Source: a virus | Taxonomy: Duplodnaviria; Caudoviricetes | Virus record (IMG/VR): IMGVR_UViG_3300017761_001785 | Span: 1 to 31,352 of that record | DNA: 31,352 bases | Strand: one strand, 5' to 3' | Part shown: piece after piece, positions 1 through 31,352 of the stretch | How positions within the stretch are numbered: the first letter of the stretch is position 1 | Layout of the letters: each line of letters opens with the position of its first letter | Translations under genes and position numbers: made by a program | The notes under the pieces: generated by a model | What the model saw: the letters and a program-made list of their open reading frames with translations, nothing else | Databases searched by the model: none | Told to the model about the DNA's origin: nothing

Positions 1-349
1 GACCGTCGCGGAGTTGCGTGGGCAGGGCTTCGCTGCTGAATACTACGCTGCGTGATCCGGCGGCTGCGTGGGCGGTGACGGCTGCGGAGAGCTTGGCGCG
101 GGTGCTCGTGGCGACTTGCGATTCGATGCCTTCGGCGTCCACGCTTGTCTCGTAGTCGGAGTGTGTGCCGTCTGGCTCAAGGAACACTTGGCCGACCGTC
201 TCGCCTTCGACGAGTTGCGCCTGTAGCCACGCGAGAAGCGTTTGCGCGGTGAGGGCCAGCGGGCCGTCAAGAGGGATGGCGGTGGTTGTGGCGTATGCTC
301 CCGCGTTGCTGTAGCGGGTTAGCTGGTTGTTAGAGAGTAAGAGTTTCAT
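1..349 (-). CDS. Hypothetical protein downstream of the fibre gene, truncated by the window edge (not in ORF track)
   Basis: ATG at 349, 2 nt after the stop of the 641-aa gene; frame stays open to the window end (MKLLLSNNQLTRYSNAGAYATTTAIPLDG...). Confidence 0.75.
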   Translation of the reverse strand, partial: MKLLLSNNQLTRYSNAGAYATTTAIPLDGPLALTAQTLLAWLQAQLVEGETVGQVFLEPDGTHSDYETSVDAEGIESQVATSTRAKLSAAVTAHAAAGSRSVVFSSEALPTQLRDG

Positions 350-351
350 AA

Positions 352-2277
352 TCAGTCGTGGTATTGATAGCCCCACCAATGCACCCGACTCACGGCACCG
401 CTAGGGGAGGCATTTGTTCCGCTGTCGAAAGCTATGTCCACCGCGCCAACAGTGCCGCCGGCGGCATTGTTTGTCGGTCCTCCAGTAATAGTTGCGGCGG
501 CAATATTAGTGAACGCACCTCTATTATCTGACCTGTATAGCTCCACCGTTCCATTGGTGTAGTATCGCACTGCGTATAAAGCATACACGGCATAGGGAGT
601 ATTCTTCAATCCGCTGACCAATGGCCCGTTGGTTGCTGTTGTTCCATTGTGCGCTATCAATCGAGCCGAAAGATCAAGGTCTCCGCTAAACTCAATGCCG
701 ACTGCCCTGTTGGTCGGGTACTGCCCGATAGGGTCGCCTGTACTGTGACCGACAACAAAGCGCAGCACTGAGTTAGAGCGCGACCACATCGCCGCGAACA
801 CGAATGCGGTAAACCCTGAAGTAAACATATTGTTCCCTCCAGAAGATCCGGAATTGTTAATACCTTCCATTCGGCCAATTCTTACACCCACCAAATTTCC
901 AACATTCGTTGCCGAAGTTAAAGCCCAACGCGAACCCGTTGCATCAAAAGTTGCAGACCCGCCATTGGTTACCCGCGTCGGCATCCAGTCGGCCATCGTT
1001 TGGCGGTAGAATGTGCCATCCATATACTCACCAAAACTGGGGAGATATCTCGTATCCGACAATCCCCGAGTCATCAAACTCGACGCGCTGTCTGCCGTCT
1101 GCGAAGGCGCAGTGTTGTTGACGCCGTTAAGGGTCGCGTTGCCGGATGAGTTTATACCAAACATAACGCTTCCAGTGCCAGCTGTTCCGCCGTCCAAAAC
1201 TCTAAAACCATTTACCGCGCTTACCGTTAAACCAGCACTCCCCCCTTGAAGATAAGCATTGTATTTTTCTGCACCGCCTCCAGTTCCGCTTAATCGCAAG
1301 GATGCGGCTTGGTTTGTCCCCGAAGTGTCAAGCCATAGTGTAGAGTCATCACCATCGTCGACGGCATTTGCTGCAATCATTCGTAGCCTACGAAACTCCA
1401 CGTTGTTGGTTGTTTCCAGACCCCCGCGATTGGCAACGGAGATATTGGTCGGACCTAGAGCAACTAAAGTGGCCGACTCGTTGGGGGCCAGCGTGAGGTT
1501 GGTCGCGCCGTCAATCGTGATGCCGCCCACGTTGGAGATGGTCACTGCATTGGTCGCTTGGTTGACCAGATAGTAGAACGCACCGAGGACTCCGTTTGTG
1601 ACGCTGCTGATCGCGTTGTTGTTGGTCAGCCTAATGACGTTGGCATTCGATGGCAGGGTCAGGCGTCCGTTGGTCGCTGCGGCGGTTTGGGTTGCGTCAA
1701 GAGCCCATGTCGAGGGCGTGGTGGTGGTGAAGGAGCCGACTGTGAGGGAGCCTGCGATGGAGACGTTGGTGGCGAAGGTGGCCGCAGGCGTGACGGCAAA
1801 GCTGTTGGTTGCCCAAGCAAAAACGTTAAATCCGGCTTGTTCTAGTGTTCGCGTTTCAAATTCTAGTTGTCCGCCGAATGCCACTGAATAAATGCCCGAG
1901 CCGTTGATTTGAATCTCGTCGCCTGCGCCAAGAGTAAGGGCCGAGAATACTGGGCTGTTGGTTGTGCCAAGGCCGATGGCCGTGCGAAAATTCGTGACGT
2001 TAGTGTTGGTTAGCCACGTTGCGCCGAGACCGATAGCCGTGCGAAAATTCGTGACGCTGGTGTTGGTTAGCCACGTTGCGCCGAGGTCAAGGTTGGTGCG
2101 CGTGGCTGCACGAACCCCGCTATCAAACTGCAATGGGTTGGTAAATGTTAGGGCATTGGTCCCACCATAAATTACCTTGCCATTGGTTGTATCGTAGCCC
2201 AAAGATTTTATAGTTTGGGATTGGGAGGAACAGGCCAGCCCGATAAGAGCGATTGCCGCAAGGATAGTGTATTTCAT
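352..2277 (-). CDS. Tail-fibre-like protein with N-terminal signal peptide
   Basis: 641 aa, T/N/G/S rich; fibre-type TRTNLDLG and FRTAIGLG repeats; N-terminus MKYTILAAIALIGLACSSQS-QT; beta-rich C-terminal domain. Confidence 0.7.
   Translation of the reverse strand: MKYTILAAIALIGLACSSQSQTIKSLGYDTTNGKVIYGGTNALTFTNPLQFDSGVRAATRTNLDLGATWLTNTSVTNFRTAIGLGATWLTNTNVTNFRTAIGLGTTNSPVFSALTLGAGDEIQINGSGIYSVAFGGQLEFETRTLEQAGFNVFAWATNSFAVTPAATFATNVSIAGSLTVGSFTTTTPSTWALDATQTAAATNGRLTLPSNANVIRLTNNNAISSVTNGVLGAFYYLVNQATNAVTISNVGGITIDGATNLTLAPNESATLVALGPTNISVANRGGLETTNNVEFRRLRMIAANAVDDGDDSTLWLDTSGTNQAASLRLSGTGGGAEKYNAYLQGGSAGLTVSAVNGFRVLDGGTAGTGSVMFGINSSGNATLNGVNNTAPSQTADSASSLMTRGLSDTRYLPSFGEYMDGTFYRQTMADWMPTRVTNGGSATFDATGSRWALTSATNVGNLVGVRIGRMEGINNSGSSGGNNMFTSGFTAFVFAAMWSRSNSVLRFVVGHSTGDPIGQYPTNRAVGIEFSGDLDLSARLIAHNGTTATNGPLVSGLKNTPYAVYALYAVRYYTNGTVELYRSDNRGAFTNIAAATITGGPTNNAAGGTVGAVDIAFDSGTNASPSGAVSRVHWWGYQYHD
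1973..2085. repeat. 57-nt tandem repeat (2 copies) inside the fibre gene
   Basis: Near-identical units at 1973 and 2030 encoding LGATWLTNT(S/N)VTNFRTAIG. Confidence 0.9.
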
Positions 2278-2296
2278 TTAGCTTTTTCGGGATTCC

Positions 2297-2734
2297 TTAT
2301 TGTTTTTCGGTTGTTAGGATGCCACTATTGTCCACCTTAATCAAGAAGATATTGCTTCCAGATAGATAGGAAATCCATTGGCGGGTTGTAGATGATCCAC
2401 TTGGCGTTACTGTAAGTATACCACTGTCATCTACAGTCAAAGAAAATACACTAGAATTGGGAGATTTGACAAGCACAGAAGCAACCCCGCTCCCAGACCC
2501 AACAAGTTCTGTAGTAACAATACCATCGCTGTCTACTGTAAGCTTCCAAATCCCGCCTCCAGAAGCTACCAAATATGTGGGCGCATAGAAATTATTGATA
2601 ATAGCCGCTACCTGATACCTCCACGGCCAGTTAATATAGGTGGCAACTAATGCGGGATCTGCCTCGTCTCCCCTTGCTGCTGCGGCAATCCTTCCAATTG
2701 CCTCTTTTTCGCCCCACTTTAGTTCATAGCTCAT
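2297..2734 (-). CDS. Virion/fibre-associated protein with three beta repeats
   Basis: 145 aa; repeats WKLTVDSDGIVTTE, FSLTVDDSGILTVT, FLIKVDNSGILTTE; ATGA overlap with the upstream gene. Confidence 0.65.
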   Translation of the reverse strand: MSYELKWGEKEAIGRIAAAARGDEADPALVATYINWPWRYQVAAIINNFYAPTYLVASGGGIWKLTVDSDGIVTTELVGSGSGVASVLVKSPNSSVFSLTVDDSGILTVTPSGSSTTRQWISYLSGSNIFLIKVDNSGILTTEKQ

Positions 2735-3078
2735 GGCATGGCCTCCATTACGGGAATCAACCCAGCCAGTTCCTCTGGTGTCAACTCAGCTACCCCATCA
2801 ATTTCTCCAGCGTCAAATGCGGCAGCAAGGTCTGACTGCCATAGACAGGTATAGGCTAAACGGCCATCGGTGAGGGTTTGGCCGACAATGTTACCACGTT
2901 CCATGGACGCCGCATAAATGCTGGTCTTTTCAGCGTCATTCCAAAAAGCCCCAATGGTGCGTGTGTTGCCACTTCCATAGGACAACTCCTCACCGTATTG
3001 GGCATTGAGCGCAGGAAACAAGGTCGCCACGGCTTCGGGAGCTACGGCCATAGTGCGTTGGGTTAGTTCGTAGCTCAT
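2731..3078 (-). CDS. Hypothetical protein, 115 aa (start revised to MSYELTQR)
   Basis: ATG at 3078 overlaps the stop of the 406-aa gene (ATGA); the longer ORF-track version overlaps that gene by >100 nt. Confidence 0.75.
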   Translation of the reverse strand: MSYELTQRTMAVAPEAVATLFPALNAQYGEELSYGSGNTRTIGAFWNDAEKTSIYAASMERGNIVGQTLTDGRLAYTCLWQSDLAAAFDAGEIDGVAELTPEELAGLIPVMEAMP

Positions 3079-4295
3079 GGTAGTCCGAGGCCCGTGCCGA
3101 GGGTTGTTTTGTAGAGATCGTAAAGCTCTAAATTTTGAGATGCGTTTAGACTTGTCGAAATAACGTGTGCAAACGAAATTGTACCTAACCAAAAGAAAGC
3201 GTTAGTAGCGTAAGTTCCTATCAATAATGGATCAGAATTCATTACTACTGAACTCGTCATGGTTCCGACGGAAAGGCCCGAATTATATCCTGTAACGCTT
3301 GTCCCGCTTTTATTATAAACAGGAAATCTAAGCGAATTGATTGGCAATGAATATGTAATGCCAGTAATTTCATCTGCCATTTCTGATCCAGCCCCACCCT
3401 GCCCAATCCAGACAGGACGAGTTTGCAGCGCAATTTTGGTCCCTCCAGTTGAGGGTCTGCTAAGAGAAACTCCAAAGTTAAAATTTGAATAACCCGATTT
3501 TTCGGCAAATGCGACAGTGATGTAATCATCAGATCCGTCAAAAACCATCCCATCCGCCCCGCGTGTTGGGCCGTTGACCATTGTGCCATTGAACGTTCCC
3601 AGACCGCCCAGCGAAAACACGGTGTCGCCGCTTGCGGCATTCTGCGAAGACCTTAACGGCCAACAGACCATGGAATTCCAGAGACCAAGAGCCTTTACTC
3701 CAAGAACAAAGTCATTGATTGCCACAATGTCTGTGGCACCACTGGTTGCAACAAAGCTGCTTGCATTGGCGTCATAGGTCGAGGCTGATGCCGTGTTGCT
3801 ATAGCCAGTAAAGAACCCACCACTAGATCCCCTGATGCGATACTGGTAGTTGCTGGCAATATTTAGTCCGGTGTTGGTTGCCGTGGTGGCCCCGATTGCC
3901 GTGGTTCCGATAACCTGAAAGGCCGCTCCATCCACAGACCTTTCTACAGAATAGGCAACAGATGCCCCATTGGTAACCCAGTCTAGCTTTATTGAAGATG
4001 AGGTTAGCGGGGTCAGCGTTAAACCGCTGGGGGCAGCGGGGGCACTGCGATTGAATATGATTGCCCCGTAGATGTCGCTCCATGCATAGCTCTTGGGGAG
4101 TTCTATGTATTCTTGTTCTGTGCGGGGTCCTCCGAGTTCTACCGCGATCTTGGCATAGAGGTAACGTTCTGGAAGTGTGCAGAAGTCATCGATGGACCCC
4201 GAACCCGACTGCTCAACAAGCCACTTGGAAAGTAGTTGTCGCCTTGGCAAATCTGCCGAGGACGCAAAAACAGCATCTAATACTGGAAGGGCCAT
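3075..4295 (-). CDS. Virion decoration/adhesin-like protein with an FN3 domain and a LamG/concanavalin-like domain
   Basis: PAAPSGLTLT..SSIKLDW..YSVERS..TGL..YQYRIR is an FN3 pattern; C-terminal FDGSDDYI..PLLIG..GTIS..LNASQ is LamG-like; located downstream of the capsid gene. Confidence 0.75.
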   Translation of the reverse strand: MALPVLDAVFASSADLPRRQLLSKWLVEQSGSGSIDDFCTLPERYLYAKIAVELGGPRTEQEYIELPKSYAWSDIYGAIIFNRSAPAAPSGLTLTPLTSSSIKLDWVTNGASVAYSVERSVDGAAFQVIGTTAIGATTATNTGLNIASNYQYRIRGSSGGFFTGYSNTASASTYDANASSFVATSGATDIVAINDFVLGVKALGLWNSMVCWPLRSSQNAASGDTVFSLGGLGTFNGTMVNGPTRGADGMVFDGSDDYITVAFAEKSGYSNFNFGVSLSRPSTGGTKIALQTRPVWIGQGGAGSEMADEITGITYSLPINSLRFPVYNKSGTSVTGYNSGLSVGTMTSSVVMNSDPLLIGTYATNAFFWLGTISFAHVISTSLNASQNLELYDLYKTTLGTGLGLP

Positions 4296-4316
4296 AGTCT
4301 ATGGAACCCTTACAGG

Positions 4317-4556
4317 TTAGGCCATGCCCATAATTCGTTCACCCATGCCAGCCATAGGGCCAGCAGCTTCCATCTCCTCGTCTTCCATTTCTGCGACAGC
4401 TTCGTCTTCGGTGTCTTCCATCGGGATCTCGACACCAGCAAGCATGGTGGGGACAAGGGAGGTTCCCTCAACGCGAAAAGTAACCAACTCTTCAAAAGTT
4501 TGGCCGTCTTCAACGTCTTCGGGGAGGGTGTAATTTTCGGGGATTGAGAGCTTCAT
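4317..4556 (-). CDS. Small acidic hypothetical protein
   Basis: 79 aa, E/D/M rich; co-oriented with the structural operon and fills the gap. Confidence 0.7.
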   Translation of the reverse strand: MKLSIPENYTLPEDVEDGQTFEELVTFRVEGTSLVPTMLAGVEIPMEDTEDEAVAEMEDEEMEAAGPMAGMGERIMGMA

Positions 4557-4625
4557 AATGTAGTACTTTGTTTAAATTCTATAACACGCTTACAATACTA
4601 TGGTTTCGGGATTTTGTCACGAACT

Positions 4626-4660
4626 AAAAAAAGAGGGGAGAGACTTTCGCCCCTCCCCCC
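4626..4660 (-). terminator. Rho-independent terminator after the major capsid gene
   Basis: Minus strand GGGGGGAGGGGC-GAAA-GTCTCTCCCCTC-TTTTTTT: 12-bp stem (3 G-U), GNRA loop, U7 tail. Confidence 0.9.
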
Positions 4661-4684
4661 TTAGTGAATTATACTATCCTAATC

Positions 4685-5947
4685 TCAGCTAAGATAGCCG
4701 TAGCCAGAGCCAGAAGGACAAGCGACCAGATCGGCGGCAAGGTTGCAGCGCAGGTGCAGGATGTAGTAGCCCCAAGTAGGGACAATCTGCTTCACCGCAC
4801 AGGCCATCTTAGCCCTCCAGTAACCGCTGTTTTTGTCAGGGTTACAGTTCCGGTCATACTCGTTGATCCACTTGAAGTCGCCACGATAGTTCTGAGCATC
4901 ATAGATCAGTTTGCCGACCTTGACGTTCGTGCTAGGGACGAGCCACTCCATGGCCTTCGGATGGAAGATAACCGTCGAGCTATACTTCGCATTCTTGTAG
5001 GCGGGGTTGATGATCGCCTTGACGCCACCCGTACCGGGACCTGTAGAGGCCGTGGTGCTATAGGGGGCAACTTCGACGAATCCACCGGACCCGTTGTCAT
5101 TGAAGCGTTTCGGGAATGGACGGCTGTGGAACACGAATCCGCCGTATGCCTTTTTGGGCAACAGCGAGGAACCGTTGGCTCCCAGCAGATCATTCACGCG
5201 ATCACTCCAGCGGATATCCTGACGGACATCTTCCTGAAGTTTGATCAGGTTCTCAATGGTGGCGCGTTCTGCGAATACGTTGAACACAGGGGCACCGTCA
5301 TCGGTAACCGCATCGCCGTCATCTCCAGCATTCTCCTGATAGAGGTTGTCATGGATTTGACGAAGAACTCCCGGTGTCAAAACACTCGTAGGAGCGGGGG
5401 TTCCGGCGATAGTGGCGAGGCCCGTGGTACCATTGAAGGTAACGGTTCCGTTGGTATCAATTCCCGGTTCCACACTCAACTTGGTCGAATGCGCGAGATA
5501 ATCGTCATCGTAGCGTTTGATCCACTCGACGTTGACGTTGTCGGCCAAGATCTTGATGTAGTTGTTAACATCGTCAATCGGGAAGGTCGCGGTGCGAACA
5601 TCTTCCAAACAGATGAACTTGGACTCAACCGCCTGCTGACGGAGGCTGAAGGTCTTGGTGTCGAAGGCATAGCCAACGGTTTTGACAGGAGCCAAGCAGG
5701 CATTGTCTTGACCGGACTCACCAGTGACGCCGATATCTTCCCATCCGGTACCCGTAGCGATAGAACGCTGGGCGATGATGTTGGTGATCGTTTTGCCCAT
5801 GTTGTCGGGGAATGCCGACTGGGAAACAAAACGGAGATAAGGATCTTTGTAGAGACCCAAACGATAGGTGCCGAGGGCTACGCGCCCTGACTCCCGCACG
5901 AAGTTATCATTGATAGCTTCGCAAGTAGTAGCAGTCTGTGCTGACAT
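4685..5947 (-). CDS. Major capsid protein
   Basis: 420 aa; gene order portal-scaffold-this gene-terminator; features compatible with an HK97 fold (FPDNMGKTI E-loop-like segment, YGGFVF, VIFHPKA). Confidence 0.8.
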   Translation of the reverse strand: MSAQTATTCEAINDNFVRESGRVALGTYRLGLYKDPYLRFVSQSAFPDNMGKTITNIIAQRSIATGTGWEDIGVTGESGQDNACLAPVKTVGYAFDTKTFSLRQQAVESKFICLEDVRTATFPIDDVNNYIKILADNVNVEWIKRYDDDYLAHSTKLSVEPGIDTNGTVTFNGTTGLATIAGTPAPTSVLTPGVLRQIHDNLYQENAGDDGDAVTDDGAPVFNVFAERATIENLIKLQEDVRQDIRWSDRVNDLLGANGSSLLPKKAYGGFVFHSRPFPKRFNDNGSGGFVEVAPYSTTASTGPGTGGVKAIINPAYKNAKYSSTVIFHPKAMEWLVPSTNVKVGKLIYDAQNYRGDFKWINEYDRNCNPDKNSGYWRAKMACAVKQIVPTWGYYILHLRCNLAADLVACPSGSGYGYLS

Positions 5948-6121
5948 GATTGTTTATTTCTTTCTAATTAAGGTTGAGTTTATGTTTCGAGATTTTCCCG
6001 CAACAAAGTTTGTTTTTCCTCACGCCGCAGATGAGGAGTAGCAACGGCGATTCTAATTTAGAAAGCACTAAGCCAGCTAACAAGGCGTCTGCGACCAACC
6101 CAGACTAAAGTCTTGATTGGG

Positions 6122-6151
6122 AGACTACCCTAAAAACTAATTAATTGTCAA
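6122..6151 (-). promoter_or_regulatory. Sigma70-type promoter for the capsid gene
   Basis: TTGACA-N18-TAGTCT in the scaffold-capsid gap. Confidence 0.55.
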
Positions 6152-6160
6152 TAGCTAAAT

Positions 6161-7459
6161 TTAGCGTCTACCCATAATAGATGCGCCAAAGTTAGTTATA
6201 CTCTTATCGCTAACATCCTCGTCATCGCTTGCCTCTTCTGAGGTGCTTCCCAATGAGGGGGTGGCTCCGACGAATGACTTAACCTGTGATTCTAGTTCGG
6301 CAATCTTTTTGTCTCGGGATTCGACCTGACTCTTTAGCTGGGTACTATAGTGGTTGATCGCGCTCTCAAGGAATGGAACCACCGCTGCCCGAGACAGAAT
6401 GGCACTACGGTCTTCTACACTCAGTCGATCCAGATTGGTCTCTGCTGCAACCTTCTTGGCCCCACGAATCTGACCATTCCACTCATCGTTGCCGTCAATT
6501 TCCTGAAGGAAATTGTAGCGGTCTTCAAGGTTGGTCCAAGTTTTGGCCGTGAAAGCCTTTTGGAGTCGCAGATCATTCTCAATAAACTCCTGCTCCGATT
6601 GGGCCTTACGGGCATTTTCGGCCTCAGAAAGGGACTCCGCCTCACGCTGGAACCGCTCATGGTATTGGGCCAACTCATGGTACTTGTCGGCCATTTTGAC
6701 AATGGACATCTGCTCCATCCGCTTGAAGTCTCCGGTTAAGTCTTCTAGGGAATCGGTGCGCTTGCGGACATCCGGCTCGGTAATGGCCTGCCACAGCTTG
6801 GAAAAGTCAGAGTCATTGGCCTCTGCGATTGACTTGAGGTCTCCCTGCAAGCTCATCACGGGCTTCTTGATGGTCTCAATGTATTCGGGGGAACGCTCAA
6901 AGTTGGCGGTCTTTAGCTCGCGGTTAAGCTCTGCCATGCGGGTCTTGTAGTTCTCAAGCTCTTCTTGGAGGGTCTTGACGGTCTCTCCCTCGTACTTGCC
7001 AACCTGCTCCTTGGTCGCTTCTAGTTCGGCCTTGATTCGGTCCCGCTCTTCACGGGCCTTTTTCATTTCGCCCTTGATCTCTTTCCAAGACTGAATTCCT
7101 TTTTCGGAGTCATCGCCTTCGGGCCTGTCCGCTACTGGTTTATCCTGAAAGTGGGGGTTGATTGGAAGGTCGCTATCTTTGCTGGAATCCTCTGATTTAG
7201 ATTCGGCCTTCTCTGTCGAAGACTTCTTCGTGATCTCCTCTACTGCCTTGGAAGCTTCCTCCTTGGTTGCCTTGCTCTTCTTTTCGACCTTGGGCTCTGG
7301 GGACTTTTCTTTCGGGGTTTCGGGTGCTGCCTCTTTTACTTCAGAAGTTTCTGTGGGAGCAACCTCTGCCACTGGAACAGCTTCAGGGGCTGGGGTATTA
7401 AAGATTGTTCCAGCGAAGTCTGCGTCACCCGTAAGGGCACTGTTAAGGATTTCGGACAT
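6161..7459 (-). CDS. Capsid scaffolding protein (putative)
   Basis: 432 aa; disordered E/K/P N-terminus and long coiled coils; directly upstream of the capsid gene. Confidence 0.7.
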   Translation of the reverse strand: MSEILNSALTGDADFAGTIFNTPAPEAVPVAEVAPTETSEVKEAAPETPKEKSPEPKVEKKSKATKEEASKAVEEITKKSSTEKAESKSEDSSKDSDLPINPHFQDKPVADRPEGDDSEKGIQSWKEIKGEMKKAREERDRIKAELEATKEQVGKYEGETVKTLQEELENYKTRMAELNRELKTANFERSPEYIETIKKPVMSLQGDLKSIAEANDSDFSKLWQAITEPDVRKRTDSLEDLTGDFKRMEQMSIVKMADKYHELAQYHERFQREAESLSEAENARKAQSEQEFIENDLRLQKAFTAKTWTNLEDRYNFLQEIDGNDEWNGQIRGAKKVAAETNLDRLSVEDRSAILSRAAVVPFLESAINHYSTQLKSQVESRDKKIAELESQVKSFVGATPSLGSTSEEASDDEDVSDKSITNFGASIMGRR

Positions 7460-7476
7460 AGTATATAGTTATTTTA

Positions 7477-7761
7477 TTATTGTTCTTTGTTTATGTAAGA
7501 GAAAGCTTCTGGGATGTCCACCTTGGGTCTTGTTTCAAACTTACCCTTACCAAGAGTTTCTATAAGGTCAACCACTTCTTGGCTTCCCTCATAGAATCCC
7601 GCGCTCTTGATAAATACCGGAGACAAATCAAACCCCTGTGCCACAGGACCAGCACTACGCCGTGGGCGTACCTTTTTTGCGATAAACTTGAGGCCCTTTA
7701 CCATAGTCGGGTCTTCCCAAGTTTGTGCCCAAAAACGGGCATCTTGATCTGTCCAATTCAT
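7477..7761 (-). CDS. Small head-module protein between portal and scaffold
   Basis: 94 aa; this position is typical of podovirus head modules. Confidence 0.7.
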   Translation of the reverse strand: MNWTDQDARFWAQTWEDPTMVKGLKFIAKKVRPRRSAGPVAQGFDLSPVFIKSAGFYEGSQEVVDLIETLGKGKFETRPKVDIPEAFSYINKEQ

Positions 7762-7770
7762 TAGAAATTC

Positions 7771-7798
7771 AACCTATAAGGTTATAACAACTAGTCAA
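7771..7798 (-). promoter_or_regulatory. Possible sigma70-type promoter
   Basis: TTGACT-N16-TAGGTT, 9 nt before the ATG at 7761. Confidence 0.35.
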
Positions 7799-7807
7799 CA
7801 AGTAAAA

Positions 7808-10090
7808 TTACAGTCCCATCGCCATAGGGGGTCGCCCTGCTGGCTTTGCTGTTTTCTCCAGAATAGAACTGCGAGTCTTTAGATCGTTGAGGGCCATTTG
7901 CTGACGGATCGTCTCCATCTTCTGTTGATGGGTCTCTTGGTTCATCATGCGTTTCTCCTGCATTTCTGCCAACTTGAGTTGAGCCTTTTGCATTTCCATT
8001 TCCATTTTGGGATCGATCTGCGGCTGTCCACCTTGTTGCGGGGCACCCATCGCGGCTTCCTGCATTTGGCTTTGTTCGGCCATCGCCCTGTTGATCACCT
8101 GTTGCTCAAGCTCGTCAACATAAGCCGTAAGGTTCTGAAGCTGGCGGCGGAGTTCGCGGATCTCCTGCTGCCTAAAGCTGTTGTTGGAGAACATGACCAG
8201 ATGCTCAGTCACATGGTCTGAGGCGGGACGCAAGATTGCCATGGCCTGCTCGTCTGCCACTTGCTGCTGGCGATGGGCCTCAATGATTTCCGCAATCATT
8301 GGGATGTGGGCTTCGATATGCACCGCATGGTTCTGGCTATCGTGGACCAACTGCTGGATGCCCTGACGGAGGTTGCCGTTCTCAAGGTTGGCGATGTCGA
8401 AGTCAACGATCTTTCGGGGTTCGCCTTCGGGGACAAACATGTTGACCTTCTGGTAGCCGACTCCCGGTATGCCAGCAACCACTGCGCGAAGGACGTTCTC
8501 CTTGCCTTTCTCGTCCATCAAAGAATATAGCTCCATGAGTTGCTTGGAGGCCATCTCGGTCATTACCGGACTACCATCACCCATGGCCCTCATGGCGGTA
8601 ACCTTGAGGAATTTACGCATGCGCTCAATGCTTACCCCTCGACGCGCACAGCGGCGGCGGAACTCAAGGGCCAAGGCCCCGCCCTTATCTGCTGCCGTCA
8701 GGTTGGGGTTAACCGCCCTACGGTACTGTTCGGTGAGCAGCTTGTTGTAAGGGGTGTAGAAAAGTTCCAGTGCTGCGGCGTTTAGGGTGGATTCTTGACG
8801 GGCTTGCTGAACCACTTCCGTAGCAGACCTTGCTTGGTTGTCTGGGGTGGTTTGCCGTGAGCGGTAGCTTCCAGTGTTGTTCTGGAGGGTTTGGCTCATC
8901 AAATTGTAAACCGGAAGACCTTGGGTCGCGATAGACGGAGGCTGAAGTTGGATCGGGGTCAGGCCACTTTGGATGAAGGTGTAGGGTCCGACCTCAATGT
9001 ATTGGAAGTCTTGGATGGCTTCGGCGTCTCCCTGAAGCTGAATCAGGCCAGAGGTAACGGCAGCTTGGGCTGCTTGGCAAAGGATTCGATTACTGACCTG
9101 AATCGGGTTGTAGATCTTCTGCTTCAGGCCCCGAATCGTGTGGAAGGTTCCCTGTCCCACCCCGTAGGTAAAGATGACAAAGCACTGGTTGACGTTGTTG
9201 TACTTGCTATAACGCTCATAGAGAAAGTCTGAGCTATCCTTGGAGGCGATGAGTTGGGTGAACTTGCCGTCAAACTCGCGGTTGTAGCCGTAGATCAATT
9301 GAGCCCTGTGGTAGGCACTCTCTCCCTGATAGAGGTCGTTCTCCTTGATCTCGCGCTCAAAGTCTTCCCAGTGGTGGGTGTAGTTCTTCCATTGGTCGGA
9401 CTTGGTGGAAGCCTTCCAGATAGCCTGCTTTACGCTGTTGATGTTCCATCCTAGCTTCTTGGATATTTCGGGATTTCGGATGTAGTTGTAAAGCTCGCTA
9501 ACACTCATGTTGCGGGTGACCACAGCTACTTCAATGGCATTGTCGGATACCTTGGTATCACGGGCTACCTTAAAATCTTTGAGTCCGCAAGGCTCCCAGA
9601 ACACACTCCGCTCATCAGGCCACATGGCAATCCCAACCCCATCTCCCACAAATTCCCGAGAGAGAAGCTGCATGTTGTAGGGGAAGTCACTCCACTCCTT
9701 GAGCATCCAGTCAAACTCCTCAGAGATGACTTCGGAGTCCTCACTGTACTCCCCCTCGTAAGAATCCAAGATGACGTTGGCCACACGGGGAACGCCGTTC
9801 TGAAGTTCGATGTAGGGAGCAAGAGCGGCCTCCATAATGGCACTGGCTTCTCCAAAGTTGCTATTGACCACATGGGTCAGTCCCTTGTTTTTTAGTTCTT
9901 CGGAATCGTAGGGGGCCTCCCCGTTGACTAGAGCTTGCGCCTTAGACCGCAACCAAGAAGCTTCCTCGTCTTGCTCAATGTACTTGTCGCTTATGGCAAC
10001 CAAGTTGTCGGAAGATTTAATACGCTTTTTGGGCGCACCCCCTTTTTCTGGTAGGTTCTCTAGTTCTGCGTTGCCTTCGTTTGAGTACAT
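7808..10090 (-). CDS. Portal protein
   Basis: 760 aa; GDGVGI motif, RSATEV motif typical of P22/T7-type portals, long Q/M/E-rich helical C-terminus; upstream of scaffold and capsid. Confidence 0.85.
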   Translation of the reverse strand: MYSNEGNAELENLPEKGGAPKKRIKSSDNLVAISDKYIEQDEEASWLRSKAQALVNGEAPYDSEELKNKGLTHVVNSNFGEASAIMEAALAPYIELQNGVPRVANVILDSYEGEYSEDSEVISEEFDWMLKEWSDFPYNMQLLSREFVGDGVGIAMWPDERSVFWEPCGLKDFKVARDTKVSDNAIEVAVVTRNMSVSELYNYIRNPEISKKLGWNINSVKQAIWKASTKSDQWKNYTHHWEDFEREIKENDLYQGESAYHRAQLIYGYNREFDGKFTQLIASKDSSDFLYERYSKYNNVNQCFVIFTYGVGQGTFHTIRGLKQKIYNPIQVSNRILCQAAQAAVTSGLIQLQGDAEAIQDFQYIEVGPYTFIQSGLTPIQLQPPSIATQGLPVYNLMSQTLQNNTGSYRSRQTTPDNQARSATEVVQQARQESTLNAAALELFYTPYNKLLTEQYRRAVNPNLTAADKGGALALEFRRRCARRGVSIERMRKFLKVTAMRAMGDGSPVMTEMASKQLMELYSLMDEKGKENVLRAVVAGIPGVGYQKVNMFVPEGEPRKIVDFDIANLENGNLRQGIQQLVHDSQNHAVHIEAHIPMIAEIIEAHRQQQVADEQAMAILRPASDHVTEHLVMFSNNSFRQQEIRELRRQLQNLTAYVDELEQQVINRAMAEQSQMQEAAMGAPQQGGQPQIDPKMEMEMQKAQLKLAEMQEKRMMNQETHQQKMETIRQQMALNDLKTRSSILEKTAKPAGRPPMAMGL

Positions 10091-10178
10091 ATTTCGGGAT
10101 TATTGTGGCAGGGTTACGATTACGTCGATTCTTTTAACCGGATTCTCGTAAACATCTATGATTTCTGTAGCAGCCATA

Positions 10179-10550
10179 TTATCGAACAATCTCTTGATAA
10201 ATCTTTGCATTGCCTTTAGCAAATCCAATCACATCTGACCCTACATAAAGTTCAATCTCATAGACCCCGTCTCCAGCAGTAAGGTTGGATGTTTGTGTCG
10301 GGGTTGCATCGATATCAATGGTTCCGGCAACTCCCCCCAGCGTGATCCCTCCGTTTTCTGTGGTAAGGTTAAGTAGGTAGGCCGAATCTTCGGCGCACTC
10401 CCTGACAACCATTCTTGCGGTATATCCGGTAAGGTTTACGGCAACTGGCTTGCGTCCAGCACTGCACAAGCTCAAATAACGAAACTTGGCCTCCCAAGTT
10501 TTGCCTTGGACAATTTCAATGTCCCTCTGCAATTTCCAGATGTTGGTCAT
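10179..10550 (-). CDS. Ig-like fibre/baseplate adaptor domain protein (BppU-N-like), copy 2
   Basis: VNLTGYTARMVVR..LTTENGGITLG..GTI..GVYEIEL; paralog of 12498-12899. Confidence 0.7.
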   Translation of the reverse strand: MTNIWKLQRDIEIVQGKTWEAKFRYLSLCSAGRKPVAVNLTGYTARMVVRECAEDSAYLLNLTTENGGITLGGVAGTIDIDATPTQTSNLTAGDGVYEIELYVGSDVIGFAKGNAKIYQEIVR

Positions 10551-12184
10551 TTAAACAGGGGAATGCGGAAATTGTTGGTCACTCCGTTTGTTACTACATT
10601 AACCTCCATCCAGTGGATAGCCGTATTGAAGTTAACTGTGTTTACGTTTGCAGAATTTGTCGGGGCTGAGTTAGTATTAAAGATGGCTGCTTGAAAATTG
10701 ATATTGTTTGTATTAGTCAATGCAGCAAGTGGGATGCCAAGGTTTGTTCTGCTTGCCGCTGCATTGGTCGCTGCATTGGTTCCAGAGAAGTAAATGGGCT
10801 CAATAAACGATTGGTTGTTATTGAACTGCCACACATTGTTGTAGTAGACAAACTCCACCGCCTCTTCAAATTGATTCAGTGTGACAAGATTAGTTGCCGC
10901 TCCAGCCGTCCTTACCGCCGTAACGCTGGATGTCGGACCTTGGTGGACAACTAGTGCGATATCTCCATTGAATGAGTTGTTGGTGGGGAGGCCGATAGTG
11001 TTAGTAACTCCCGTGGTGGAGATGGCCAAGCTATGGATGTGGAGGTTTCGGGCTGCGGTGATGTTGGTCGTTTGATTGGTTGTAGGTTGGGACTCAACGA
11101 ACCTCGTCACAATCGGAGCCACTTGCCAGAAGTTGGTCGGGCTTACCACCTCTCCGTTGGTGTTGTATAGAACAGGGTTTGTTCCGCTACCATAGAGGGA
11201 TGTGTTGAATCCCGCTGGGTTGGTGTTGGTCAACGCAGACCAGCCGAGGCTGAGATTGGTGCGGGTGGTGGCAGCATTGGTGGTGTTGTTAAAAGTCAGA
11301 GGTTCGTAAAAAGTAATTCTGTCTGAATTAAAAAGAGCAACCTCAACGGTTGTTCCACTCATTGTCCCAATATTGATACCAAAGGTTGTTGTGCCTTCGG
11401 CGTCTGATCCATAAAGACCAATGAGTCCATTGCTGGAAGGATACATGCTTTGCCACTGGATGCCGTTAAGAGTGGTCGAAGAAAAGCCAGTACTCTGCTT
11501 GGCGGAAACGGTATCAAAAGAAACCTTGTTGGTCGTGCCTAGGCCGATAGCTGTGCGGAAATCCGTGGTGTTGGTATTGGTCAATGCAGACAAGCCGAGA
11601 CCGAGGTTTGTGCGGGTGATAGCGGCGTTGGTAGTGGTGTTGAATGAAATAGCCTTAGAAAACTCCATTGTATCTACGTTGAATCTGACAAAGGTCCCCC
11701 ACAGAACATCTCCATCCTCCTCTAATTTGAGATCGGGACCAATTTCAACATTCTCAAAATTTACAAAGCTGGCATCAAGGTTGCCAAATGCCACACTATT
11801 TGTGGTGCCGAGTCCAAGATTGGTTCTGGCTCCCCCAGCCGTAGTGGCCCCGCTTCCACCATTACTGATGGCGATTGTTCCGGTGACATTAGAGGCCAAA
11901 CCAACAGTTCCTGTAATATTGGCTGCTGTGAGGTTTGTTAGTGTGCTACCATTGCTGGACGCAAGATTAGTCAACACAGAAGACGAAGGCTGAAATGCTG
12001 TTGCGGGATTTGTCGCTGCGGTACCTAGACCAAGACCAGAACGGGCATTGGTAACATCCGCGCTCCAGAAGTTTGTCGGACTCTGCACCACCCCACTTGT
12101 ATTGACAATGACGCTGCGGGTTTGAGCCAGCCCCGAAACAGCAAGGGCAAGAAAGACAATGGTTGTTAGAATAGATTTCATCAT
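10547..12184 (-). CDS. Tail-fibre-like protein with Sec signal peptide (start revised to 12184 or 12181)
   Basis: (M)MKSILTTIVFLALAVSGLA-QT; repeated ARTNLGLG-type motifs; GGSGATTAGGARTNLG fibre motif; ATG at 12184 overlaps the upstream TAA (TAATG). Confidence 0.75.
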   Translation of the reverse strand: MMKSILTTIVFLALAVSGLAQTRSVIVNTSGVVQSPTNFWSADVTNARSGLGLGTAATNPATAFQPSSSVLTNLASSNGSTLTNLTAANITGTVGLASNVTGTIAISNGGSGATTAGGARTNLGLGTTNSVAFGNLDASFVNFENVEIGPDLKLEEDGDVLWGTFVRFNVDTMEFSKAISFNTTTNAAITRTNLGLGLSALTNTNTTDFRTAIGLGTTNKVSFDTVSAKQSTGFSSTTLNGIQWQSMYPSSNGLIGLYGSDAEGTTTFGINIGTMSGTTVEVALFNSDRITFYEPLTFNNTTNAATTRTNLSLGWSALTNTNPAGFNTSLYGSGTNPVLYNTNGEVVSPTNFWQVAPIVTRFVESQPTTNQTTNITAARNLHIHSLAISTTGVTNTIGLPTNNSFNGDIALVVHQGPTSSVTAVRTAGAATNLVTLNQFEEAVEFVYYNNVWQFNNNQSFIEPIYFSGTNAATNAAASRTNLGIPLAALTNTNNINFQAAIFNTNSAPTNSANVNTVNFNTAIHWMEVNVVTNGVTNNFRIPLFK

Positions 12185-12501
12185 TACATTCGTTGTTTCC
12201 AAACCTTAGCATTAGTAGATATGTTGAAATCGTTTGGACGGATTACAAACGGCAGGTTTTCTGCGTCTGTTCCACTTACCAGTTGATAAGTTGCTGGAGT
12301 GGCGAGGGTTGGCAGGAATACGCATATCCCGACTGGATAAACATCAGTAACTGTATCCAAGGCTGCCAGCGAGTTAGAGGCCCCAGTTGTAGAAGTGATG
12401 GTTGTATCCACCCTGAATACATTGGAATTCGGGGTTGTTGCTGGAGTTGTGCCTACTCCGATAACTGTGGAAGCTGGGGTTGGAATGCAAATTCTGCTCA
12501 T
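12184..12501 (-). CDS. Small fibre/tailspike connector-like protein
   Basis: 105 aa, T-rich; ends VIRPNDF..KVWKQ, reminiscent of tailspike N-proximal domains; translationally coupled on both sides. Confidence 0.55.
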   Translation of the reverse strand: MSRICIPTPASTVIGVGTTPATTPNSNVFRVDTTITSTTGASNSLAALDTVTDVYPVGICVFLPTLATPATYQLVSGTDAENLPFVIRPNDFNISTNAKVWKQRM

Positions 12502-12899
12502 TTTGTAACCTCTGGTACGATAATAACATTGCCCTGAAGTATGCGGCTAACCGTATACCCAGATGTCATTTCAAGATCATAAACCGCTTTTACCTCTTCG
12601 CAAACACTTAATTCTGCCGAGTTGGCCGCGCTGATGAAAAGATTGATGGCACCTGTGGTCATGTTTCCACTCGTTCCAAGCGAGATACGAGAGTTGTCTG
12701 TGGACAATTCTATAATGACGGCCTTAGACTTGGCAGAAGAACGGACTTGAAGTTTTGCGCTGTAACCCGTAAGGTTAACAGGAGCAGGAGGATTACCAAC
12801 TTCCCAGATTAGTGTCTGGCTAAAGGTGGCTCCTTGGAATAGGCAGATATCGGCCTCTGCAATGGGGATAACGGGAGATGACGCCATTTTGCCCGACAT
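12498..12899 (-). CDS. Ig-like fibre/baseplate adaptor domain protein (BppU-N-like), copy 1
   Basis: FQGATF..PVNLTGYSAKLQVR..ELST..GAINL..AVYDLEM..RILQG. Confidence 0.7.
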   Translation of the reverse strand: MSGKMASSPVIPIAEADICLFQGATFSQTLIWEVGNPPAPVNLTGYSAKLQVRSSAKSKAVIIELSTDNSRISLGTSGNMTTGAINLFISAANSAELSVCEEVKAVYDLEMTSGYTVSRILQGNVIIVPEVTK

Positions 12900-12902
12900 T
12901 CT

Positions 12903-14744
12903 CTACCAATTACCTCTTAAGGTCAAGCGTTGTTTAAGTTCTTTGAAGCTCTCTTTGTTTTTACGTTTCTTTTCTTCTATTGCCTCCGATCCCGCCATGG
13001 CACCGAAAACTTTGCGAGCCACAAAGAGTCCAACAGAGAAAGAGTCAAACAAGTCAGGGGACTTGCCTATACGCTTCTTCATGTCTGTCTTGCTCTCGAT
13101 TATAATCTTCCGAGTCCTTCTCACATACTTTCGCTGAGTCATTTCCCATGCCAAATCCGGTGTTACTCCTTTGAGTTGCTCGCATTCTAAGAAGTAGCGG
13201 GAGACAAAGCACAACTCGCTAGACATGTTGTGGAACAATTCCTTGCCAACCTGCGGCTTTCCGGTGGCCTCGTTTCTTAATGCGTACTGGGCACTGACCG
13301 GAAGGTCTGAGGCTGCTCCTGCAAAACTCACTGCATGCCAACCCCTTAGAAGCTCCCTCTCTCCGATTGACCAGAAGATACCGCCTGCCGAAGCGTCCAC
13401 CCCCATCCATTGGTTGGGTATTCCCAGTTTGATGGATAGATCGTGGATTTGCTGGATCATCTCATACTGGAAGTCCTCTTGAGACCCCGCCCTCCGGTTG
13501 AGGACATACTGCTTCTCTAGGGCTATGGCCCACTTGCCCGAGATTAGCTTGCCCCATTTCATGTGGGTGAAGACAAAGCGGTCTCCTCCTTCTGTATAGC
13601 TAGGATCGATTCCGGCAATATCTTTCGGGGTTCCATCCCAGATTGGTTTATCCAAAGCCCCGTGACGGGCTAAGAGGATGTCCGAAACAACTGTACAATC
13701 ATCGGCGTCTGCTGGTGGCCAAAAGCCCCGAAACTTACGCCAGTACTGGGGATTGAGTTCCCCGAGTTCCTTTCTGGCTACAGCAACGTCATTGGGTTTG
13801 GGAAGGAATGGATAGCGAAGACCCTTACCCTTATCAAACGACTGTTGGTTGGGGTTGTCTTTTTCGGAGTCAAAGCGCAAGGCTAGTCCCTCAATACCTG
13901 CTACTTTGATTTTCCAGTTCGGGGTTTCCTCGTCCACGCTCATCCACCCCTTGATGGGTTCGCAGAATTTCCCGTGGGGATCAAAGATGGAGGATGGGTT
14001 GCCAGCACCAACAACGTGAAGCTCTTGCGCTCCCTTAAATCCCCAAAGAGCCTCGTTGATTACGGAAGACGAGCAGTCTTGTAACTCATCTATAATCAAC
14101 ACAATACGACGATTCTTCTTACCCTGAAGGCGTTTCTGAGCATCATCCTTGTACTCATCGCCAGCCGCAAGCAGCATGATTGAGGAAGCGTCACTAACGC
14201 CAATATTGGGATCGATGGCCTTACCCTCCTCATCTGAAAGCTTGATGATATCCATGGATTCAATGAGCCTTCCAGCCGCCACTCCAACAGCATGAGCCTC
14301 TCGGTACATCTTTACCAGTGCCGCCCAAATTCGTTGCTTTGCGTCGATCTTGCTGGTCGAAACCACAATAACCATCGTGTTGAGCGGGTCGACAAACCAG
14401 TTCACCAGTGCTAATGCGGCCATATCGTAAGACTTACCAGAGTCTGTGCCGCCAGCTAGACCAGTAACGCTTCGGACAAATTTGTTGCCTGTCTGAGTGT
14501 CCTCTTCGATGTTTACCTTGCAGAACGCCTGTGCCCGTAACTCAGCCCACTTGTGCCATGCATAAGTTGGCCAAATAGTAGACACTATATTCCGGTAGTG
14601 GGTCGCCTTGCCAAGCCCACCTTCTTCTTGGGTTAGTCCCAAAAGAAAGGCGTCCATTTCGATACGGAGAGGTGTAACAACAGCCCCGTTGCGAGGGGTC
14701 CATAGCCTTCCATATTTTTCTATCGCGCCGTCAGGTATTGCCAT
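12903..14744 (-). CDS. terL: Terminase large subunit
   Basis: Walker A GGTDSGKS, Walker B LIIDE, coupling motif GAGNP, nuclease motifs GIDPS..GGD and SPDLFDS. Confidence 0.93.
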   Translation of the reverse strand: MAIPDGAIEKYGRLWTPRNGAVVTPLRIEMDAFLLGLTQEEGGLGKATHYRNIVSTIWPTYAWHKWAELRAQAFCKVNIEEDTQTGNKFVRSVTGLAGGTDSGKSYDMAALALVNWFVDPLNTMVIVVSTSKIDAKQRIWAALVKMYREAHAVGVAAGRLIESMDIIKLSDEEGKAIDPNIGVSDASSIMLLAAGDEYKDDAQKRLQGKKNRRIVLIIDELQDCSSSVINEALWGFKGAQELHVVGAGNPSSIFDPHGKFCEPIKGWMSVDEETPNWKIKVAGIEGLALRFDSEKDNPNQQSFDKGKGLRYPFLPKPNDVAVARKELGELNPQYWRKFRGFWPPADADDCTVVSDILLARHGALDKPIWDGTPKDIAGIDPSYTEGGDRFVFTHMKWGKLISGKWAIALEKQYVLNRRAGSQEDFQYEMIQQIHDLSIKLGIPNQWMGVDASAGGIFWSIGERELLRGWHAVSFAGAASDLPVSAQYALRNEATGKPQVGKELFHNMSSELCFVSRYFLECEQLKGVTPDLAWEMTQRKYVRRTRKIIIESKTDMKKRIGKSPDLFDSFSVGLFVARKVFGAMAGSEAIEEKKRKNKESFKELKQRLTLRGNW

Positions 14745-14766
14745 TTACGATATTTCACTCTACATT
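14738..14766 (+). promoter_or_regulatory. Sigma70-type promoter for the tandem-HTH gene, probably giving a leaderless mRNA
   Basis: TTGCCA-N17-TACATT, 7 nt before the ATG at 14774; the -35 overlaps the terL start codon. Confidence 0.5.
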
Positions 14767-14773
14767 ATAACCC

Positions 14774-15529
14774 ATGGCAGCGCAACGAGATTGGTCAACT
14801 CCAGAAAATAGAATTAAAAAACAAAACGCCTTTAGGCTCTATGCCGCTGGACGAAAGATGGCGGATGTGATGGCAGCATTGGGTGTAACCTCTCCTCCTG
14901 TGGTTAAGAGATTTATCCACAGCGAGAAGTGGGACAAGCACAAGGAACTTTGGAACGCCGCCCCAAATGAAGAGCTTCACTATCCTTGGGAGGTTGAACA
15001 TGTCACCACCCTATCACTTCCCCCTGAGAAAATGGAAACGATGGAGAAAAATAAACGTCTTCAGTGCATCAAGGCATTTGCCATGTACTGCTCTGGGAGA
15101 TCAGTTAGCGATGTTGCTTTGGAGGTCGGGGTTAGCCACTCAACTATTGACCTTTGGAAGGATGCCCAGCGTTGGGACGCCTGTCGGGCAAGGTTGGTCA
15201 ACGAGTCGGCCCCAGCCCCTTGGGAAGATAGCGGGGTTCCCACACTAATCTCGGATATCACGGCATCGCTTGAGGCCATGAAGAAGTCGATCAAGTTCCT
15301 TACTGGCAAGGTGCTAATCAAGGCCGCAGACGCAGCCCAAGATCTTGACGGCATGGAGGCTCTCGGCATGATGAGGAACATCAAGCAATTGGCTGAAGCT
15401 GCCTCAATTAACTTCTCAGATGGAAGCAACCAACAAAACGCCATTCAGATCAACATTGCCTCCAAGTTGGAATCCATTAAAATTCCGAACAACACAACCT
15501 TTGAAGCGGAACTAGTAGTCAATGAGTGA
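14774..15529 (+). CDS. Tandem-HTH protein, probable terminase small subunit
   Basis: Two repeats of AF.(L/M)Y..G..(M/V).DV...(L/V)GV....W resembling the P2 gpP/Terminase_5-type HTH, followed by a helical region; adjacent to terL. Confidence 0.6.
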   Translation: MAAQRDWSTPENRIKKQNAFRLYAAGRKMADVMAALGVTSPPVVKRFIHSEKWDKHKELWNAAPNEELHYPWEVEHVTTLSLPPEKMETMEKNKRLQCIKAFAMYCSGRSVSDVALEVGVSHSTIDLWKDAQRWDACRARLVNESAPAPWEDSGVPTLISDITASLEAMKKSIKFLTGKVLIKAADAAQDLDGMEALGMMRNIKQLAEAASINFSDGSNQQNAIQINIASKLESIKIPNNTTFEAELVVNE

Positions 15530-16112
15530 GGAACCTAAATTTTGTTACTCACGAAAAACAGACGGCCCTTGGGGTGGATGGTGGGTGACTTGGGAGAACC
15601 AACGGGTTGATGGCGGTGATTGGTCTGATATGGTTGATAACTGCAACAAATTGACAGTTAGCCTCGGGAAAGTTCCTCCACCTGATCTTTCACGGCAAAT
15701 CGAACACGCCCTTTGTTCAAGGATGGCGGGTAACCCCAATTGTGTCCCTTGCTCCAAAGCAAAACAAACCCTTGGATTCGGGGCTATTGTTCGTTGGGTC
15801 AGGGCAATGTATCAGTTTGCCAAGGACAACAAGTTTGAACTAGTGCCCCAAGAGGAAGCGGAGCGCAGGGCGGAGATCTGCGCGAAATGCCCTATGCAAA
15901 TTCCCACCTCCGGTTGCTGGGGATGCAAGGGTATTGCGGGGCTTCTCCCCCAAATTGCTGGCGCGAAAACTACCAGCTTTGATCTTCAACTGAGCGCCTG
16001 TGGAGTTTGCGGGTGCTACAATGCCGTGAGCGTTCATCTTCCCCTGAGTGTGCAGCAAGACGCTAGTCTTGATTTCCCCAGCCATTGTTGGAAGCAATCT
16101 CAAATCGGGTAA
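15522..16112 (+). CDS. Cys-rich putative metal-binding protein (DUF6171-like motif)
   Basis: RRAEICAKCP..CWGC..CGVCGC..PSHCW; overlaps the end of the upstream gene. Confidence 0.6.
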   Translation: MSEEPKFCYSRKTDGPWGGWWVTWENQRVDGGDWSDMVDNCNKLTVSLGKVPPPDLSRQIEHALCSRMAGNPNCVPCSKAKQTLGFGAIVRWVRAMYQFAKDNKFELVPQEEAERRAEICAKCPMQIPTSGCWGCKGIAGLLPQIAGAKTTSFDLQLSACGVCGCYNAVSVHLPLSVQQDASLDFPSHCWKQSQIG

Positions 16113-17406
16113 CGGCCTTGTTAAAACTCATTGGGGCAATACCCGTGGGACCCTCGCGGTGCTTGGCCACGATAAATTCCACGGTTGGGATTTGGGTATG
16201 GCTCTTGGCGTCCTCTTCATCGCAGTGAAGAATCATCACCATGTCGGCGTCCTGCTCAATAGCTCCAGATCCCTTGAGGTCTGAAAGGCTTGGCCTTCCC
16301 CCTCTTTTTTCGGGGTCGCGGTTGAGTTGAGCGAGAACCAAAACTGGCACCTTCAGAGTCTTGGCTAGTTCCTTGATACCACCACTGATCTCCTCGACCT
16401 CATTGACTCGGTTATCTTTGGCCCTTTTACTGTCTCCCTTGAGAAGCTGGAGGTAGTCAATGATGATCAAGTCAATCGGCTCTTTCTGGTGGGCTCTACG
16501 GGCAATGGACTTGATGTATCCCATAGACTTACCAGAGGTGTCATCGCACAAGATGTTGGAATCCCGAACCTCCTCGTAAGCCTTGCCTAGTGATTGTTTC
16601 TGGTACGGAGTAATAGACTGAGCAAGGATATCGGCAGCGCGGACTCTTGCTCGACTACGAATCATTCTCTCCATTAGGGCAACGCTGGTCATCTCAAGCG
16701 AGAACATCAGCACCCTTTTCTTTAAGTCCAAGGCCACATGTTCGGCAATCTGCATGGCCGCACTGGTCTTGCCAACTGCTGGTCTTGCGGCGAGAACCAC
16801 CATGTCTCCACCGCGCATACCAAACATGAGAAGATCATCCACCGGAACCAGACCTGTGCGGATGCCGATCTTGGGCTCCCCCCTCATGGTGGACTCAATG
16901 TTGTCTAAGGCCCTCTCCACAACTCCCTTGATCGATAGCTGGTCCGTATTGTCTATCATATAATCCGCCTTCATTACACTGGTCTCTGACCAGTTCTTGA
17001 GTTCCTCAAGCTTTAGATCCCGATCCCGCGCCTTGCATATCATGTCGGAGGCTAGGTATTCCAAACTCCTACGGTAGCGAGCCTCTTCCAACTTGGGATA
17101 GTAACGCTTCCAGTTGTGGGCGTTGGGACAGAAGGAGGCAATCTCCGTCAACACATCATCCCCGCCAACTTCTTCTAGCTGCTTGTTGCCCTCAAGCTCG
17201 TTCTTGATATTGATGTAGTCCGCATGGATGCCGCGACCAATGGTCCTTAAAACAGAGTTGAAGATGATCTTGTGTTCATGGACAAAGAAGTGGTCTTCCC
17301 TGATCGTTGAAATGATTTCCTTTTGGTCTTCTACTGCCCCGTGGAAGAGACAGGATAGGATGGCGGTTTCTGCTGACTGTTCGTAGATTACTTGTTCTGC
17401 TTGCAT
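16063..17406 (-). CDS. dnaB: Replicative DNA helicase DnaB
   Basis: AETAIL N-domain, LAARPAVGKT, FSLEM, IDYLQL, AQLNR, RPSLSDLKGSGAIEQDAD, KHREGPTG. Confidence 0.97.
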   Translation of the reverse strand: MQAEQVIYEQSAETAILSCLFHGAVEDQKEIISTIREDHFFVHEHKIIFNSVLRTIGRGIHADYINIKNELEGNKQLEEVGGDDVLTEIASFCPNAHNWKRYYPKLEEARYRRSLEYLASDMICKARDRDLKLEELKNWSETSVMKADYMIDNTDQLSIKGVVERALDNIESTMRGEPKIGIRTGLVPVDDLLMFGMRGGDMVVLAARPAVGKTSAAMQIAEHVALDLKKRVLMFSLEMTSVALMERMIRSRARVRAADILAQSITPYQKQSLGKAYEEVRDSNILCDDTSGKSMGYIKSIARRAHQKEPIDLIIIDYLQLLKGDSKRAKDNRVNEVEEISGGIKELAKTLKVPVLVLAQLNRDPEKRGGRPSLSDLKGSGAIEQDADMVMILHCDEEDAKSHTQIPTVEFIVAKHREGPTGIAPMSFNKAVTRFEIASNNGWGNQD

Positions 17407-18359
17407 TGTGGTTTCTTTTTCTTTCGGGATTTCTTTGGCTTGCCCAAGGTTTTACCTAGTGATCTCAGGCTGGCCAAAAACTTTTCCGATTCGGTTTTGT
17501 TTTCGCTGGCCACAAAGGTGACCTTCGATTGTAGGGGTTGGACAACGATTTCTTCCGGTTGTTCAATCTCCACATAAACAGGAGGGACATATTTATCGTA
17601 GATCATCCGGTGAAGAGACCCGTCCTTGCAACCGTGGACCACAACGGCCTTGGGGCTTACGGTGCGGTCTGGGCAGGTAACATTCTGAACATCTTGAGCT
17701 TCAGCGTTTTCGGCAAAAAAGACAATGGACTCTCCCCTGAGTTGGTAGTTGCAACTCTTCCAGTAGGCTCTGATCAGCGGCGTGTCTCGTCCATACTGAA
17801 GGAATTCCCAGCGGCAACGCACATCCCAAGGCTCGGGAGCAATGGCCTTGTCCTTGAAGTAGATGTTGTAGTTGTAAAGATTGGCCGCAATCCTGCACCC
17901 ATTGAGAAATTTTGACGGATAAACAGCACTCCCGACAATGAGTTGATACATAATCTTACCACTCGGAGCCACCCCGCCCTCAATAAAGCATCCCATGATC
18001 TTGCCCGTATTCTTGTTGAACTCTTCTTCCAGCCTGTCAACCCAGCCTTCAACCATCGGGACACAATCCGGCTCCCAAAAGTACCAAGGGTCTTCGTATT
18101 GGTAGCAATGGGAGGATGCATCCGCAAACATTTGATTGGGACCAAGGGGCCATCCATTGAATCCGTCTTGAGCGATAATCTTACCAACCTCTGGGAATAC
18201 CTTCTTTAGCTCTTCCGTAATTTGCGGAAGTAGCGGGGTTCCCTCAGTGCAGCATACTGTGGCCTTGTGGCGGATGTTTACACCCTGCTCCACAATAGCC
18301 TTGGCACTTTCCAAGGCCAACTCACAGTCTCCACTATGGTAGGCAAAGACGATGTTCAT
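17388..18359 (-). CDS. GT-A-fold glycosyltransferase-like protein
   Basis: WYFWEPDCVP..GWVDRL (DxD-like motif after a beta strand), GSAVY, WD, VVVHG; basic low-complexity tail. Confidence 0.5.
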   Translation of the reverse strand: MNIVFAYHSGDCELALESAKAIVEQGVNIRHKATVCCTEGTPLLPQITEELKKVFPEVGKIIAQDGFNGWPLGPNQMFADASSHCYQYEDPWYFWEPDCVPMVEGWVDRLEEEFNKNTGKIMGCFIEGGVAPSGKIMYQLIVGSAVYPSKFLNGCRIAANLYNYNIYFKDKAIAPEPWDVRCRWEFLQYGRDTPLIRAYWKSCNYQLRGESIVFFAENAEAQDVQNVTCPDRTVSPKAVVVHGCKDGSLHRMIYDKYVPPVYVEIEQPEEIVVQPLQSKVTFVASENKTESEKFLASLRSLGKTLGKPKKSRKKKKPQCKQNK

Positions 18360-18542
18360 CTAAACCTCCTGCAAATCAAAGTTAAGGGGCCAAGATGGGT
18401 GGTGGGGGTCTTCGGCTCTTACCCTTACGTTGATGCGCCCCTGACCGATCAACTTGTTGGCCTCCAAGGTTGCGTCTTCTTTGGTCATGGAACCCTTGTG
18501 GAATTCCACAACAGCATCTCCGTAGCATACTAGGAACGTCAT
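18360..18542 (-). CDS. Hypothetical protein
   Basis: 60 aa; abuts neighbours on the same strand. Confidence 0.65.
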   Translation of the reverse strand: MTFLVCYGDAVVEFHKGSMTKEDATLEANKLIGQGRINVRVRAEDPHHPSWPLNFDLQEV

Positions 18543-18547
18543 ATTAT

Positions 18548-18775
18548 TTATTTCTTTCTTTTTTTGGTTTCCGCTTGTGCGGCGTATTTGGTAAAAAATT
18601 CAGCGCAGTCTCTGGCCATATCGACTTCGGCCACAGGGTCGAAGAAATAGCCGCCACGCTCAAGGTGGATCGCTTCCATTGGGAGGGGGGAACCTCTGCG
18701 GAATCGTGGGCCAACCACGAATGGGGTGACGGAGTCTTCATTGATTACAGTAAGGACTACTTTGAATTTGGGCAT
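18548..18775 (-). CDS. Hypothetical protein (start MPKFKVV)
   Basis: 75 aa; tiles the operon. Confidence 0.6.
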   Translation of the reverse strand: MPKFKVVLTVINEDSVTPFVVGPRFRRGSPLPMEAIHLERGGYFFDPVAEVDMARDCAEFFTKYAAQAETKKRKK

Positions 18776-18948
18776 TGGGGATACTCCATCCAATACTCAA
18801 TCATGGGCTCAAGTATGTGAGCGGTCCTGCTCCACCCATGGTTTGGATAAAAATAGGCAGCATCCCGATAGGGAGGGTTTGCGCTGGGAGAGCAGATGAG
18901 GTAAATTCCCTCACGCTCTGGTTTCTCTTCTTTGTAGTTCTTCCACAT
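18757..18948 (-). CDS. DUF551-like small protein (start revised to MWKNY)
   Basis: W...EEKP..EG.YL ... W ... YWM..P..P pattern; ATG 6 nt after an ECF-type -10. Confidence 0.6.
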   Translation of the reverse strand: MWKNYKEEKPEREGIYLICSPSANPPYRDAAYFYPNHGWSRTAHILEPMIEYWMEYPQCPNSK

Positions 18949-18954
18949 AGATAC

Positions 18955-18983
18955 ATAGACAGCAAATGCCGGATTTCGTTCAA
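18955..18983 (-). promoter_or_regulatory. ECF/sigmaE-type promoter, copy 1
   Basis: TTGAAC-N17-GTCTAT, 6 nt to the ATG at 18948. Confidence 0.75.
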
Positions 18984-19372
18984 TGAAAAAATCACCTTTA
19001 AAACGCCGAACCCCACTTAAAAGTAAAAGCAGGTTGCGGAATGCATCCACCAAACGCCAACGTGAGTACAAGGAGTATACACAGGTTCGCAATGCCTACC
19101 TCGCTCTCCACCCGATATGCCAGAGATGCAAGGAGTCCAAGGCGACAGACATCCATCACAAAGCCGGAAGGGTCGGTAAGTGGCTGTGCCTTACGGAGTA
19201 CTTTGCCGCGCTTTGTCGATCCTGCCACAATGCCGTCCATGAGAACGGAATTGAGGCCCGTAAGCAAGGGTGGATTATTGATACATTTCATGCTCTTCAA
19301 GATCCCGATAAAGTTTCTCCCCAAGGTCAGGCTCATAGTCCTGAACAAGAGGATTCCAAATCTTCTCTTTAG
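18983..19372 (+). CDS. HNH endonuclease
   Basis: Basic N-terminus (KKSPLKRRTPLK), CQRC, DIHH, LCRSCH..VH. Confidence 0.85.
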   Translation: MKKSPLKRRTPLKSKSRLRNASTKRQREYKEYTQVRNAYLALHPICQRCKESKATDIHHKAGRVGKWLCLTEYFAALCRSCHNAVHENGIEARKQGWIIDTFHALQDPDKVSPQGQAHSPEQEDSKSSL

Positions 19373-19544
19373 GCGCGGTTAGGTTGCGGTAGTTGTCCAC
19401 CGCATTGACCCAGCTAAACTCCAAGGGCTGATTCCACTCCCTTGCTTCGGGAAAATTCCAAGGATAGGGCCTTGGATAGGAAACACAACCACTTGTAACA
19501 AGTAGTGCGATTCTTATCCACGCTCTTTGAATTCGTAGAACCAT
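19275..19544 (-). CDS. Possible small lipoprotein
   Basis: RAWIRIALLVTSGC lipobox-like segment; overlaps the 3' end of the HNH gene convergently. Confidence 0.45.
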   Translation of the reverse strand: MVLRIQRAWIRIALLVTSGCVSYPRPYPWNFPEAREWNQPLEFSWVNAVDNYRNLTAPKEKIWNPLVQDYEPDLGEKLYRDLEEHEMYQ

Positions 19545-20161
19545 AGCTCTTCGTCGCTTTCACTAACCCAGCGGCTTCCTGTATCCTCGCAACTAAACTC
19601 CTGACTGAATACCTTCCAGTCGGGCTTTGCCGGAAAGGACTTGGCGATAAACGATCCGCCGTCCAGCCAAAGGACTCGGTTGTTGGGTTGGATAAAGAAC
19701 TGCCCATCTCCCTTAAATACATGGCCGCACTTGTGACCAGCAGCCAGTTCCCCGTAGCCCGATTGATACTGTGGTCCAAGGCACCAGTCCAAGGTAAACA
19801 TGTATTGGGCTTTGTGCAGGGTGCGGTCTTTAAGCATGATATTCGCCGCACGATTCTTGCAGTAGTCGATAATTCCCGAAGAGCAGTAGTAGCTCATGGT
19901 ATCCCAAAGCTGTATCCAGTCCAAGGGATAGCTCGTTCCTCCGGTTTCATCTGTATGCAGGTAATGGATTGGAACTCTTGCGTGTTGGCTGCCGTATTCG
20001 GTCATCACGCTGAATAGTCCACAGCGTTGCGGGATGGAGGTGTAGTTGAATACCTCAACCACAATCCTTTCGTTGTCTACGTTGGCTTCAGTATCGTACA
20101 AAAATCCCGTATCCAAAAAGGCAAAGAAGACGGGGATGTTGACGTTGAGATAGTTACTCAT
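19514..20161 (-). CDS. Conserved phage protein of unknown function (start MSNYLNVNIP)
   Basis: 215 aa; YLN.NIP, PIH, QLWD..SY, YMFT.DW, HKC.H and QPNNR motifs recalled from a widespread aquatic-phage family. Confidence 0.75.
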   Translation of the reverse strand: MSNYLNVNIPVFFAFLDTGFLYDTEANVDNERIVVEVFNYTSIPQRCGLFSVMTEYGSQHARVPIHYLHTDETGGTSYPLDWIQLWDTMSYYCSSGIIDYCKNRAANIMLKDRTLHKAQYMFTLDWCLGPQYQSGYGELAAGHKCGHVFKGDGQFFIQPNNRVLWLDGGSFIAKSFPAKPDWKVFSQEFSCEDTGSRWVSESDEELWFYEFKERG

Positions 20162-20432
20162 TGGCAATCTTTCGTAGTAGTTCGGTCTGCTTGCGAAGCT
20201 CATAGGTCTGCCTACGCATCTCTCCTTCTTGTCTCATGGCGTCGATAGAGGCACTCATCTCCGCAGAGATTCGATCATAGTTCGCCATGCGCTCACGATG
20301 GTCTTGGTCTCGGTCAATTGTTTGGCCTTGGAATGTCTGGATGCGTCCACTGTCCAAGTCCACAATGGTTCCGTTGAACTGCTGGCCATAGCTTACGCTG
20401 GCCCCGATTACTGCTAGTAGTATGTATTTCAT
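20154..20432 (-). CDS. Small secreted protein (start revised to MKYILL)
   Basis: 92 aa; MKYILLAVIGASVSYG-QQ signal-peptide-like segment, then a helical region. Confidence 0.65.
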   Translation of the reverse strand: MKYILLAVIGASVSYGQQFNGTIVDLDSGRIQTFQGQTIDRDQDHRERMANYDRISAEMSASIDAMRQEGEMRRQTYELRKQTELLRKIANE

Positions 20433-20597
20433 AAAAAGATTTAGGAGCGGGGTGGCGCACCAACGACAATTCCCCCGAATCGTTGCTGGTTCCGCATTTG
20501 CATGACGGGTCGCCCCGCTCCCAAAAGAGGTGGTAGGACTCAGGTCGCTGCGTCTAGATATCTCCAGCCGCCCCTCAATGATCCCACCATTAGTCAT
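20433..20597 (-). ncRNA. Structured leader or small RNA (long hairpin plus three-way junction)
   Basis: 8-bp stem 20582-20589/20531-20538; 9-bp stem 20513-20521/20444-20452 enclosing a GCAA-capped hairpin and a 13-position hairpin; begins right after an ECF-type promoter. Confidence 0.55.
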
Positions 20598-20603
20598 GGT
20601 TTA

Positions 20604-20632
20604 ATAGACACCATGGATGCGGGTTTGTTCAA
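20604..20632 (-). promoter_or_regulatory. ECF/sigmaE-type promoter, copy 2
   Basis: TTGAAC-N17-GTCTAT. Confidence 0.75.
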
Positions 20633-20639
20633 TCTTTTT

Positions 20640-21091
20640 TTATGGGTTTATGGCGATTGTGTTACTAGGCGGGGCTGGGGCCAGTCGCCCCGCCGTTATC
20701 AGCGGCTCTATTGGCTTGAACCCCGAAACGCCGCTCCATTGGATTAATAATTCCTATGGGCTAGATCCTGCCGAATGACTACACCTCGCCCCCGCAGGGG
20801 CAAAGGCATAGTCAAATTTGGATTCTCATTCCTCTTGGGTGAGTCCTCCGCTTTATTCCACAGACTGCGATCTAGGCTCCGAAGCCGCTCTTAGACCTTC
20901 AAACAACCGCAATCAACCTCCGAGGGTATTATCCCTCGCGCTTACCAGAGTTCCTCTGGATTCCCATGCCGCAATGTGTTCAGGCGATGGGACGGATGGC
21001 TGGCTGCGAGTGCGGCGGTTTTACCCTTGCATACCTCGTCACAGGTTCTAGTGGCGTATGTCTCGTCCACTTTACGACTGTCCTTCCAGAC
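20640..21091 (-). ncRNA. Large multi-stem non-coding RNA candidate (~450 nt)
   Basis: At least nine helices found by eye; tandem G-U pairs and a C-UGCG-G tetraloop work only on the minus strand; has its own promoter; no credible ORF. Confidence 0.6.
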
Positions 21092-21097
21092 AATCGC

Positions 21098-21126
21098 AGG
21101 CTACGATACGTTCAAAATTAAGTCAA
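21098..21126 (-). promoter_or_regulatory. Sigma70-type promoter for the large RNA
   Basis: TTGACT-N17-TAGCCT; overlapping near-ECF element TTGAAC-N18-GTCTGG. Confidence 0.6.
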
Positions 21127-21207
21127 GAAAAGAAAGAGGGTGCGGCTCCGAAGCGAAGTCTGGAAGACAGCCGCAACAAAATGGAACCGCACCCAGATAC
21201 AAGGATC
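21125..21207 (-). ncRNA. Small RNA candidate (~80 nt) ending in a stem and U-rich tail
   Basis: 12-bp stem GGGTGCGGTTCC/GGAGCCGCACCC (21138-21194) followed by TCTTTCTTTTCTT; its loop is complementary to 21074-21097. Confidence 0.55.
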
Positions 21208-21212
21208 GTCAC

Positions 21213-21241
21213 AGAGTAACGCCAGTGTTGCAGAGTGTCAA
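21213..21241 (-). promoter_or_regulatory. Sigma70-type promoter for the small RNA
   Basis: TTGACA-N17-TACTCT with an AT-rich upstream segment. Confidence 0.7.
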
Positions 21242-21261
21242 CAAGAGAGTAAAATTATTTA

Positions 21262-21531
21262 GTGGATAAAGAATCTTACAGAGCCTACTTGAAAACTCCT
21301 TATTGGAAGGACGTAAGCCGACTAGTCAAGAAACGCTACGGCTGGAGGTGCGGGGTGTGTAATAGCCCCCTAGAACTCCAAGCCCACCACCGCACCTACG
21401 AGCATAAGGGGGACGAGCTAAACCACCTTGATGACCTGATCTGCCTGTGCAAGGTCTGCCACAAACTTTTCCACAGGGAGCAGAAAAAGAAAGCGCGACC
21501 CCCAAGGAGACCGCGCCAAAAGAAGGGTTGA
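21262..21531 (+). CDS. HNH endonuclease
   Basis: Y..YL.TPYW..., RCGVC, AHHRTY, DLICLCKVCH..FH; GTG start. Confidence 0.88.
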   Translation: MDKESYRAYLKTPYWKDVSRLVKKRYGWRCGVCNSPLELQAHHRTYEHKGDELNHLDDLICLCKVCHKLFHREQKKKARPPRRPRQKKG

Positions 21532-21537
21532 CGAAGA

Positions 21538-21566
21538 TTGAACGCGAGTTAGGTTTGTTGGTCAAT
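21538..21566 (+). promoter_or_regulatory. ECF/sigmaE-type promoter, copy 3
   Basis: TTGAAC-N17-GTCAAT, 9 nt to the ATG at 21576. Confidence 0.75.
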
Positions 21567-21575
21567 ACACATCCT

Positions 21576-21887
21576 ATGATTGATACAACTATCCTGCCAT
21601 CCGAAGTTCAACAAAATCCCGAAATCACCATTGGTGAACTAGCCGACAAGCACAATGCCAACTATCCTGCCATGGCGGCAGCATTGCGAAAGAGCGGGAT
21701 TCGGGCCAAACGGAAAAAAACCACCAAGAGGCGTTTGTCCAATGGGAGCAGATCCTTTAAGATTCTTGGCTACCTCATGGCCAATCCCGAAATAAACCTC
21801 ACCGTTATTGCCGAGCAATTCAATTGCACTAGGGAGTATGTGAGCCAGATCGACGCCACTGCCCGTGAAGAAGGGATCATTAAATGA
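21576..21887 (+). CDS. Double-HTH DNA-binding protein (start revised to MIDTT)
   Basis: 103 aa; NPEITIGELADKH and NPEINLTVIAEQFNCTREYVSQI HTH-like repeats joined by a basic linker. Confidence 0.7.
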   Translation: MIDTTILPSEVQQNPEITIGELADKHNANYPAMAAALRKSGIRAKRKKTTKRRLSNGSRSFKILGYLMANPEINLTVIAEQFNCTREYVSQIDATAREEGIIK

Positions 21888-22180
21888 GTACCATGACTGT
21901 AGGTTGCATACAAACGACTGTAAATCCCCCACTTACCAGCGGGATTTATGAAGCCCTGCTGGAGAAGGCGGAACGTGAACTCGATGAAGCGCGAAAGGAA
22001 AAAGAAAAGTGGGGCTTATATGCCGAGAGAGTAGAACGGGAGCGCGACCACTACAAGGAGTCCATTGAAGAGATCTCAGTTACCATCCAAGACTGGTTGG
22101 ACTCCATTGTGCAGGAACCCAGCCTAGACTTTATCCGCGCCATTAAGGCTTGGGCGGATAAGAAGTTGAACAATGGATAG
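21884..22180 (+). CDS. Coiled-coil hypothetical protein
   Basis: 98 aa; ERELDEAR/ERERD repeats; ATGA overlap. Confidence 0.7.
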   Translation: MSTMTVGCIQTTVNPPLTSGIYEALLEKAERELDEARKEKEKWGLYAERVERERDHYKESIEEISVTIQDWLDSIVQEPSLDFIRAIKAWADKKLNNG

Positions 22181-22183
22181 CCA

Positions 22184-22570
22184 ATGGGAACAGCTATTCC
22201 GGCAGGATATGTGGAGGTAAGAAAAGGAGTCTATGAAAGAATTGACGTTATCCAAAGAGCCTTTCTTGATCGTAAGAGTCCCGTCCGTAACCCCAAGCCT
22301 AAACGCCCTGTTCTCAATGAACCACTGGCAAAGGGCAACGGCAAAAAAGAAGATACAGGCCGCATTCATATCCGCCTTACGGCAAGAAGAAAACGACTTA
22401 TTGACCCCGACAATCTCATTTTCAAATACCACATTGACTGCCTCCGCTATGCTGGAGCGATTCCAGATGACCGTGAAGGCGATGTCACAATCGAAACTCA
22501 CCAAGAAAAAACTCGCGGGCAAGAAGAGACGCTGATAGAGTTGTTCCGCCATGGAACAATGGGAATTTGA
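22184..22570 (+). CDS. rusA: RusA-like Holliday junction resolvase, catalytic half
   Basis: DPDNL..K..IDCL..AGAIPDD matches the RusA DxDN-K-D-G-DD pattern. Confidence 0.7.
   Translation: MGTAIPAGYVEVRKGVYERIDVIQRAFLDRKSPVRNPKPKRPVLNEPLAKGNGKKEDTGRIHIRLTARRKRLIDPDNLIFKYHIDCLRYAGAIPDDREGDVTIETHQEKTRGQEETLIELFRHGTMGI
22233..22535 (+). CDS. Overlapping ORF encoding a RusA-like N-terminal segment
   Basis: AAGGAG Shine-Dalgarno 3 nt before the ATG; VPSVTPSLNALFSMNHWQRATAKKK resembles the PSLN..HW..R..K start of RusA-like proteins. Confidence 0.6.
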   Translation: MKELTLSKEPFLIVRVPSVTPSLNALFSMNHWQRATAKKKIQAAFISALRQEENDLLTPTISFSNTTLTASAMLERFQMTVKAMSQSKLTKKKLAGKKRR

Positions 22571-22709
22571 TGCTGATCTTAAAATAAAATACGATGATAC
22601 GGGATTCTTGATGAGTTTCCCCGAAGACACCGTTGGCTATCAAGACAACCCCATCCGCAGATTGTTTGAACAGATTAAAGAAATTGATGTCGAAGATGGT
22701 GAGGAGTAG
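22551..22709 (+). CDS. Small acidic protein, 52 aa (not in ORF track)
   Basis: MEQWEFDADLKIKY...EDGEE; fills the gap. Confidence 0.55.
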   Translation: MEQWEFDADLKIKYDDTGFLMSFPEDTVGYQDNPIRRLFEQIKEIDVEDGEE

Positions 22710-22718
22710 CCTCACACA

Positions 22719-23291
22719 ATGGATCAAGCCACCATCAATTTTCTCGGGAGAGCCATTCTGCGCTACCGTCAGTTTAAGCTGACCTTTGTTCCGCAGAAGT
22801 ATTTGATTACGGGCAAGGCCACCTCTGTAGGATGGGCCAATGATTGCGAACTACGGATTGCCACCAAACGCCCTCCCTCTACTTGGGTGGATGTGTTTGT
22901 CCATGAGACATGCCACCTCGACCAACAATTGCAGAGACCCACTTGGCACGAACACAAGGAGGAGGCCCTTAGAAAGCTCGACCATTGGTTAGAGGGCAAG
23001 CGGGTAGACCATATCGAAAACCACATCCGCAGCGTCATTGAACTGGAGTGGGATTGTGAACGAAGGAGCGTGAGGAAAATTGCTCGCAACAAGTTGCCAG
23101 TAAACCTGAAGACCTACGCCCAAATGGCCAATGCCTATATACTAGGATACCACTGGACCCTAAAGAATCGCAAGTGGTGTAAGAAGACCTATGAAACAAC
23201 CTACATCTGGACAAGGATGCCCGAAAAAATCATCCCCCTTAAAACAGCACTGTTCCCCCCAGACAAACTTATCAAGCTATTCTATGAGTAA
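22719..23291 (+). CDS. HExxH zincin-like metallopeptidase-fold protein
   Basis: VFVHETCHLDQ with downstream ELEWDCE. Confidence 0.6.
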   Translation: MDQATINFLGRAILRYRQFKLTFVPQKYLITGKATSVGWANDCELRIATKRPPSTWVDVFVHETCHLDQQLQRPTWHEHKEEALRKLDHWLEGKRVDHIENHIRSVIELEWDCERRSVRKIARNKLPVNLKTYAQMANAYILGYHWTLKNRKWCKKTYETTYIWTRMPEKIIPLKTALFPPDKLIKLFYE

Positions 23292-23541
23292 TACCACCTG
23301 TTCTTCATGCATGGAACTTGCCGCCATCCACGAATGCCTTAAAGATTACGCTATTTATGATGGGGAACCCCCGCTTTTGTCCCTGTCGATGCTTATATCC
23401 GAAGTAAAGATGTGGAGGTCAAAGGACGAGTACGATAAGAAGTTGAAGGTTGTCATGGGTAACGCTATTCTTAAACAAATAAACGGAGACGATGAAGATG
23501 ATGGAAATGAAGTGGCAGGCCAGATTTTTGGCCTTAACTAA
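23284..23541 (+). CDS. Hypothetical protein (start MSNTTC)
   Basis: 85 aa; CxxC near the N-terminus; overlaps the upstream stop. Confidence 0.55.
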   Translation: MSNTTCSSCMELAAIHECLKDYAIYDGEPPLLSLSMLISEVKMWRSKDEYDKKLKVVMGNAILKQINGDDEDDGNEVAGQIFGLN

Positions 23542-23935
23542 AGAAATTGCAAGCTGGAGTAAGGATCTCGGGACCAAGGTCGGTGCTGTTATTGTCCGAC
23601 CAGACCGCACCATTTGCTCTGTGGGATTCAACGGGTTCCCCCGTGGGATAGAGGACAACCCCTATGCTATCGCAAATCGCGATACCAAGCTGCTTCGCAC
23701 CATCCACGCCGAACTCAACGCCATACTCTCGGCCAAGGAGCCACTCAATGGATATTCGATCTTTGTCTGGCCCTTCCAGCCATGTAGCCAGTGTGCGGCG
23801 GCTATTATCCAGAGCGGGATCAAGGATGTCTACTGTCCCTTTCTTTGCCACTCATCCAATGACCGCTGGAGCGAGTCGTTTAAGGCTGCGCTGCAAATGC
23901 TTGATGAGGCGGATGTTAGAGTTATTTACTCTTGA
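23492..23935 (+). CDS. dCMP deaminase
   Basis: SKD..TKVGAVI, GFNGFP, HAE.NA, PC..C zinc motifs; the true start may be a few codons downstream. Confidence 0.93.
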   Translation: MKMMEMKWQARFLALTKEIASWSKDLGTKVGAVIVRPDRTICSVGFNGFPRGIEDNPYAIANRDTKLLRTIHAELNAILSAKEPLNGYSIFVWPFQPCSQCAAAIIQSGIKDVYCPFLCHSSNDRWSESFKAALQMLDEADVRVIYS

Positions 23936-23937
23936 CA

Positions 23938-23966
23938 TTGAACGAATCGGTGGGTTACTTGTCTAT
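23938..23966 (+). promoter_or_regulatory. ECF/sigmaE-type promoter, copy 4
   Basis: TTGAAC-N17-GTCTAT, 7 nt to the ATG at 23974. Confidence 0.75.
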
Positions 23967-23973
23967 ATTAACC

Positions 23974-24186
23974 ATGAGCAGCAATGGAATGACCAAGGTC
24001 CTTGAGGGTATCTCAAATTGGAAGGAGTACTCCCGCTTTGAGAACCAAGAAGAAGGATACATCACCCAAGAAAGGGTTGGTGAGGGTTTGACTTTCTTTC
24101 TTTGGAGGGTTGACAAGGAACCTGTGCCGCTTGACTTTACCTACATCGATGGAACAACCTTTGTCCGGTTCCGGTCCATCCACTAA
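23974..24186 (+). CDS. Hypothetical protein (start MSSNG)
   Basis: 70 aa directly after the promoter. Confidence 0.6.
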   Translation: MSSNGMTKVLEGISNWKEYSRFENQEEGYITQERVGEGLTFFLWRVDKEPVPLDFTYIDGTTFVRFRSIH

Positions 24187-24190
24187 TTTT

Positions 24191-24424
24191 ATGAGCGAAC
24201 AAGAACAACCTAACGAAACAAAAGTTAACGAAGCGATGACGGAACGGGTAAACAAAGCCCTTGAAGCATCTGACTACACCTTTCTCATGGGCTCCAGCGA
24301 CCATGTAGTAATGATTAGCGCGGGAGAAGAAAACAACAAGGTTGACATCTTGATGACCCTTGAGTCCATGGAAGAGGCTGTGGCCACACTTCGCTCCCAA
24401 GCAGACGAAGAGAAACCCCAATGA
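24191..24424 (+). CDS. Acidic hypothetical protein (start MSEQE)
   Basis: 77 aa; tiles the operon. Confidence 0.65.
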   Translation: MSEQEQPNETKVNEAMTERVNKALEASDYTFLMGSSDHVVMISAGEENNKVDILMTLESMEEAVATLRSQADEEKPQ

Positions 24425-24732
24425 AGCCCTTTGTTTACGATGCAAGGGTTGGCGAGGTTGGGCAAGTCGCCTTCTACAAAGACCTTAAAACATCCACCTA
24501 CTGTTTCTACTTCTACAATGGGAAAGAATACACCCCTCTCTACTTGTCTGAAGAAGCAGCTTACTATGTGTGGATGTTTATCGGGTACGAGCATCCAGAA
24601 GCCACTACCACCCCAAGGGTAGCCATGGCGTTGGGTGCTTTAAAAAAGAATTTTGCTTCGGCTAAGAAGGCTGGTCGAAGTAAACAAACCAAGCGGCCTT
24701 CATTAACAAAAAAGAAAGCGAAAAGTAAATGA
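24421..24732 (+). CDS. Hypothetical protein with basic tail
   Basis: 103 aa; ATGA overlaps at both ends. Confidence 0.7.
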   Translation: MKPFVYDARVGEVGQVAFYKDLKTSTYCFYFYNGKEYTPLYLSEEAAYYVWMFIGYEHPEATTTPRVAMALGALKKNFASAKKAGRSKQTKRPSLTKKKAKSK

Positions 24733-24959
24733 GCATCAACGAAAAGAAAGACAACAGCGGAGCGGCGTTTGTCCGCGAATCAGACAACCCCAAGGCCCCG
24801 AAGTACAGTGGTCCCGCCACTATCGGGGGTAAGGACTACGAAGTCTCAATCTGGCAGCAGACTAGCCAGAAGGGGGTTAAGTATCTTAGCCTGAAGTTCG
24901 GGGCACCCTATGTCCCGAAGGAAAAGAAACAAGAGGTCAACGAAGACCCCGAATGGTAA
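24729..24959 (+). CDS. DUF736-like putative ssDNA-binding protein
   Basis: DNSGAAF..PKYSG..IGG..Y.VSIW..G.KYLSL with an acidic-aromatic tail (EDPEW). Confidence 0.6.
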   Translation: MSINEKKDNSGAAFVRESDNPKAPKYSGPATIGGKDYEVSIWQQTSQKGVKYLSLKFGAPYVPKEKKQEVNEDPEW

Positions 24960-24965
24960 AATAAG

Positions 24966-25112
24966 TTGGGCTTCATCGGCATAGCCATTTGTACGGTTTG
25001 CTATATTGCAACCTCAGTTGATTTTTACATCAAGGGGAATATCCCCATGGCTATCGCCTTTGGAGGCTACTCAATAGCTAACATCGGATTTTTAATAATC
25101 GCAAGACAATGA
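24966..25112 (+). CDS. Small membrane protein, 48 aa (TTG start, not in ORF track)
   Basis: GFIGIAICTVCYIATSVDFYIKGNIPMAIAFGGYSIANIGFLII; two hydrophobic segments. Confidence 0.6.
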   Translation: MGFIGIAICTVCYIATSVDFYIKGNIPMAIAFGGYSIANIGFLIIARQ

Positions 25113-25204
25113 AACTTTGCACCTACGTTATGGCTGTTGGATTCTCCCTAATCATTTGGACATTAGTCACCATCGGTATGGTGGTTATGCTACAGAAGTG
25201 GTAG
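25109..25204 (+). CDS. Single-TM microprotein, 31 aa
   Basis: MKLCTYVMAVGFSLIIWTLVTIGMVVMLQKW; ATGA overlap. Confidence 0.6.
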   Translation: MKLCTYVMAVGFSLIIWTLVTIGMVVMLQKW

Positions 25205-25287
25205 ACAATCTTACGGCCTGCATATTCTGGCTAATCATTCTGGTGGTTTCTCTGAAGTTCCTTAAAGACATATTTGGACCACGATGA
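25198..25287 (+). CDS. Single-TM microprotein, 29 aa (GTG start)
   Basis: VDNLTACIFWLIILVVSLKFLKDIFGPR; its stop overlaps the next ATG. Confidence 0.5.
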   Translation: MVDNLTACIFWLIILVVSLKFLKDIFGPR

Positions 25288-25460
25288 AGAATAAGCTAGA
25301 GAACTGGATAGCCAACCGCCATGAAGACGAGCTTGCTGTAATGAACCTGCTCCAAGAATGGGGAGTCGTTAGCGACACCATCCTCTGGGCCAAGGACTGC
25401 GGCAACGACACCAAGGCCATGGTATGGATGGCTTGCAACACACACCTACTGCCTAAATGA
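25284..25460 (+). CDS. Hypothetical protein, 58 aa
   Basis: MKNKLENWIA..MNLLQEWGVVSD..; ATGA overlaps at both ends. Confidence 0.65.
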   Translation: MKNKLENWIANRHEDELAVMNLLQEWGVVSDTILWAKDCGNDTKAMVWMACNTHLLPK

Positions 25461-25573
25461 TTATTGTAGAAACATTTCTTAATTTGGTGGGCTACGGAGT
25501 AGTGGCTAACATTGGCTTTGCCTTTGTCTTTTGTTTCTCTCGCTTTAGGAAGCTCAATCGTTCACTCAAATAA
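25457..25573 (+). CDS. Single-TM microprotein, 38 aa
   Basis: MIIVETFLNLVGYGVVANIGFAFVFCFSRFRKLNRSLK; hydrophobic segment then basic tail. Confidence 0.6.
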   Translation: MIIVETFLNLVGYGVVANIGFAFVFCFSRFRKLNRSLK

Positions 25574-25576
25574 AGT

Positions 25577-25605
25577 TTGAACGAAAGCGCGAACTAAGGG
25601 TCTAT
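25577..25605 (+). promoter_or_regulatory. ECF/sigmaE-type promoter, copy 5
   Basis: TTGAAC-N17-GTCTAT, 6 nt to the ATG at 25612. Confidence 0.75.
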
Positions 25606-25611
25606 ACTTCT

Positions 25612-26085
25612 ATGAGCCTAGACATCGCCACTCCCAAGGGGCAGGTAAGCTTGCAAGACGAACAAATAGTGGCGCGTTGGTTCAATCGTAAAGAGGACCA
25701 CTTCTACCTCCAAACCCCGAAAGATAGTCCCGCCAAGGTGGATGCTATTCTCACAAGGGGAGAGGAGATCATTGGTCTTGCCGAAACCAAGTGTCGTTAC
25801 AACATAACCCTCCAAGACTTCCGCCACAAGTTCCACAACGAGTGGTTGGTTACTTGGGAGAAGTTGGAGTCGGGGTTGAAAATGGCAGAGCAACTCTGCG
25901 TTCCTCTCTATGGATTCCTGTATCTGGTAGATGATGATGTATTGTTAATAGCAAACCTAAGTAAGGCGGAGATACGCCGAGAGTTCACCGAAACCCAGAA
26001 GACGATCAATGGGGGAAAGATTGTCAGGGAGAATGGATTCATCCCCATGAAGGGGGCACTAGTAAAGCACACCATCAGTAAATAA
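25612..26085 (+). CDS. PD-(D/E)xK nuclease-fold protein
   Basis: E...AKVDAIL...GLAETKCR (D...ExK). Confidence 0.65.
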   Translation: MSLDIATPKGQVSLQDEQIVARWFNRKEDHFYLQTPKDSPAKVDAILTRGEEIIGLAETKCRYNITLQDFRHKFHNEWLVTWEKLESGLKMAEQLCVPLYGFLYLVDDDVLLIANLSKAEIRREFTETQKTINGGKIVRENGFIPMKGALVKHTISK

Positions 26086-26090
26086 ATTTT

Positions 26091-26216
26091 ATGGCAGGCA
26101 AAGGAAGCAAACCAAGGAAAGTAAATGGCCCGAAGTATCGAGACAACTTTGACAACATCAAATGGGGCAAAGGCCCGAAACCACACAATGAAAACAATAA
26201 AAAGACCCAAGCTTGA
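26091..26216 (+). CDS. Small basic phage protein, 41 aa (not in ORF track)
   Basis: MAGKGSKPRKVNGPKYRDNFDNIKW; GKGSKPR..N(F/W)D.I motif recalled from many phages. Confidence 0.65.
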   Translation: MAGKGSKPRKVNGPKYRDNFDNIKWGKGPKPHNENNKKTQA

Positions 26217-26781
26217 AAACTTAGATAACTACAAATGCGATAAACATTGCGACAGGCTTGAATATCCCTGCTCCCATTCTAAGGGCCGAGCAAAAGCTTA
26301 CCGTAATAACGTTGCTGTAAATCAAGCAACCGAGCTAAAAGCCATAGATCAAATAGAAGAGACGAGTTATGGTGTTTGGCTGGTGTGCAATAAGTGGTAT
26401 TTTCACCCAAACTCTAAACTTGCAAGACCAAAAGGACAACGCTCACGATATCAGAAATTCAAGAACTTCACCACATTCTGGAAGTTTATCCACGATAAGG
26501 GCAAAAATCCCCAATGGAAGATTAACAGGGAATTTAATCTGACCGAAGAAGATAAGCCAATTAATCGCAAAAAGCTGTTAACAGATGAAGATGTAATGCC
26601 ATTTGGTAAATACAGAGGAAAACAACTTAAACACGTTCCATACAGTTATTTTATGTTTTTGTGGAAAATGTTTGGCTTTTCCAATTTCAAAAAATATCGT
26701 GGGAAGGCTGGATATGTGGCAGAATACATAGAACGCCTTATAAAAAATAAACAACCTTGCACAAACCCCGAATCAATATGA
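26188..26781 (+). CDS. Basic protein with a C-terminal DUF3820-like motif (start revised to MKTIKRP)
   Basis: VMPFGKYRGKQLKHVPYSY motif; visibly AT-rich. Confidence 0.65.
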   Translation: MKTIKRPKLENLDNYKCDKHCDRLEYPCSHSKGRAKAYRNNVAVNQATELKAIDQIEETSYGVWLVCNKWYFHPNSKLARPKGQRSRYQKFKNFTTFWKFIHDKGKNPQWKINREFNLTEEDKPINRKKLLTDEDVMPFGKYRGKQLKHVPYSYFMFLWKMFGFSNFKKYRGKAGYVAEYIERLIKNKQPCTNPESI

Positions 26782-26957
26782 ACCTAAAAAAACTACTAAG
26801 TAAGGGCCACCTCATTCCGATCTACAACCCCGTGGATGGCAACTTGTGCATCGTGGGGTATCAACGCAAGCCCACCAGCAGAAAAGCCTCCCAGAGACCC
26901 TTTCTGCTCCCGCAACCCATCATCTTGGGCCCCTTGACCCCAAACCCCGAAACCTAA
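26778..26957 (+). CDS. Hypothetical protein (start MNLKK)
   Basis: 59 aa; ATGA overlap upstream, TAATG overlap downstream. Confidence 0.6.
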   Translation: MNLKKLLSKGHLIPIYNPVDGNLCIVGYQRKPTSRKASQRPFLLPQPIILGPLTPNPET

Positions 26958-27229
26958 TGAAACCCACAGGCCACGAACTAATAGACCAAGAGATAGGCAA
27001 ACAACTAGGAGAAGACGAAACAGTACTTCTAGCAGACGGGCTAGAGTCGGCATTTCTAGGTATAGGCCGACAGTTCTCCCATGCGGTAGCAATTTACTCG
27101 TACAAGAAGACGATTAAGAACCTGATGCGTCAGGGTATGGACAGGGAAGAGGCAATTGAATATTTTGACTTTAACATAGCAGGAGCCTTTGTCGGAGACC
27201 AAACCCCAGTATTCCTAGCAGACGAATAA
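26957..27229 (+). CDS. Conserved small phage protein (start MKPTG)
   Basis: 90 aa; ADG...A.LG...AIY...GM.REEA.EYFDFN..GA.VG..TPVF pattern recalled from aquatic phages. Confidence 0.75.
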   Translation: MKPTGHELIDQEIGKQLGEDETVLLADGLESAFLGIGRQFSHAVAIYSYKKTIKNLMRQGMDREEAIEYFDFNIAGAFVGDQTPVFLADE

Positions 27230-27316
27230 GCAACGTGTCGATAAAACCCCGAAATATATACACATTAGTAGATACATGTATACGGCGTAGACATATCTGT
27301 GGTATAAGGATCTCTT

Positions 27317-28795
27317 ATGGCGGGACGATTATCAATGGCAACGGAGAGACTGGCTTCGGCAATGAGGCCGCTCCCAACTTCTTCCTTTGGCTATCCAGTC
27401 AGAGAACCAGTCCCATCTGAACAAGCCTTCTTTGCCCTCAACCCCAATGTGGGAGGCTATGCCGCAGAGGACGGGGCTGTTGTCCTGAACGAGGGGGCAA
27501 GATATAAAGACAGATACCTGTCCAACAGAGAGCTTGGTAGTGTGGCGCAGAACGAGGCTTCCAGACTTTACATGCGGGATAGGGCTATTGTTCCAGATTT
27601 TAGCTTGACCAAGGATCAAGAGCTAGAGTTTCAAGGAACGGCCTACGGATCAAACCCCGAAGCATTGAAGCAGTCCATAGCGGCCAGAATCATTACGGGA
27701 GACCAGTCAGCGGGTGATACAACCCCAGAGCAGAAAAGCTTCTCACAGGGCCTCCTAAAGCAAATGCAAGCCAATGGCGAACCAGTCGCGACCAACCCCG
27801 AACCCAAACGGGGAATTGTGGCAAAAGCAGCAAGTAAGCTAGAAGAGGTTCTAGGAGTGCCCCTGCCTTGGGAACTCGGTCTCGTCACATCTGTAGGGTA
27901 TCAGATGGCCGCAGGAGAGGGGCCTCTAGTAGAACGGGCTCGCAAGGGTGGGGCTCAGTTCTTGGGCCGCTACGCCACCAATATGGCCAATCCTGCGCTG
28001 GACTTCCAGTTCCCCACGCTTGGAGAAAACTATGAGGTAAGCGACATCCTTCAGGATAGTGCCTCTTGGATGAGGCCAGAGTATTATGCCGATAAACGAA
28101 CAATCCCCATAGATGCAATGGTCAGGGGTAACGAGGTGCTTTCTAGAGATCTATTTGAACTCCCATCTCGCATACCAGTAGAAGAGACAGATCTTGTAAA
28201 AACAGGACCCAAACAATACACAGTTAAAGAGGGTAGCCCCCTAAAACCCGAAGCAAATGAGACGGGGCTTTATTACAACTATTTGTTAGGAAAGTACAAC
28301 GTCACCCAAAATCCCGAAACCAAAGCCCTGCAATACAGTGATACATGGGATCTGTCTTCTCCCTTGGGACCAGCCAAGGTAAAGAGCGTCAATGGGGACG
28401 AAGACTACGCCCCAGACTACGCACAGGAAAATAGCCCCCTGTCTTACATGGCTAGAAAGCTTGTTAACCCCTTTCTCCGTCCAGCCACCGTAAGTGGTAG
28501 CATATCCAACCCCGAACCCGAATTTAAGGGCTTCCCATCCTCCCATCCCTTTGTAAGTAATAAGGACGGAAGTAAAAGTAATGTCAAATTAGCCACAGTG
28601 GGTCTAGGAGACAAAACCTTCGTAATCCCAACAATGGTGGGGGGTAAGGATCTCTCTATCCAACAAGCCGTAAAAACAGCCAAGGACTACGGCCTTTCCA
28701 ACTACCCATCATTTACCAATCCCCAAGACGCCGATAGCTGGTCTAAAAAGTACCACGGCTCCATAGACGAAAAGGGTAGGCTCAAGTCTAAGTAA
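27317..28795 (+). CDS. Multi-domain protein, possible internal virion/ejection protein
   Basis: 492 aa; N-domain NPNVGGYAAEDG..LN..NEASRL..ARIITGD and C-domain NKDGS.S..VIPTM..A..WS..H recalled from large podovirus internal proteins. Confidence 0.45.
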   Translation: MAGRLSMATERLASAMRPLPTSSFGYPVREPVPSEQAFFALNPNVGGYAAEDGAVVLNEGARYKDRYLSNRELGSVAQNEASRLYMRDRAIVPDFSLTKDQELEFQGTAYGSNPEALKQSIAARIITGDQSAGDTTPEQKSFSQGLLKQMQANGEPVATNPEPKRGIVAKAASKLEEVLGVPLPWELGLVTSVGYQMAAGEGPLVERARKGGAQFLGRYATNMANPALDFQFPTLGENYEVSDILQDSASWMRPEYYADKRTIPIDAMVRGNEVLSRDLFELPSRIPVEETDLVKTGPKQYTVKEGSPLKPEANETGLYYNYLLGKYNVTQNPETKALQYSDTWDLSSPLGPAKVKSVNGDEDYAPDYAQENSPLSYMARKLVNPFLRPATVSGSISNPEPEFKGFPSSHPFVSNKDGSKSNVKLATVGLGDKTFVIPTMVGGKDLSIQQAVKTAKDYGLSNYPSFTNPQDADSWSKKYHGSIDEKGRLKSK

Positions 28796-29478
28796 ACCGC
28801 GCCCAAGGGCATAGCTTTTGCACAATAGTTCAAGCGTAGTTATGTAAAGTCGGGGTTTTGTGGTGGATAACGGCTTATCATAGAGTAGCGAAAACTCCCT
28901 ACATTTTGTGACACAAAGAGCAAGGTAATGTGTAGCGTAGAGTGGGACAGAGGGAACTAGTACCTTGTGTAAACCCCGCTATACATAAACCCCCATTGTG
29001 TATACCGAAGAGGACATTGCTATACACAGGGCTGATAATGCGTTCTCTCGTTTACTTTTTGTAGATATTTTTTGAGATGGGGTGTTCCACAGGATGAAGG
29101 TATGTCCGCCAGCCGGAAGGTGGGAGGGGGACCGGTGGGGTGGGTCCAGAGCGTGTGTCGCTGCGCCTGTCGTGCCGTGGTTGCGCTCCGTCCCGAGTGG
29201 CTATGACCCGACCCCGCATATAAATCATCTCGTCCCGTAGGGCCATCGTACACTATGGCATCTTGAGCCTCTGTGCCTGTATAAAAAGGGTTGACATCGA
29301 ACCCGCCCCTTCTGACCTGTCCACCTGCTATCGCCTCACCACCGGAAAAATGGCGCAAAGGAACCCCGAAATAATCGATCTTGACCTTGCCACCTGTCGC
29401 CTTTGTTTGCCGGATCAATAGTGTAACAGCGGAAAAATAAACTTGCGTCTGGTGGTATTCTGGCCCCGTCTGGCCGCA

Positions 29479-29557
29479 TAGGACATACCATGTCTCACCC
29501 CTAAAAATGGGTGGGGTAGGACATATCATGTCCGAGGGTATAGGACATATCGTGTCC
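29479..29557. repeat. Three 17-bp palindromic direct repeats (operator-like)
   Basis: TAGGACATACCATGTCT 29479-29495, TAGGACATATCATGTCC 29517-29533, TAGGACATATCGTGTCC 29541-29557. Confidence 0.9.
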
Positions 29558-29598
29558 AACCCGGAGCCCGCACCGAGATTATTTCTTAAAATAAATCG

Positions 29599-29626
29599 TT
29601 GACAGACGGCGGGGCCGGACTACCTT
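29599..29626 (+). promoter_or_regulatory. Sigma70-type early promoter
   Basis: TTGACA-N16-TACCTT preceded by an AT-rich UP-like tract (ATTATTTCTTAAAATAAA). Confidence 0.65.
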
Positions 29627-29651
29627 TGATTTGTGGCGCAAGCCATAACCT

Positions 29652-29930
29652 ATGAATAAAACCTACTACACAAAAACGGATGAGGGGCAATTTCTGCCTG
29701 CTCATATTGGATTCGATCAAATGTCAGACATTCTGGCCTCCATCATGGCGGACCAGATGCGCGACATCATCACCAAGAAAATGGAAGCGATCATCGATGA
29801 AATCGACATGGATCAAAAGGTCCGCGAGGCGGTGGAATCGGTGGACGCCTCCGACATGGCAGAAGAAGCAGTCCGCGAGGCCATCGAGGACATGGTCTCA
29901 AACAATCTGTCTGTGGACGTTTCCATCTGA
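29652..29930 (+). CDS. Acidic helical early protein
   Basis: 92 aa, D/E/M rich; repeated VREAV/VREAI. Confidence 0.75.
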   Translation: MNKTYYTKTDEGQFLPAHIGFDQMSDILASIMADQMRDIITKKMEAIIDEIDMDQKVREAVESVDASDMAEEAVREAIEDMVSNNLSVDVSI

Positions 29931-30313
29931 TGAAGACCATCGATCCCAAGGATATCAAGGCCACCTTCTATCTGGTAGCGACCAGTGCAGGATTCTATGG
30001 GTCCGGTGAAACTCTCATCGAGGCCGCGAAGAATGCCAGCGCACTGGCAAACAAACGCCTCCGCCGGAAATCCGGCGGGGGCCGGACATTGAAAGTGATG
30101 GGATGGGTCAACCATCAAAGCGAGGATTGCCGCTACGGCCAGATCAAAGAAGATGCCAGAAGGTCCCATCTCACCATCACCGGATATGATGACCATGACT
30201 TTGTGAACCCGTTTATCGGGTCATTCGGTCAAGTTGTCGCATGGGGAACACTCGACAGACTCGATATGTCCAAGTTTCCGAAGGTAGTGCTGTCTAAAGG
30301 GGATGAAGAATGA
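29930..30313 (+). CDS. Hypothetical early protein
   Basis: 127 aa; TGATG overlap. Confidence 0.75.
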   Translation: MKTIDPKDIKATFYLVATSAGFYGSGETLIEAAKNASALANKRLRRKSGGGRTLKVMGWVNHQSEDCRYGQIKEDARRSHLTITGYDDHDFVNPFIGSFGQVVAWGTLDRLDMSKFPKVVLSKGDEE

Positions 30314-30474
30314 GAAAGGAATTCGACCTCACCCCAAGCTGGCAGACATGTGTCCAGATCTATTGCGCGGTCCTACGCAACCCTGATGCTTCCTGTGAAG
30401 CTATCCAATCCGCCGAGGGTGAGTTGATGCGTCTGGCTGCCCACGTTGATAAACTCCAGAGGAAAGAAGATTGA
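30310..30474 (+). CDS. Small phage protein, 54 aa (not in ORF track)
   Basis: MRKEFDLTPSW...ELMRLAAHVD; ATGA overlap; ends just before a terminator. Confidence 0.7.
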   Translation: MRKEFDLTPSWQTCVQIYCAVLRNPDASCEAIQSAEGELMRLAAHVDKLQRKED

Positions 30475-30479
30475 ACCAT

Positions 30480-30507
30480 GGGGGGATGCTTCGGCGTCCC
30501 TCCTTTT
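30480..30507 (+). terminator. Rho-independent terminator
   Basis: GGGGGGATGC-TTCG-GCGTCCCTCC-TTTT: 10-bp stem, cUUCGg loop, short U tail. Confidence 0.75.
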
Positions 30508-30544
30508 CAGCCTTCACCCGGGGGAACCAATCCCACAAAAACCC

Positions 30545-30631
30545 ATGATCGAACCATCCACCATTCAAACCCTGCTCGAAGTCGGCCTGCTCGCGTTCCT
30601 TGGAACACTGGCAATGCTCCTTCGGGACTAA
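30545..30631 (+). CDS. Single-TM microprotein, 28 aa
   Basis: MIEPSTIQTLLEVGLLAFLGTLAMLLRD. Confidence 0.5.
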   Translation: MIEPSTIQTLLEVGLLAFLGTLAMLLRD

Positions 30632-30638
30632 TACCACC

Positions 30639-31343
30639 ATGTACCTTATCCACCAAACCAAGTCAGTCATAGTCATCGCCACTGCGAACAGTGCAAACCG
30701 GAAGACCGGAAAGTCTGTGCAACTTTGGATACTCGATGCCACCATGCATCCGGTGGAGTCAAGACGCACCGGACATGACGCACAGAACCAATGTATGGGA
30801 TGCTCCTTTGCCAGTGGCAATGGGTGTTATGTCAACGCCAACCCTCTCTCCTCGATCTGGCGTAAATTCCAGCGTGGTGGATATCCCCCCCTTCTCATGG
30901 GATCACCAGATTGGGATGAGTTTTTCACGACAGAATTTGTGCGCTTTGGTGCGTATGGGAATCCTTCCCTTATCCCCTTGTCCATGGTCAAAGACATTGC
31001 CAGCAAAGCAAAAAAGATCACTGGCTATTTCCATGACTGGCATCTGATGCCACCGGACCAAGCAAAAGCCTATGGTCAATTTTTCATGGCATCAACGGAA
31101 GTTGGCAACTTTAGACAGGCACAGTCTCTCGGTCTTCGCACCTTTTCCGTTGTGCCGCATGCCATACCTGCCACCGGAATCGAATGTCTGGCAGACGCAA
31201 AGGGGATGACCTGCAAGCAATGCGGATTGTGTGACGGCAACAGACGCACAGCTTCACGCAGCAAACCCTTGCCACATATCTTTATCACCGCCCATGGATA
31301 CCAGACCGCGAAGGCGAAGCTGGCATCCGGCGGTGATGAGTAA
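30639..31343 (+). CDS. Cys-rich Gp88/DUF7227-like phage protein (start revised to MYLIH)
   Basis: N.KTG, C..C......CY, RFGAYG.P, TGY.H, MAS, TC..CGLC, I.I.AHG motifs. Confidence 0.6.
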   Translation: MYLIHQTKSVIVIATANSANRKTGKSVQLWILDATMHPVESRRTGHDAQNQCMGCSFASGNGCYVNANPLSSIWRKFQRGGYPPLLMGSPDWDEFFTTEFVRFGAYGNPSLIPLSMVKDIASKAKKITGYFHDWHLMPPDQAKAYGQFFMASTEVGNFRQAQSLGLRTFSVVPHAIPATGIECLADAKGMTCKQCGLCDGNRRTASRSKPLPHIFITAHGYQTAKAKLASGGDE

Positions 31344-31352
31344 ACAACAACC

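Follow-up and report, generated by a model that had tools for sequence, protein, structure and literature searches.

Tailed phages are taught to complete their assembly in the cytoplasm, and to our knowledge the parts of all known multi-part fibres and adaptor-spike assemblies are synthesized there and carry no signal peptides. Multi-part attachment is exemplified by the p132/LtfC collar of T5 and by the joining of head and tailspike in P22. The pVIII and pIII proteins of filamentous phages are virion proteins that use the host Sec route and signal peptidase; they remain membrane-anchored and are assembled during extrusion. A route by which an exported outer fibre joins the virion at lysis was not found in the literature searched. 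The MAT fibres of Bdellovibrio are trimers resembling phage fibres, with a signal peptide and adhesive tips that vary; they are chromosomally encoded cell-surface proteins that have a conserved domain of ~130 aa after the signal peptide and often also S74 (PMC10769870, available text). Porphyromonas prophages encode Q-rule proteins whose function is given as not known and which the available part of that paper does not describe as fibres (PMC10367356).

Here we analysed a phage DNA stretch of 31,352 nucleotides (the window), in which two fibre-like genes, ORF A and ORF B, begin with predicted export leaders. The features relevant to the analysis are:

352-2277, minus strand: ORF A, 641 aa, with leader, helical repeats, fibre-like shaft and lectin-like tip; an accessory gene
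2218-2277, minus strand: predicted leader of ORF A, 20 aa, ending in SQS before Gln (SQS-QT)
1960-2112, minus strand: repeat block of ORF A, approximately residues 56-106, modelled as short helices
355-987, minus strand: C-terminal domain of ORF A, residues 431-641, a concanavalin/lectin-like jelly roll (pLDDT mostly 85-93)
2297-2734, minus strand: leaderless stub of 145 aa, its N-terminal 48 aa common with the post-capsid LamG/FN3 family, followed by three hairpin units; likely the partner of ORF A
3075-4295, minus strand: leaderless FN3 and LamG-like protein, 406 aa, whose family invariably follows the capsid gene; likely a head decoration
4685-5947, minus strand: likely major capsid protein, by position and size only
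7808-10090, minus strand: likely portal, 760 aa, by position and size only
10100-10177, minus strand: ORF of 25 aa in the slot of the relatives' long leaderless fibre; likely a fibre remnant
10179-10550, minus strand: adaptor-like protein 2 (phrog_1084, E 4e-16; phrog_3304, L-shaped fibre assembly, E 1.5e-4)
10547-12184, minus strand: ORF B, 545 aa, with leader, helical repeats, gp9/gp10 XD1-like domain and C-terminal hairpin, in a fixed slot
12125-12184, minus strand: predicted leader of ORF B, 20 aa, ending in GLA before Gln (GLA-QT)
10820-11107, minus strand: XD1-type domain of ORF B, residues 360-455 (pLDDT 90-94), with the fold of T4 gp9/gp10, CBA120 TSP4, CpaA and StcE
12184-12501, minus strand: leaderless 105-aa protein, directly before 27 of 31 B-type genes; likely a linker from adaptor 1 to B
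12498-12899, minus strand: adaptor-like protein 1 (phrog_1084, E 8e-19; phrog_3304, E 9e-7; PF23926 LtfC weak, E 0.09)
12903-14744, minus strand: terminase large subunit (phrog_2)
20154-20432, minus strand: non-fibre protein of 92 aa with a leader followed by Gln, not TN-rich

A sequence-only reading of this DNA had described shared RTNLGLG and FRTAIGLG repeats in the two proteins. The repeat block indeed aligns between them (26/45 identities, E 8e-9), with the correction that the unit at residue 60 of A is RTNLDLG, not RTNLGLG. FRTAIGLG occurs in A at residues 78 and 97 and LTNT(N/S) at 70 and 89, while in B units of the RTNL/RSGL type lie at 48, 120, 191 and 308, FRTAIGLG at 209 and LTNTN at 201, 318 and 489. 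The same reading had correctly noted a basic-hydrophobic leader followed by QT at both N-termini; the leaders themselves give no significant mutual alignment (E 0.72). Beyond the repeats, likeness to fibres is weak or restricted to single domains: B matches the tail fibre family phrog_2282 (E 5.5e-4), Foldseek relates its model to TSP4, gp10 and gp9, and the tip of A has a lectin-like fold comparable to the CBM2 of the J-1 Dit, while a PHROG search with A gave no match. The top ESM Atlas score for B, 0.88, is a lead only. The structure models of both ORFs are monomers. The predicted folds match domains of virion appendages and both genes sit among the virion genes, next to those for attachment, but A and B depart from textbook fibres, which are made in the cytoplasm without a signal peptide.

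Leaders were called by a rule of our own (basic n-region, uncharged hydrophobic h-region, 15-30 residues), with the cleavage site set by Gln alone. By this rule A and B show the n- and h-regions, length and small -3/-1 residues of Sec/SPase I substrates. Conservation of the leader in homologues, which the sequence-only reading had named as a check on its export proposal, is borne out: 223 of 240 homologues retain the leader, each with Gln at the junction, and the other 17 begin mid-protein; a leader of the same kind is present in 95 of 123 further relatives. As the homologues are akin to one another, these counts do not represent independent events. Among 140 distinct leaders the -1 residue is G, A or S in 138 and the -3 residue in 134, 137 are 17-23 residues long, and none has a lipobox Cys at +1 or a twin-arginine motif. 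Sequence conservation is lower in the leader than in the following 25 residues (0.36 vs 0.64 in A, 0.69 vs 0.76 in B), and twelve different four-residue mature starts follow. A leader-bearing fibre was not found in two distant phage or prophage relatives.

Further evidence comes from relatives in which the leader lies inside a longer protein. At 19 distinct fusion junctions a leaderless fibre ends in a hairpin and is followed by a basic-hydrophobic segment of 19-20 residues and then by Ala-Gln (19/19). This segment is divergent (0.43) between conserved flanks (0.76 and 0.66), and the distal half of one fusion is 51% identical to A across 282 columns. The dipeptide Thr-Asn (TN) is below expectation before the internal signal (22 vs 41.8, 0.5-fold) and in excess after it (341 vs 106.8, 3.2-fold), the excess beginning directly behind the signal. 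The same distinction is seen between separate proteins, with 3.5-fold TN enrichment in 51 leader-bearing fibres versus 1.2-fold in 48 leaderless ones; the C-terminal domain of A has 8 TN against 1.9 expected. Taken together, leader conservation, the -3/-1 pattern and the internal signals of the fused relatives make it very likely that A and B are exported across the inner membrane, as had been proposed, with signal peptidase predicted to cut before Gln.

We take the TN excess as a likely sign of a host modification outside the cytoplasm, for example glycosylation, and such a modification would be the reason for the detour through export. Surface proteins of some Verrucomicrobiota are TN-enriched too; the combination of TN excess and a high Gln share at +1 in one genome was not seen among the sampled genomes. 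We considered STT3-type N-glycoproteins and rejected this identity, as N-x-S/T sequons are not in excess (14 vs 12.2 expected in A, 15 vs 16.4 in B) and no STT3 scored above the cut-off in ten incomplete Verrucomicrobiota genomes. A Wzy_C_2 search gave no match, but neither did its controls, which makes it uninformative.

The setting of B is highly regular. Its start codon at 12184 and the stop codon of the preceding gene overlap in TAATG, and its position between terL and portal stands as described earlier, terL being identified by phrog_2 and the 760-aa portal assigned by position and size only; library searches with the putative portal and capsid genes gave no match for either. All 21 loci that span terL to portal (17 contigs) hold a B-type gene in this slot, in the order adaptor, 105-aa gene, leader fibre. 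The block lacks the long leaderless fibre in the present phage and in loci of two other lineages (L002/L084, L105, L115). Most relatives have genes for ordinary leaderless fibres as well. The slot of A behind the capsid gene is rare (3/76). Longer forms of its 145-aa neighbour were sought, and the two matches were LamG-type proteins with only the N-terminus in common. Hairpin-ended leaderless proteins have a leader gene next in 14 of 20 cases and other leaderless proteins in 0 of 102, a pattern defined after the positive cases were known; among 29 distinct unfused hairpin ends a leader-bearing gene follows in only five, and elsewhere fibres commonly end in such a hairpin. Some stubs before leader genes are 71 aa long, hardly more than a fibre N-terminus plus hairpin. 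A complex prediction with three copies each of the 145-aa stub hairpins and of residues 21-115 of A scored 0.00, which counts neither way.

The arrangement resembles the T4 gp9/gp10 and CBA120 TSP4 systems in its adaptor-like genes (phrog_3304), the XD1-type domain of B and separate proximal and distal parts, but differs in the predicted signal peptides and in that B is XD1-like rather than carrying an XD2/XD3 docking domain (PMC8825819, available text). According to the same text XD1-type domains act as spacers that cannot engage a coaxial trimeric partner; such domains also occur in the secreted CpaA and StcE. The confident domain of B therefore supplies no docking site, and XD2/XD3-style docking of the 105-aa protein by it was dropped as a candidate; PDB and Atlas searches with the 105-aa protein gave no useful match. 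Like MAT fibres (PMC10769870, available text), A and B are fibre-like proteins with predicted signal peptides and variable, putatively adhesive tips. Unlike them, they are phage genes among virion genes, have no S74 match and show short, variable mature starts, a distinction drawn from these starts and the phage location. The Gln behind small-x-small in all leader-bearing homologues is as in Bacteroidota Q-rule Sec/SPase I substrates (PMC5837995, PMC10653852, available text), but the host evidence here points to Verrucomicrobiota, a name with 0 occurrences in the available part of PMC5837995. This tentative pointer rests on relatives located in Verrucomicrobiota genomes. All profile matches were distant (B 3/401; A 2/401; portal 2/401, phylum sample), as were those of a relative's portal profile (2/401 in the class of G006, 0/201 in that of G065), and a capsid scan of genome contigs for a close prophage gave no match. 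Type-I glutaminyl cyclase (PF05096), the only cyclase type covered, was found in 0 of 5 genomes.

On balance we lean towards A and B being the outer halves of two-piece virion fibres, in which the virion carries a stub made in the cytoplasm and the Sec-exported part is added at lysis. Virion location and docking are inferred, with support from the fixed slot among adaptor genes, the pairing with leaderless stubs and the fusion to leaderless fibres; that relatives keep their leaders and some fuse through the same signal suggests that the outer parts are likely made beyond the cytoplasm. The leaders would route A and B via Sec to the periplasm, signal peptidase would cleave them there ahead of Gln, and once a holin opens the inner membrane the outer parts would dock onto stubs of particles made in the cytoplasm. 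A holin match was found in relative G003, and an amidase gene lies behind ORF A in the present phage (L044). B, whose slot after adaptor 1 and the 105-aa protein is fixed, would be the likely tail-side fibre, and A, behind its stub in the rare post-capsid slot, a likely head fibre that is optional and has a tip predicted to bind sugar. Proposed virion proteins on the host Sec route recall pVIII and pIII, but here the phage bears a terminase and an amidase. Against this model, cleaved fusions would keep a hydrophobic helix on the stub hairpin, which could block docking.

It is unlikely, in our estimate, that A and B are exported without entering the virion, as periplasmic proteins, as soluble decoys or receptor blockers released at lysis, or as surface proteins displayed via host secretion. 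Such a role would fit the clear export signals, the host-like TN composition and the occurrence of B's domain type in CpaA and StcE, and the relatives' leaderless fibres could serve the virion instead. The phage also has other small exported non-fibre proteins, the 92-aa protein (20154-20432) and a second predicted one at 19275-19544, and prophage genes with Gln-type signal peptides have been proposed to change the host envelope (PMC10367356, available text). The slot fixed in 21/21 loci, the 19 in-frame junctions joining an exported half to a leaderless fibre and the 71-aa stubs speak against it. For surface display in particular, neither a lipobox nor a Pfam or NCBIfam match to a barrel anchor or sorting family was found, and no model end is barrel-like (a hairpin in B, a jelly roll in A, with C-termini differing among homologues), making display less likely. 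Thus, of the two fates proposed in the sequence-only reading, docking onto virions gains ground through slot, stubs and fusions, while decoy or adhesin display loses it.

We regard as improbable that the leader is a membrane tether cut late or never, so that the fibres cross the inner membrane and keep assembling virions attached to it, the particles dragging the fibre through on release or carrying off a lipid patch. If their internal signal works, the 19 fused forms must pass through a membrane-spanning state, and their frequency implies that tethering is at least tolerated. However, small-x-Ala before Gln persists in 19/19 fusions and almost every free leader, whereas the remaining positions diverge, which indicates selection for cleavage, and free leaders would offer a stub only 2-4 cytoplasmic residues. 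That the leaders are not export signals at all seems very improbable; they would then be a hydrophobic anchor inside the particle, a segment that a phage protease takes off, or a stretch bypassed from a second start that yields a cytoplasmic fibre. The leaders were called by our own rule rather than a trained predictor, and some capsid proteins have predicted signal peptides that are likely cut by prohead proteases (PMC10367356, available text); yet leader character is retained where sequence is not, and the composition of the fusions changes exactly at the internal signal. A bypassing start was rejected, since no start codon is conserved near Gln in 53 genes (best 12/53, in the mature part).

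If A and B are virion parts, one assembly step would take place beyond the inner membrane, coupled to lysis, and the particle surface would be shaped by host periplasmic chemistry. A broader reading, which we put forward tentatively and rate as possible rather than probable, is that assembly across the inner membrane is shared by a large clade of tailed phages. Heads bearing short stubs would collect at the cytoplasmic face of this membrane, held there in some members by fibre polyproteins that contain an internal signal; the outer fibres, folded in the periplasm, would gain at Thr-Asn a host modification not yet described and attach at lysis. The fused forms amount to a natural experiment whose internal boundary is sharp; the TN excess provides a countable marker of exported phage proteins. 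The TN switch may also hint at, and offers a lead toward, a novel protein-modification system in some Verrucomicrobiota.

Both fibre-like proteins of the window, ORF A and ORF B, begin with a 20-residue export-type segment (the leader) that ends small-x-small and is followed by glutamine. The sequence-only reading had taken these segments for signal peptides and named their conservation in homologues as a check, and that conservation is borne out: among the best-listed 240 homologues (the best 120 of 496 matches for A and the best 120 of 648 for B) a basic, uncharged, hydrophobic leader is kept in 223, every one with Gln at the junction, although shared kinship makes such counts exceed the number of independent events. 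Leaders were called by our own rule (basic, uncharged, hydrophobic), which was checked on homologues and is not a trained predictor. The 17 leaderless homologues all align to internal positions of leader-bearing relatives. With the site set by Gln alone, 138 of 140 distinct leaders carry Gly, Ala or Ser at -1 and 134 do so at -3; lipobox and twin-arginine motifs are absent from all of them, and 12 different four-residue mature starts directly follow them. Conservation is clearly lower in the leader than in the next 25 residues for A (0.36 versus 0.64) and slightly lower for B (0.69 versus 0.76). A profile search added 123 further proteins from the best 150 of 2,322 matches: 95 have both leader and Gln, in 3 the leader lies behind an upstream start, and 25 appear by eye to be fragments (unaligned). 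No second start codon near the Gln is conserved among 53 genes.

The window spans an entire virus record that is about 43% complete, and more than half of the phage genome lies outside it. Its minus strand runs terL (matching phrog_2), adaptor 1, a 105-aa gene, ORF B, adaptor 2, a 25-aa ORF, likely portal, likely scaffold, likely capsid, a 79-aa gene, a 406-aa FN3/LamG protein, a 114-aa gene, a 145-aa gene and ORF A. Portal and capsid are likely assignments from position and size only, with no match in PHROGs, Pfam, NCBIfam or PDB sequences for the window genes or their counterparts in relatives. The features discussed are as follows.

2-355, minus strand: 119-aa leaderless gene adjoining the 3' side of A, also in L044 (7982-8341) and L045
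352-2277, minus strand: ORF A, 641 aa
2297-2734, minus strand: 145-aa stub (short leaderless fibre-like protein) upstream of A
10100-10177, minus strand: 25-aa ORF in the slot of the relatives' 400-1,200-aa leaderless fibre
10547-12184, minus strand: ORF B, 545 aa
14774-16112, plus strand: terminase-small-like HTH gene divergent from terL, then a Cys-rich 196-aa gene
17388-18359: sugar-modifying-enzyme-like gene
19275-19544, minus strand: likely lipoprotein among non-structural genes
20154-20432, minus strand: small exported-type protein with Gln start, among non-structural genes

Three complete relatives of 70-73 kb (G001-G003) have terminal repeats and a portal-like gene 88, 87 and 33% identical to the window's; their 2,700-3,100-aa gene suggests a short-tailed phage. 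By our rule, none of the likely core tail genes of G003 has a leader. The distant relative G001 has an integrase (L054:10993-12135), which makes a temperate lifestyle likely for part of the group. The contig L044 belongs to the same phage (A and capsid 100% identical); beyond A it reaches a lysis block that encodes an amidase (PF01510, E 1e-17), and a match to a holin family (PF09682) comes from the G003 counterpart. The last two listed genes are kept in G002 and G003 and possibly serve superinfection exclusion. Further sugar-modifying-enzyme-like genes occur in G003 (L046:1389-2848; L047:4262-7282); one of the set has a cupin/epimerase-like match, the others none. In distant prophages a similar Cys-rich gene sits between terL and portal.

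Adaptor, 105-aa gene and leader fibre open the block in 21/21 loci spanning terL to portal (17 contigs; L006 counts as leader-bearing, its Thr at -1 failing the script rule), and the 105-aa family lies directly upstream of 27 of 31 B-type genes. Leaderless fibres follow adaptor 2 in most loci; the window phage has only the 25-aa ORF there, which looks like a bare adaptor-binding strand. The loci L002/L084, L105 and L115 also have no leaderless fibre in this block, L105 carrying them after the capsid gene. The post-capsid slot of A holds a leader fibre in 3/76 loci. A may be a head fibre, because the first 48 residues of its stub are shared with the LamG family behind the capsid gene. The genes upstream of A-type ones encode leaderless proteins with a hairpin unit as their C-terminal end; many of these are 71-aa stubs whose stop codon overlaps the next start. 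This end occurs in 14/20 proteins preceding a leader gene versus 0/102 others, the pattern having been defined after the positives were known. Hairpin ends are commonplace in fibres outside this clade: behind 29 distinct unfused hairpin ends the next gene is leader-bearing in 5, leaderless in 21 and not found in 3. In the unrelated contig L348 the same hairpin end precedes a 967-aa protein that has leader and Gln but little Thr-Asn (TN) excess, a hint that another host group shares this layout. The 119-aa gene behind A has no match in Pfam or PHROG and is possibly a fibre partner or chaperone. A 129-139-aa family with leader and Gln, not TN-rich, lies directly behind A-type and fused fibres (loci L116, L011, L013, L016, L029).

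The leader-bearing fibres are also marked by composition. TN pairs number 28 versus 7.7 expected in A (z 8.2) and 33 versus 10.9 in B (z 7.8), while N-x-S/T is not enriched in either; in five leaderless fibres of the complete relatives the values are 8 versus 8.7, 1 versus 3.7, 4 versus 3.0, 4 versus 5.4 and 3 versus 1.8. Across 120 viral loci TN is 3.49-fold (range 2.3-5.0) in 51 leader-bearing and 1.18-fold in 48 leaderless fibres, and with four repeat words masked 3.1-fold versus 1.14. Seven leaderless fibres reach 2.3-fold, four being fusions and three resting on 3-5 counts. The excess extends to the non-repetitive tip of A (8 versus 1.9 expected); the small leader protein at 20154-20432, not a fibre, is not TN-rich.

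In four kinds of relatives stub and exported half share one reading frame, with 19 distinct junctions among 70 loci (two scans plus alignment). Each runs from leaderless fibre through hairpin to a segment of 19-20 residues that opens with Arg and has a hydrophobic core, followed by Ala|Gln in 19/19; pairwise identity falls from 0.76 in the hairpin to 0.43 within the segment and rises to 0.66 over the 12 residues that follow. TN pairs number 22 versus 41.8 expected before the junction and 341 versus 106.8 after it (2.4-4.0-fold in each). Seven fusion loci have a portal with 81-85% identity to that of the window, and four match none of six window proteins. One N-part matches the tail family phrog_1197, three others nothing; the distal half in locus L007 shares 51% identity with A 52-298. 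In the fusions a leaderless fibre and an exported half thus form a single unit, and within one chain the TN mark follows the predicted membrane side.

The host may belong to Verrucomicrobiota or perhaps to Bacteroidota, though Asp-Ser/Thr pairs, the Bacteroidota glycosylation motif, are depleted in leader-bearing fibres. Gln directly behind the cleavage site (the Q-rule) is described for Bacteroidota in PMC5837995 and PMC10653852; it occupies +1 in 4/42, 4/16 and 0/10 leader proteins of the Verrucomicrobiota genomes G356, G360 and G065, versus 100% in the phage. Two Verrucomicrobiota genomes contain distant relatives that share the gene order, one inside a 489-kb contig (portal 22% identical) and one as a 29-kb contig, with no leader-bearing fibre seen in either. 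A Verrucomicrobiaceae MAG contig (L058) has a fibre-like gene with hairpin end and then, at a prophage end (1067-3365), five leader-bearing genes that are not TN-rich, the first resembling the start of B. LamG-bearing proteins of 30 Verrucomicrobiota genomes exceed TN z 4 in 2, and large proteins reach 1.8-6.7-fold in G065, G056, G035 and G038 (regions picked around first matches). In G356 the ratio is 1.46 in 42 leader proteins versus 1.00 in 280 soluble leaderless ones, few proteins accounting for the excess; G360 has none. In part of Verrucomicrobiota, TN thus seems to mark exported proteins, and it may be a modification site. STT3 exceeded the cut-off in 0/10 Verrucomicrobiota genomes, and our literature search found no TN modification motif. 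Large surface proteins with 2- to 7-fold excess occur in some Verrucomicrobiota (G065, G056, G035, G038, G356; contigs L228, L235-L238, L243, L244, L248, L249, L253, L062) and are absent from others, possibly reflecting an undescribed modification motif.

A and B were modelled as monomers, with poorly modelled shafts. In the B model (36 sequences, mean pLDDT 57) the repeats form short helices, and a single domain (360-455) is modelled with confidence, matching CpaA, CBA120 TSP4, T4 gp10/gp9, StcE and a capsid spike (E 3e-4 to 0.3). PMC8825819 groups CpaA, TSP4, gp10/gp9 and StcE-type domains as XD1, a spacer fold, so this domain points to no docking site. The A model, built from 60 sequences (mean pLDDT 64), has at its end a lectin-like jelly roll, likewise confident, whose nearest matches are phage J-1 Dit CBM2 and SO2946 (E about 1e-5).

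We slightly favour two-piece fibres: the leader-bearing part would be exported and cleaved before Gln, would fold and perhaps be modified in the periplasm, and would dock on stubs once the holin opens the membrane. Finished spikes join finished heads in vitro in P22 and T4. A distinctly less probable reading is that the fibres are exported yet absent from virions, and it is rather unlikely that the leader is a membrane tether cut late or never. That the leader-bearing fibres are not exported seems to us highly improbable. For the favoured two-piece fibres, a literature search in which subscription journals were thinly covered gave no report of signal-peptide fibres in tailed virions; nearest are the Bdellovibrio MAT fibres (PMC10769870) and Porphyromonas prophage proteins with five Gln-type genes (PMC10367356).

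Follow-up and report, generated by a model that had tools for sequence, protein, structure and literature searches.

AAYCCCGAAA, a dispersed word in a clade of uncultured freshwater phages: evidence for DNA-level selection and a tentative Chi/AIMS-like reading

Introduction

To our knowledge, words dispersed through phage genomes fall into three groups: those taken over from the host, as with Chi; those tied to transcription or translation, as with stoperators and SAS; and those confined to one strand, as with virion nick sites. Chi, also in the Chi-rich lambdoid phages, is a short, asymmetric, over-represented word found within genes and between them and biased away from the origin; it is skewed in the host chromosome, and it attenuates the RecBCD or AddAB helicase-nuclease depending on its orientation. 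The KOPS/SRS and AIMS words that guide FtsK and SpoIIIE have a skew that climbs towards the terminus and reaches at least 90% near dif. Among mycobacteriophages, the stoperators of Cluster A are asymmetric, follow transcription and are bound by a phage repressor, whereas the 17-bp repeats of Cluster O are inverted pairs. In the phages tf/LUZ24, T5 and phiKMV, virion nick sites are asymmetric 9-10-bp words at which the packaged DNA carries nicks.

Here we examine AAYCCCGAAA in a window of 31,352 nt (the whole stretch of viral DNA that was analysed, 31 kb out of a phage genome of ~70 kb) and in its relatives. Like Chi, the word is short, asymmetric, over-represented in genic and intergenic DNA, and biased away from an inferred origin whatever the gene strand, in part, by about 2.5-3-fold; unlike Chi, it has 9-10 specific letters, a far larger excess and no enrichment in the sampled candidate hosts. 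As in KOPS/AIMS, the skew (about three in four once coding is controlled for) diverges from one point, but the word sits in a phage genome, and its polarity is strongest at the early/late junction and mixed near the antipode, the reverse of KOPS. It shares with stoperators and Cluster O repeats a clade-specific, dispersed distribution; unlike stoperators, it stands in marked antisense excess in some genes, with no link to a repressor found, and unlike Cluster O repeats it shows no clear fixed inverted-pair spacing. A minority of copies stands a few bases before starts, as SAS does in Cluster K, whereas about 90% lie elsewhere, in both orientations and lacking a Shine-Dalgarno core. With nick sites it has in common a length of 9-10 bp, one degenerate base, a range of 10-16 copies and an accompanying HNH gene, but theirs lie on one strand and the word occupies both (8 + 8 in the window, and both strands in complete relatives), switching at the junction.

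Results

Copies in the window

All 16 exact copies listed by the initial annotation are present where it placed them (Table 1), eight on the minus strand left of 17431 and eight on the plus strand right of 20719. Dinucleotide shuffling (n=100) yields a mean of 0.20 copies and a maximum of 2, and Markov models predict 0.23 (order 3), 2.69 (order 5) or 6.72 (order 6). As had been described, the copies fall in three frames and in intergenic DNA: ten lie fully inside genes, all in the sense direction (NPE five times, TPK three times, PRK/SRK twice), and six are intergenic. A synonymous-codon shuffle on corrected gene calls (n=1000) produces 1.17 genic copies and at most 5, so that the over-representation withstands both the Markov and the codon-preserving null that the annotation had put forward as checks. 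Its remark that several copies stand just before starts applies to four, at 2285, 10092, 17422 and 26943, which end 1-15 nt upstream of a start codon. The gaps between copies are not significantly even (p 0.14), and neither a terminal repeat nor any longer repeat unit occurs in the window.

Table 1. Copies of the word and neighbouring elements in the window.
Feature	Position	Strand	Context
AATCCCGAAA	2285..2294	-	intergenic, 7 nt before start of fibre gene
AATCCCGAAA	4604..4613	-	intergenic, 3' of capsid gene
AACCCCGAAA	7310..7319	-	scaffold-like gene, TPK frame
AACCCCGAAA	8412..8421	-	probable portal gene, PRK frame; exact in 1/65 distinct aligned relatives
AATCCCGAAA	9466..9475	-	probable portal gene, NPE frame; exact in 6/64 distinct aligned relatives
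AATCCCGAAA	10092..10101	-	1 nt before ATG of probable portal
AACCCCGAAA	13623..13632	-	terL, TPK frame; exact in 31/38 distinct aligned relatives
AATCCCGAAA	17422..17431	-	end of 323-aa gene, 15 nt before dnaB
AACCCCGAAA	20719..20728	+	directly upstream of conserved structured element
Predicted structured non-coding element	20735..21135	+	conserved, with indels, at polarity switch; putative origin region; strand nominal
Small HNH nuclease gene	21262..21531	+	seen only in motif-positive phages, absent from some; candidate reader
Tandem HTH gene	21576..21887	+	contains two copies (21615, 21783), both NPEI; disfavoured as reader
AATCCCGAAA	21615..21624	+	HTH gene, NPE
AATCCCGAAA	21783..21792	+	HTH gene, NPE
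AACCCCGAAA	25713..25722	+	PD-(D/E)XK-like gene, TPK
Orphan basic protein gene	26778..26957	+	predicted helix and three-stranded sheet; only in motif-positive clade; candidate reader
AACCCCGAAA	26943..26952	+	encodes C-terminal NPET, 4 nt before next ATG
AACCCCGAAA	27245..27254	+	intergenic
AATCCCGAAA	28310..28319	+	492-aa gene, NPE
AACCCCGAAA	29362..29371	+	intergenic

Silent codon choice, retention and turnover

In this clade of uncultured freshwater phages, for which the portal tree is a quick tree, eight relatives carry 10-14 copies and four basal relatives 0-1; the window carries the word at 510/Mb, the relatives at 140-280/Mb. The tripeptide NPE is written with CCC GAA in 9/9 cases in the window and in 38 of 45 over five positive genomes, where about 8 would be expected, against 0/4 in motif-free G004, although CCC GAA also serves in 3/3 cases from three other motif-poor loci. 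Basal relatives use CCA GAA/GAG, and G004 has CCC GAA in 4 of 61 xPE. Sites are retained in 21 of 26 site-relative pairs, as against 11.8 expected, the pairs not being independent. Silent codon choice and site retention together point, at the level of sequence, to selection acting on the DNA word itself.

Turnover is nevertheless considerable, with 103 distinct sites among relatives and conservation of the window's sites ranging from 1/65 to 31/38. Outside called genes lie 46 of 124 distinct sites (the gene caller misses short genes), and 12 of 114 copies fall within 20 nt of called starts, compared with 16 of 522 composition-matched words, a 3.4-fold excess. Enrichment extends over word positions 1-9, and on either strand the core CCCGAA occurs about twice as often as expected. 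A related word, AAGCCCGC, is over-represented in G004 (22 vs 2.9), with a weak polarity of 13:9.

Polarity around the early/late junction

The annotation had described a polarity flip between 17431 and 20719, next to the structured locus. The flip is real, but it coincides with the coding-strand switch, and the synonymous null by itself gives 1.13 sense and 0.03 antisense copies (97% sense); polarity of the replication type is therefore beyond what the window by itself can demonstrate, and the window's perfect polarity is largely a by-product of coding. What does not reduce to coding is a position-dependent remainder of about 2.5-3-fold. Copies in the opposite orientation, which in large number the annotation would have counted against its own claim, comprise 4 of the 17 one-mismatch copies in the window (12129, 13724, 14038 and 16560, the last one already noticed); in relatives, both orientations of the word are enriched.

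Sense and antisense copies of the 9-mer stand at 48:13 where genes point away from the junction and at 20:28 where they point towards it (odds ratio 5.0, p 1.3e-4), an odds ratio reached by 0/250 control words, and for the 10-mer the odds ratio of 3.8 is reached by 4/250. Conditional on protein sequence, observed/expected ratios are 5.5 and 17.4 for copies directed away from the junction, the latter for antisense copies in junction-facing genes, and 2.9 and 5.3 for those directed towards it, which are likewise enriched about 2-fold over controls. With coding constraints removed, there is thus a real positional bias of about 2.5-3-fold for copies directed away from the junction. Pure transcription polarity, our initial reading, was revised on the antisense excess in a giant gene.

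Most of the positional signal comes from this one giant gene, whose composition is unusual: the raw odds ratios of some other words there, CTCGGC among them, greatly exceed that of the word studied. In four long relatives, gene strand accounts for the orientation of ~43/48 exact copies and a junction model for 35/48. Four-fold-site GC skew follows gene strand throughout (-0.20 to -0.33) and gives no independent replichore sign, and the ends of the assembled contigs neither cluster nor reveal termini. An opposite polarity switch lies roughly half a genome from the junction. At the switch, G002 and G003 have replication-initiator-like HTH genes in place of the structured element, which shows two-sided change in 10 of 92 predicted pairs and matched no Rfam family.

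Candidate readers

The small HNH nuclease and the orphan basic protein co-vary with the word, imperfectly or with confounding. All 34/34 HNH-bearing loci carry the word, a co-occurrence confounded by clade, and basal relatives yielded no clear orthologue of the HNH gene; motif-positive G461 (9 copies) has no match to the HNH alignment, and L111 lacks HNH at the junction locus. The orphan accompanies the word in 40/40 loci, in relatives as a longer form of 85 aa, and searches of BFVD and PDB with its predicted model (pLDDT 81) gave nothing significant.

The tandem HTH protein, which the annotation had proposed as a binder, does not co-vary with the word: its second recognition helix is identical in motif-free G456, and the first varies among positives. 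Neither primase, DnaB nor TerS co-varies with it. Relatives also have a histone-like gene of 59 aa, likewise rejected as reader: 8 of its 26 loci, in more distant phages, have only 0-1 copies, three complete ones have 1-4 nine-mers, and a fold search of the protein was empty. No RNA polymerase or sigma family was found among the 77 proteins of G002/G004 or in the giant protein. In a single RNA run, only a diverged relative was present.

Host search

The host likely belongs to Verrucomicrobiota. Among the Verrucomicrobiota sampled (401 + 46 + 36 genomes, partly overlapping, with the true host perhaps outside them), the word has no Chi-like enrichment, and the host Chi or KOPS for which the annotation suggested searching chromosomes was not found. 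The highest density in the 401 genomes is 44/Mb, as against 510/Mb in the window. The densest family (that of G343, up to about 57/Mb) was rejected on one genome, G413, in which sense NPE codons without specificity explain 17 of 21 copies; copies in the second densest are explained by 8-bp tandem repeats, and the family of the genome with a distant prophage relative has at most 10/Mb. A portal search matched no genome contig, a terL search in the order of G007 returned weak matches only, and among cultured phages none matched capsid or portal and terL gave one weak match. A double-motif scan over 5/64 parts of the collection found mostly tandem repeats, in many phyla.

Discussion

What might such a word do? 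Our leading interpretation, to which we assign a probability of only about 0.35, is that AAYCCCGAA(A) serves as a Chi/AIMS-like site, specific to the phage and oriented relative to forks. One clade maintains a surplus of the word on either strand, in silent positions as well as in non-coding DNA, and the word would be the likely site of a protein, probably phage-encoded, that acts, in the manner of Chi or other architecture-imparting sequences, on replication forks or broken DNA ends moving outward from the junction, itself a putative bidirectional origin. Copy number would outweigh copy position, and the effect might be to promote recombination and repair or to load forks. From the annotation's suggestion of a Chi/KOPS-like or priming signal or a protein/RNA-binding site, this retains a protein site under selection in the DNA itself, its orientation biased in relation to the junction; an RNA site is not supported, since antisense copies are enriched as much as sense, and neither are a host Chi/KOPS, in the Verrucomicrobiota sampled, HTH binding or priming.

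The strongest competitor, possible but improbable in our estimate, is a site of the stoperator or Cluster O type, bound irrespective of orientation by a phage regulator or by a protein that organises DNA, with polarity arising from codon and strand composition. It would account for the enrichment of both orientations, where the null predicts mainly sense, and is in keeping with the excess near starts, the sites outside called genes and the constant company of the orphan. Antisense copies are, however, concentrated where genes face the junction, the majority of sites turn over rather than being held at promoters, and HTH recognition helices do not track the word, either in G456 or among positives.

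We regard as unlikely that the word mimics the host's own Chi or KOPS and so recruits AddAB/RecBCD or FtsK. The geometry agrees, with the 3' end away from the origin, and there is a precedent in lambdoid phages, which over-represent host Chi (median observed/expected 3.1 in recombinase-less phages; PMC3784561), but the densities in the Verrucomicrobiota sampled and the NPE codons and tandem repeats behind the denser families argue against it. That a phage nickase, the HNH protein, recognises the word, making it comparable to the nick sites of T5, tf/LUZ24 and phiKMV, is quite unlikely: size and degeneracy recall the tf site TACTRTGMC with its 14 copies (PMC3517423), and the HNH loci all bear the word, yet known nick sites keep to one strand, and the exceptions G461 and L111 and the confounding by clade weaken the association.

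It is very unlikely, in our view, that the word arose as a side effect when restriction-site avoidance or mutation bias channelled codons into CCC GAA. These phages have purged CCGG, CCAGG, CCCGAG and 6-bp palindromes, which restricts Pro-Glu codon pairs and would suit the two-strand enrichment of CCCGAA; basal relatives, however, avoid similar sites and yet choose CCA GAA/GAG, and the excess outlasts the order-5 Markov model, spans nine positions, includes intergenic copies and is retained. We hold an extended priming site for phage DnaG, with a CCC core on the lagging-strand template, to be highly doubtful. The away orientation corresponds to that template, copies in the window stand about 2 kb apart, and Aquifex DnaG is reported to favour CCC (PMC2532735) and T7 primase to read a 3' flank (PMC12839067). 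Primase specificity is set by zinc-domain beta4 residues (PMC2978363), but these do not co-vary with the word, being common to motif-free G004 and some positives and variable among positives; mosaic L460 retains the word despite a G004-type DnaB, and nine fixed letters are long for a primase. Least probable of all is a translation-start signal, for although several copies stand 1-4 nt before ATG/GTG, often over a stop/start overlap, the spread of copies away from starts and the antisense enrichment do not match SAS, which lie 3-7 bp from starts in one orientation (PMC3203893).

Returning to the Chi/AIMS-like site, we speculate, as a longer shot, that it is a private code, in which a phage reader (orphan or HNH) would steer fork restart or recombination towards phage DNA, outward from an origin defined by RNA, the host chromosome lacking the word, so that one word would serve as both self-recognition and architecture signal. 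Since sister lineages without the motif exist and both candidates for the reader are small, the word can be tested in vitro without host culture. A silently selected, two-strand word, biased outward from a probable origin, absent from sister phages and not found in the hosts sampled, would be a phage-private signal of genome architecture.

A selected DNA word

The initial annotation listed 16 copies of the 10-mer AAYCCCGAAA in the window, and all 16 lie exactly where it placed them. The over-representation it claimed is borne out by several nulls: dinucleotide shuffles (n = 100) gave a mean of 0.20 copies and never more than 2, Markov models predicted 0.23 (order 3), 2.69 (order 5) and 6.72 (order 6), and synonymous shuffling predicted 1.17 against the 10 copies wholly inside genes, which do occupy all three coding frames. 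Positions 1-9 are almost invariant and position 10 is looser; 4 of 17 one-mismatch copies run in the opposite direction, in keeping with the few described initially.

Selection acts at the level of the DNA word. The peptide NPE, read at many copies, is written CCC GAA in 9/9 window cases and in 38 of 45 cases in five genomes carrying the word (about 8 expected); the count is 0/4 in the motif-free phage G004, but 3/3 in three further loci poor in the motif. Comparison with eight close relatives found 21 of 26 site pairs still intact where 11.8 would be expected (the pairs share ancestry), while over longer distances sites turn over, giving 103 distinct sites, and conservation of the window's sites in aligned relatives ranges from 1/65 to 31/38. 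Retention together with turnover fits selection for number, with copies placed where protein constraint permits.

Orientation about the early/late junction

The copies had also been described as strand-polarised, flipping next to a structured non-coding locus. The switch and a residual outward bias are present, but the switch falls where the coding strand changes, and the pattern is less cleanly polar than reported. The synonymous null already gives 1.13 sense against 0.03 antisense copies in the window and about 86% sense in relatives; of the 48 exact copies in four long relatives, about 43 (by our own tally) match the gene strand and 35 are directed outward from the junction. Mapped on the circle of the relative G002, copies point away on both sides of the junction and are mixed roughly opposite it. 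In genes facing the junction antisense copies dominate (nine-mer AAYCCCGAA, sense:antisense 20:28 versus 48:13 elsewhere; odds ratio 5.0), a ratio reached by 0/250 control words, with 4/250 reaching the 10-mer's 3.8.

Because the composition of the giant gene, where other words score higher, confounds raw ratios, the test was repeated per distinct orthologous peptide site. Observed/expected was 5.5 and 17.4 away from the junction and 2.9 and 5.3 towards it; the ratio was 0.5-1.9 (sense) and 2.1-4.5 (antisense) for the three control words without CCGAA, and near-variant controls keeping the core scored higher than these. Enrichment thus holds for both orientations and is about 2.5-3 times stronger for the outward one. 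The most likely function, with a probability of roughly one in three, is a phage protein's site, oriented with respect to forks or ends. Next comes a binding site used in either orientation, a somewhat less likely reading, which accords with the enrichment of both orientations and sits poorly with the outward excess. That same two-way enrichment excludes a purely RNA-level element and leaves the RNA-binding site first suggested unsupported.

The junction carries a predicted structured element with indels and some two-sided pair changes, which matched no Rfam family; in G002 and G003, both relatives, replication-initiator-like HTH genes occupy its place. We infer that the junction is a bidirectional origin, the element possibly being an RNA-based one. 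Four-fold-site skew gave no independent sign of replichores.

Coordinates of features in the window and in related loci
Feature	Location	Strand	Remark
Predicted structured non-coding element, ~400 nt	window 20735-21135		~80-90% conserved in several relatives
HNH gene	window 21262-21531	+	candidate reader
Tandem HTH gene	window 21576-21887	+
218-aa gene	window 26125-26781
Segment skipped by run X1 contig	window 26170-26771
Orphan basic gene	window 26778-26957	+	candidate reader
tRNA-Met(CAT)	L081:13067-13142; L086:14812-14887; L126:5969-6043		adjoins tandem HTH gene; absent from window
Giant 2728-aa protein	L085:4922-13108 (G002)		putative methyltransferase-like insert, ~residues 1300-1470, in only a few relatives
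59-aa histone-like gene	L090:11031-11210 (G003)		also at 26 loci; outside window

Comparison with known systems

The word fits none of the tested families in full. Chi and KOPS share its excess and outward skew (PMC3384302, PMC3784561), but sharing with the host did not turn up in the candidate genomes sampled, and no increase in skew is seen towards the terminus. Stoperators are oriented with transcription, Cluster O repeats form inverted pairs (PMC4351075), the tf and T5 nick sites occupy one strand only (PMC3517423), and the primase literature was also compared (PMC2978363, PMC2532735, PMC12839067). SAS sit tight against start codons (PMC3203893), whereas most copies of the word lie elsewhere, even with a 3.4-fold enrichment near starts (12/114 versus 16/522). 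The literature searched, mostly outside subscription journals, yielded no paper on the word in phages.

Candidate readers

A Chi/KOPS-like signal shared with the host finds no backing in the candidate chromosomes sampled: the top density among 401 Verrucomicrobiota genomes is 44/Mb against 510/Mb in the window, a sample outside which the phage's host may lie. Host mimicry is an unlikely reading; the high-density genomes checked reflected codon usage or tandem repeats. Binding by the HTH protein is disfavoured by a second recognition helix identical in the motif-free phage G456, and a priming signal by primase beta4 residues that do not co-vary with the word. The mosaic genome L460 joins a positive-clade backbone to G004-type DnaB, TerS, HTH and dCMP deaminase genes yet retains six nine-mers, all outward-pointing, possibly through inertia after recent exchange.

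Two leads remain, the HNH and orphan genes, both candidates by sequence correlations confounded by clade. The word is present at 34/34 HNH loci, but the gene is absent from the motif-positive phage G461. At least one nine-mer occurs at 40/40 orphan loci, often within the orphan gene itself; its HMM had no matches in 19 motif-poor stretches, of which only G004 clearly covers the neighbourhood. The orphan's predicted model, a helix and three strands with a basic loop, gave no significant fold match. The 218-aa gene before it looks like a variable insertion, given the contig skip.

The histone-like gene was discarded as reader since it occurs also in motif-free phages. Its two-helix product may be histone-like in fold (Atlas lead 0.87; 14% of the cluster with PF00808; model pLDDT 70), although the model matched nothing in the PDB.

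Phage, host and clade

The window is a tailed-phage fragment encoding terL, terS-like, DnaB, HNH, RusA-like, dCMP deaminase and SSB-like genes; capsid was assigned by an Atlas feature match and portal by gene order and an earlier label. Complete relatives measure 68-73 kb, and the best-matching sequencing runs are labelled freshwater. Verrucomicrobia supply three of five named cellular DnaB matches, and distant portal (28%) and terL (32%) relatives lie at L412 and L414 of a Verrucomicrobiota genome (G596:C78), whose family carries at most 10/Mb of the word. There they directly adjoin a host argC homologue, possibly a prophage remnant.

Restriction-like sites are very strongly avoided in the window and the relatives G001-G005 and G456-G463. 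CCGG is absent from most relatives; in the window's lineage it survives nearly always as ACCGGA/TCCGGT or GCCGGA/TCCGGC, and CCAGG is missing, which suggests a different host restriction set.

Tandem repeats of 7-8 bp, such as (AAATCCCG)n, contain the same 10-mer in Planctomycetota, Bacteroidota and Verrucomicrobiota (L253, L266, L294, L333, L343; G366); no connection with the dispersed phage copies was found. In G004, AAGCCCGC is over-represented (22 versus 2.9 expected), possibly a variant signal.

Eight relatives hold 10-14 exact copies each per 48-73 kb, and four basal ones 0, 0, 1 and 0. The window's lineage is richest (L444, 8 copies per 8 kb). In a 62-row portal tree built by a quick method, positives fall inside a single 55-row clade (SH-aLRT 95), which also includes L059 (0 copies over 10 kb) and a few short loci of low density. 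AAYCCCGAAA is a real word of DNA, under selection and specific to this clade; its outward bias is modest, and it would most likely serve a phage protein as a fork- or end-oriented site.

Follow-up and report, generated by a model that had tools for sequence, protein, structure and literature searches.

The analysed stretch, called the window here, is a 31,352-base virus sequence (record completeness 43%) whose tailed-phage genes include those for terminase, DnaB, an HNH protein and dCMP deaminase; near-complete relatives have genomes of 67–73 kb. Between a leftward gene block on one side and a rightward block on the other lies a folded element, running on the minus strand from about 21091 to 20668, with a conserved core of ~350 nt that reaches to about 20745 (20745–21091, with ends placed by conservation). 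The right edge of the cassette that holds it, which proves to be swappable, is the short form of the HNH gene (21262–21531, plus strand), which encodes an 89-aa protein on the strand opposite to the element. A conserved −10-like hexamer (21244–21264, plus strand) stands roughly 12 bases upstream of the HNH start codon and overlaps, on the other strand, the promoter region of a predicted partner RNA described below; the HNH transcript likely has a very short leader. At the left edge are an A-rich tract and the promoter-like site of the next unit, TTGAAC-17-GTCTAT (20604–20641, minus strand), both common to those relatives that carry a replication initiator gene instead of the element.

Several further RNA-like units surround this locus. 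A second unit in the window (20436–20600, minus strand) sits behind its own TTGAAC-type promoter (20632) and has conserved short motifs and a long GC hairpin (folding z = −3.1) with no Rfam match; it is found beside both cassette types, with variable inserts. Although a tRNA scan of the window found none, a tRNA-Met lies ~0.1–0.6 kb from the element in four related loci (L006, L039, L043 and L044). Downstream of the element in L085 (~1940–2010), and similarly in L100, L053, L056 and L027, are units of ~65 nt that resemble the lone tRNA-like domain of tmRNA, with little to separate a tmRNA-like 5′ end from a T-arm and CCA end; ARAGORN made no call in L027, L053 and L056 and gave one weak alpha_tmRNA match in L100. 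The neighbouring tRNA-Met, tmRNA and tmRNA-like units each sit behind a similar promoter.

Relatives of the element were gathered through the neighbouring 229-aa gene (80 of 178 loci kept) and through an invariant core motif. The homologue of this gene in the near-complete genome G003 (L214 14246–15883) is 545 aa long; partial matches of its central insert to profiles of ribonucleotide reductase and terminase suggest that it contains an intein. The full unit was present in 134 redundant loci, which reduce to 48 distinct sequences in 32 clusters at 95%, with 14 partial loci left out of the count. The 48 full-length versions are 44–100% identical to the window, and their carriers are related uncultured phages of ~70 kb. 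Relaxed-pattern searches found no homologue outside this clade among the matches listed for viral contigs (one scan covering 39 of 64 parts) and none in a collection of cellular genomes; the named phages and plasmids searched gave no real match to the element, a terminase search of cellular genomes revealed no prophage, and no integrase was found in these phages. The named DnaB matches beyond the clade include Verrucomicrobia at 36–37% identity, a weak lead to the host.

Rfam at gathering thresholds returned no match in the window or in the loci of 12 relatives, and at relaxed E-values (E ≤ 10) nothing credible fell on the element, which is absent from Rfam 15. The first-pass annotation, made from the letters alone, had likewise recognised no tRNA, tmRNA, RNase P or self-splicing intron, and neither Rfam nor ARAGORN matched the element to tRNA, RNase P, tmRNA or a group I or II intron; that these tools work on such DNA is shown by L061, where they picked up a tmRNA and a group I intron. 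An RNase P-like P4 pairing between the 21070 and 20657 regions was rejected because its 3′ partner is not conserved. The literature searched, mostly open-access, does not describe the element, and three of the six supplementary text files of a screen that lists 10,006 viral RNA candidates (PMC10690425) contain no match; its alignments lay outside that search, and part of the element may be listed among its candidates. Nor does the locus appear to be coding: when the six window ORFs were projected onto 34 homologues, each was intact in only 1–12 of the 34 and no conserved ORF emerged, in agreement with the earlier view that no ORF here is credible.

The element has a conserved and covarying secondary structure. 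A 73-pair model was scored on a plain MAFFT alignment of 26 sequences, the members of the 48 with long insertions being left out; it is paired in 90.6% of cells, compared with 36–42% for slid controls. Two-sided changes occur at 31 of the 73 pairs (142 cells), a level matched by 0 of 500 shuffles, and because the model was drawn from these same related sequences this is strong covariation yet no formal probability. Most of the stems also emerged independently from RNAalifold, with two-sided changes in 26 of 48 pairs. The most conserved domain (21004–21070, minus strand) consists of stems 21070–67/21054–51 and 21044–39/21009–04, with two-sided changes in 4/4 and 5/6 pairs, respectively, together with an invariant inner core (21036–21013). 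A predicted pseudoknot, 21060–57/21033–30, is 97% paired and shows no covariation. The middle domain (20863–20997, minus strand) contains hairpins 20991–87/20967–63, 20959–54/20950–45 and 20938–33/20926–21, the second of which accepts insertions of ~65–110 nt in some homologues, together with helix 20914–05/20872–63, paired at 95.2% and with two-sided changes in 6 of 10 pairs. A second predicted pseudoknot, 20996–93/20881–78, has pairs that are invariant in 26/26 sequences; since the pairs of both pseudoknots do not vary (97–100% paired), the two stand as predictions that covariation does not support.

The 3′ domain (20776–20846, minus strand) contains hairpin 20843–40/20828–25 and a long stem, 20814–04/20786–76, capped by GCCCC/GGGGC (20801–797/20792–88); this cap stem is present in 35/35 sequences and never varies. 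As had been noted, only the minus strand can form all 11 bp of the long stem, two of them being G-U pairs. The UGCG loop once read as a UNCG tetraloop varies in length and sequence, with only GC invariant, and is thus no family trait. The variable 3′ tail (20668–20744, minus strand), read by eye, has optional GC-rich hairpins 20734–30/20706–02 and 20694–87/20675–68 and no U tract, and in some homologues it is swapped for, or lengthened by, AT-rich tracts; it would be the candidate origin region. All seven helices listed in the first-pass annotation are indeed complementary, and five hold in the family, whereas the two long-range ones fail and are likely wrong. Helix 20761–67/20869–75 is paired at 71.8% in the 26 sequences and overlaps the better 20914–05/20872–63. 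Helix 20701–08/20882–89 is not family-wide but depends on the optional 3′ module: its 3′ arm is missing in several homologues (for example L034, L037, L044, L049, L054, L055, L056 and L210) and, where present, has a local partner at 20734–30 (by eye, uncounted). That annotation had overlooked the most conserved domain at 21070–21004, both of the predicted pseudoknots and the partner hairpin upstream.

Several lines of evidence suggest that the structure is made as RNA, probably from the minus strand. The folding z-score of region 20630–21100 is −5.7 on the minus strand vs −2.5 on the plus strand; folded singly, four divergent members score weakly (z = −0.6 to −1.3), and the better score in L026 belongs to the opposite strand. 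Read on the minus strand, the paired cells include 160 G-U and 50 A-C, and in a duplex test four stems favour that strand in 24–26 of 26 sequences, while two prefer the opposite one (in 17/26 and 20/26). Two RNA-labelled runs, selected with the element as query, each yielded one contig on its 3′ half (215 and 151 nt), which give no ends, strand or level and lend transcription very slight support. Upstream are two overlapping promoter-like sites (21089–21126, minus strand), TTGACT-17-TAGCCT (21126–21098) and TTGAAC-18-GTC (21115–21089), both identified as consensus matches only; the transcript would begin at 21091 if the sigma-70-like promoter is used or at ~21080 if the TTGAAC-type promoter is. 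The latter pattern recurs at 20632, 18983, 23938 and 25577. The earlier claim that the element has its own promoter thus stands in that such sites are conserved in alignments, although a generic sigma-70 scan called none. Taken together, the stretch is a conserved folded element of ~350–420 bases, absent from the RNA family library and likely made as RNA; this real, uncatalogued large structured element is in our view very likely an RNA. The proposal of a new class of phage non-coding RNA is therefore well supported by covariation, indel-tolerant stems, conserved promoters and the lack of an Rfam match or conserved ORF.

Immediately upstream, a partner RNA of ~78 nt is predicted (21128–21206, minus strand), with a terminator-like hairpin (arms 21194–83/21149–38, 12 bp, folding z = −4.9) followed by a U-rich tract and, read by eye, a promoter-like site TTGACA-17-TACTCT (21213–21241, minus strand); similar sites precede the hairpin in most homologues that have it. 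The loop (21182–21150) is complementary to 21097–21073, that is, to the first ~20–25 nt of the element. Among 30 distinct combinations of loop and 5′ end, the own partner is best in 18 and within the top three in 26, with a mean advantage of 13 kcal/mol over foreign partners; comparison across the family shows that the upstream loop and the element's 5′ end co-vary in this predicted complementarity. The hairpin is present in 40 of the 48 versions, 39 of them identified by pattern and one (L054) by eye, and absent in seven, including L104, which is 91% identical to the window, and in L190 the hairpin does not match; the partner RNA is therefore an add-on. A large hairpin of comparable kind was also seen in the initiator gene's leader in three of the four initiator cassettes inspected (L003 ~4110–4240, L024 ~4060–4190 and L041 ~4380–4510). 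Its loop matches a segment at a distance of ~50 nt, an arrangement like that of an attenuator or of antisense control and a hint that both cassettes may be under RNA control.

What occupies this position in the phages that lack the element bears most directly on its function. Relatives without it can be aligned with the window up to ~21265 on one side and from ~20641 on the other, and between these edges they carry a gene for a winged-helix protein of 167–180 aa that matches PHROG replication-initiation families (E ~1e-14). The 3′ end of this gene contains short spaced repeats, which suggests that the initiator cassette likely carries its own origin; in L042 (2984–3837) a single cassette contains two tandem initiator-like ORFs of 175 and 114 aa. 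Both flanking genes are visible in 35 loci, where the slot is filled 25 times by the element and 10 times by the initiator, with no case of both or of neither; in the first 80 loci the counts are 33, 13 and 0 for element, initiator and both. In initiator-type loci the HNH protein is longer by a C-terminal extension of ~85 aa, present in 10/10 of them vs 0/16 element-type loci (L003 2974–3510 and L024 2933–3463, vs 21262–21531 in the window); this is possibly a partner domain of the initiator.

The exclusion extends beyond the slot. Of 23 whole records, hand-picked from loci of known local state that include near-copies, 11 have only the element, 4 only the initiator, 8 neither and 0 both; for the nine that are at least 90% complete the numbers are 3 element-only, 2 initiator-only and 4 neither. 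The last four are the 187-kb G022 and G014, G015 and G018, which form a distant group; these three were rejected as clade genomes lacking both cassettes, since they share 10–12 of 44 ORFs, are ~30% identical in head genes and have no DnaB or primase match. The near-complete element genomes number only three (G001, 96% complete; G002, 91%; G003, 100%), and none of them matches the initiator alignment, phrog_4707 or HTH_36, whereas the initiator genomes G012 and G013 match all three; the two independent profiles phrog_4707 and HTH_36 thus agree on the cassette state of the five clade genomes. These phages are otherwise closely similar: of the ORFs of at least 150 aa, 39 of 44 are common to G003 and G012, many at 82–97%. 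We found no substitute protein common to the element genomes. The sole ORF present in all three and absent from both initiator genomes encodes 76 aa in the tail region, and the 81 of 102 G003 ORFs that were scanned gave no match to an initiator or a DNA polymerase; G003 does have DnaB, primase and SSB, as well as an exonuclease and a RusA-like resolvase. Mapped onto a DnaB tree of 30 rows, the type of cassette switches 8 times, at least 4 of these switches forced by starred branches and no fewer than with shuffled labels, and this scatter indicates that the two cassettes have been exchanged repeatedly. Because the element occupies the exact slot of the initiator gene of its sister phages, it likely permits DNA copying without that protein. 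As read from these genomes, the argument for a role in starting replication is unusually clean, and we judge such a role, in any form (primer RNA, RNA initiator or single-stranded DNA origin), to be quite probable.

Compositional signals do not map an origin here. The G skew of the element is only mild (−0.01 to 0.11). A cumulative T−A extreme coincides with the slot in the window and in G001, G002, G003 and G013 and lies ~3 kb from it in G012. Skew was nevertheless rejected as an origin map, since the genes also change orientation at the slot and four-fold-degenerate sites show no switch; third-position skew does not switch at the slot either. The polarity flip of a 10-mer, previously offered as a pointer to an origin, is real, but the motif follows the coding strand in 65 of 81 in-gene copies (five genomes), with a slight position effect (non-coding strand in 9/24 copies in counter-oriented genes vs 7/57 elsewhere). 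It thus mostly tracks the coding strand and maps no origin; the earlier suggestion of a replication-primer or origin RNA is weak on this argument and instead gains its weight from the finding that the element and the initiator gene exclude one another in this slot. The motif AA[C/T]CCCGAA occurs 23 times in the window, mostly on coding strands and in several frames; it is common in G001, G003, G012 and G013 and nearly absent from G002. An origin built on DnaA boxes was rejected because no cluster lies at the slot in six genomes.

In DnaB-type replicons something must open the DNA for the helicase, and in the initiator-type phages this is likely the winged-helix protein. We propose that in the element-type phages an RNA-based origin, the simplest stand-in for that protein, does so, working like ColE1 RNA II/RNA I without belonging to that family, a proposal for and against which we regard the case as evenly balanced. 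Minus-strand transcription from the promoter-like sites would produce a transcript that folds, including the two predicted pseudoknots, and may stay hybridised to its template near the 3′ end. The resulting R-loop would open the DNA and allow the phage DnaB helicase and primase to load. The hybrid could then be trimmed to a primer, presumably by host RNase H and Pol I, or could merely displace a strand for helicase loading; the origin itself would lie in the variable 3′ tail. The upstream RNA of ~78 nt would bind the 5′ end, shift folding and damp initiation as ColE1 RNA I does. Several findings count against the primer model, namely the mild G skew, the absence of a skew switch at the slot and the detection of only two short RNA contigs. 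In addition, with no integrase and no sign of a plasmid state, a copy-number brake would have no obvious use. Against a ColE1-like reading in particular, the partner hairpin is missing or non-matching in some members and is same-strand rather than antisense.

In the available text on ColE1 a folded transcript forms a persistent hybrid and a small RNA pairs with its 5′ end (PMC5043065), and in ColE1 and the MRB plasmids alike Rep is replaced by a large RNA plus a small pairing RNA (PMC3035462, PMC5043065). Like ColE1 as described there (PMC5043065, PMC6380287), the element likely comprises a large structured non-coding transcript with no initiator protein, none being detected in the three near-complete genomes, and with a predicted small RNA complementary to its 5′ end, in 40 of the 48 versions. 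The ColE1 small RNA is on the opposite strand and fully complementary, whereas that of the element is upstream, on the same strand and partly complementary, and is missing in some members. The element further departs from ColE1 in residing in a tailed phage that itself encodes DnaB and primase, in trading places with an initiator gene and in its two predicted pseudoknots. No sequence similarity to RNA I/RNA II was detected among 72,556 plasmid records, and Rfam gave no match. The MRB replicons of Vibrionaceae, according to the sections available (PMC3035462), replace Rep by an ORF-free region of ~500 bp, as the element does, and have a small RNA of ~70 nt whose pairing sequence varies among family members, much like the partner RNA; their RNA I is fully complementary on the opposite strand and plasmid-borne, whereas the element has a same-strand layout in a phage, and no plasmid match was better than E = 2. 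The plasmid motifs ARRPOF, GEBRO and PAGEV are also structured, span 220–350 nt and are tied to replication regions, and an ARRPOF plasmid replicates without its rep gene (PMC5737381, in the parts available). ARRPOF coexists with rep in plasmids, whereas the element replaces an initiator in a phage, and none of the three motifs matched it in Rfam at gathering or at E ≤ 10.

The main alternative is that the element is an accessory ornate RNA with a role like that of GOLLD or ROOL, possibly self-assembling, in a swappable slot of an island of non-coding RNAs, with the initiator dispensable and replication proceeding by recombination or from a site opened by transcription. This we consider unlikely, though still worth weighing. 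The tRNA-Met, tmRNA and tmRNA-like neighbours, with their similar promoters, fit an RNA island; GOLLD and ROOL, too, are large, multi-junction, pseudoknotted phage RNAs near tRNAs (PMC5737381, 10.1101/2024.12.08.627333, as far as their available text goes), as the element is with its multi-junction fold, predicted pseudoknots and, in four loci, adjacent tRNA-Met. The exonuclease and RusA-like resolvase of G003 are in keeping with copying by recombination, and a conserved viral Rep is non-essential in SIRV2 (10.1101/2021.11.18.469202, in its available part). An accessory RNA nevertheless predicts phages with both cassettes or neither, of which there are 0 in 35 loci, and the remaining small RNAs of the island are found next to both types of cassette. 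The element is shorter than ROOL (average 581 nt; PMC5737381, 10.1101/2024.12.08.627333, same parts), neither the GOLLD (RF02032) nor the ROOL (RF03087) model scores on it at E ≤ 10 (one ROOL search lacking a positive control), and the available parts of the same two sources contain no report of GOLLD or ROOL replacing an initiator. A different division of labour, which appears improbable to us, would make the RNA itself the initiator: its invariant pseudoknot core would bind the phage DnaB or a host loader and bring it to the locus, and no primer would be cut from the RNA. The exclusion data suit this equally, the invariant unpaired residues and non-varying core at 21036–21013 near the 5′ end may mark a binding or catalytic site, and a phage with its own primase needs no primer; set against this, the literature searched offers no bacterial precedent and the DnaB sequences do not sort by cassette type.

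Exclusion with the initiator would also be expected if the structure acted as single-stranded DNA, as a folded origin or a primosome-assembly site exposed by transcription, and the available part of PMC5737381 allows that plasmid replication motifs may act in that form. The two stems favouring the opposite strand (17/26 and 20/26) would agree, but the excess of G-U over A-C (160 vs 50), the four minus-favouring stems (24–26/26), the dedicated promoter-like sites and the separate promoter and U tract of the partner hairpin make this reading distinctly improbable. A ribozyme, or a regulatory leader or antisense RNA unrelated to replication that, for example, processes the downstream small RNAs or controls the divergent operons, would account for the compact invariant core with its predicted pseudoknots and for the position between divergent gene blocks; we rate it very improbable, as no Rfam ribozyme or intron matched, the downstream unit has its own promoter and occurs without the element, and the loss of the initiator is left unexplained. 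Finally, in the window and in 16 of the first 80 loci an HNH gene borders the element, as would suit a HEARO/OMEGA-like guide or scaffold RNA for that protein. This notion is already largely refuted and has next to no chance of being right: no HNH homologue was detected in seven site-spanning element loci (L002, L005–L007, L044, L053 and L056), HNH also stands beside all 10 spanning initiator cassettes, and the protein is only 89 aa and encoded on the opposite strand.

We retain the RNA-based origin as the best reading. In its boldest form, which we think rather unlikely, a pseudoknotted phage RNA does the job of an initiator protein outright, opening the locus and recruiting DnaB; a partner RNA from the same strand would adjust its activity, and near-identical phages would freely exchange it, as a cassette, with the protein initiator. 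As of 2010, initiator-less replicons started by RNA were known for two plasmid families (PMC3035462, in its available sections). If the proposal is true, the element would be a further, unrelated RNA-started replicon, found in a tailed phage and with a different control layout. Near-identical phages that carry either the RNA or the protein cassette amount to a natural swap experiment, and a large ornate phage RNA would gain a concrete, testable function of the kind still missing for GOLLD and ROOL. Even if the replication idea fails, these phages carry a well-supported family of large RNAs that is new to Rfam 15.

Follow-up and report, generated by a model that had tools for sequence, protein, structure and literature searches.

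Two RNAs encoded side by side on one strand of a tailed-phage genome form a new and well-supported family, in which a large RNA of ~350 nt has a covarying structure and a small RNA just upstream is its covarying partner. Among relatives, the loop of the small RNA (RNA I) and the 5' end of the large RNA (RNA II) change together and stay complementary, the structure of RNA II is conserved, and the cassette is exchanged with one carrying a replication initiator gene by family annotation. With modest confidence, we favor the reading that the cassette is a ColE1-like RNA-based origin, in which RNA II would activate the origin while hybridized to its template. RNA I, encoded on the same strand without overlapping RNA II, would be a dispensable antisense inhibitor and would set the specificity groups. 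The replication function proposed for RNA II rests on the exchange in this slot. An earlier sequence-only reading of this DNA had proposed a same-strand antisense regulator and target with ColE1-like logic, and the group covariation, the promoter and terminator signatures, and the swap with the initiator all support that proposal.

Genomic setting and relatives

The window, meaning the whole stretch of 31,352 nt that was analyzed, is a 31-kb piece of a tailed phage in which terminase and DnaB are encoded leftward on the minus strand and small early-type genes lie on the plus strand rightward of the RNA locus. The locus is a gene-free stretch where the two transcription directions diverge, and it is housed in a phage of ~70 kb with its own DnaB and primase. 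The nearest cultured TerL is only 28% identical to that of the window phage, and comparisons of TerL and of an HTH protein gave no host clue. The 54 pattern matches to the large RNA in bacterial and archaeal genomes included no real homolog (the best reached 20 bits over 38 nt) and thus offered no prophage or host lead. The RNA region had no blastn match among 50,697 cultured phages, ARAGORN found no genes in the window, and searches of the open-access literature, which leave most subscription journals outside their coverage, returned no description of the element.

Relatives were gathered in four sets: 34 loci anchored on the neighboring HNH gene; 43 viral contigs carrying the core pattern of the large RNA; 38 matches from a metagenome scan, of which 7 were chance matches, one (L246) was apparently the window's own record, and 30 looked to be of the same phage family; and the best 80 of 178 loci anchored on a neighboring gene.

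The small RNA and its promoter

The predicted sigma70-type promoter of the small RNA, P1 (21213..21241, minus strand), reads TTGACA-17-TACTCT and overlaps a divergent plus-strand promoter region. It is the first of two tandem minus-strand sigma70 promoters that the sequence-only reading had placed here. Both motifs are present where it put them and relatives keep their signatures, but a consensus promoter scan of the window lists neither, and each -10 element matches at only three of six positions. At P1, the pattern TTGAC-16/17-TAnnnT is retained in three spacer alleles.

RNA I itself (21128..21206, minus strand; predicted length ~78 nt) has the 12-bp stem and U-rich tail described from the sequence, with 21194-21183 pairing to 21149-21138 around a 33-nt loop, followed by a U-rich terminator tail at 21137-21127. 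Its fold has a z-score of -4.9, and the consensus stem comprises 12 pairs over 22 variants, with compensating double changes at 2 pairs. The loop (21150..21182, minus strand) is hypervariable and confers the predicted specificity, its segment 21174-21158 pairing with the 5' end of the large RNA. RNA I is present in 30 of the 43 core-pattern contigs, absent from 12, and cut short in one, so that 12 of 42 informative contigs lack it. No clear candidate partner was found elsewhere in three records (G003, G008 and G009, all long but incomplete). Together, these two observations suggest that RNA I behaves as a dispensable regulator, as would be expected of a brake.

Some further alleles bear description. 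In L059, a close relative of the window in the DnaB tree, P1, the small RNA and the HNH gene have all disappeared, and the 5' end of its large RNA still pairs with the loops of its group at -32.5; it may be a natural brake-less derivative. In some alleles, such as L066, a tRNA-like gene with a CAT anticodon, assigned by eye, precedes the small RNA, which may thus be processed from a longer transcript there. A tRNA-like gene at L035:3693-3767 has a weak tRNA-clan match.

Promoters and structure of the large RNA

The second predicted sigma70-type promoter, P2 (21098..21126, minus strand; TTGACT-17-TAGCCT), has a predicted +1 near 21091. Of 37 distinct variants, 35 keep TAnnnT at the same position, with 18 nt of inner spacing and six bases 5' of a conserved GTC. 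This arrangement supports a putative separate start of the large RNA at ~21091, and we infer that RNA I and RNA II are two separate transcripts.

A second promoter motif, TTGAAC-N18-GTC (21086..21115, minus strand), is nested within this region and shares the conserved GTC downstream of P2. In L037 and L044, variants of P2 without a sigma70 -10 element keep the nested motif and are found without the small RNA. If used, the nested promoter would start a shorter RNA ~10 nt further in, without the first pairing helix. The general form TTGAAC-N17/18-GTC, which resembles ECF-sigma promoters, occurs 9 times in the window (1.7 expected), and five related genomes have 11-13 copies apiece. Copies of TTGAAC-N17-GTC on the coding strand lie at 17566, 18983, 20632 and 21115 (minus) and at 21538, 22666, 23938 and 25577 (plus). 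A phage sigma factor was considered as the protein recognizing this class, and none of the five genomes had a candidate over the cut-off; the class may point to a host ECF sigma factor and could aid host identification.

The core of RNA II (20735..21091, minus strand; ~350 nt) has a fold z-score of -3.8 for the window sequence and carries invariant loops. A 67-pair model, which was drawn from the window sequence together with the RNAalifold result and is thereby at an advantage over slid controls, is paired in 91.9% of cells across 24 sequences, with double changes at 28 of the 67 pairs, and was equaled by none of 500 shuffles. RNAalifold itself gave 45 pairs, 22 of them with double changes. 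Two pseudoknots are possible; they are short long-range pairings of invariant bases and hence lie beyond covariation. Rfam 15, applied to the window, five loci and an 891-bp region, returned nothing near the gathering score.

Behind the core lie variable hairpins and an A-tract (20633..20734, minus strand), with the hairpins missing in some alleles. A U-tract terminator (a GC run followed by U4) is absent behind the core in all 35 variants. No AT-rich zone is conserved there across all alleles, a point against the origin reading. This segment is a candidate RNA-to-DNA transition or unwinding zone. Within the core, five contigs (L007, L008, L014, L017 and L058) carry insertions of ~60-100 nt in one stem-loop (window-equivalent 20947-20957), marking it as a tolerant peripheral helix whose insertions leave the core undisturbed. 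In two RNA-type runs (X1 and X2), compared with window positions 11400-31352, the only full-length matches among the contigs listed (215 and 151 nt) lie within RNA II, a weak hint that RNA II is expressed; the contigs of these runs hold 0.10 and 0.05 of the words and leave the small RNA uncovered, and gaps in them prove nothing.

Complementarity of loop and target in relatives

The hypervariable target segment of the large RNA (21066..21091, minus strand) was delimited with a matrix of cognate and non-cognate duplexes. In the window, loop positions 21174-21158 pair with 21091-21074 in a duplex of 17 bp with one bulge and two G-U pairs, exactly as had been noted from the sequence; four more pairs noted just upstream fall before the predicted +1 and are not retained in relatives. 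Taken alone, the window duplex is only moderately rare: one of 2000 shuffled targets reached the same energy, and the real target, at -31.3, was matched by an unrelated site in the window near 24400 (-31.5). It is the covariation in relatives, not rarity in the window, that settles the point, and the complementarity is real.

From allele to allele, the sequence changes completely in the loop and over the initial ~25 nt of the large RNA, between conserved flanks. Of the distinct allele pairs, 35 of 36 form duplexes of 17-23 bp at -26.5 to -35.7 kcal/mol, and the sole weak pair is that of L255 (-16.5 kcal/mol). One further small-RNA allele (L253/L266) was left out of the 36. Mean duplex energy over these pairs was -30.2 kcal/mol for cognate and -14.7 kcal/mol for other-group combinations, and the best partner fell within the own group for 32 of 36, although alleles within a group are related and the independent evidence is therefore the 9 strongly pairing groups rather than the 36 pairs. 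When one pair per group was permuted, none of 200,000 permutations reached the cognate sum. For the 5' ends of the L037, L039, L044 and L070 types, no known loop gave a duplex stronger than -20.7.

The duplexes share several features. They are predicted to begin at or beside the conserved GTC, the longest unbroken helix is 9-12 bp in all 35 strong pairs, and every allele has a bulge. As anticipated from the two G-U pairs of the window, 19 of 21 pairs form a better duplex on the minus strand than on the plus strand. The broken helices and this strand bias are more in line with pairing between RNAs than with an inverted repeat in the DNA. In most cofolds with RNA I, RNA II keeps its first hairpin intact; the cofolding ddG values (-0.9 to -12.3) were not used because a loop duplex with a closed stem cannot be modeled. 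Lock and key lie within ~130 bp and appear on different large-RNA cores, which would let a new specificity group be transferred as one unit.

The initiator cassette in the same slot

The slot that holds the two RNAs lies between the leftward promoter motif P3 and the HNH gene. In seven RNA-less loci, it holds instead a gene of ~180 aa that matches phrog_4707, annotated as a replication initiation protein (E 1.4e-13), as well as DnaD-like families and annotated initiators of cultured phages. Solved structures yielded no match to its product, and the label comes from family annotation. All 11 distinct full-length copies of the gene contain iteron-like repeats spaced 15-17 nt apart beside an AT-rich stretch, with at least three repeat alleles. 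Such a layout of repeats and AT-rich DNA is that of an origin located inside a phage initiator gene.

The two cassettes exclude one another in the loci sampled. The census anchored on a neighboring gene, in the best 80 of 178 loci, found 33 RNA loci, 13 initiator loci and none with both. Among 35 loci spanning the slot, 25 held the large RNA and 10 the initiator, with none holding both or neither and no third kind of cassette. Neither the initiator nor either of two initiator families was matched in three RNA-type genomes (G001-G003, 91-100% complete), and the same three queries recovered the initiator in both control genomes (G004 and G005). RNA-type G002 and initiator-type G004 are syntenic, and most of their shared proteins are 70-97% identical. 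On a DnaB tree, where the label 'RNA1' includes loci cut by contig ends and only the contrast of RNA with initiator was used, the two types interleave, and some RNA/initiator pairs have identical DnaB. The RNA and initiator cassettes are therefore exchanged as modules.

G002 encodes DnaB, a primase, SSB, a resolvase and an exonuclease, and a scan of its 98 proteins found no match to initiator, integrase, ParA, repressor or polymerase families. A plasmid-like state in need of copy control thus lacks support. A 323-aa gene preceding DnaB was considered as an initiator and set aside, its atlas neighbors being hypothetical or glycosyltransferase-like. In one 2.4-kb metagenome contig (L255), the large RNA is next to an HNH fusion of an initiator-like HTH (L255:1273-1896, plus strand) that lacks the repeat region, which counts against reading the cassette as an RNA-only origin; this contig may be an intermediate, or its HTH may have another role. 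An extra initiator-like HTH copy, also without a repeat region, precedes the full initiator in L035 (L035:2066-2410, plus strand). Cumulative GC skew was uninformative, with no turn at the slot in either G002 or G004, and the AT-skew minima at the slot coincide with the transcription divergence point. In initiator-type loci, the leader of the initiator gene (for example L030:2200-2390, plus strand) forms a long hairpin ending at the start codon, with a large loop complementary to upstream segments in 8 of 9 leader variants and with two covarying alleles. The protein cassette may therefore also be RNA-gated.

On the other flank, the small HNH gene (21262..21531, plus strand) is a neighbor outside the RNA module with patchy co-occurrence. 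It lies beside the RNA in 24 of the 43 core-pattern contigs and is missing from 14, with 5 cut short (14 of 38 informative contigs lack it). L063, L066 and L067 keep both RNAs without HNH, and the seven initiator-type loci have HNH without either RNA. Guide or scaffold RNAs of the HEARO and omega types are HNH-associated; the obligate linkage that would mark the present RNAs as such is not seen, and the RNA-nuclease link once suggested from the nearby HNH genes is not supported.

P3 and the leader of the leftward operon

P3 (20604..20632, minus strand; TTGAAC-N17-GTCTAT) is the promoter motif of the leftward operon and is present with both cassette types. It is followed in both by a small motif at 20531-20590 (minus strand) made of a stem, a conserved CATTGAGGG, a variable hairpin and a conserved AGCGACCTGA. 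This motif had no Rfam match and looks kink-turn-like. A second hairpin follows at 20440-20525. Given these two elements, ORF 20154-20597 probably starts at a later ATG near 20432. Five contigs (L024, L039, L050, L057 and L255) carry, just 3' of P3, an element of ~70 nt that resembles a tmRNA reduced to its tRNA-like ends, with a short hairpin linking them. Rfam left the element unmatched in L024 and L039, and it is possibly a mimic or decoy. In G002, the homolog of window gene 19514-20203 (G002:C1:33246-34883) encodes 545 aa and contains an insertion, possibly an intein, that has matches to portions of the ribonucleotide reductase and terminase families.

Comparison with known systems

In ColE1, RNA II forms a persistent hybrid that is cut by RNase H and extended by Pol I. 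The phage cassette resembles ColE1 in having a long non-coding RNA of similar scale with a small RNA acting on its 5' end, in an allele-specific incompatibility logic, here seen in computed duplexes, and in having no encoded protein initiator in any of three RNA-type records, L255 being exception-like. It shows no sequence kinship to plasmid origins, as judged by blastn of the RNA region against 72,556 plasmids, which gave no match, and by Rfam. ColE1 RNA I is ~110 nt long, fully complementary to RNA II and overlapping with it (PMC5043065). The phage RNA I, by contrast, is upstream, on the same strand and non-overlapping, pairs over a bulged ~20 nt, and is lost in some lineages. The setting differs too, the host of the element being a tailed phage of ~70 kb that encodes DnaB and primase itself, and its priming role would be by analogy.

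The MRB plasmids of Vibrionaceae offer a second comparison. As described for pB1067, these have a Rep-less origin of ~500 bp with a ~68-nt negative regulator and a ~465-nt RNA II, related origins are compatible through loop differences, and RNA I is encoded on the opposite strand, fully complementary, with two stem-loops (PMC3035462). The same paper, from 2010, names only ColE1 and MRB as RNA-initiated replicons, both with opposite-strand overlapping antisense RNAs (PMC3035462). The phage cassette shares with MRB the missing Rep, the small negative regulator with a long RNA II, and the loop-based specificity, which in the phage is an allele-specific recognition given by the computed duplex matrix. 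It differs in that its RNA I is same-strand, with one stem and a large loop. If the replication reading holds, the phage cassette works like ColE1 and MRB, yet is a member of neither.

The CI RNA of phage P4 is processed from the transcript that it controls, which it terminates upstream of protein genes (PMC4825925). Like CI with its seqA and seqC targets, the phage small RNA is on the same strand as its target and would control replication functions. Unlike in the CI system, a promoter is predicted for each of the two phage RNAs, and RNA I would act on a structured RNA of ~350 nt. The separate promoter signatures and the lack of a U-tract terminator downstream tell against processing and termination of the P4 type, as far as intrinsic termination goes. 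GOLLD, ROOL, OLE and HEARO are large structured RNAs of phages and bacteria held in Rfam. RNA II is like them a large, covarying, multi-helix RNA in a phage, and unlike them it has no Rfam 15 match, has a covarying small partner RNA, and is exchanged with an initiator gene.

Proposed mechanism and alternatives

In the mechanism that we favor, the two-RNA cassette takes the place of the initiator gene and origin-like repeats of sister phages. Host RNA polymerase would make RNA II from P2, and this terminator-less transcript would form an R-loop at which the phage DnaB and primase load. RNA I would accumulate from P1, pair over about 20 nt in two short helices and misfold the nascent RNA II. The block would be allele-specific, limiting the firing of the phage's own origin and that of co-infecting genomes of the same group, and exclusion within groups would drive the hypervariability of loop and target. 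Transcription from the nested promoter would yield an RNA II with a shortened 5' end, partly beyond the reach of RNA I. The purpose of such a brake may be the timing of origin firing and the exclusion of co-infecting kin. The invariant loops of RNA II could equally serve protein binding or catalysis instead.

The most serious competitor, which we nonetheless think unlikely, is that RNA II is an attenuator or antiterminator of the leftward operon, switched by RNA I in the manner of P4 CI, with the specificity groups being immunity groups. RNA II does point into the DnaB/terminase/structural operon without a terminator of its own, a hairpin of the initiator cassette likewise has a big loop that could pair with the leader of that cassette, and the same-strand target and imperfect pairing resemble CI and seqC (PMC4825925). 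However, P3 gives the operon an independent promoter whichever cassette is present, which weakens this reading, and phages of the initiator type express this operon although they have no RNA II. Directly 3' of RNA II there is neither a terminator nor an ORF, and the replacement of an initiator with origin-like repeats by an RNA would be left unexplained.

It is improbable, in our estimation, that the small RNA is instead an activating or structural partner in a two-piece RNA, licensing the RNA II of its own genome and no other. The stable duplex of ~20 bp, its strict group specificity, and the intact first hairpin in most cofolds would suit such a partner. An obligate two-piece RNA, which had been raised as the alternative to antisense control, is disfavored by the 12 of 42 informative contigs that have the large RNA without the hairpin, by the failure of a clear partner in trans to emerge from the three long incomplete records, and by the four 5'-end types (L037, L039, L044 and L070) that pair with no known loop beyond -20.7. 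We give equally little credence to RNA II being unrelated to replication, as a ribozyme, protein scaffold or decoy, with the slot an exchange hotspot at the operon divergence. The invariant unpaired motifs and possible pseudoknots, the position of the slot at the transcription divergence point, and the presence of both elements in L255 agree with it, but none of the 35 slots is empty or holds a third kind of cassette, and the 91-100% complete RNA-type genomes show no other initiator.

Inverted repeats can homogenize through template switching, and HNH 21262 is adjacent in 24 of 43 contigs, but that the RNAs guide or serve this nuclease, or that the complementarity is a DNA-level inverted repeat, is very improbable and largely refuted by distribution, given the loci with either HNH or the RNAs but not both, the one-strand G-U bias, the bulge in every allele, and the flanking promoter and terminator signals.

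Returning to the RNA-based origin, we entertain, without going so far as to favor it, a bolder formulation: that the cassette is a third, independently evolved RNA-only replication initiator and the first in a tailed phage, in which a pseudoknotted RNA of ~350 nt is freely interchangeable with an initiator protein and the origin that goes with it, a small RNA encoded separately acts as the gate, a ~130-bp lock and key makes up at least nine exclusion groups among co-infecting phages, and a nested promoter would free a form insensitive to RNA I.

Implications

Even if the replication reading were to fail, the locus would still define a new structured RNA family with a covarying partner. If the reading is true, these phages present a natural swap of protein for RNA at one essential step among near-identical genomes. 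The RNA pair could also be a source of orthogonal RNA switches. The specificity groups, at least nine in number, would then show how same-strand antisense pairs diversify, and the phages might exclude their kin at the level of replication.
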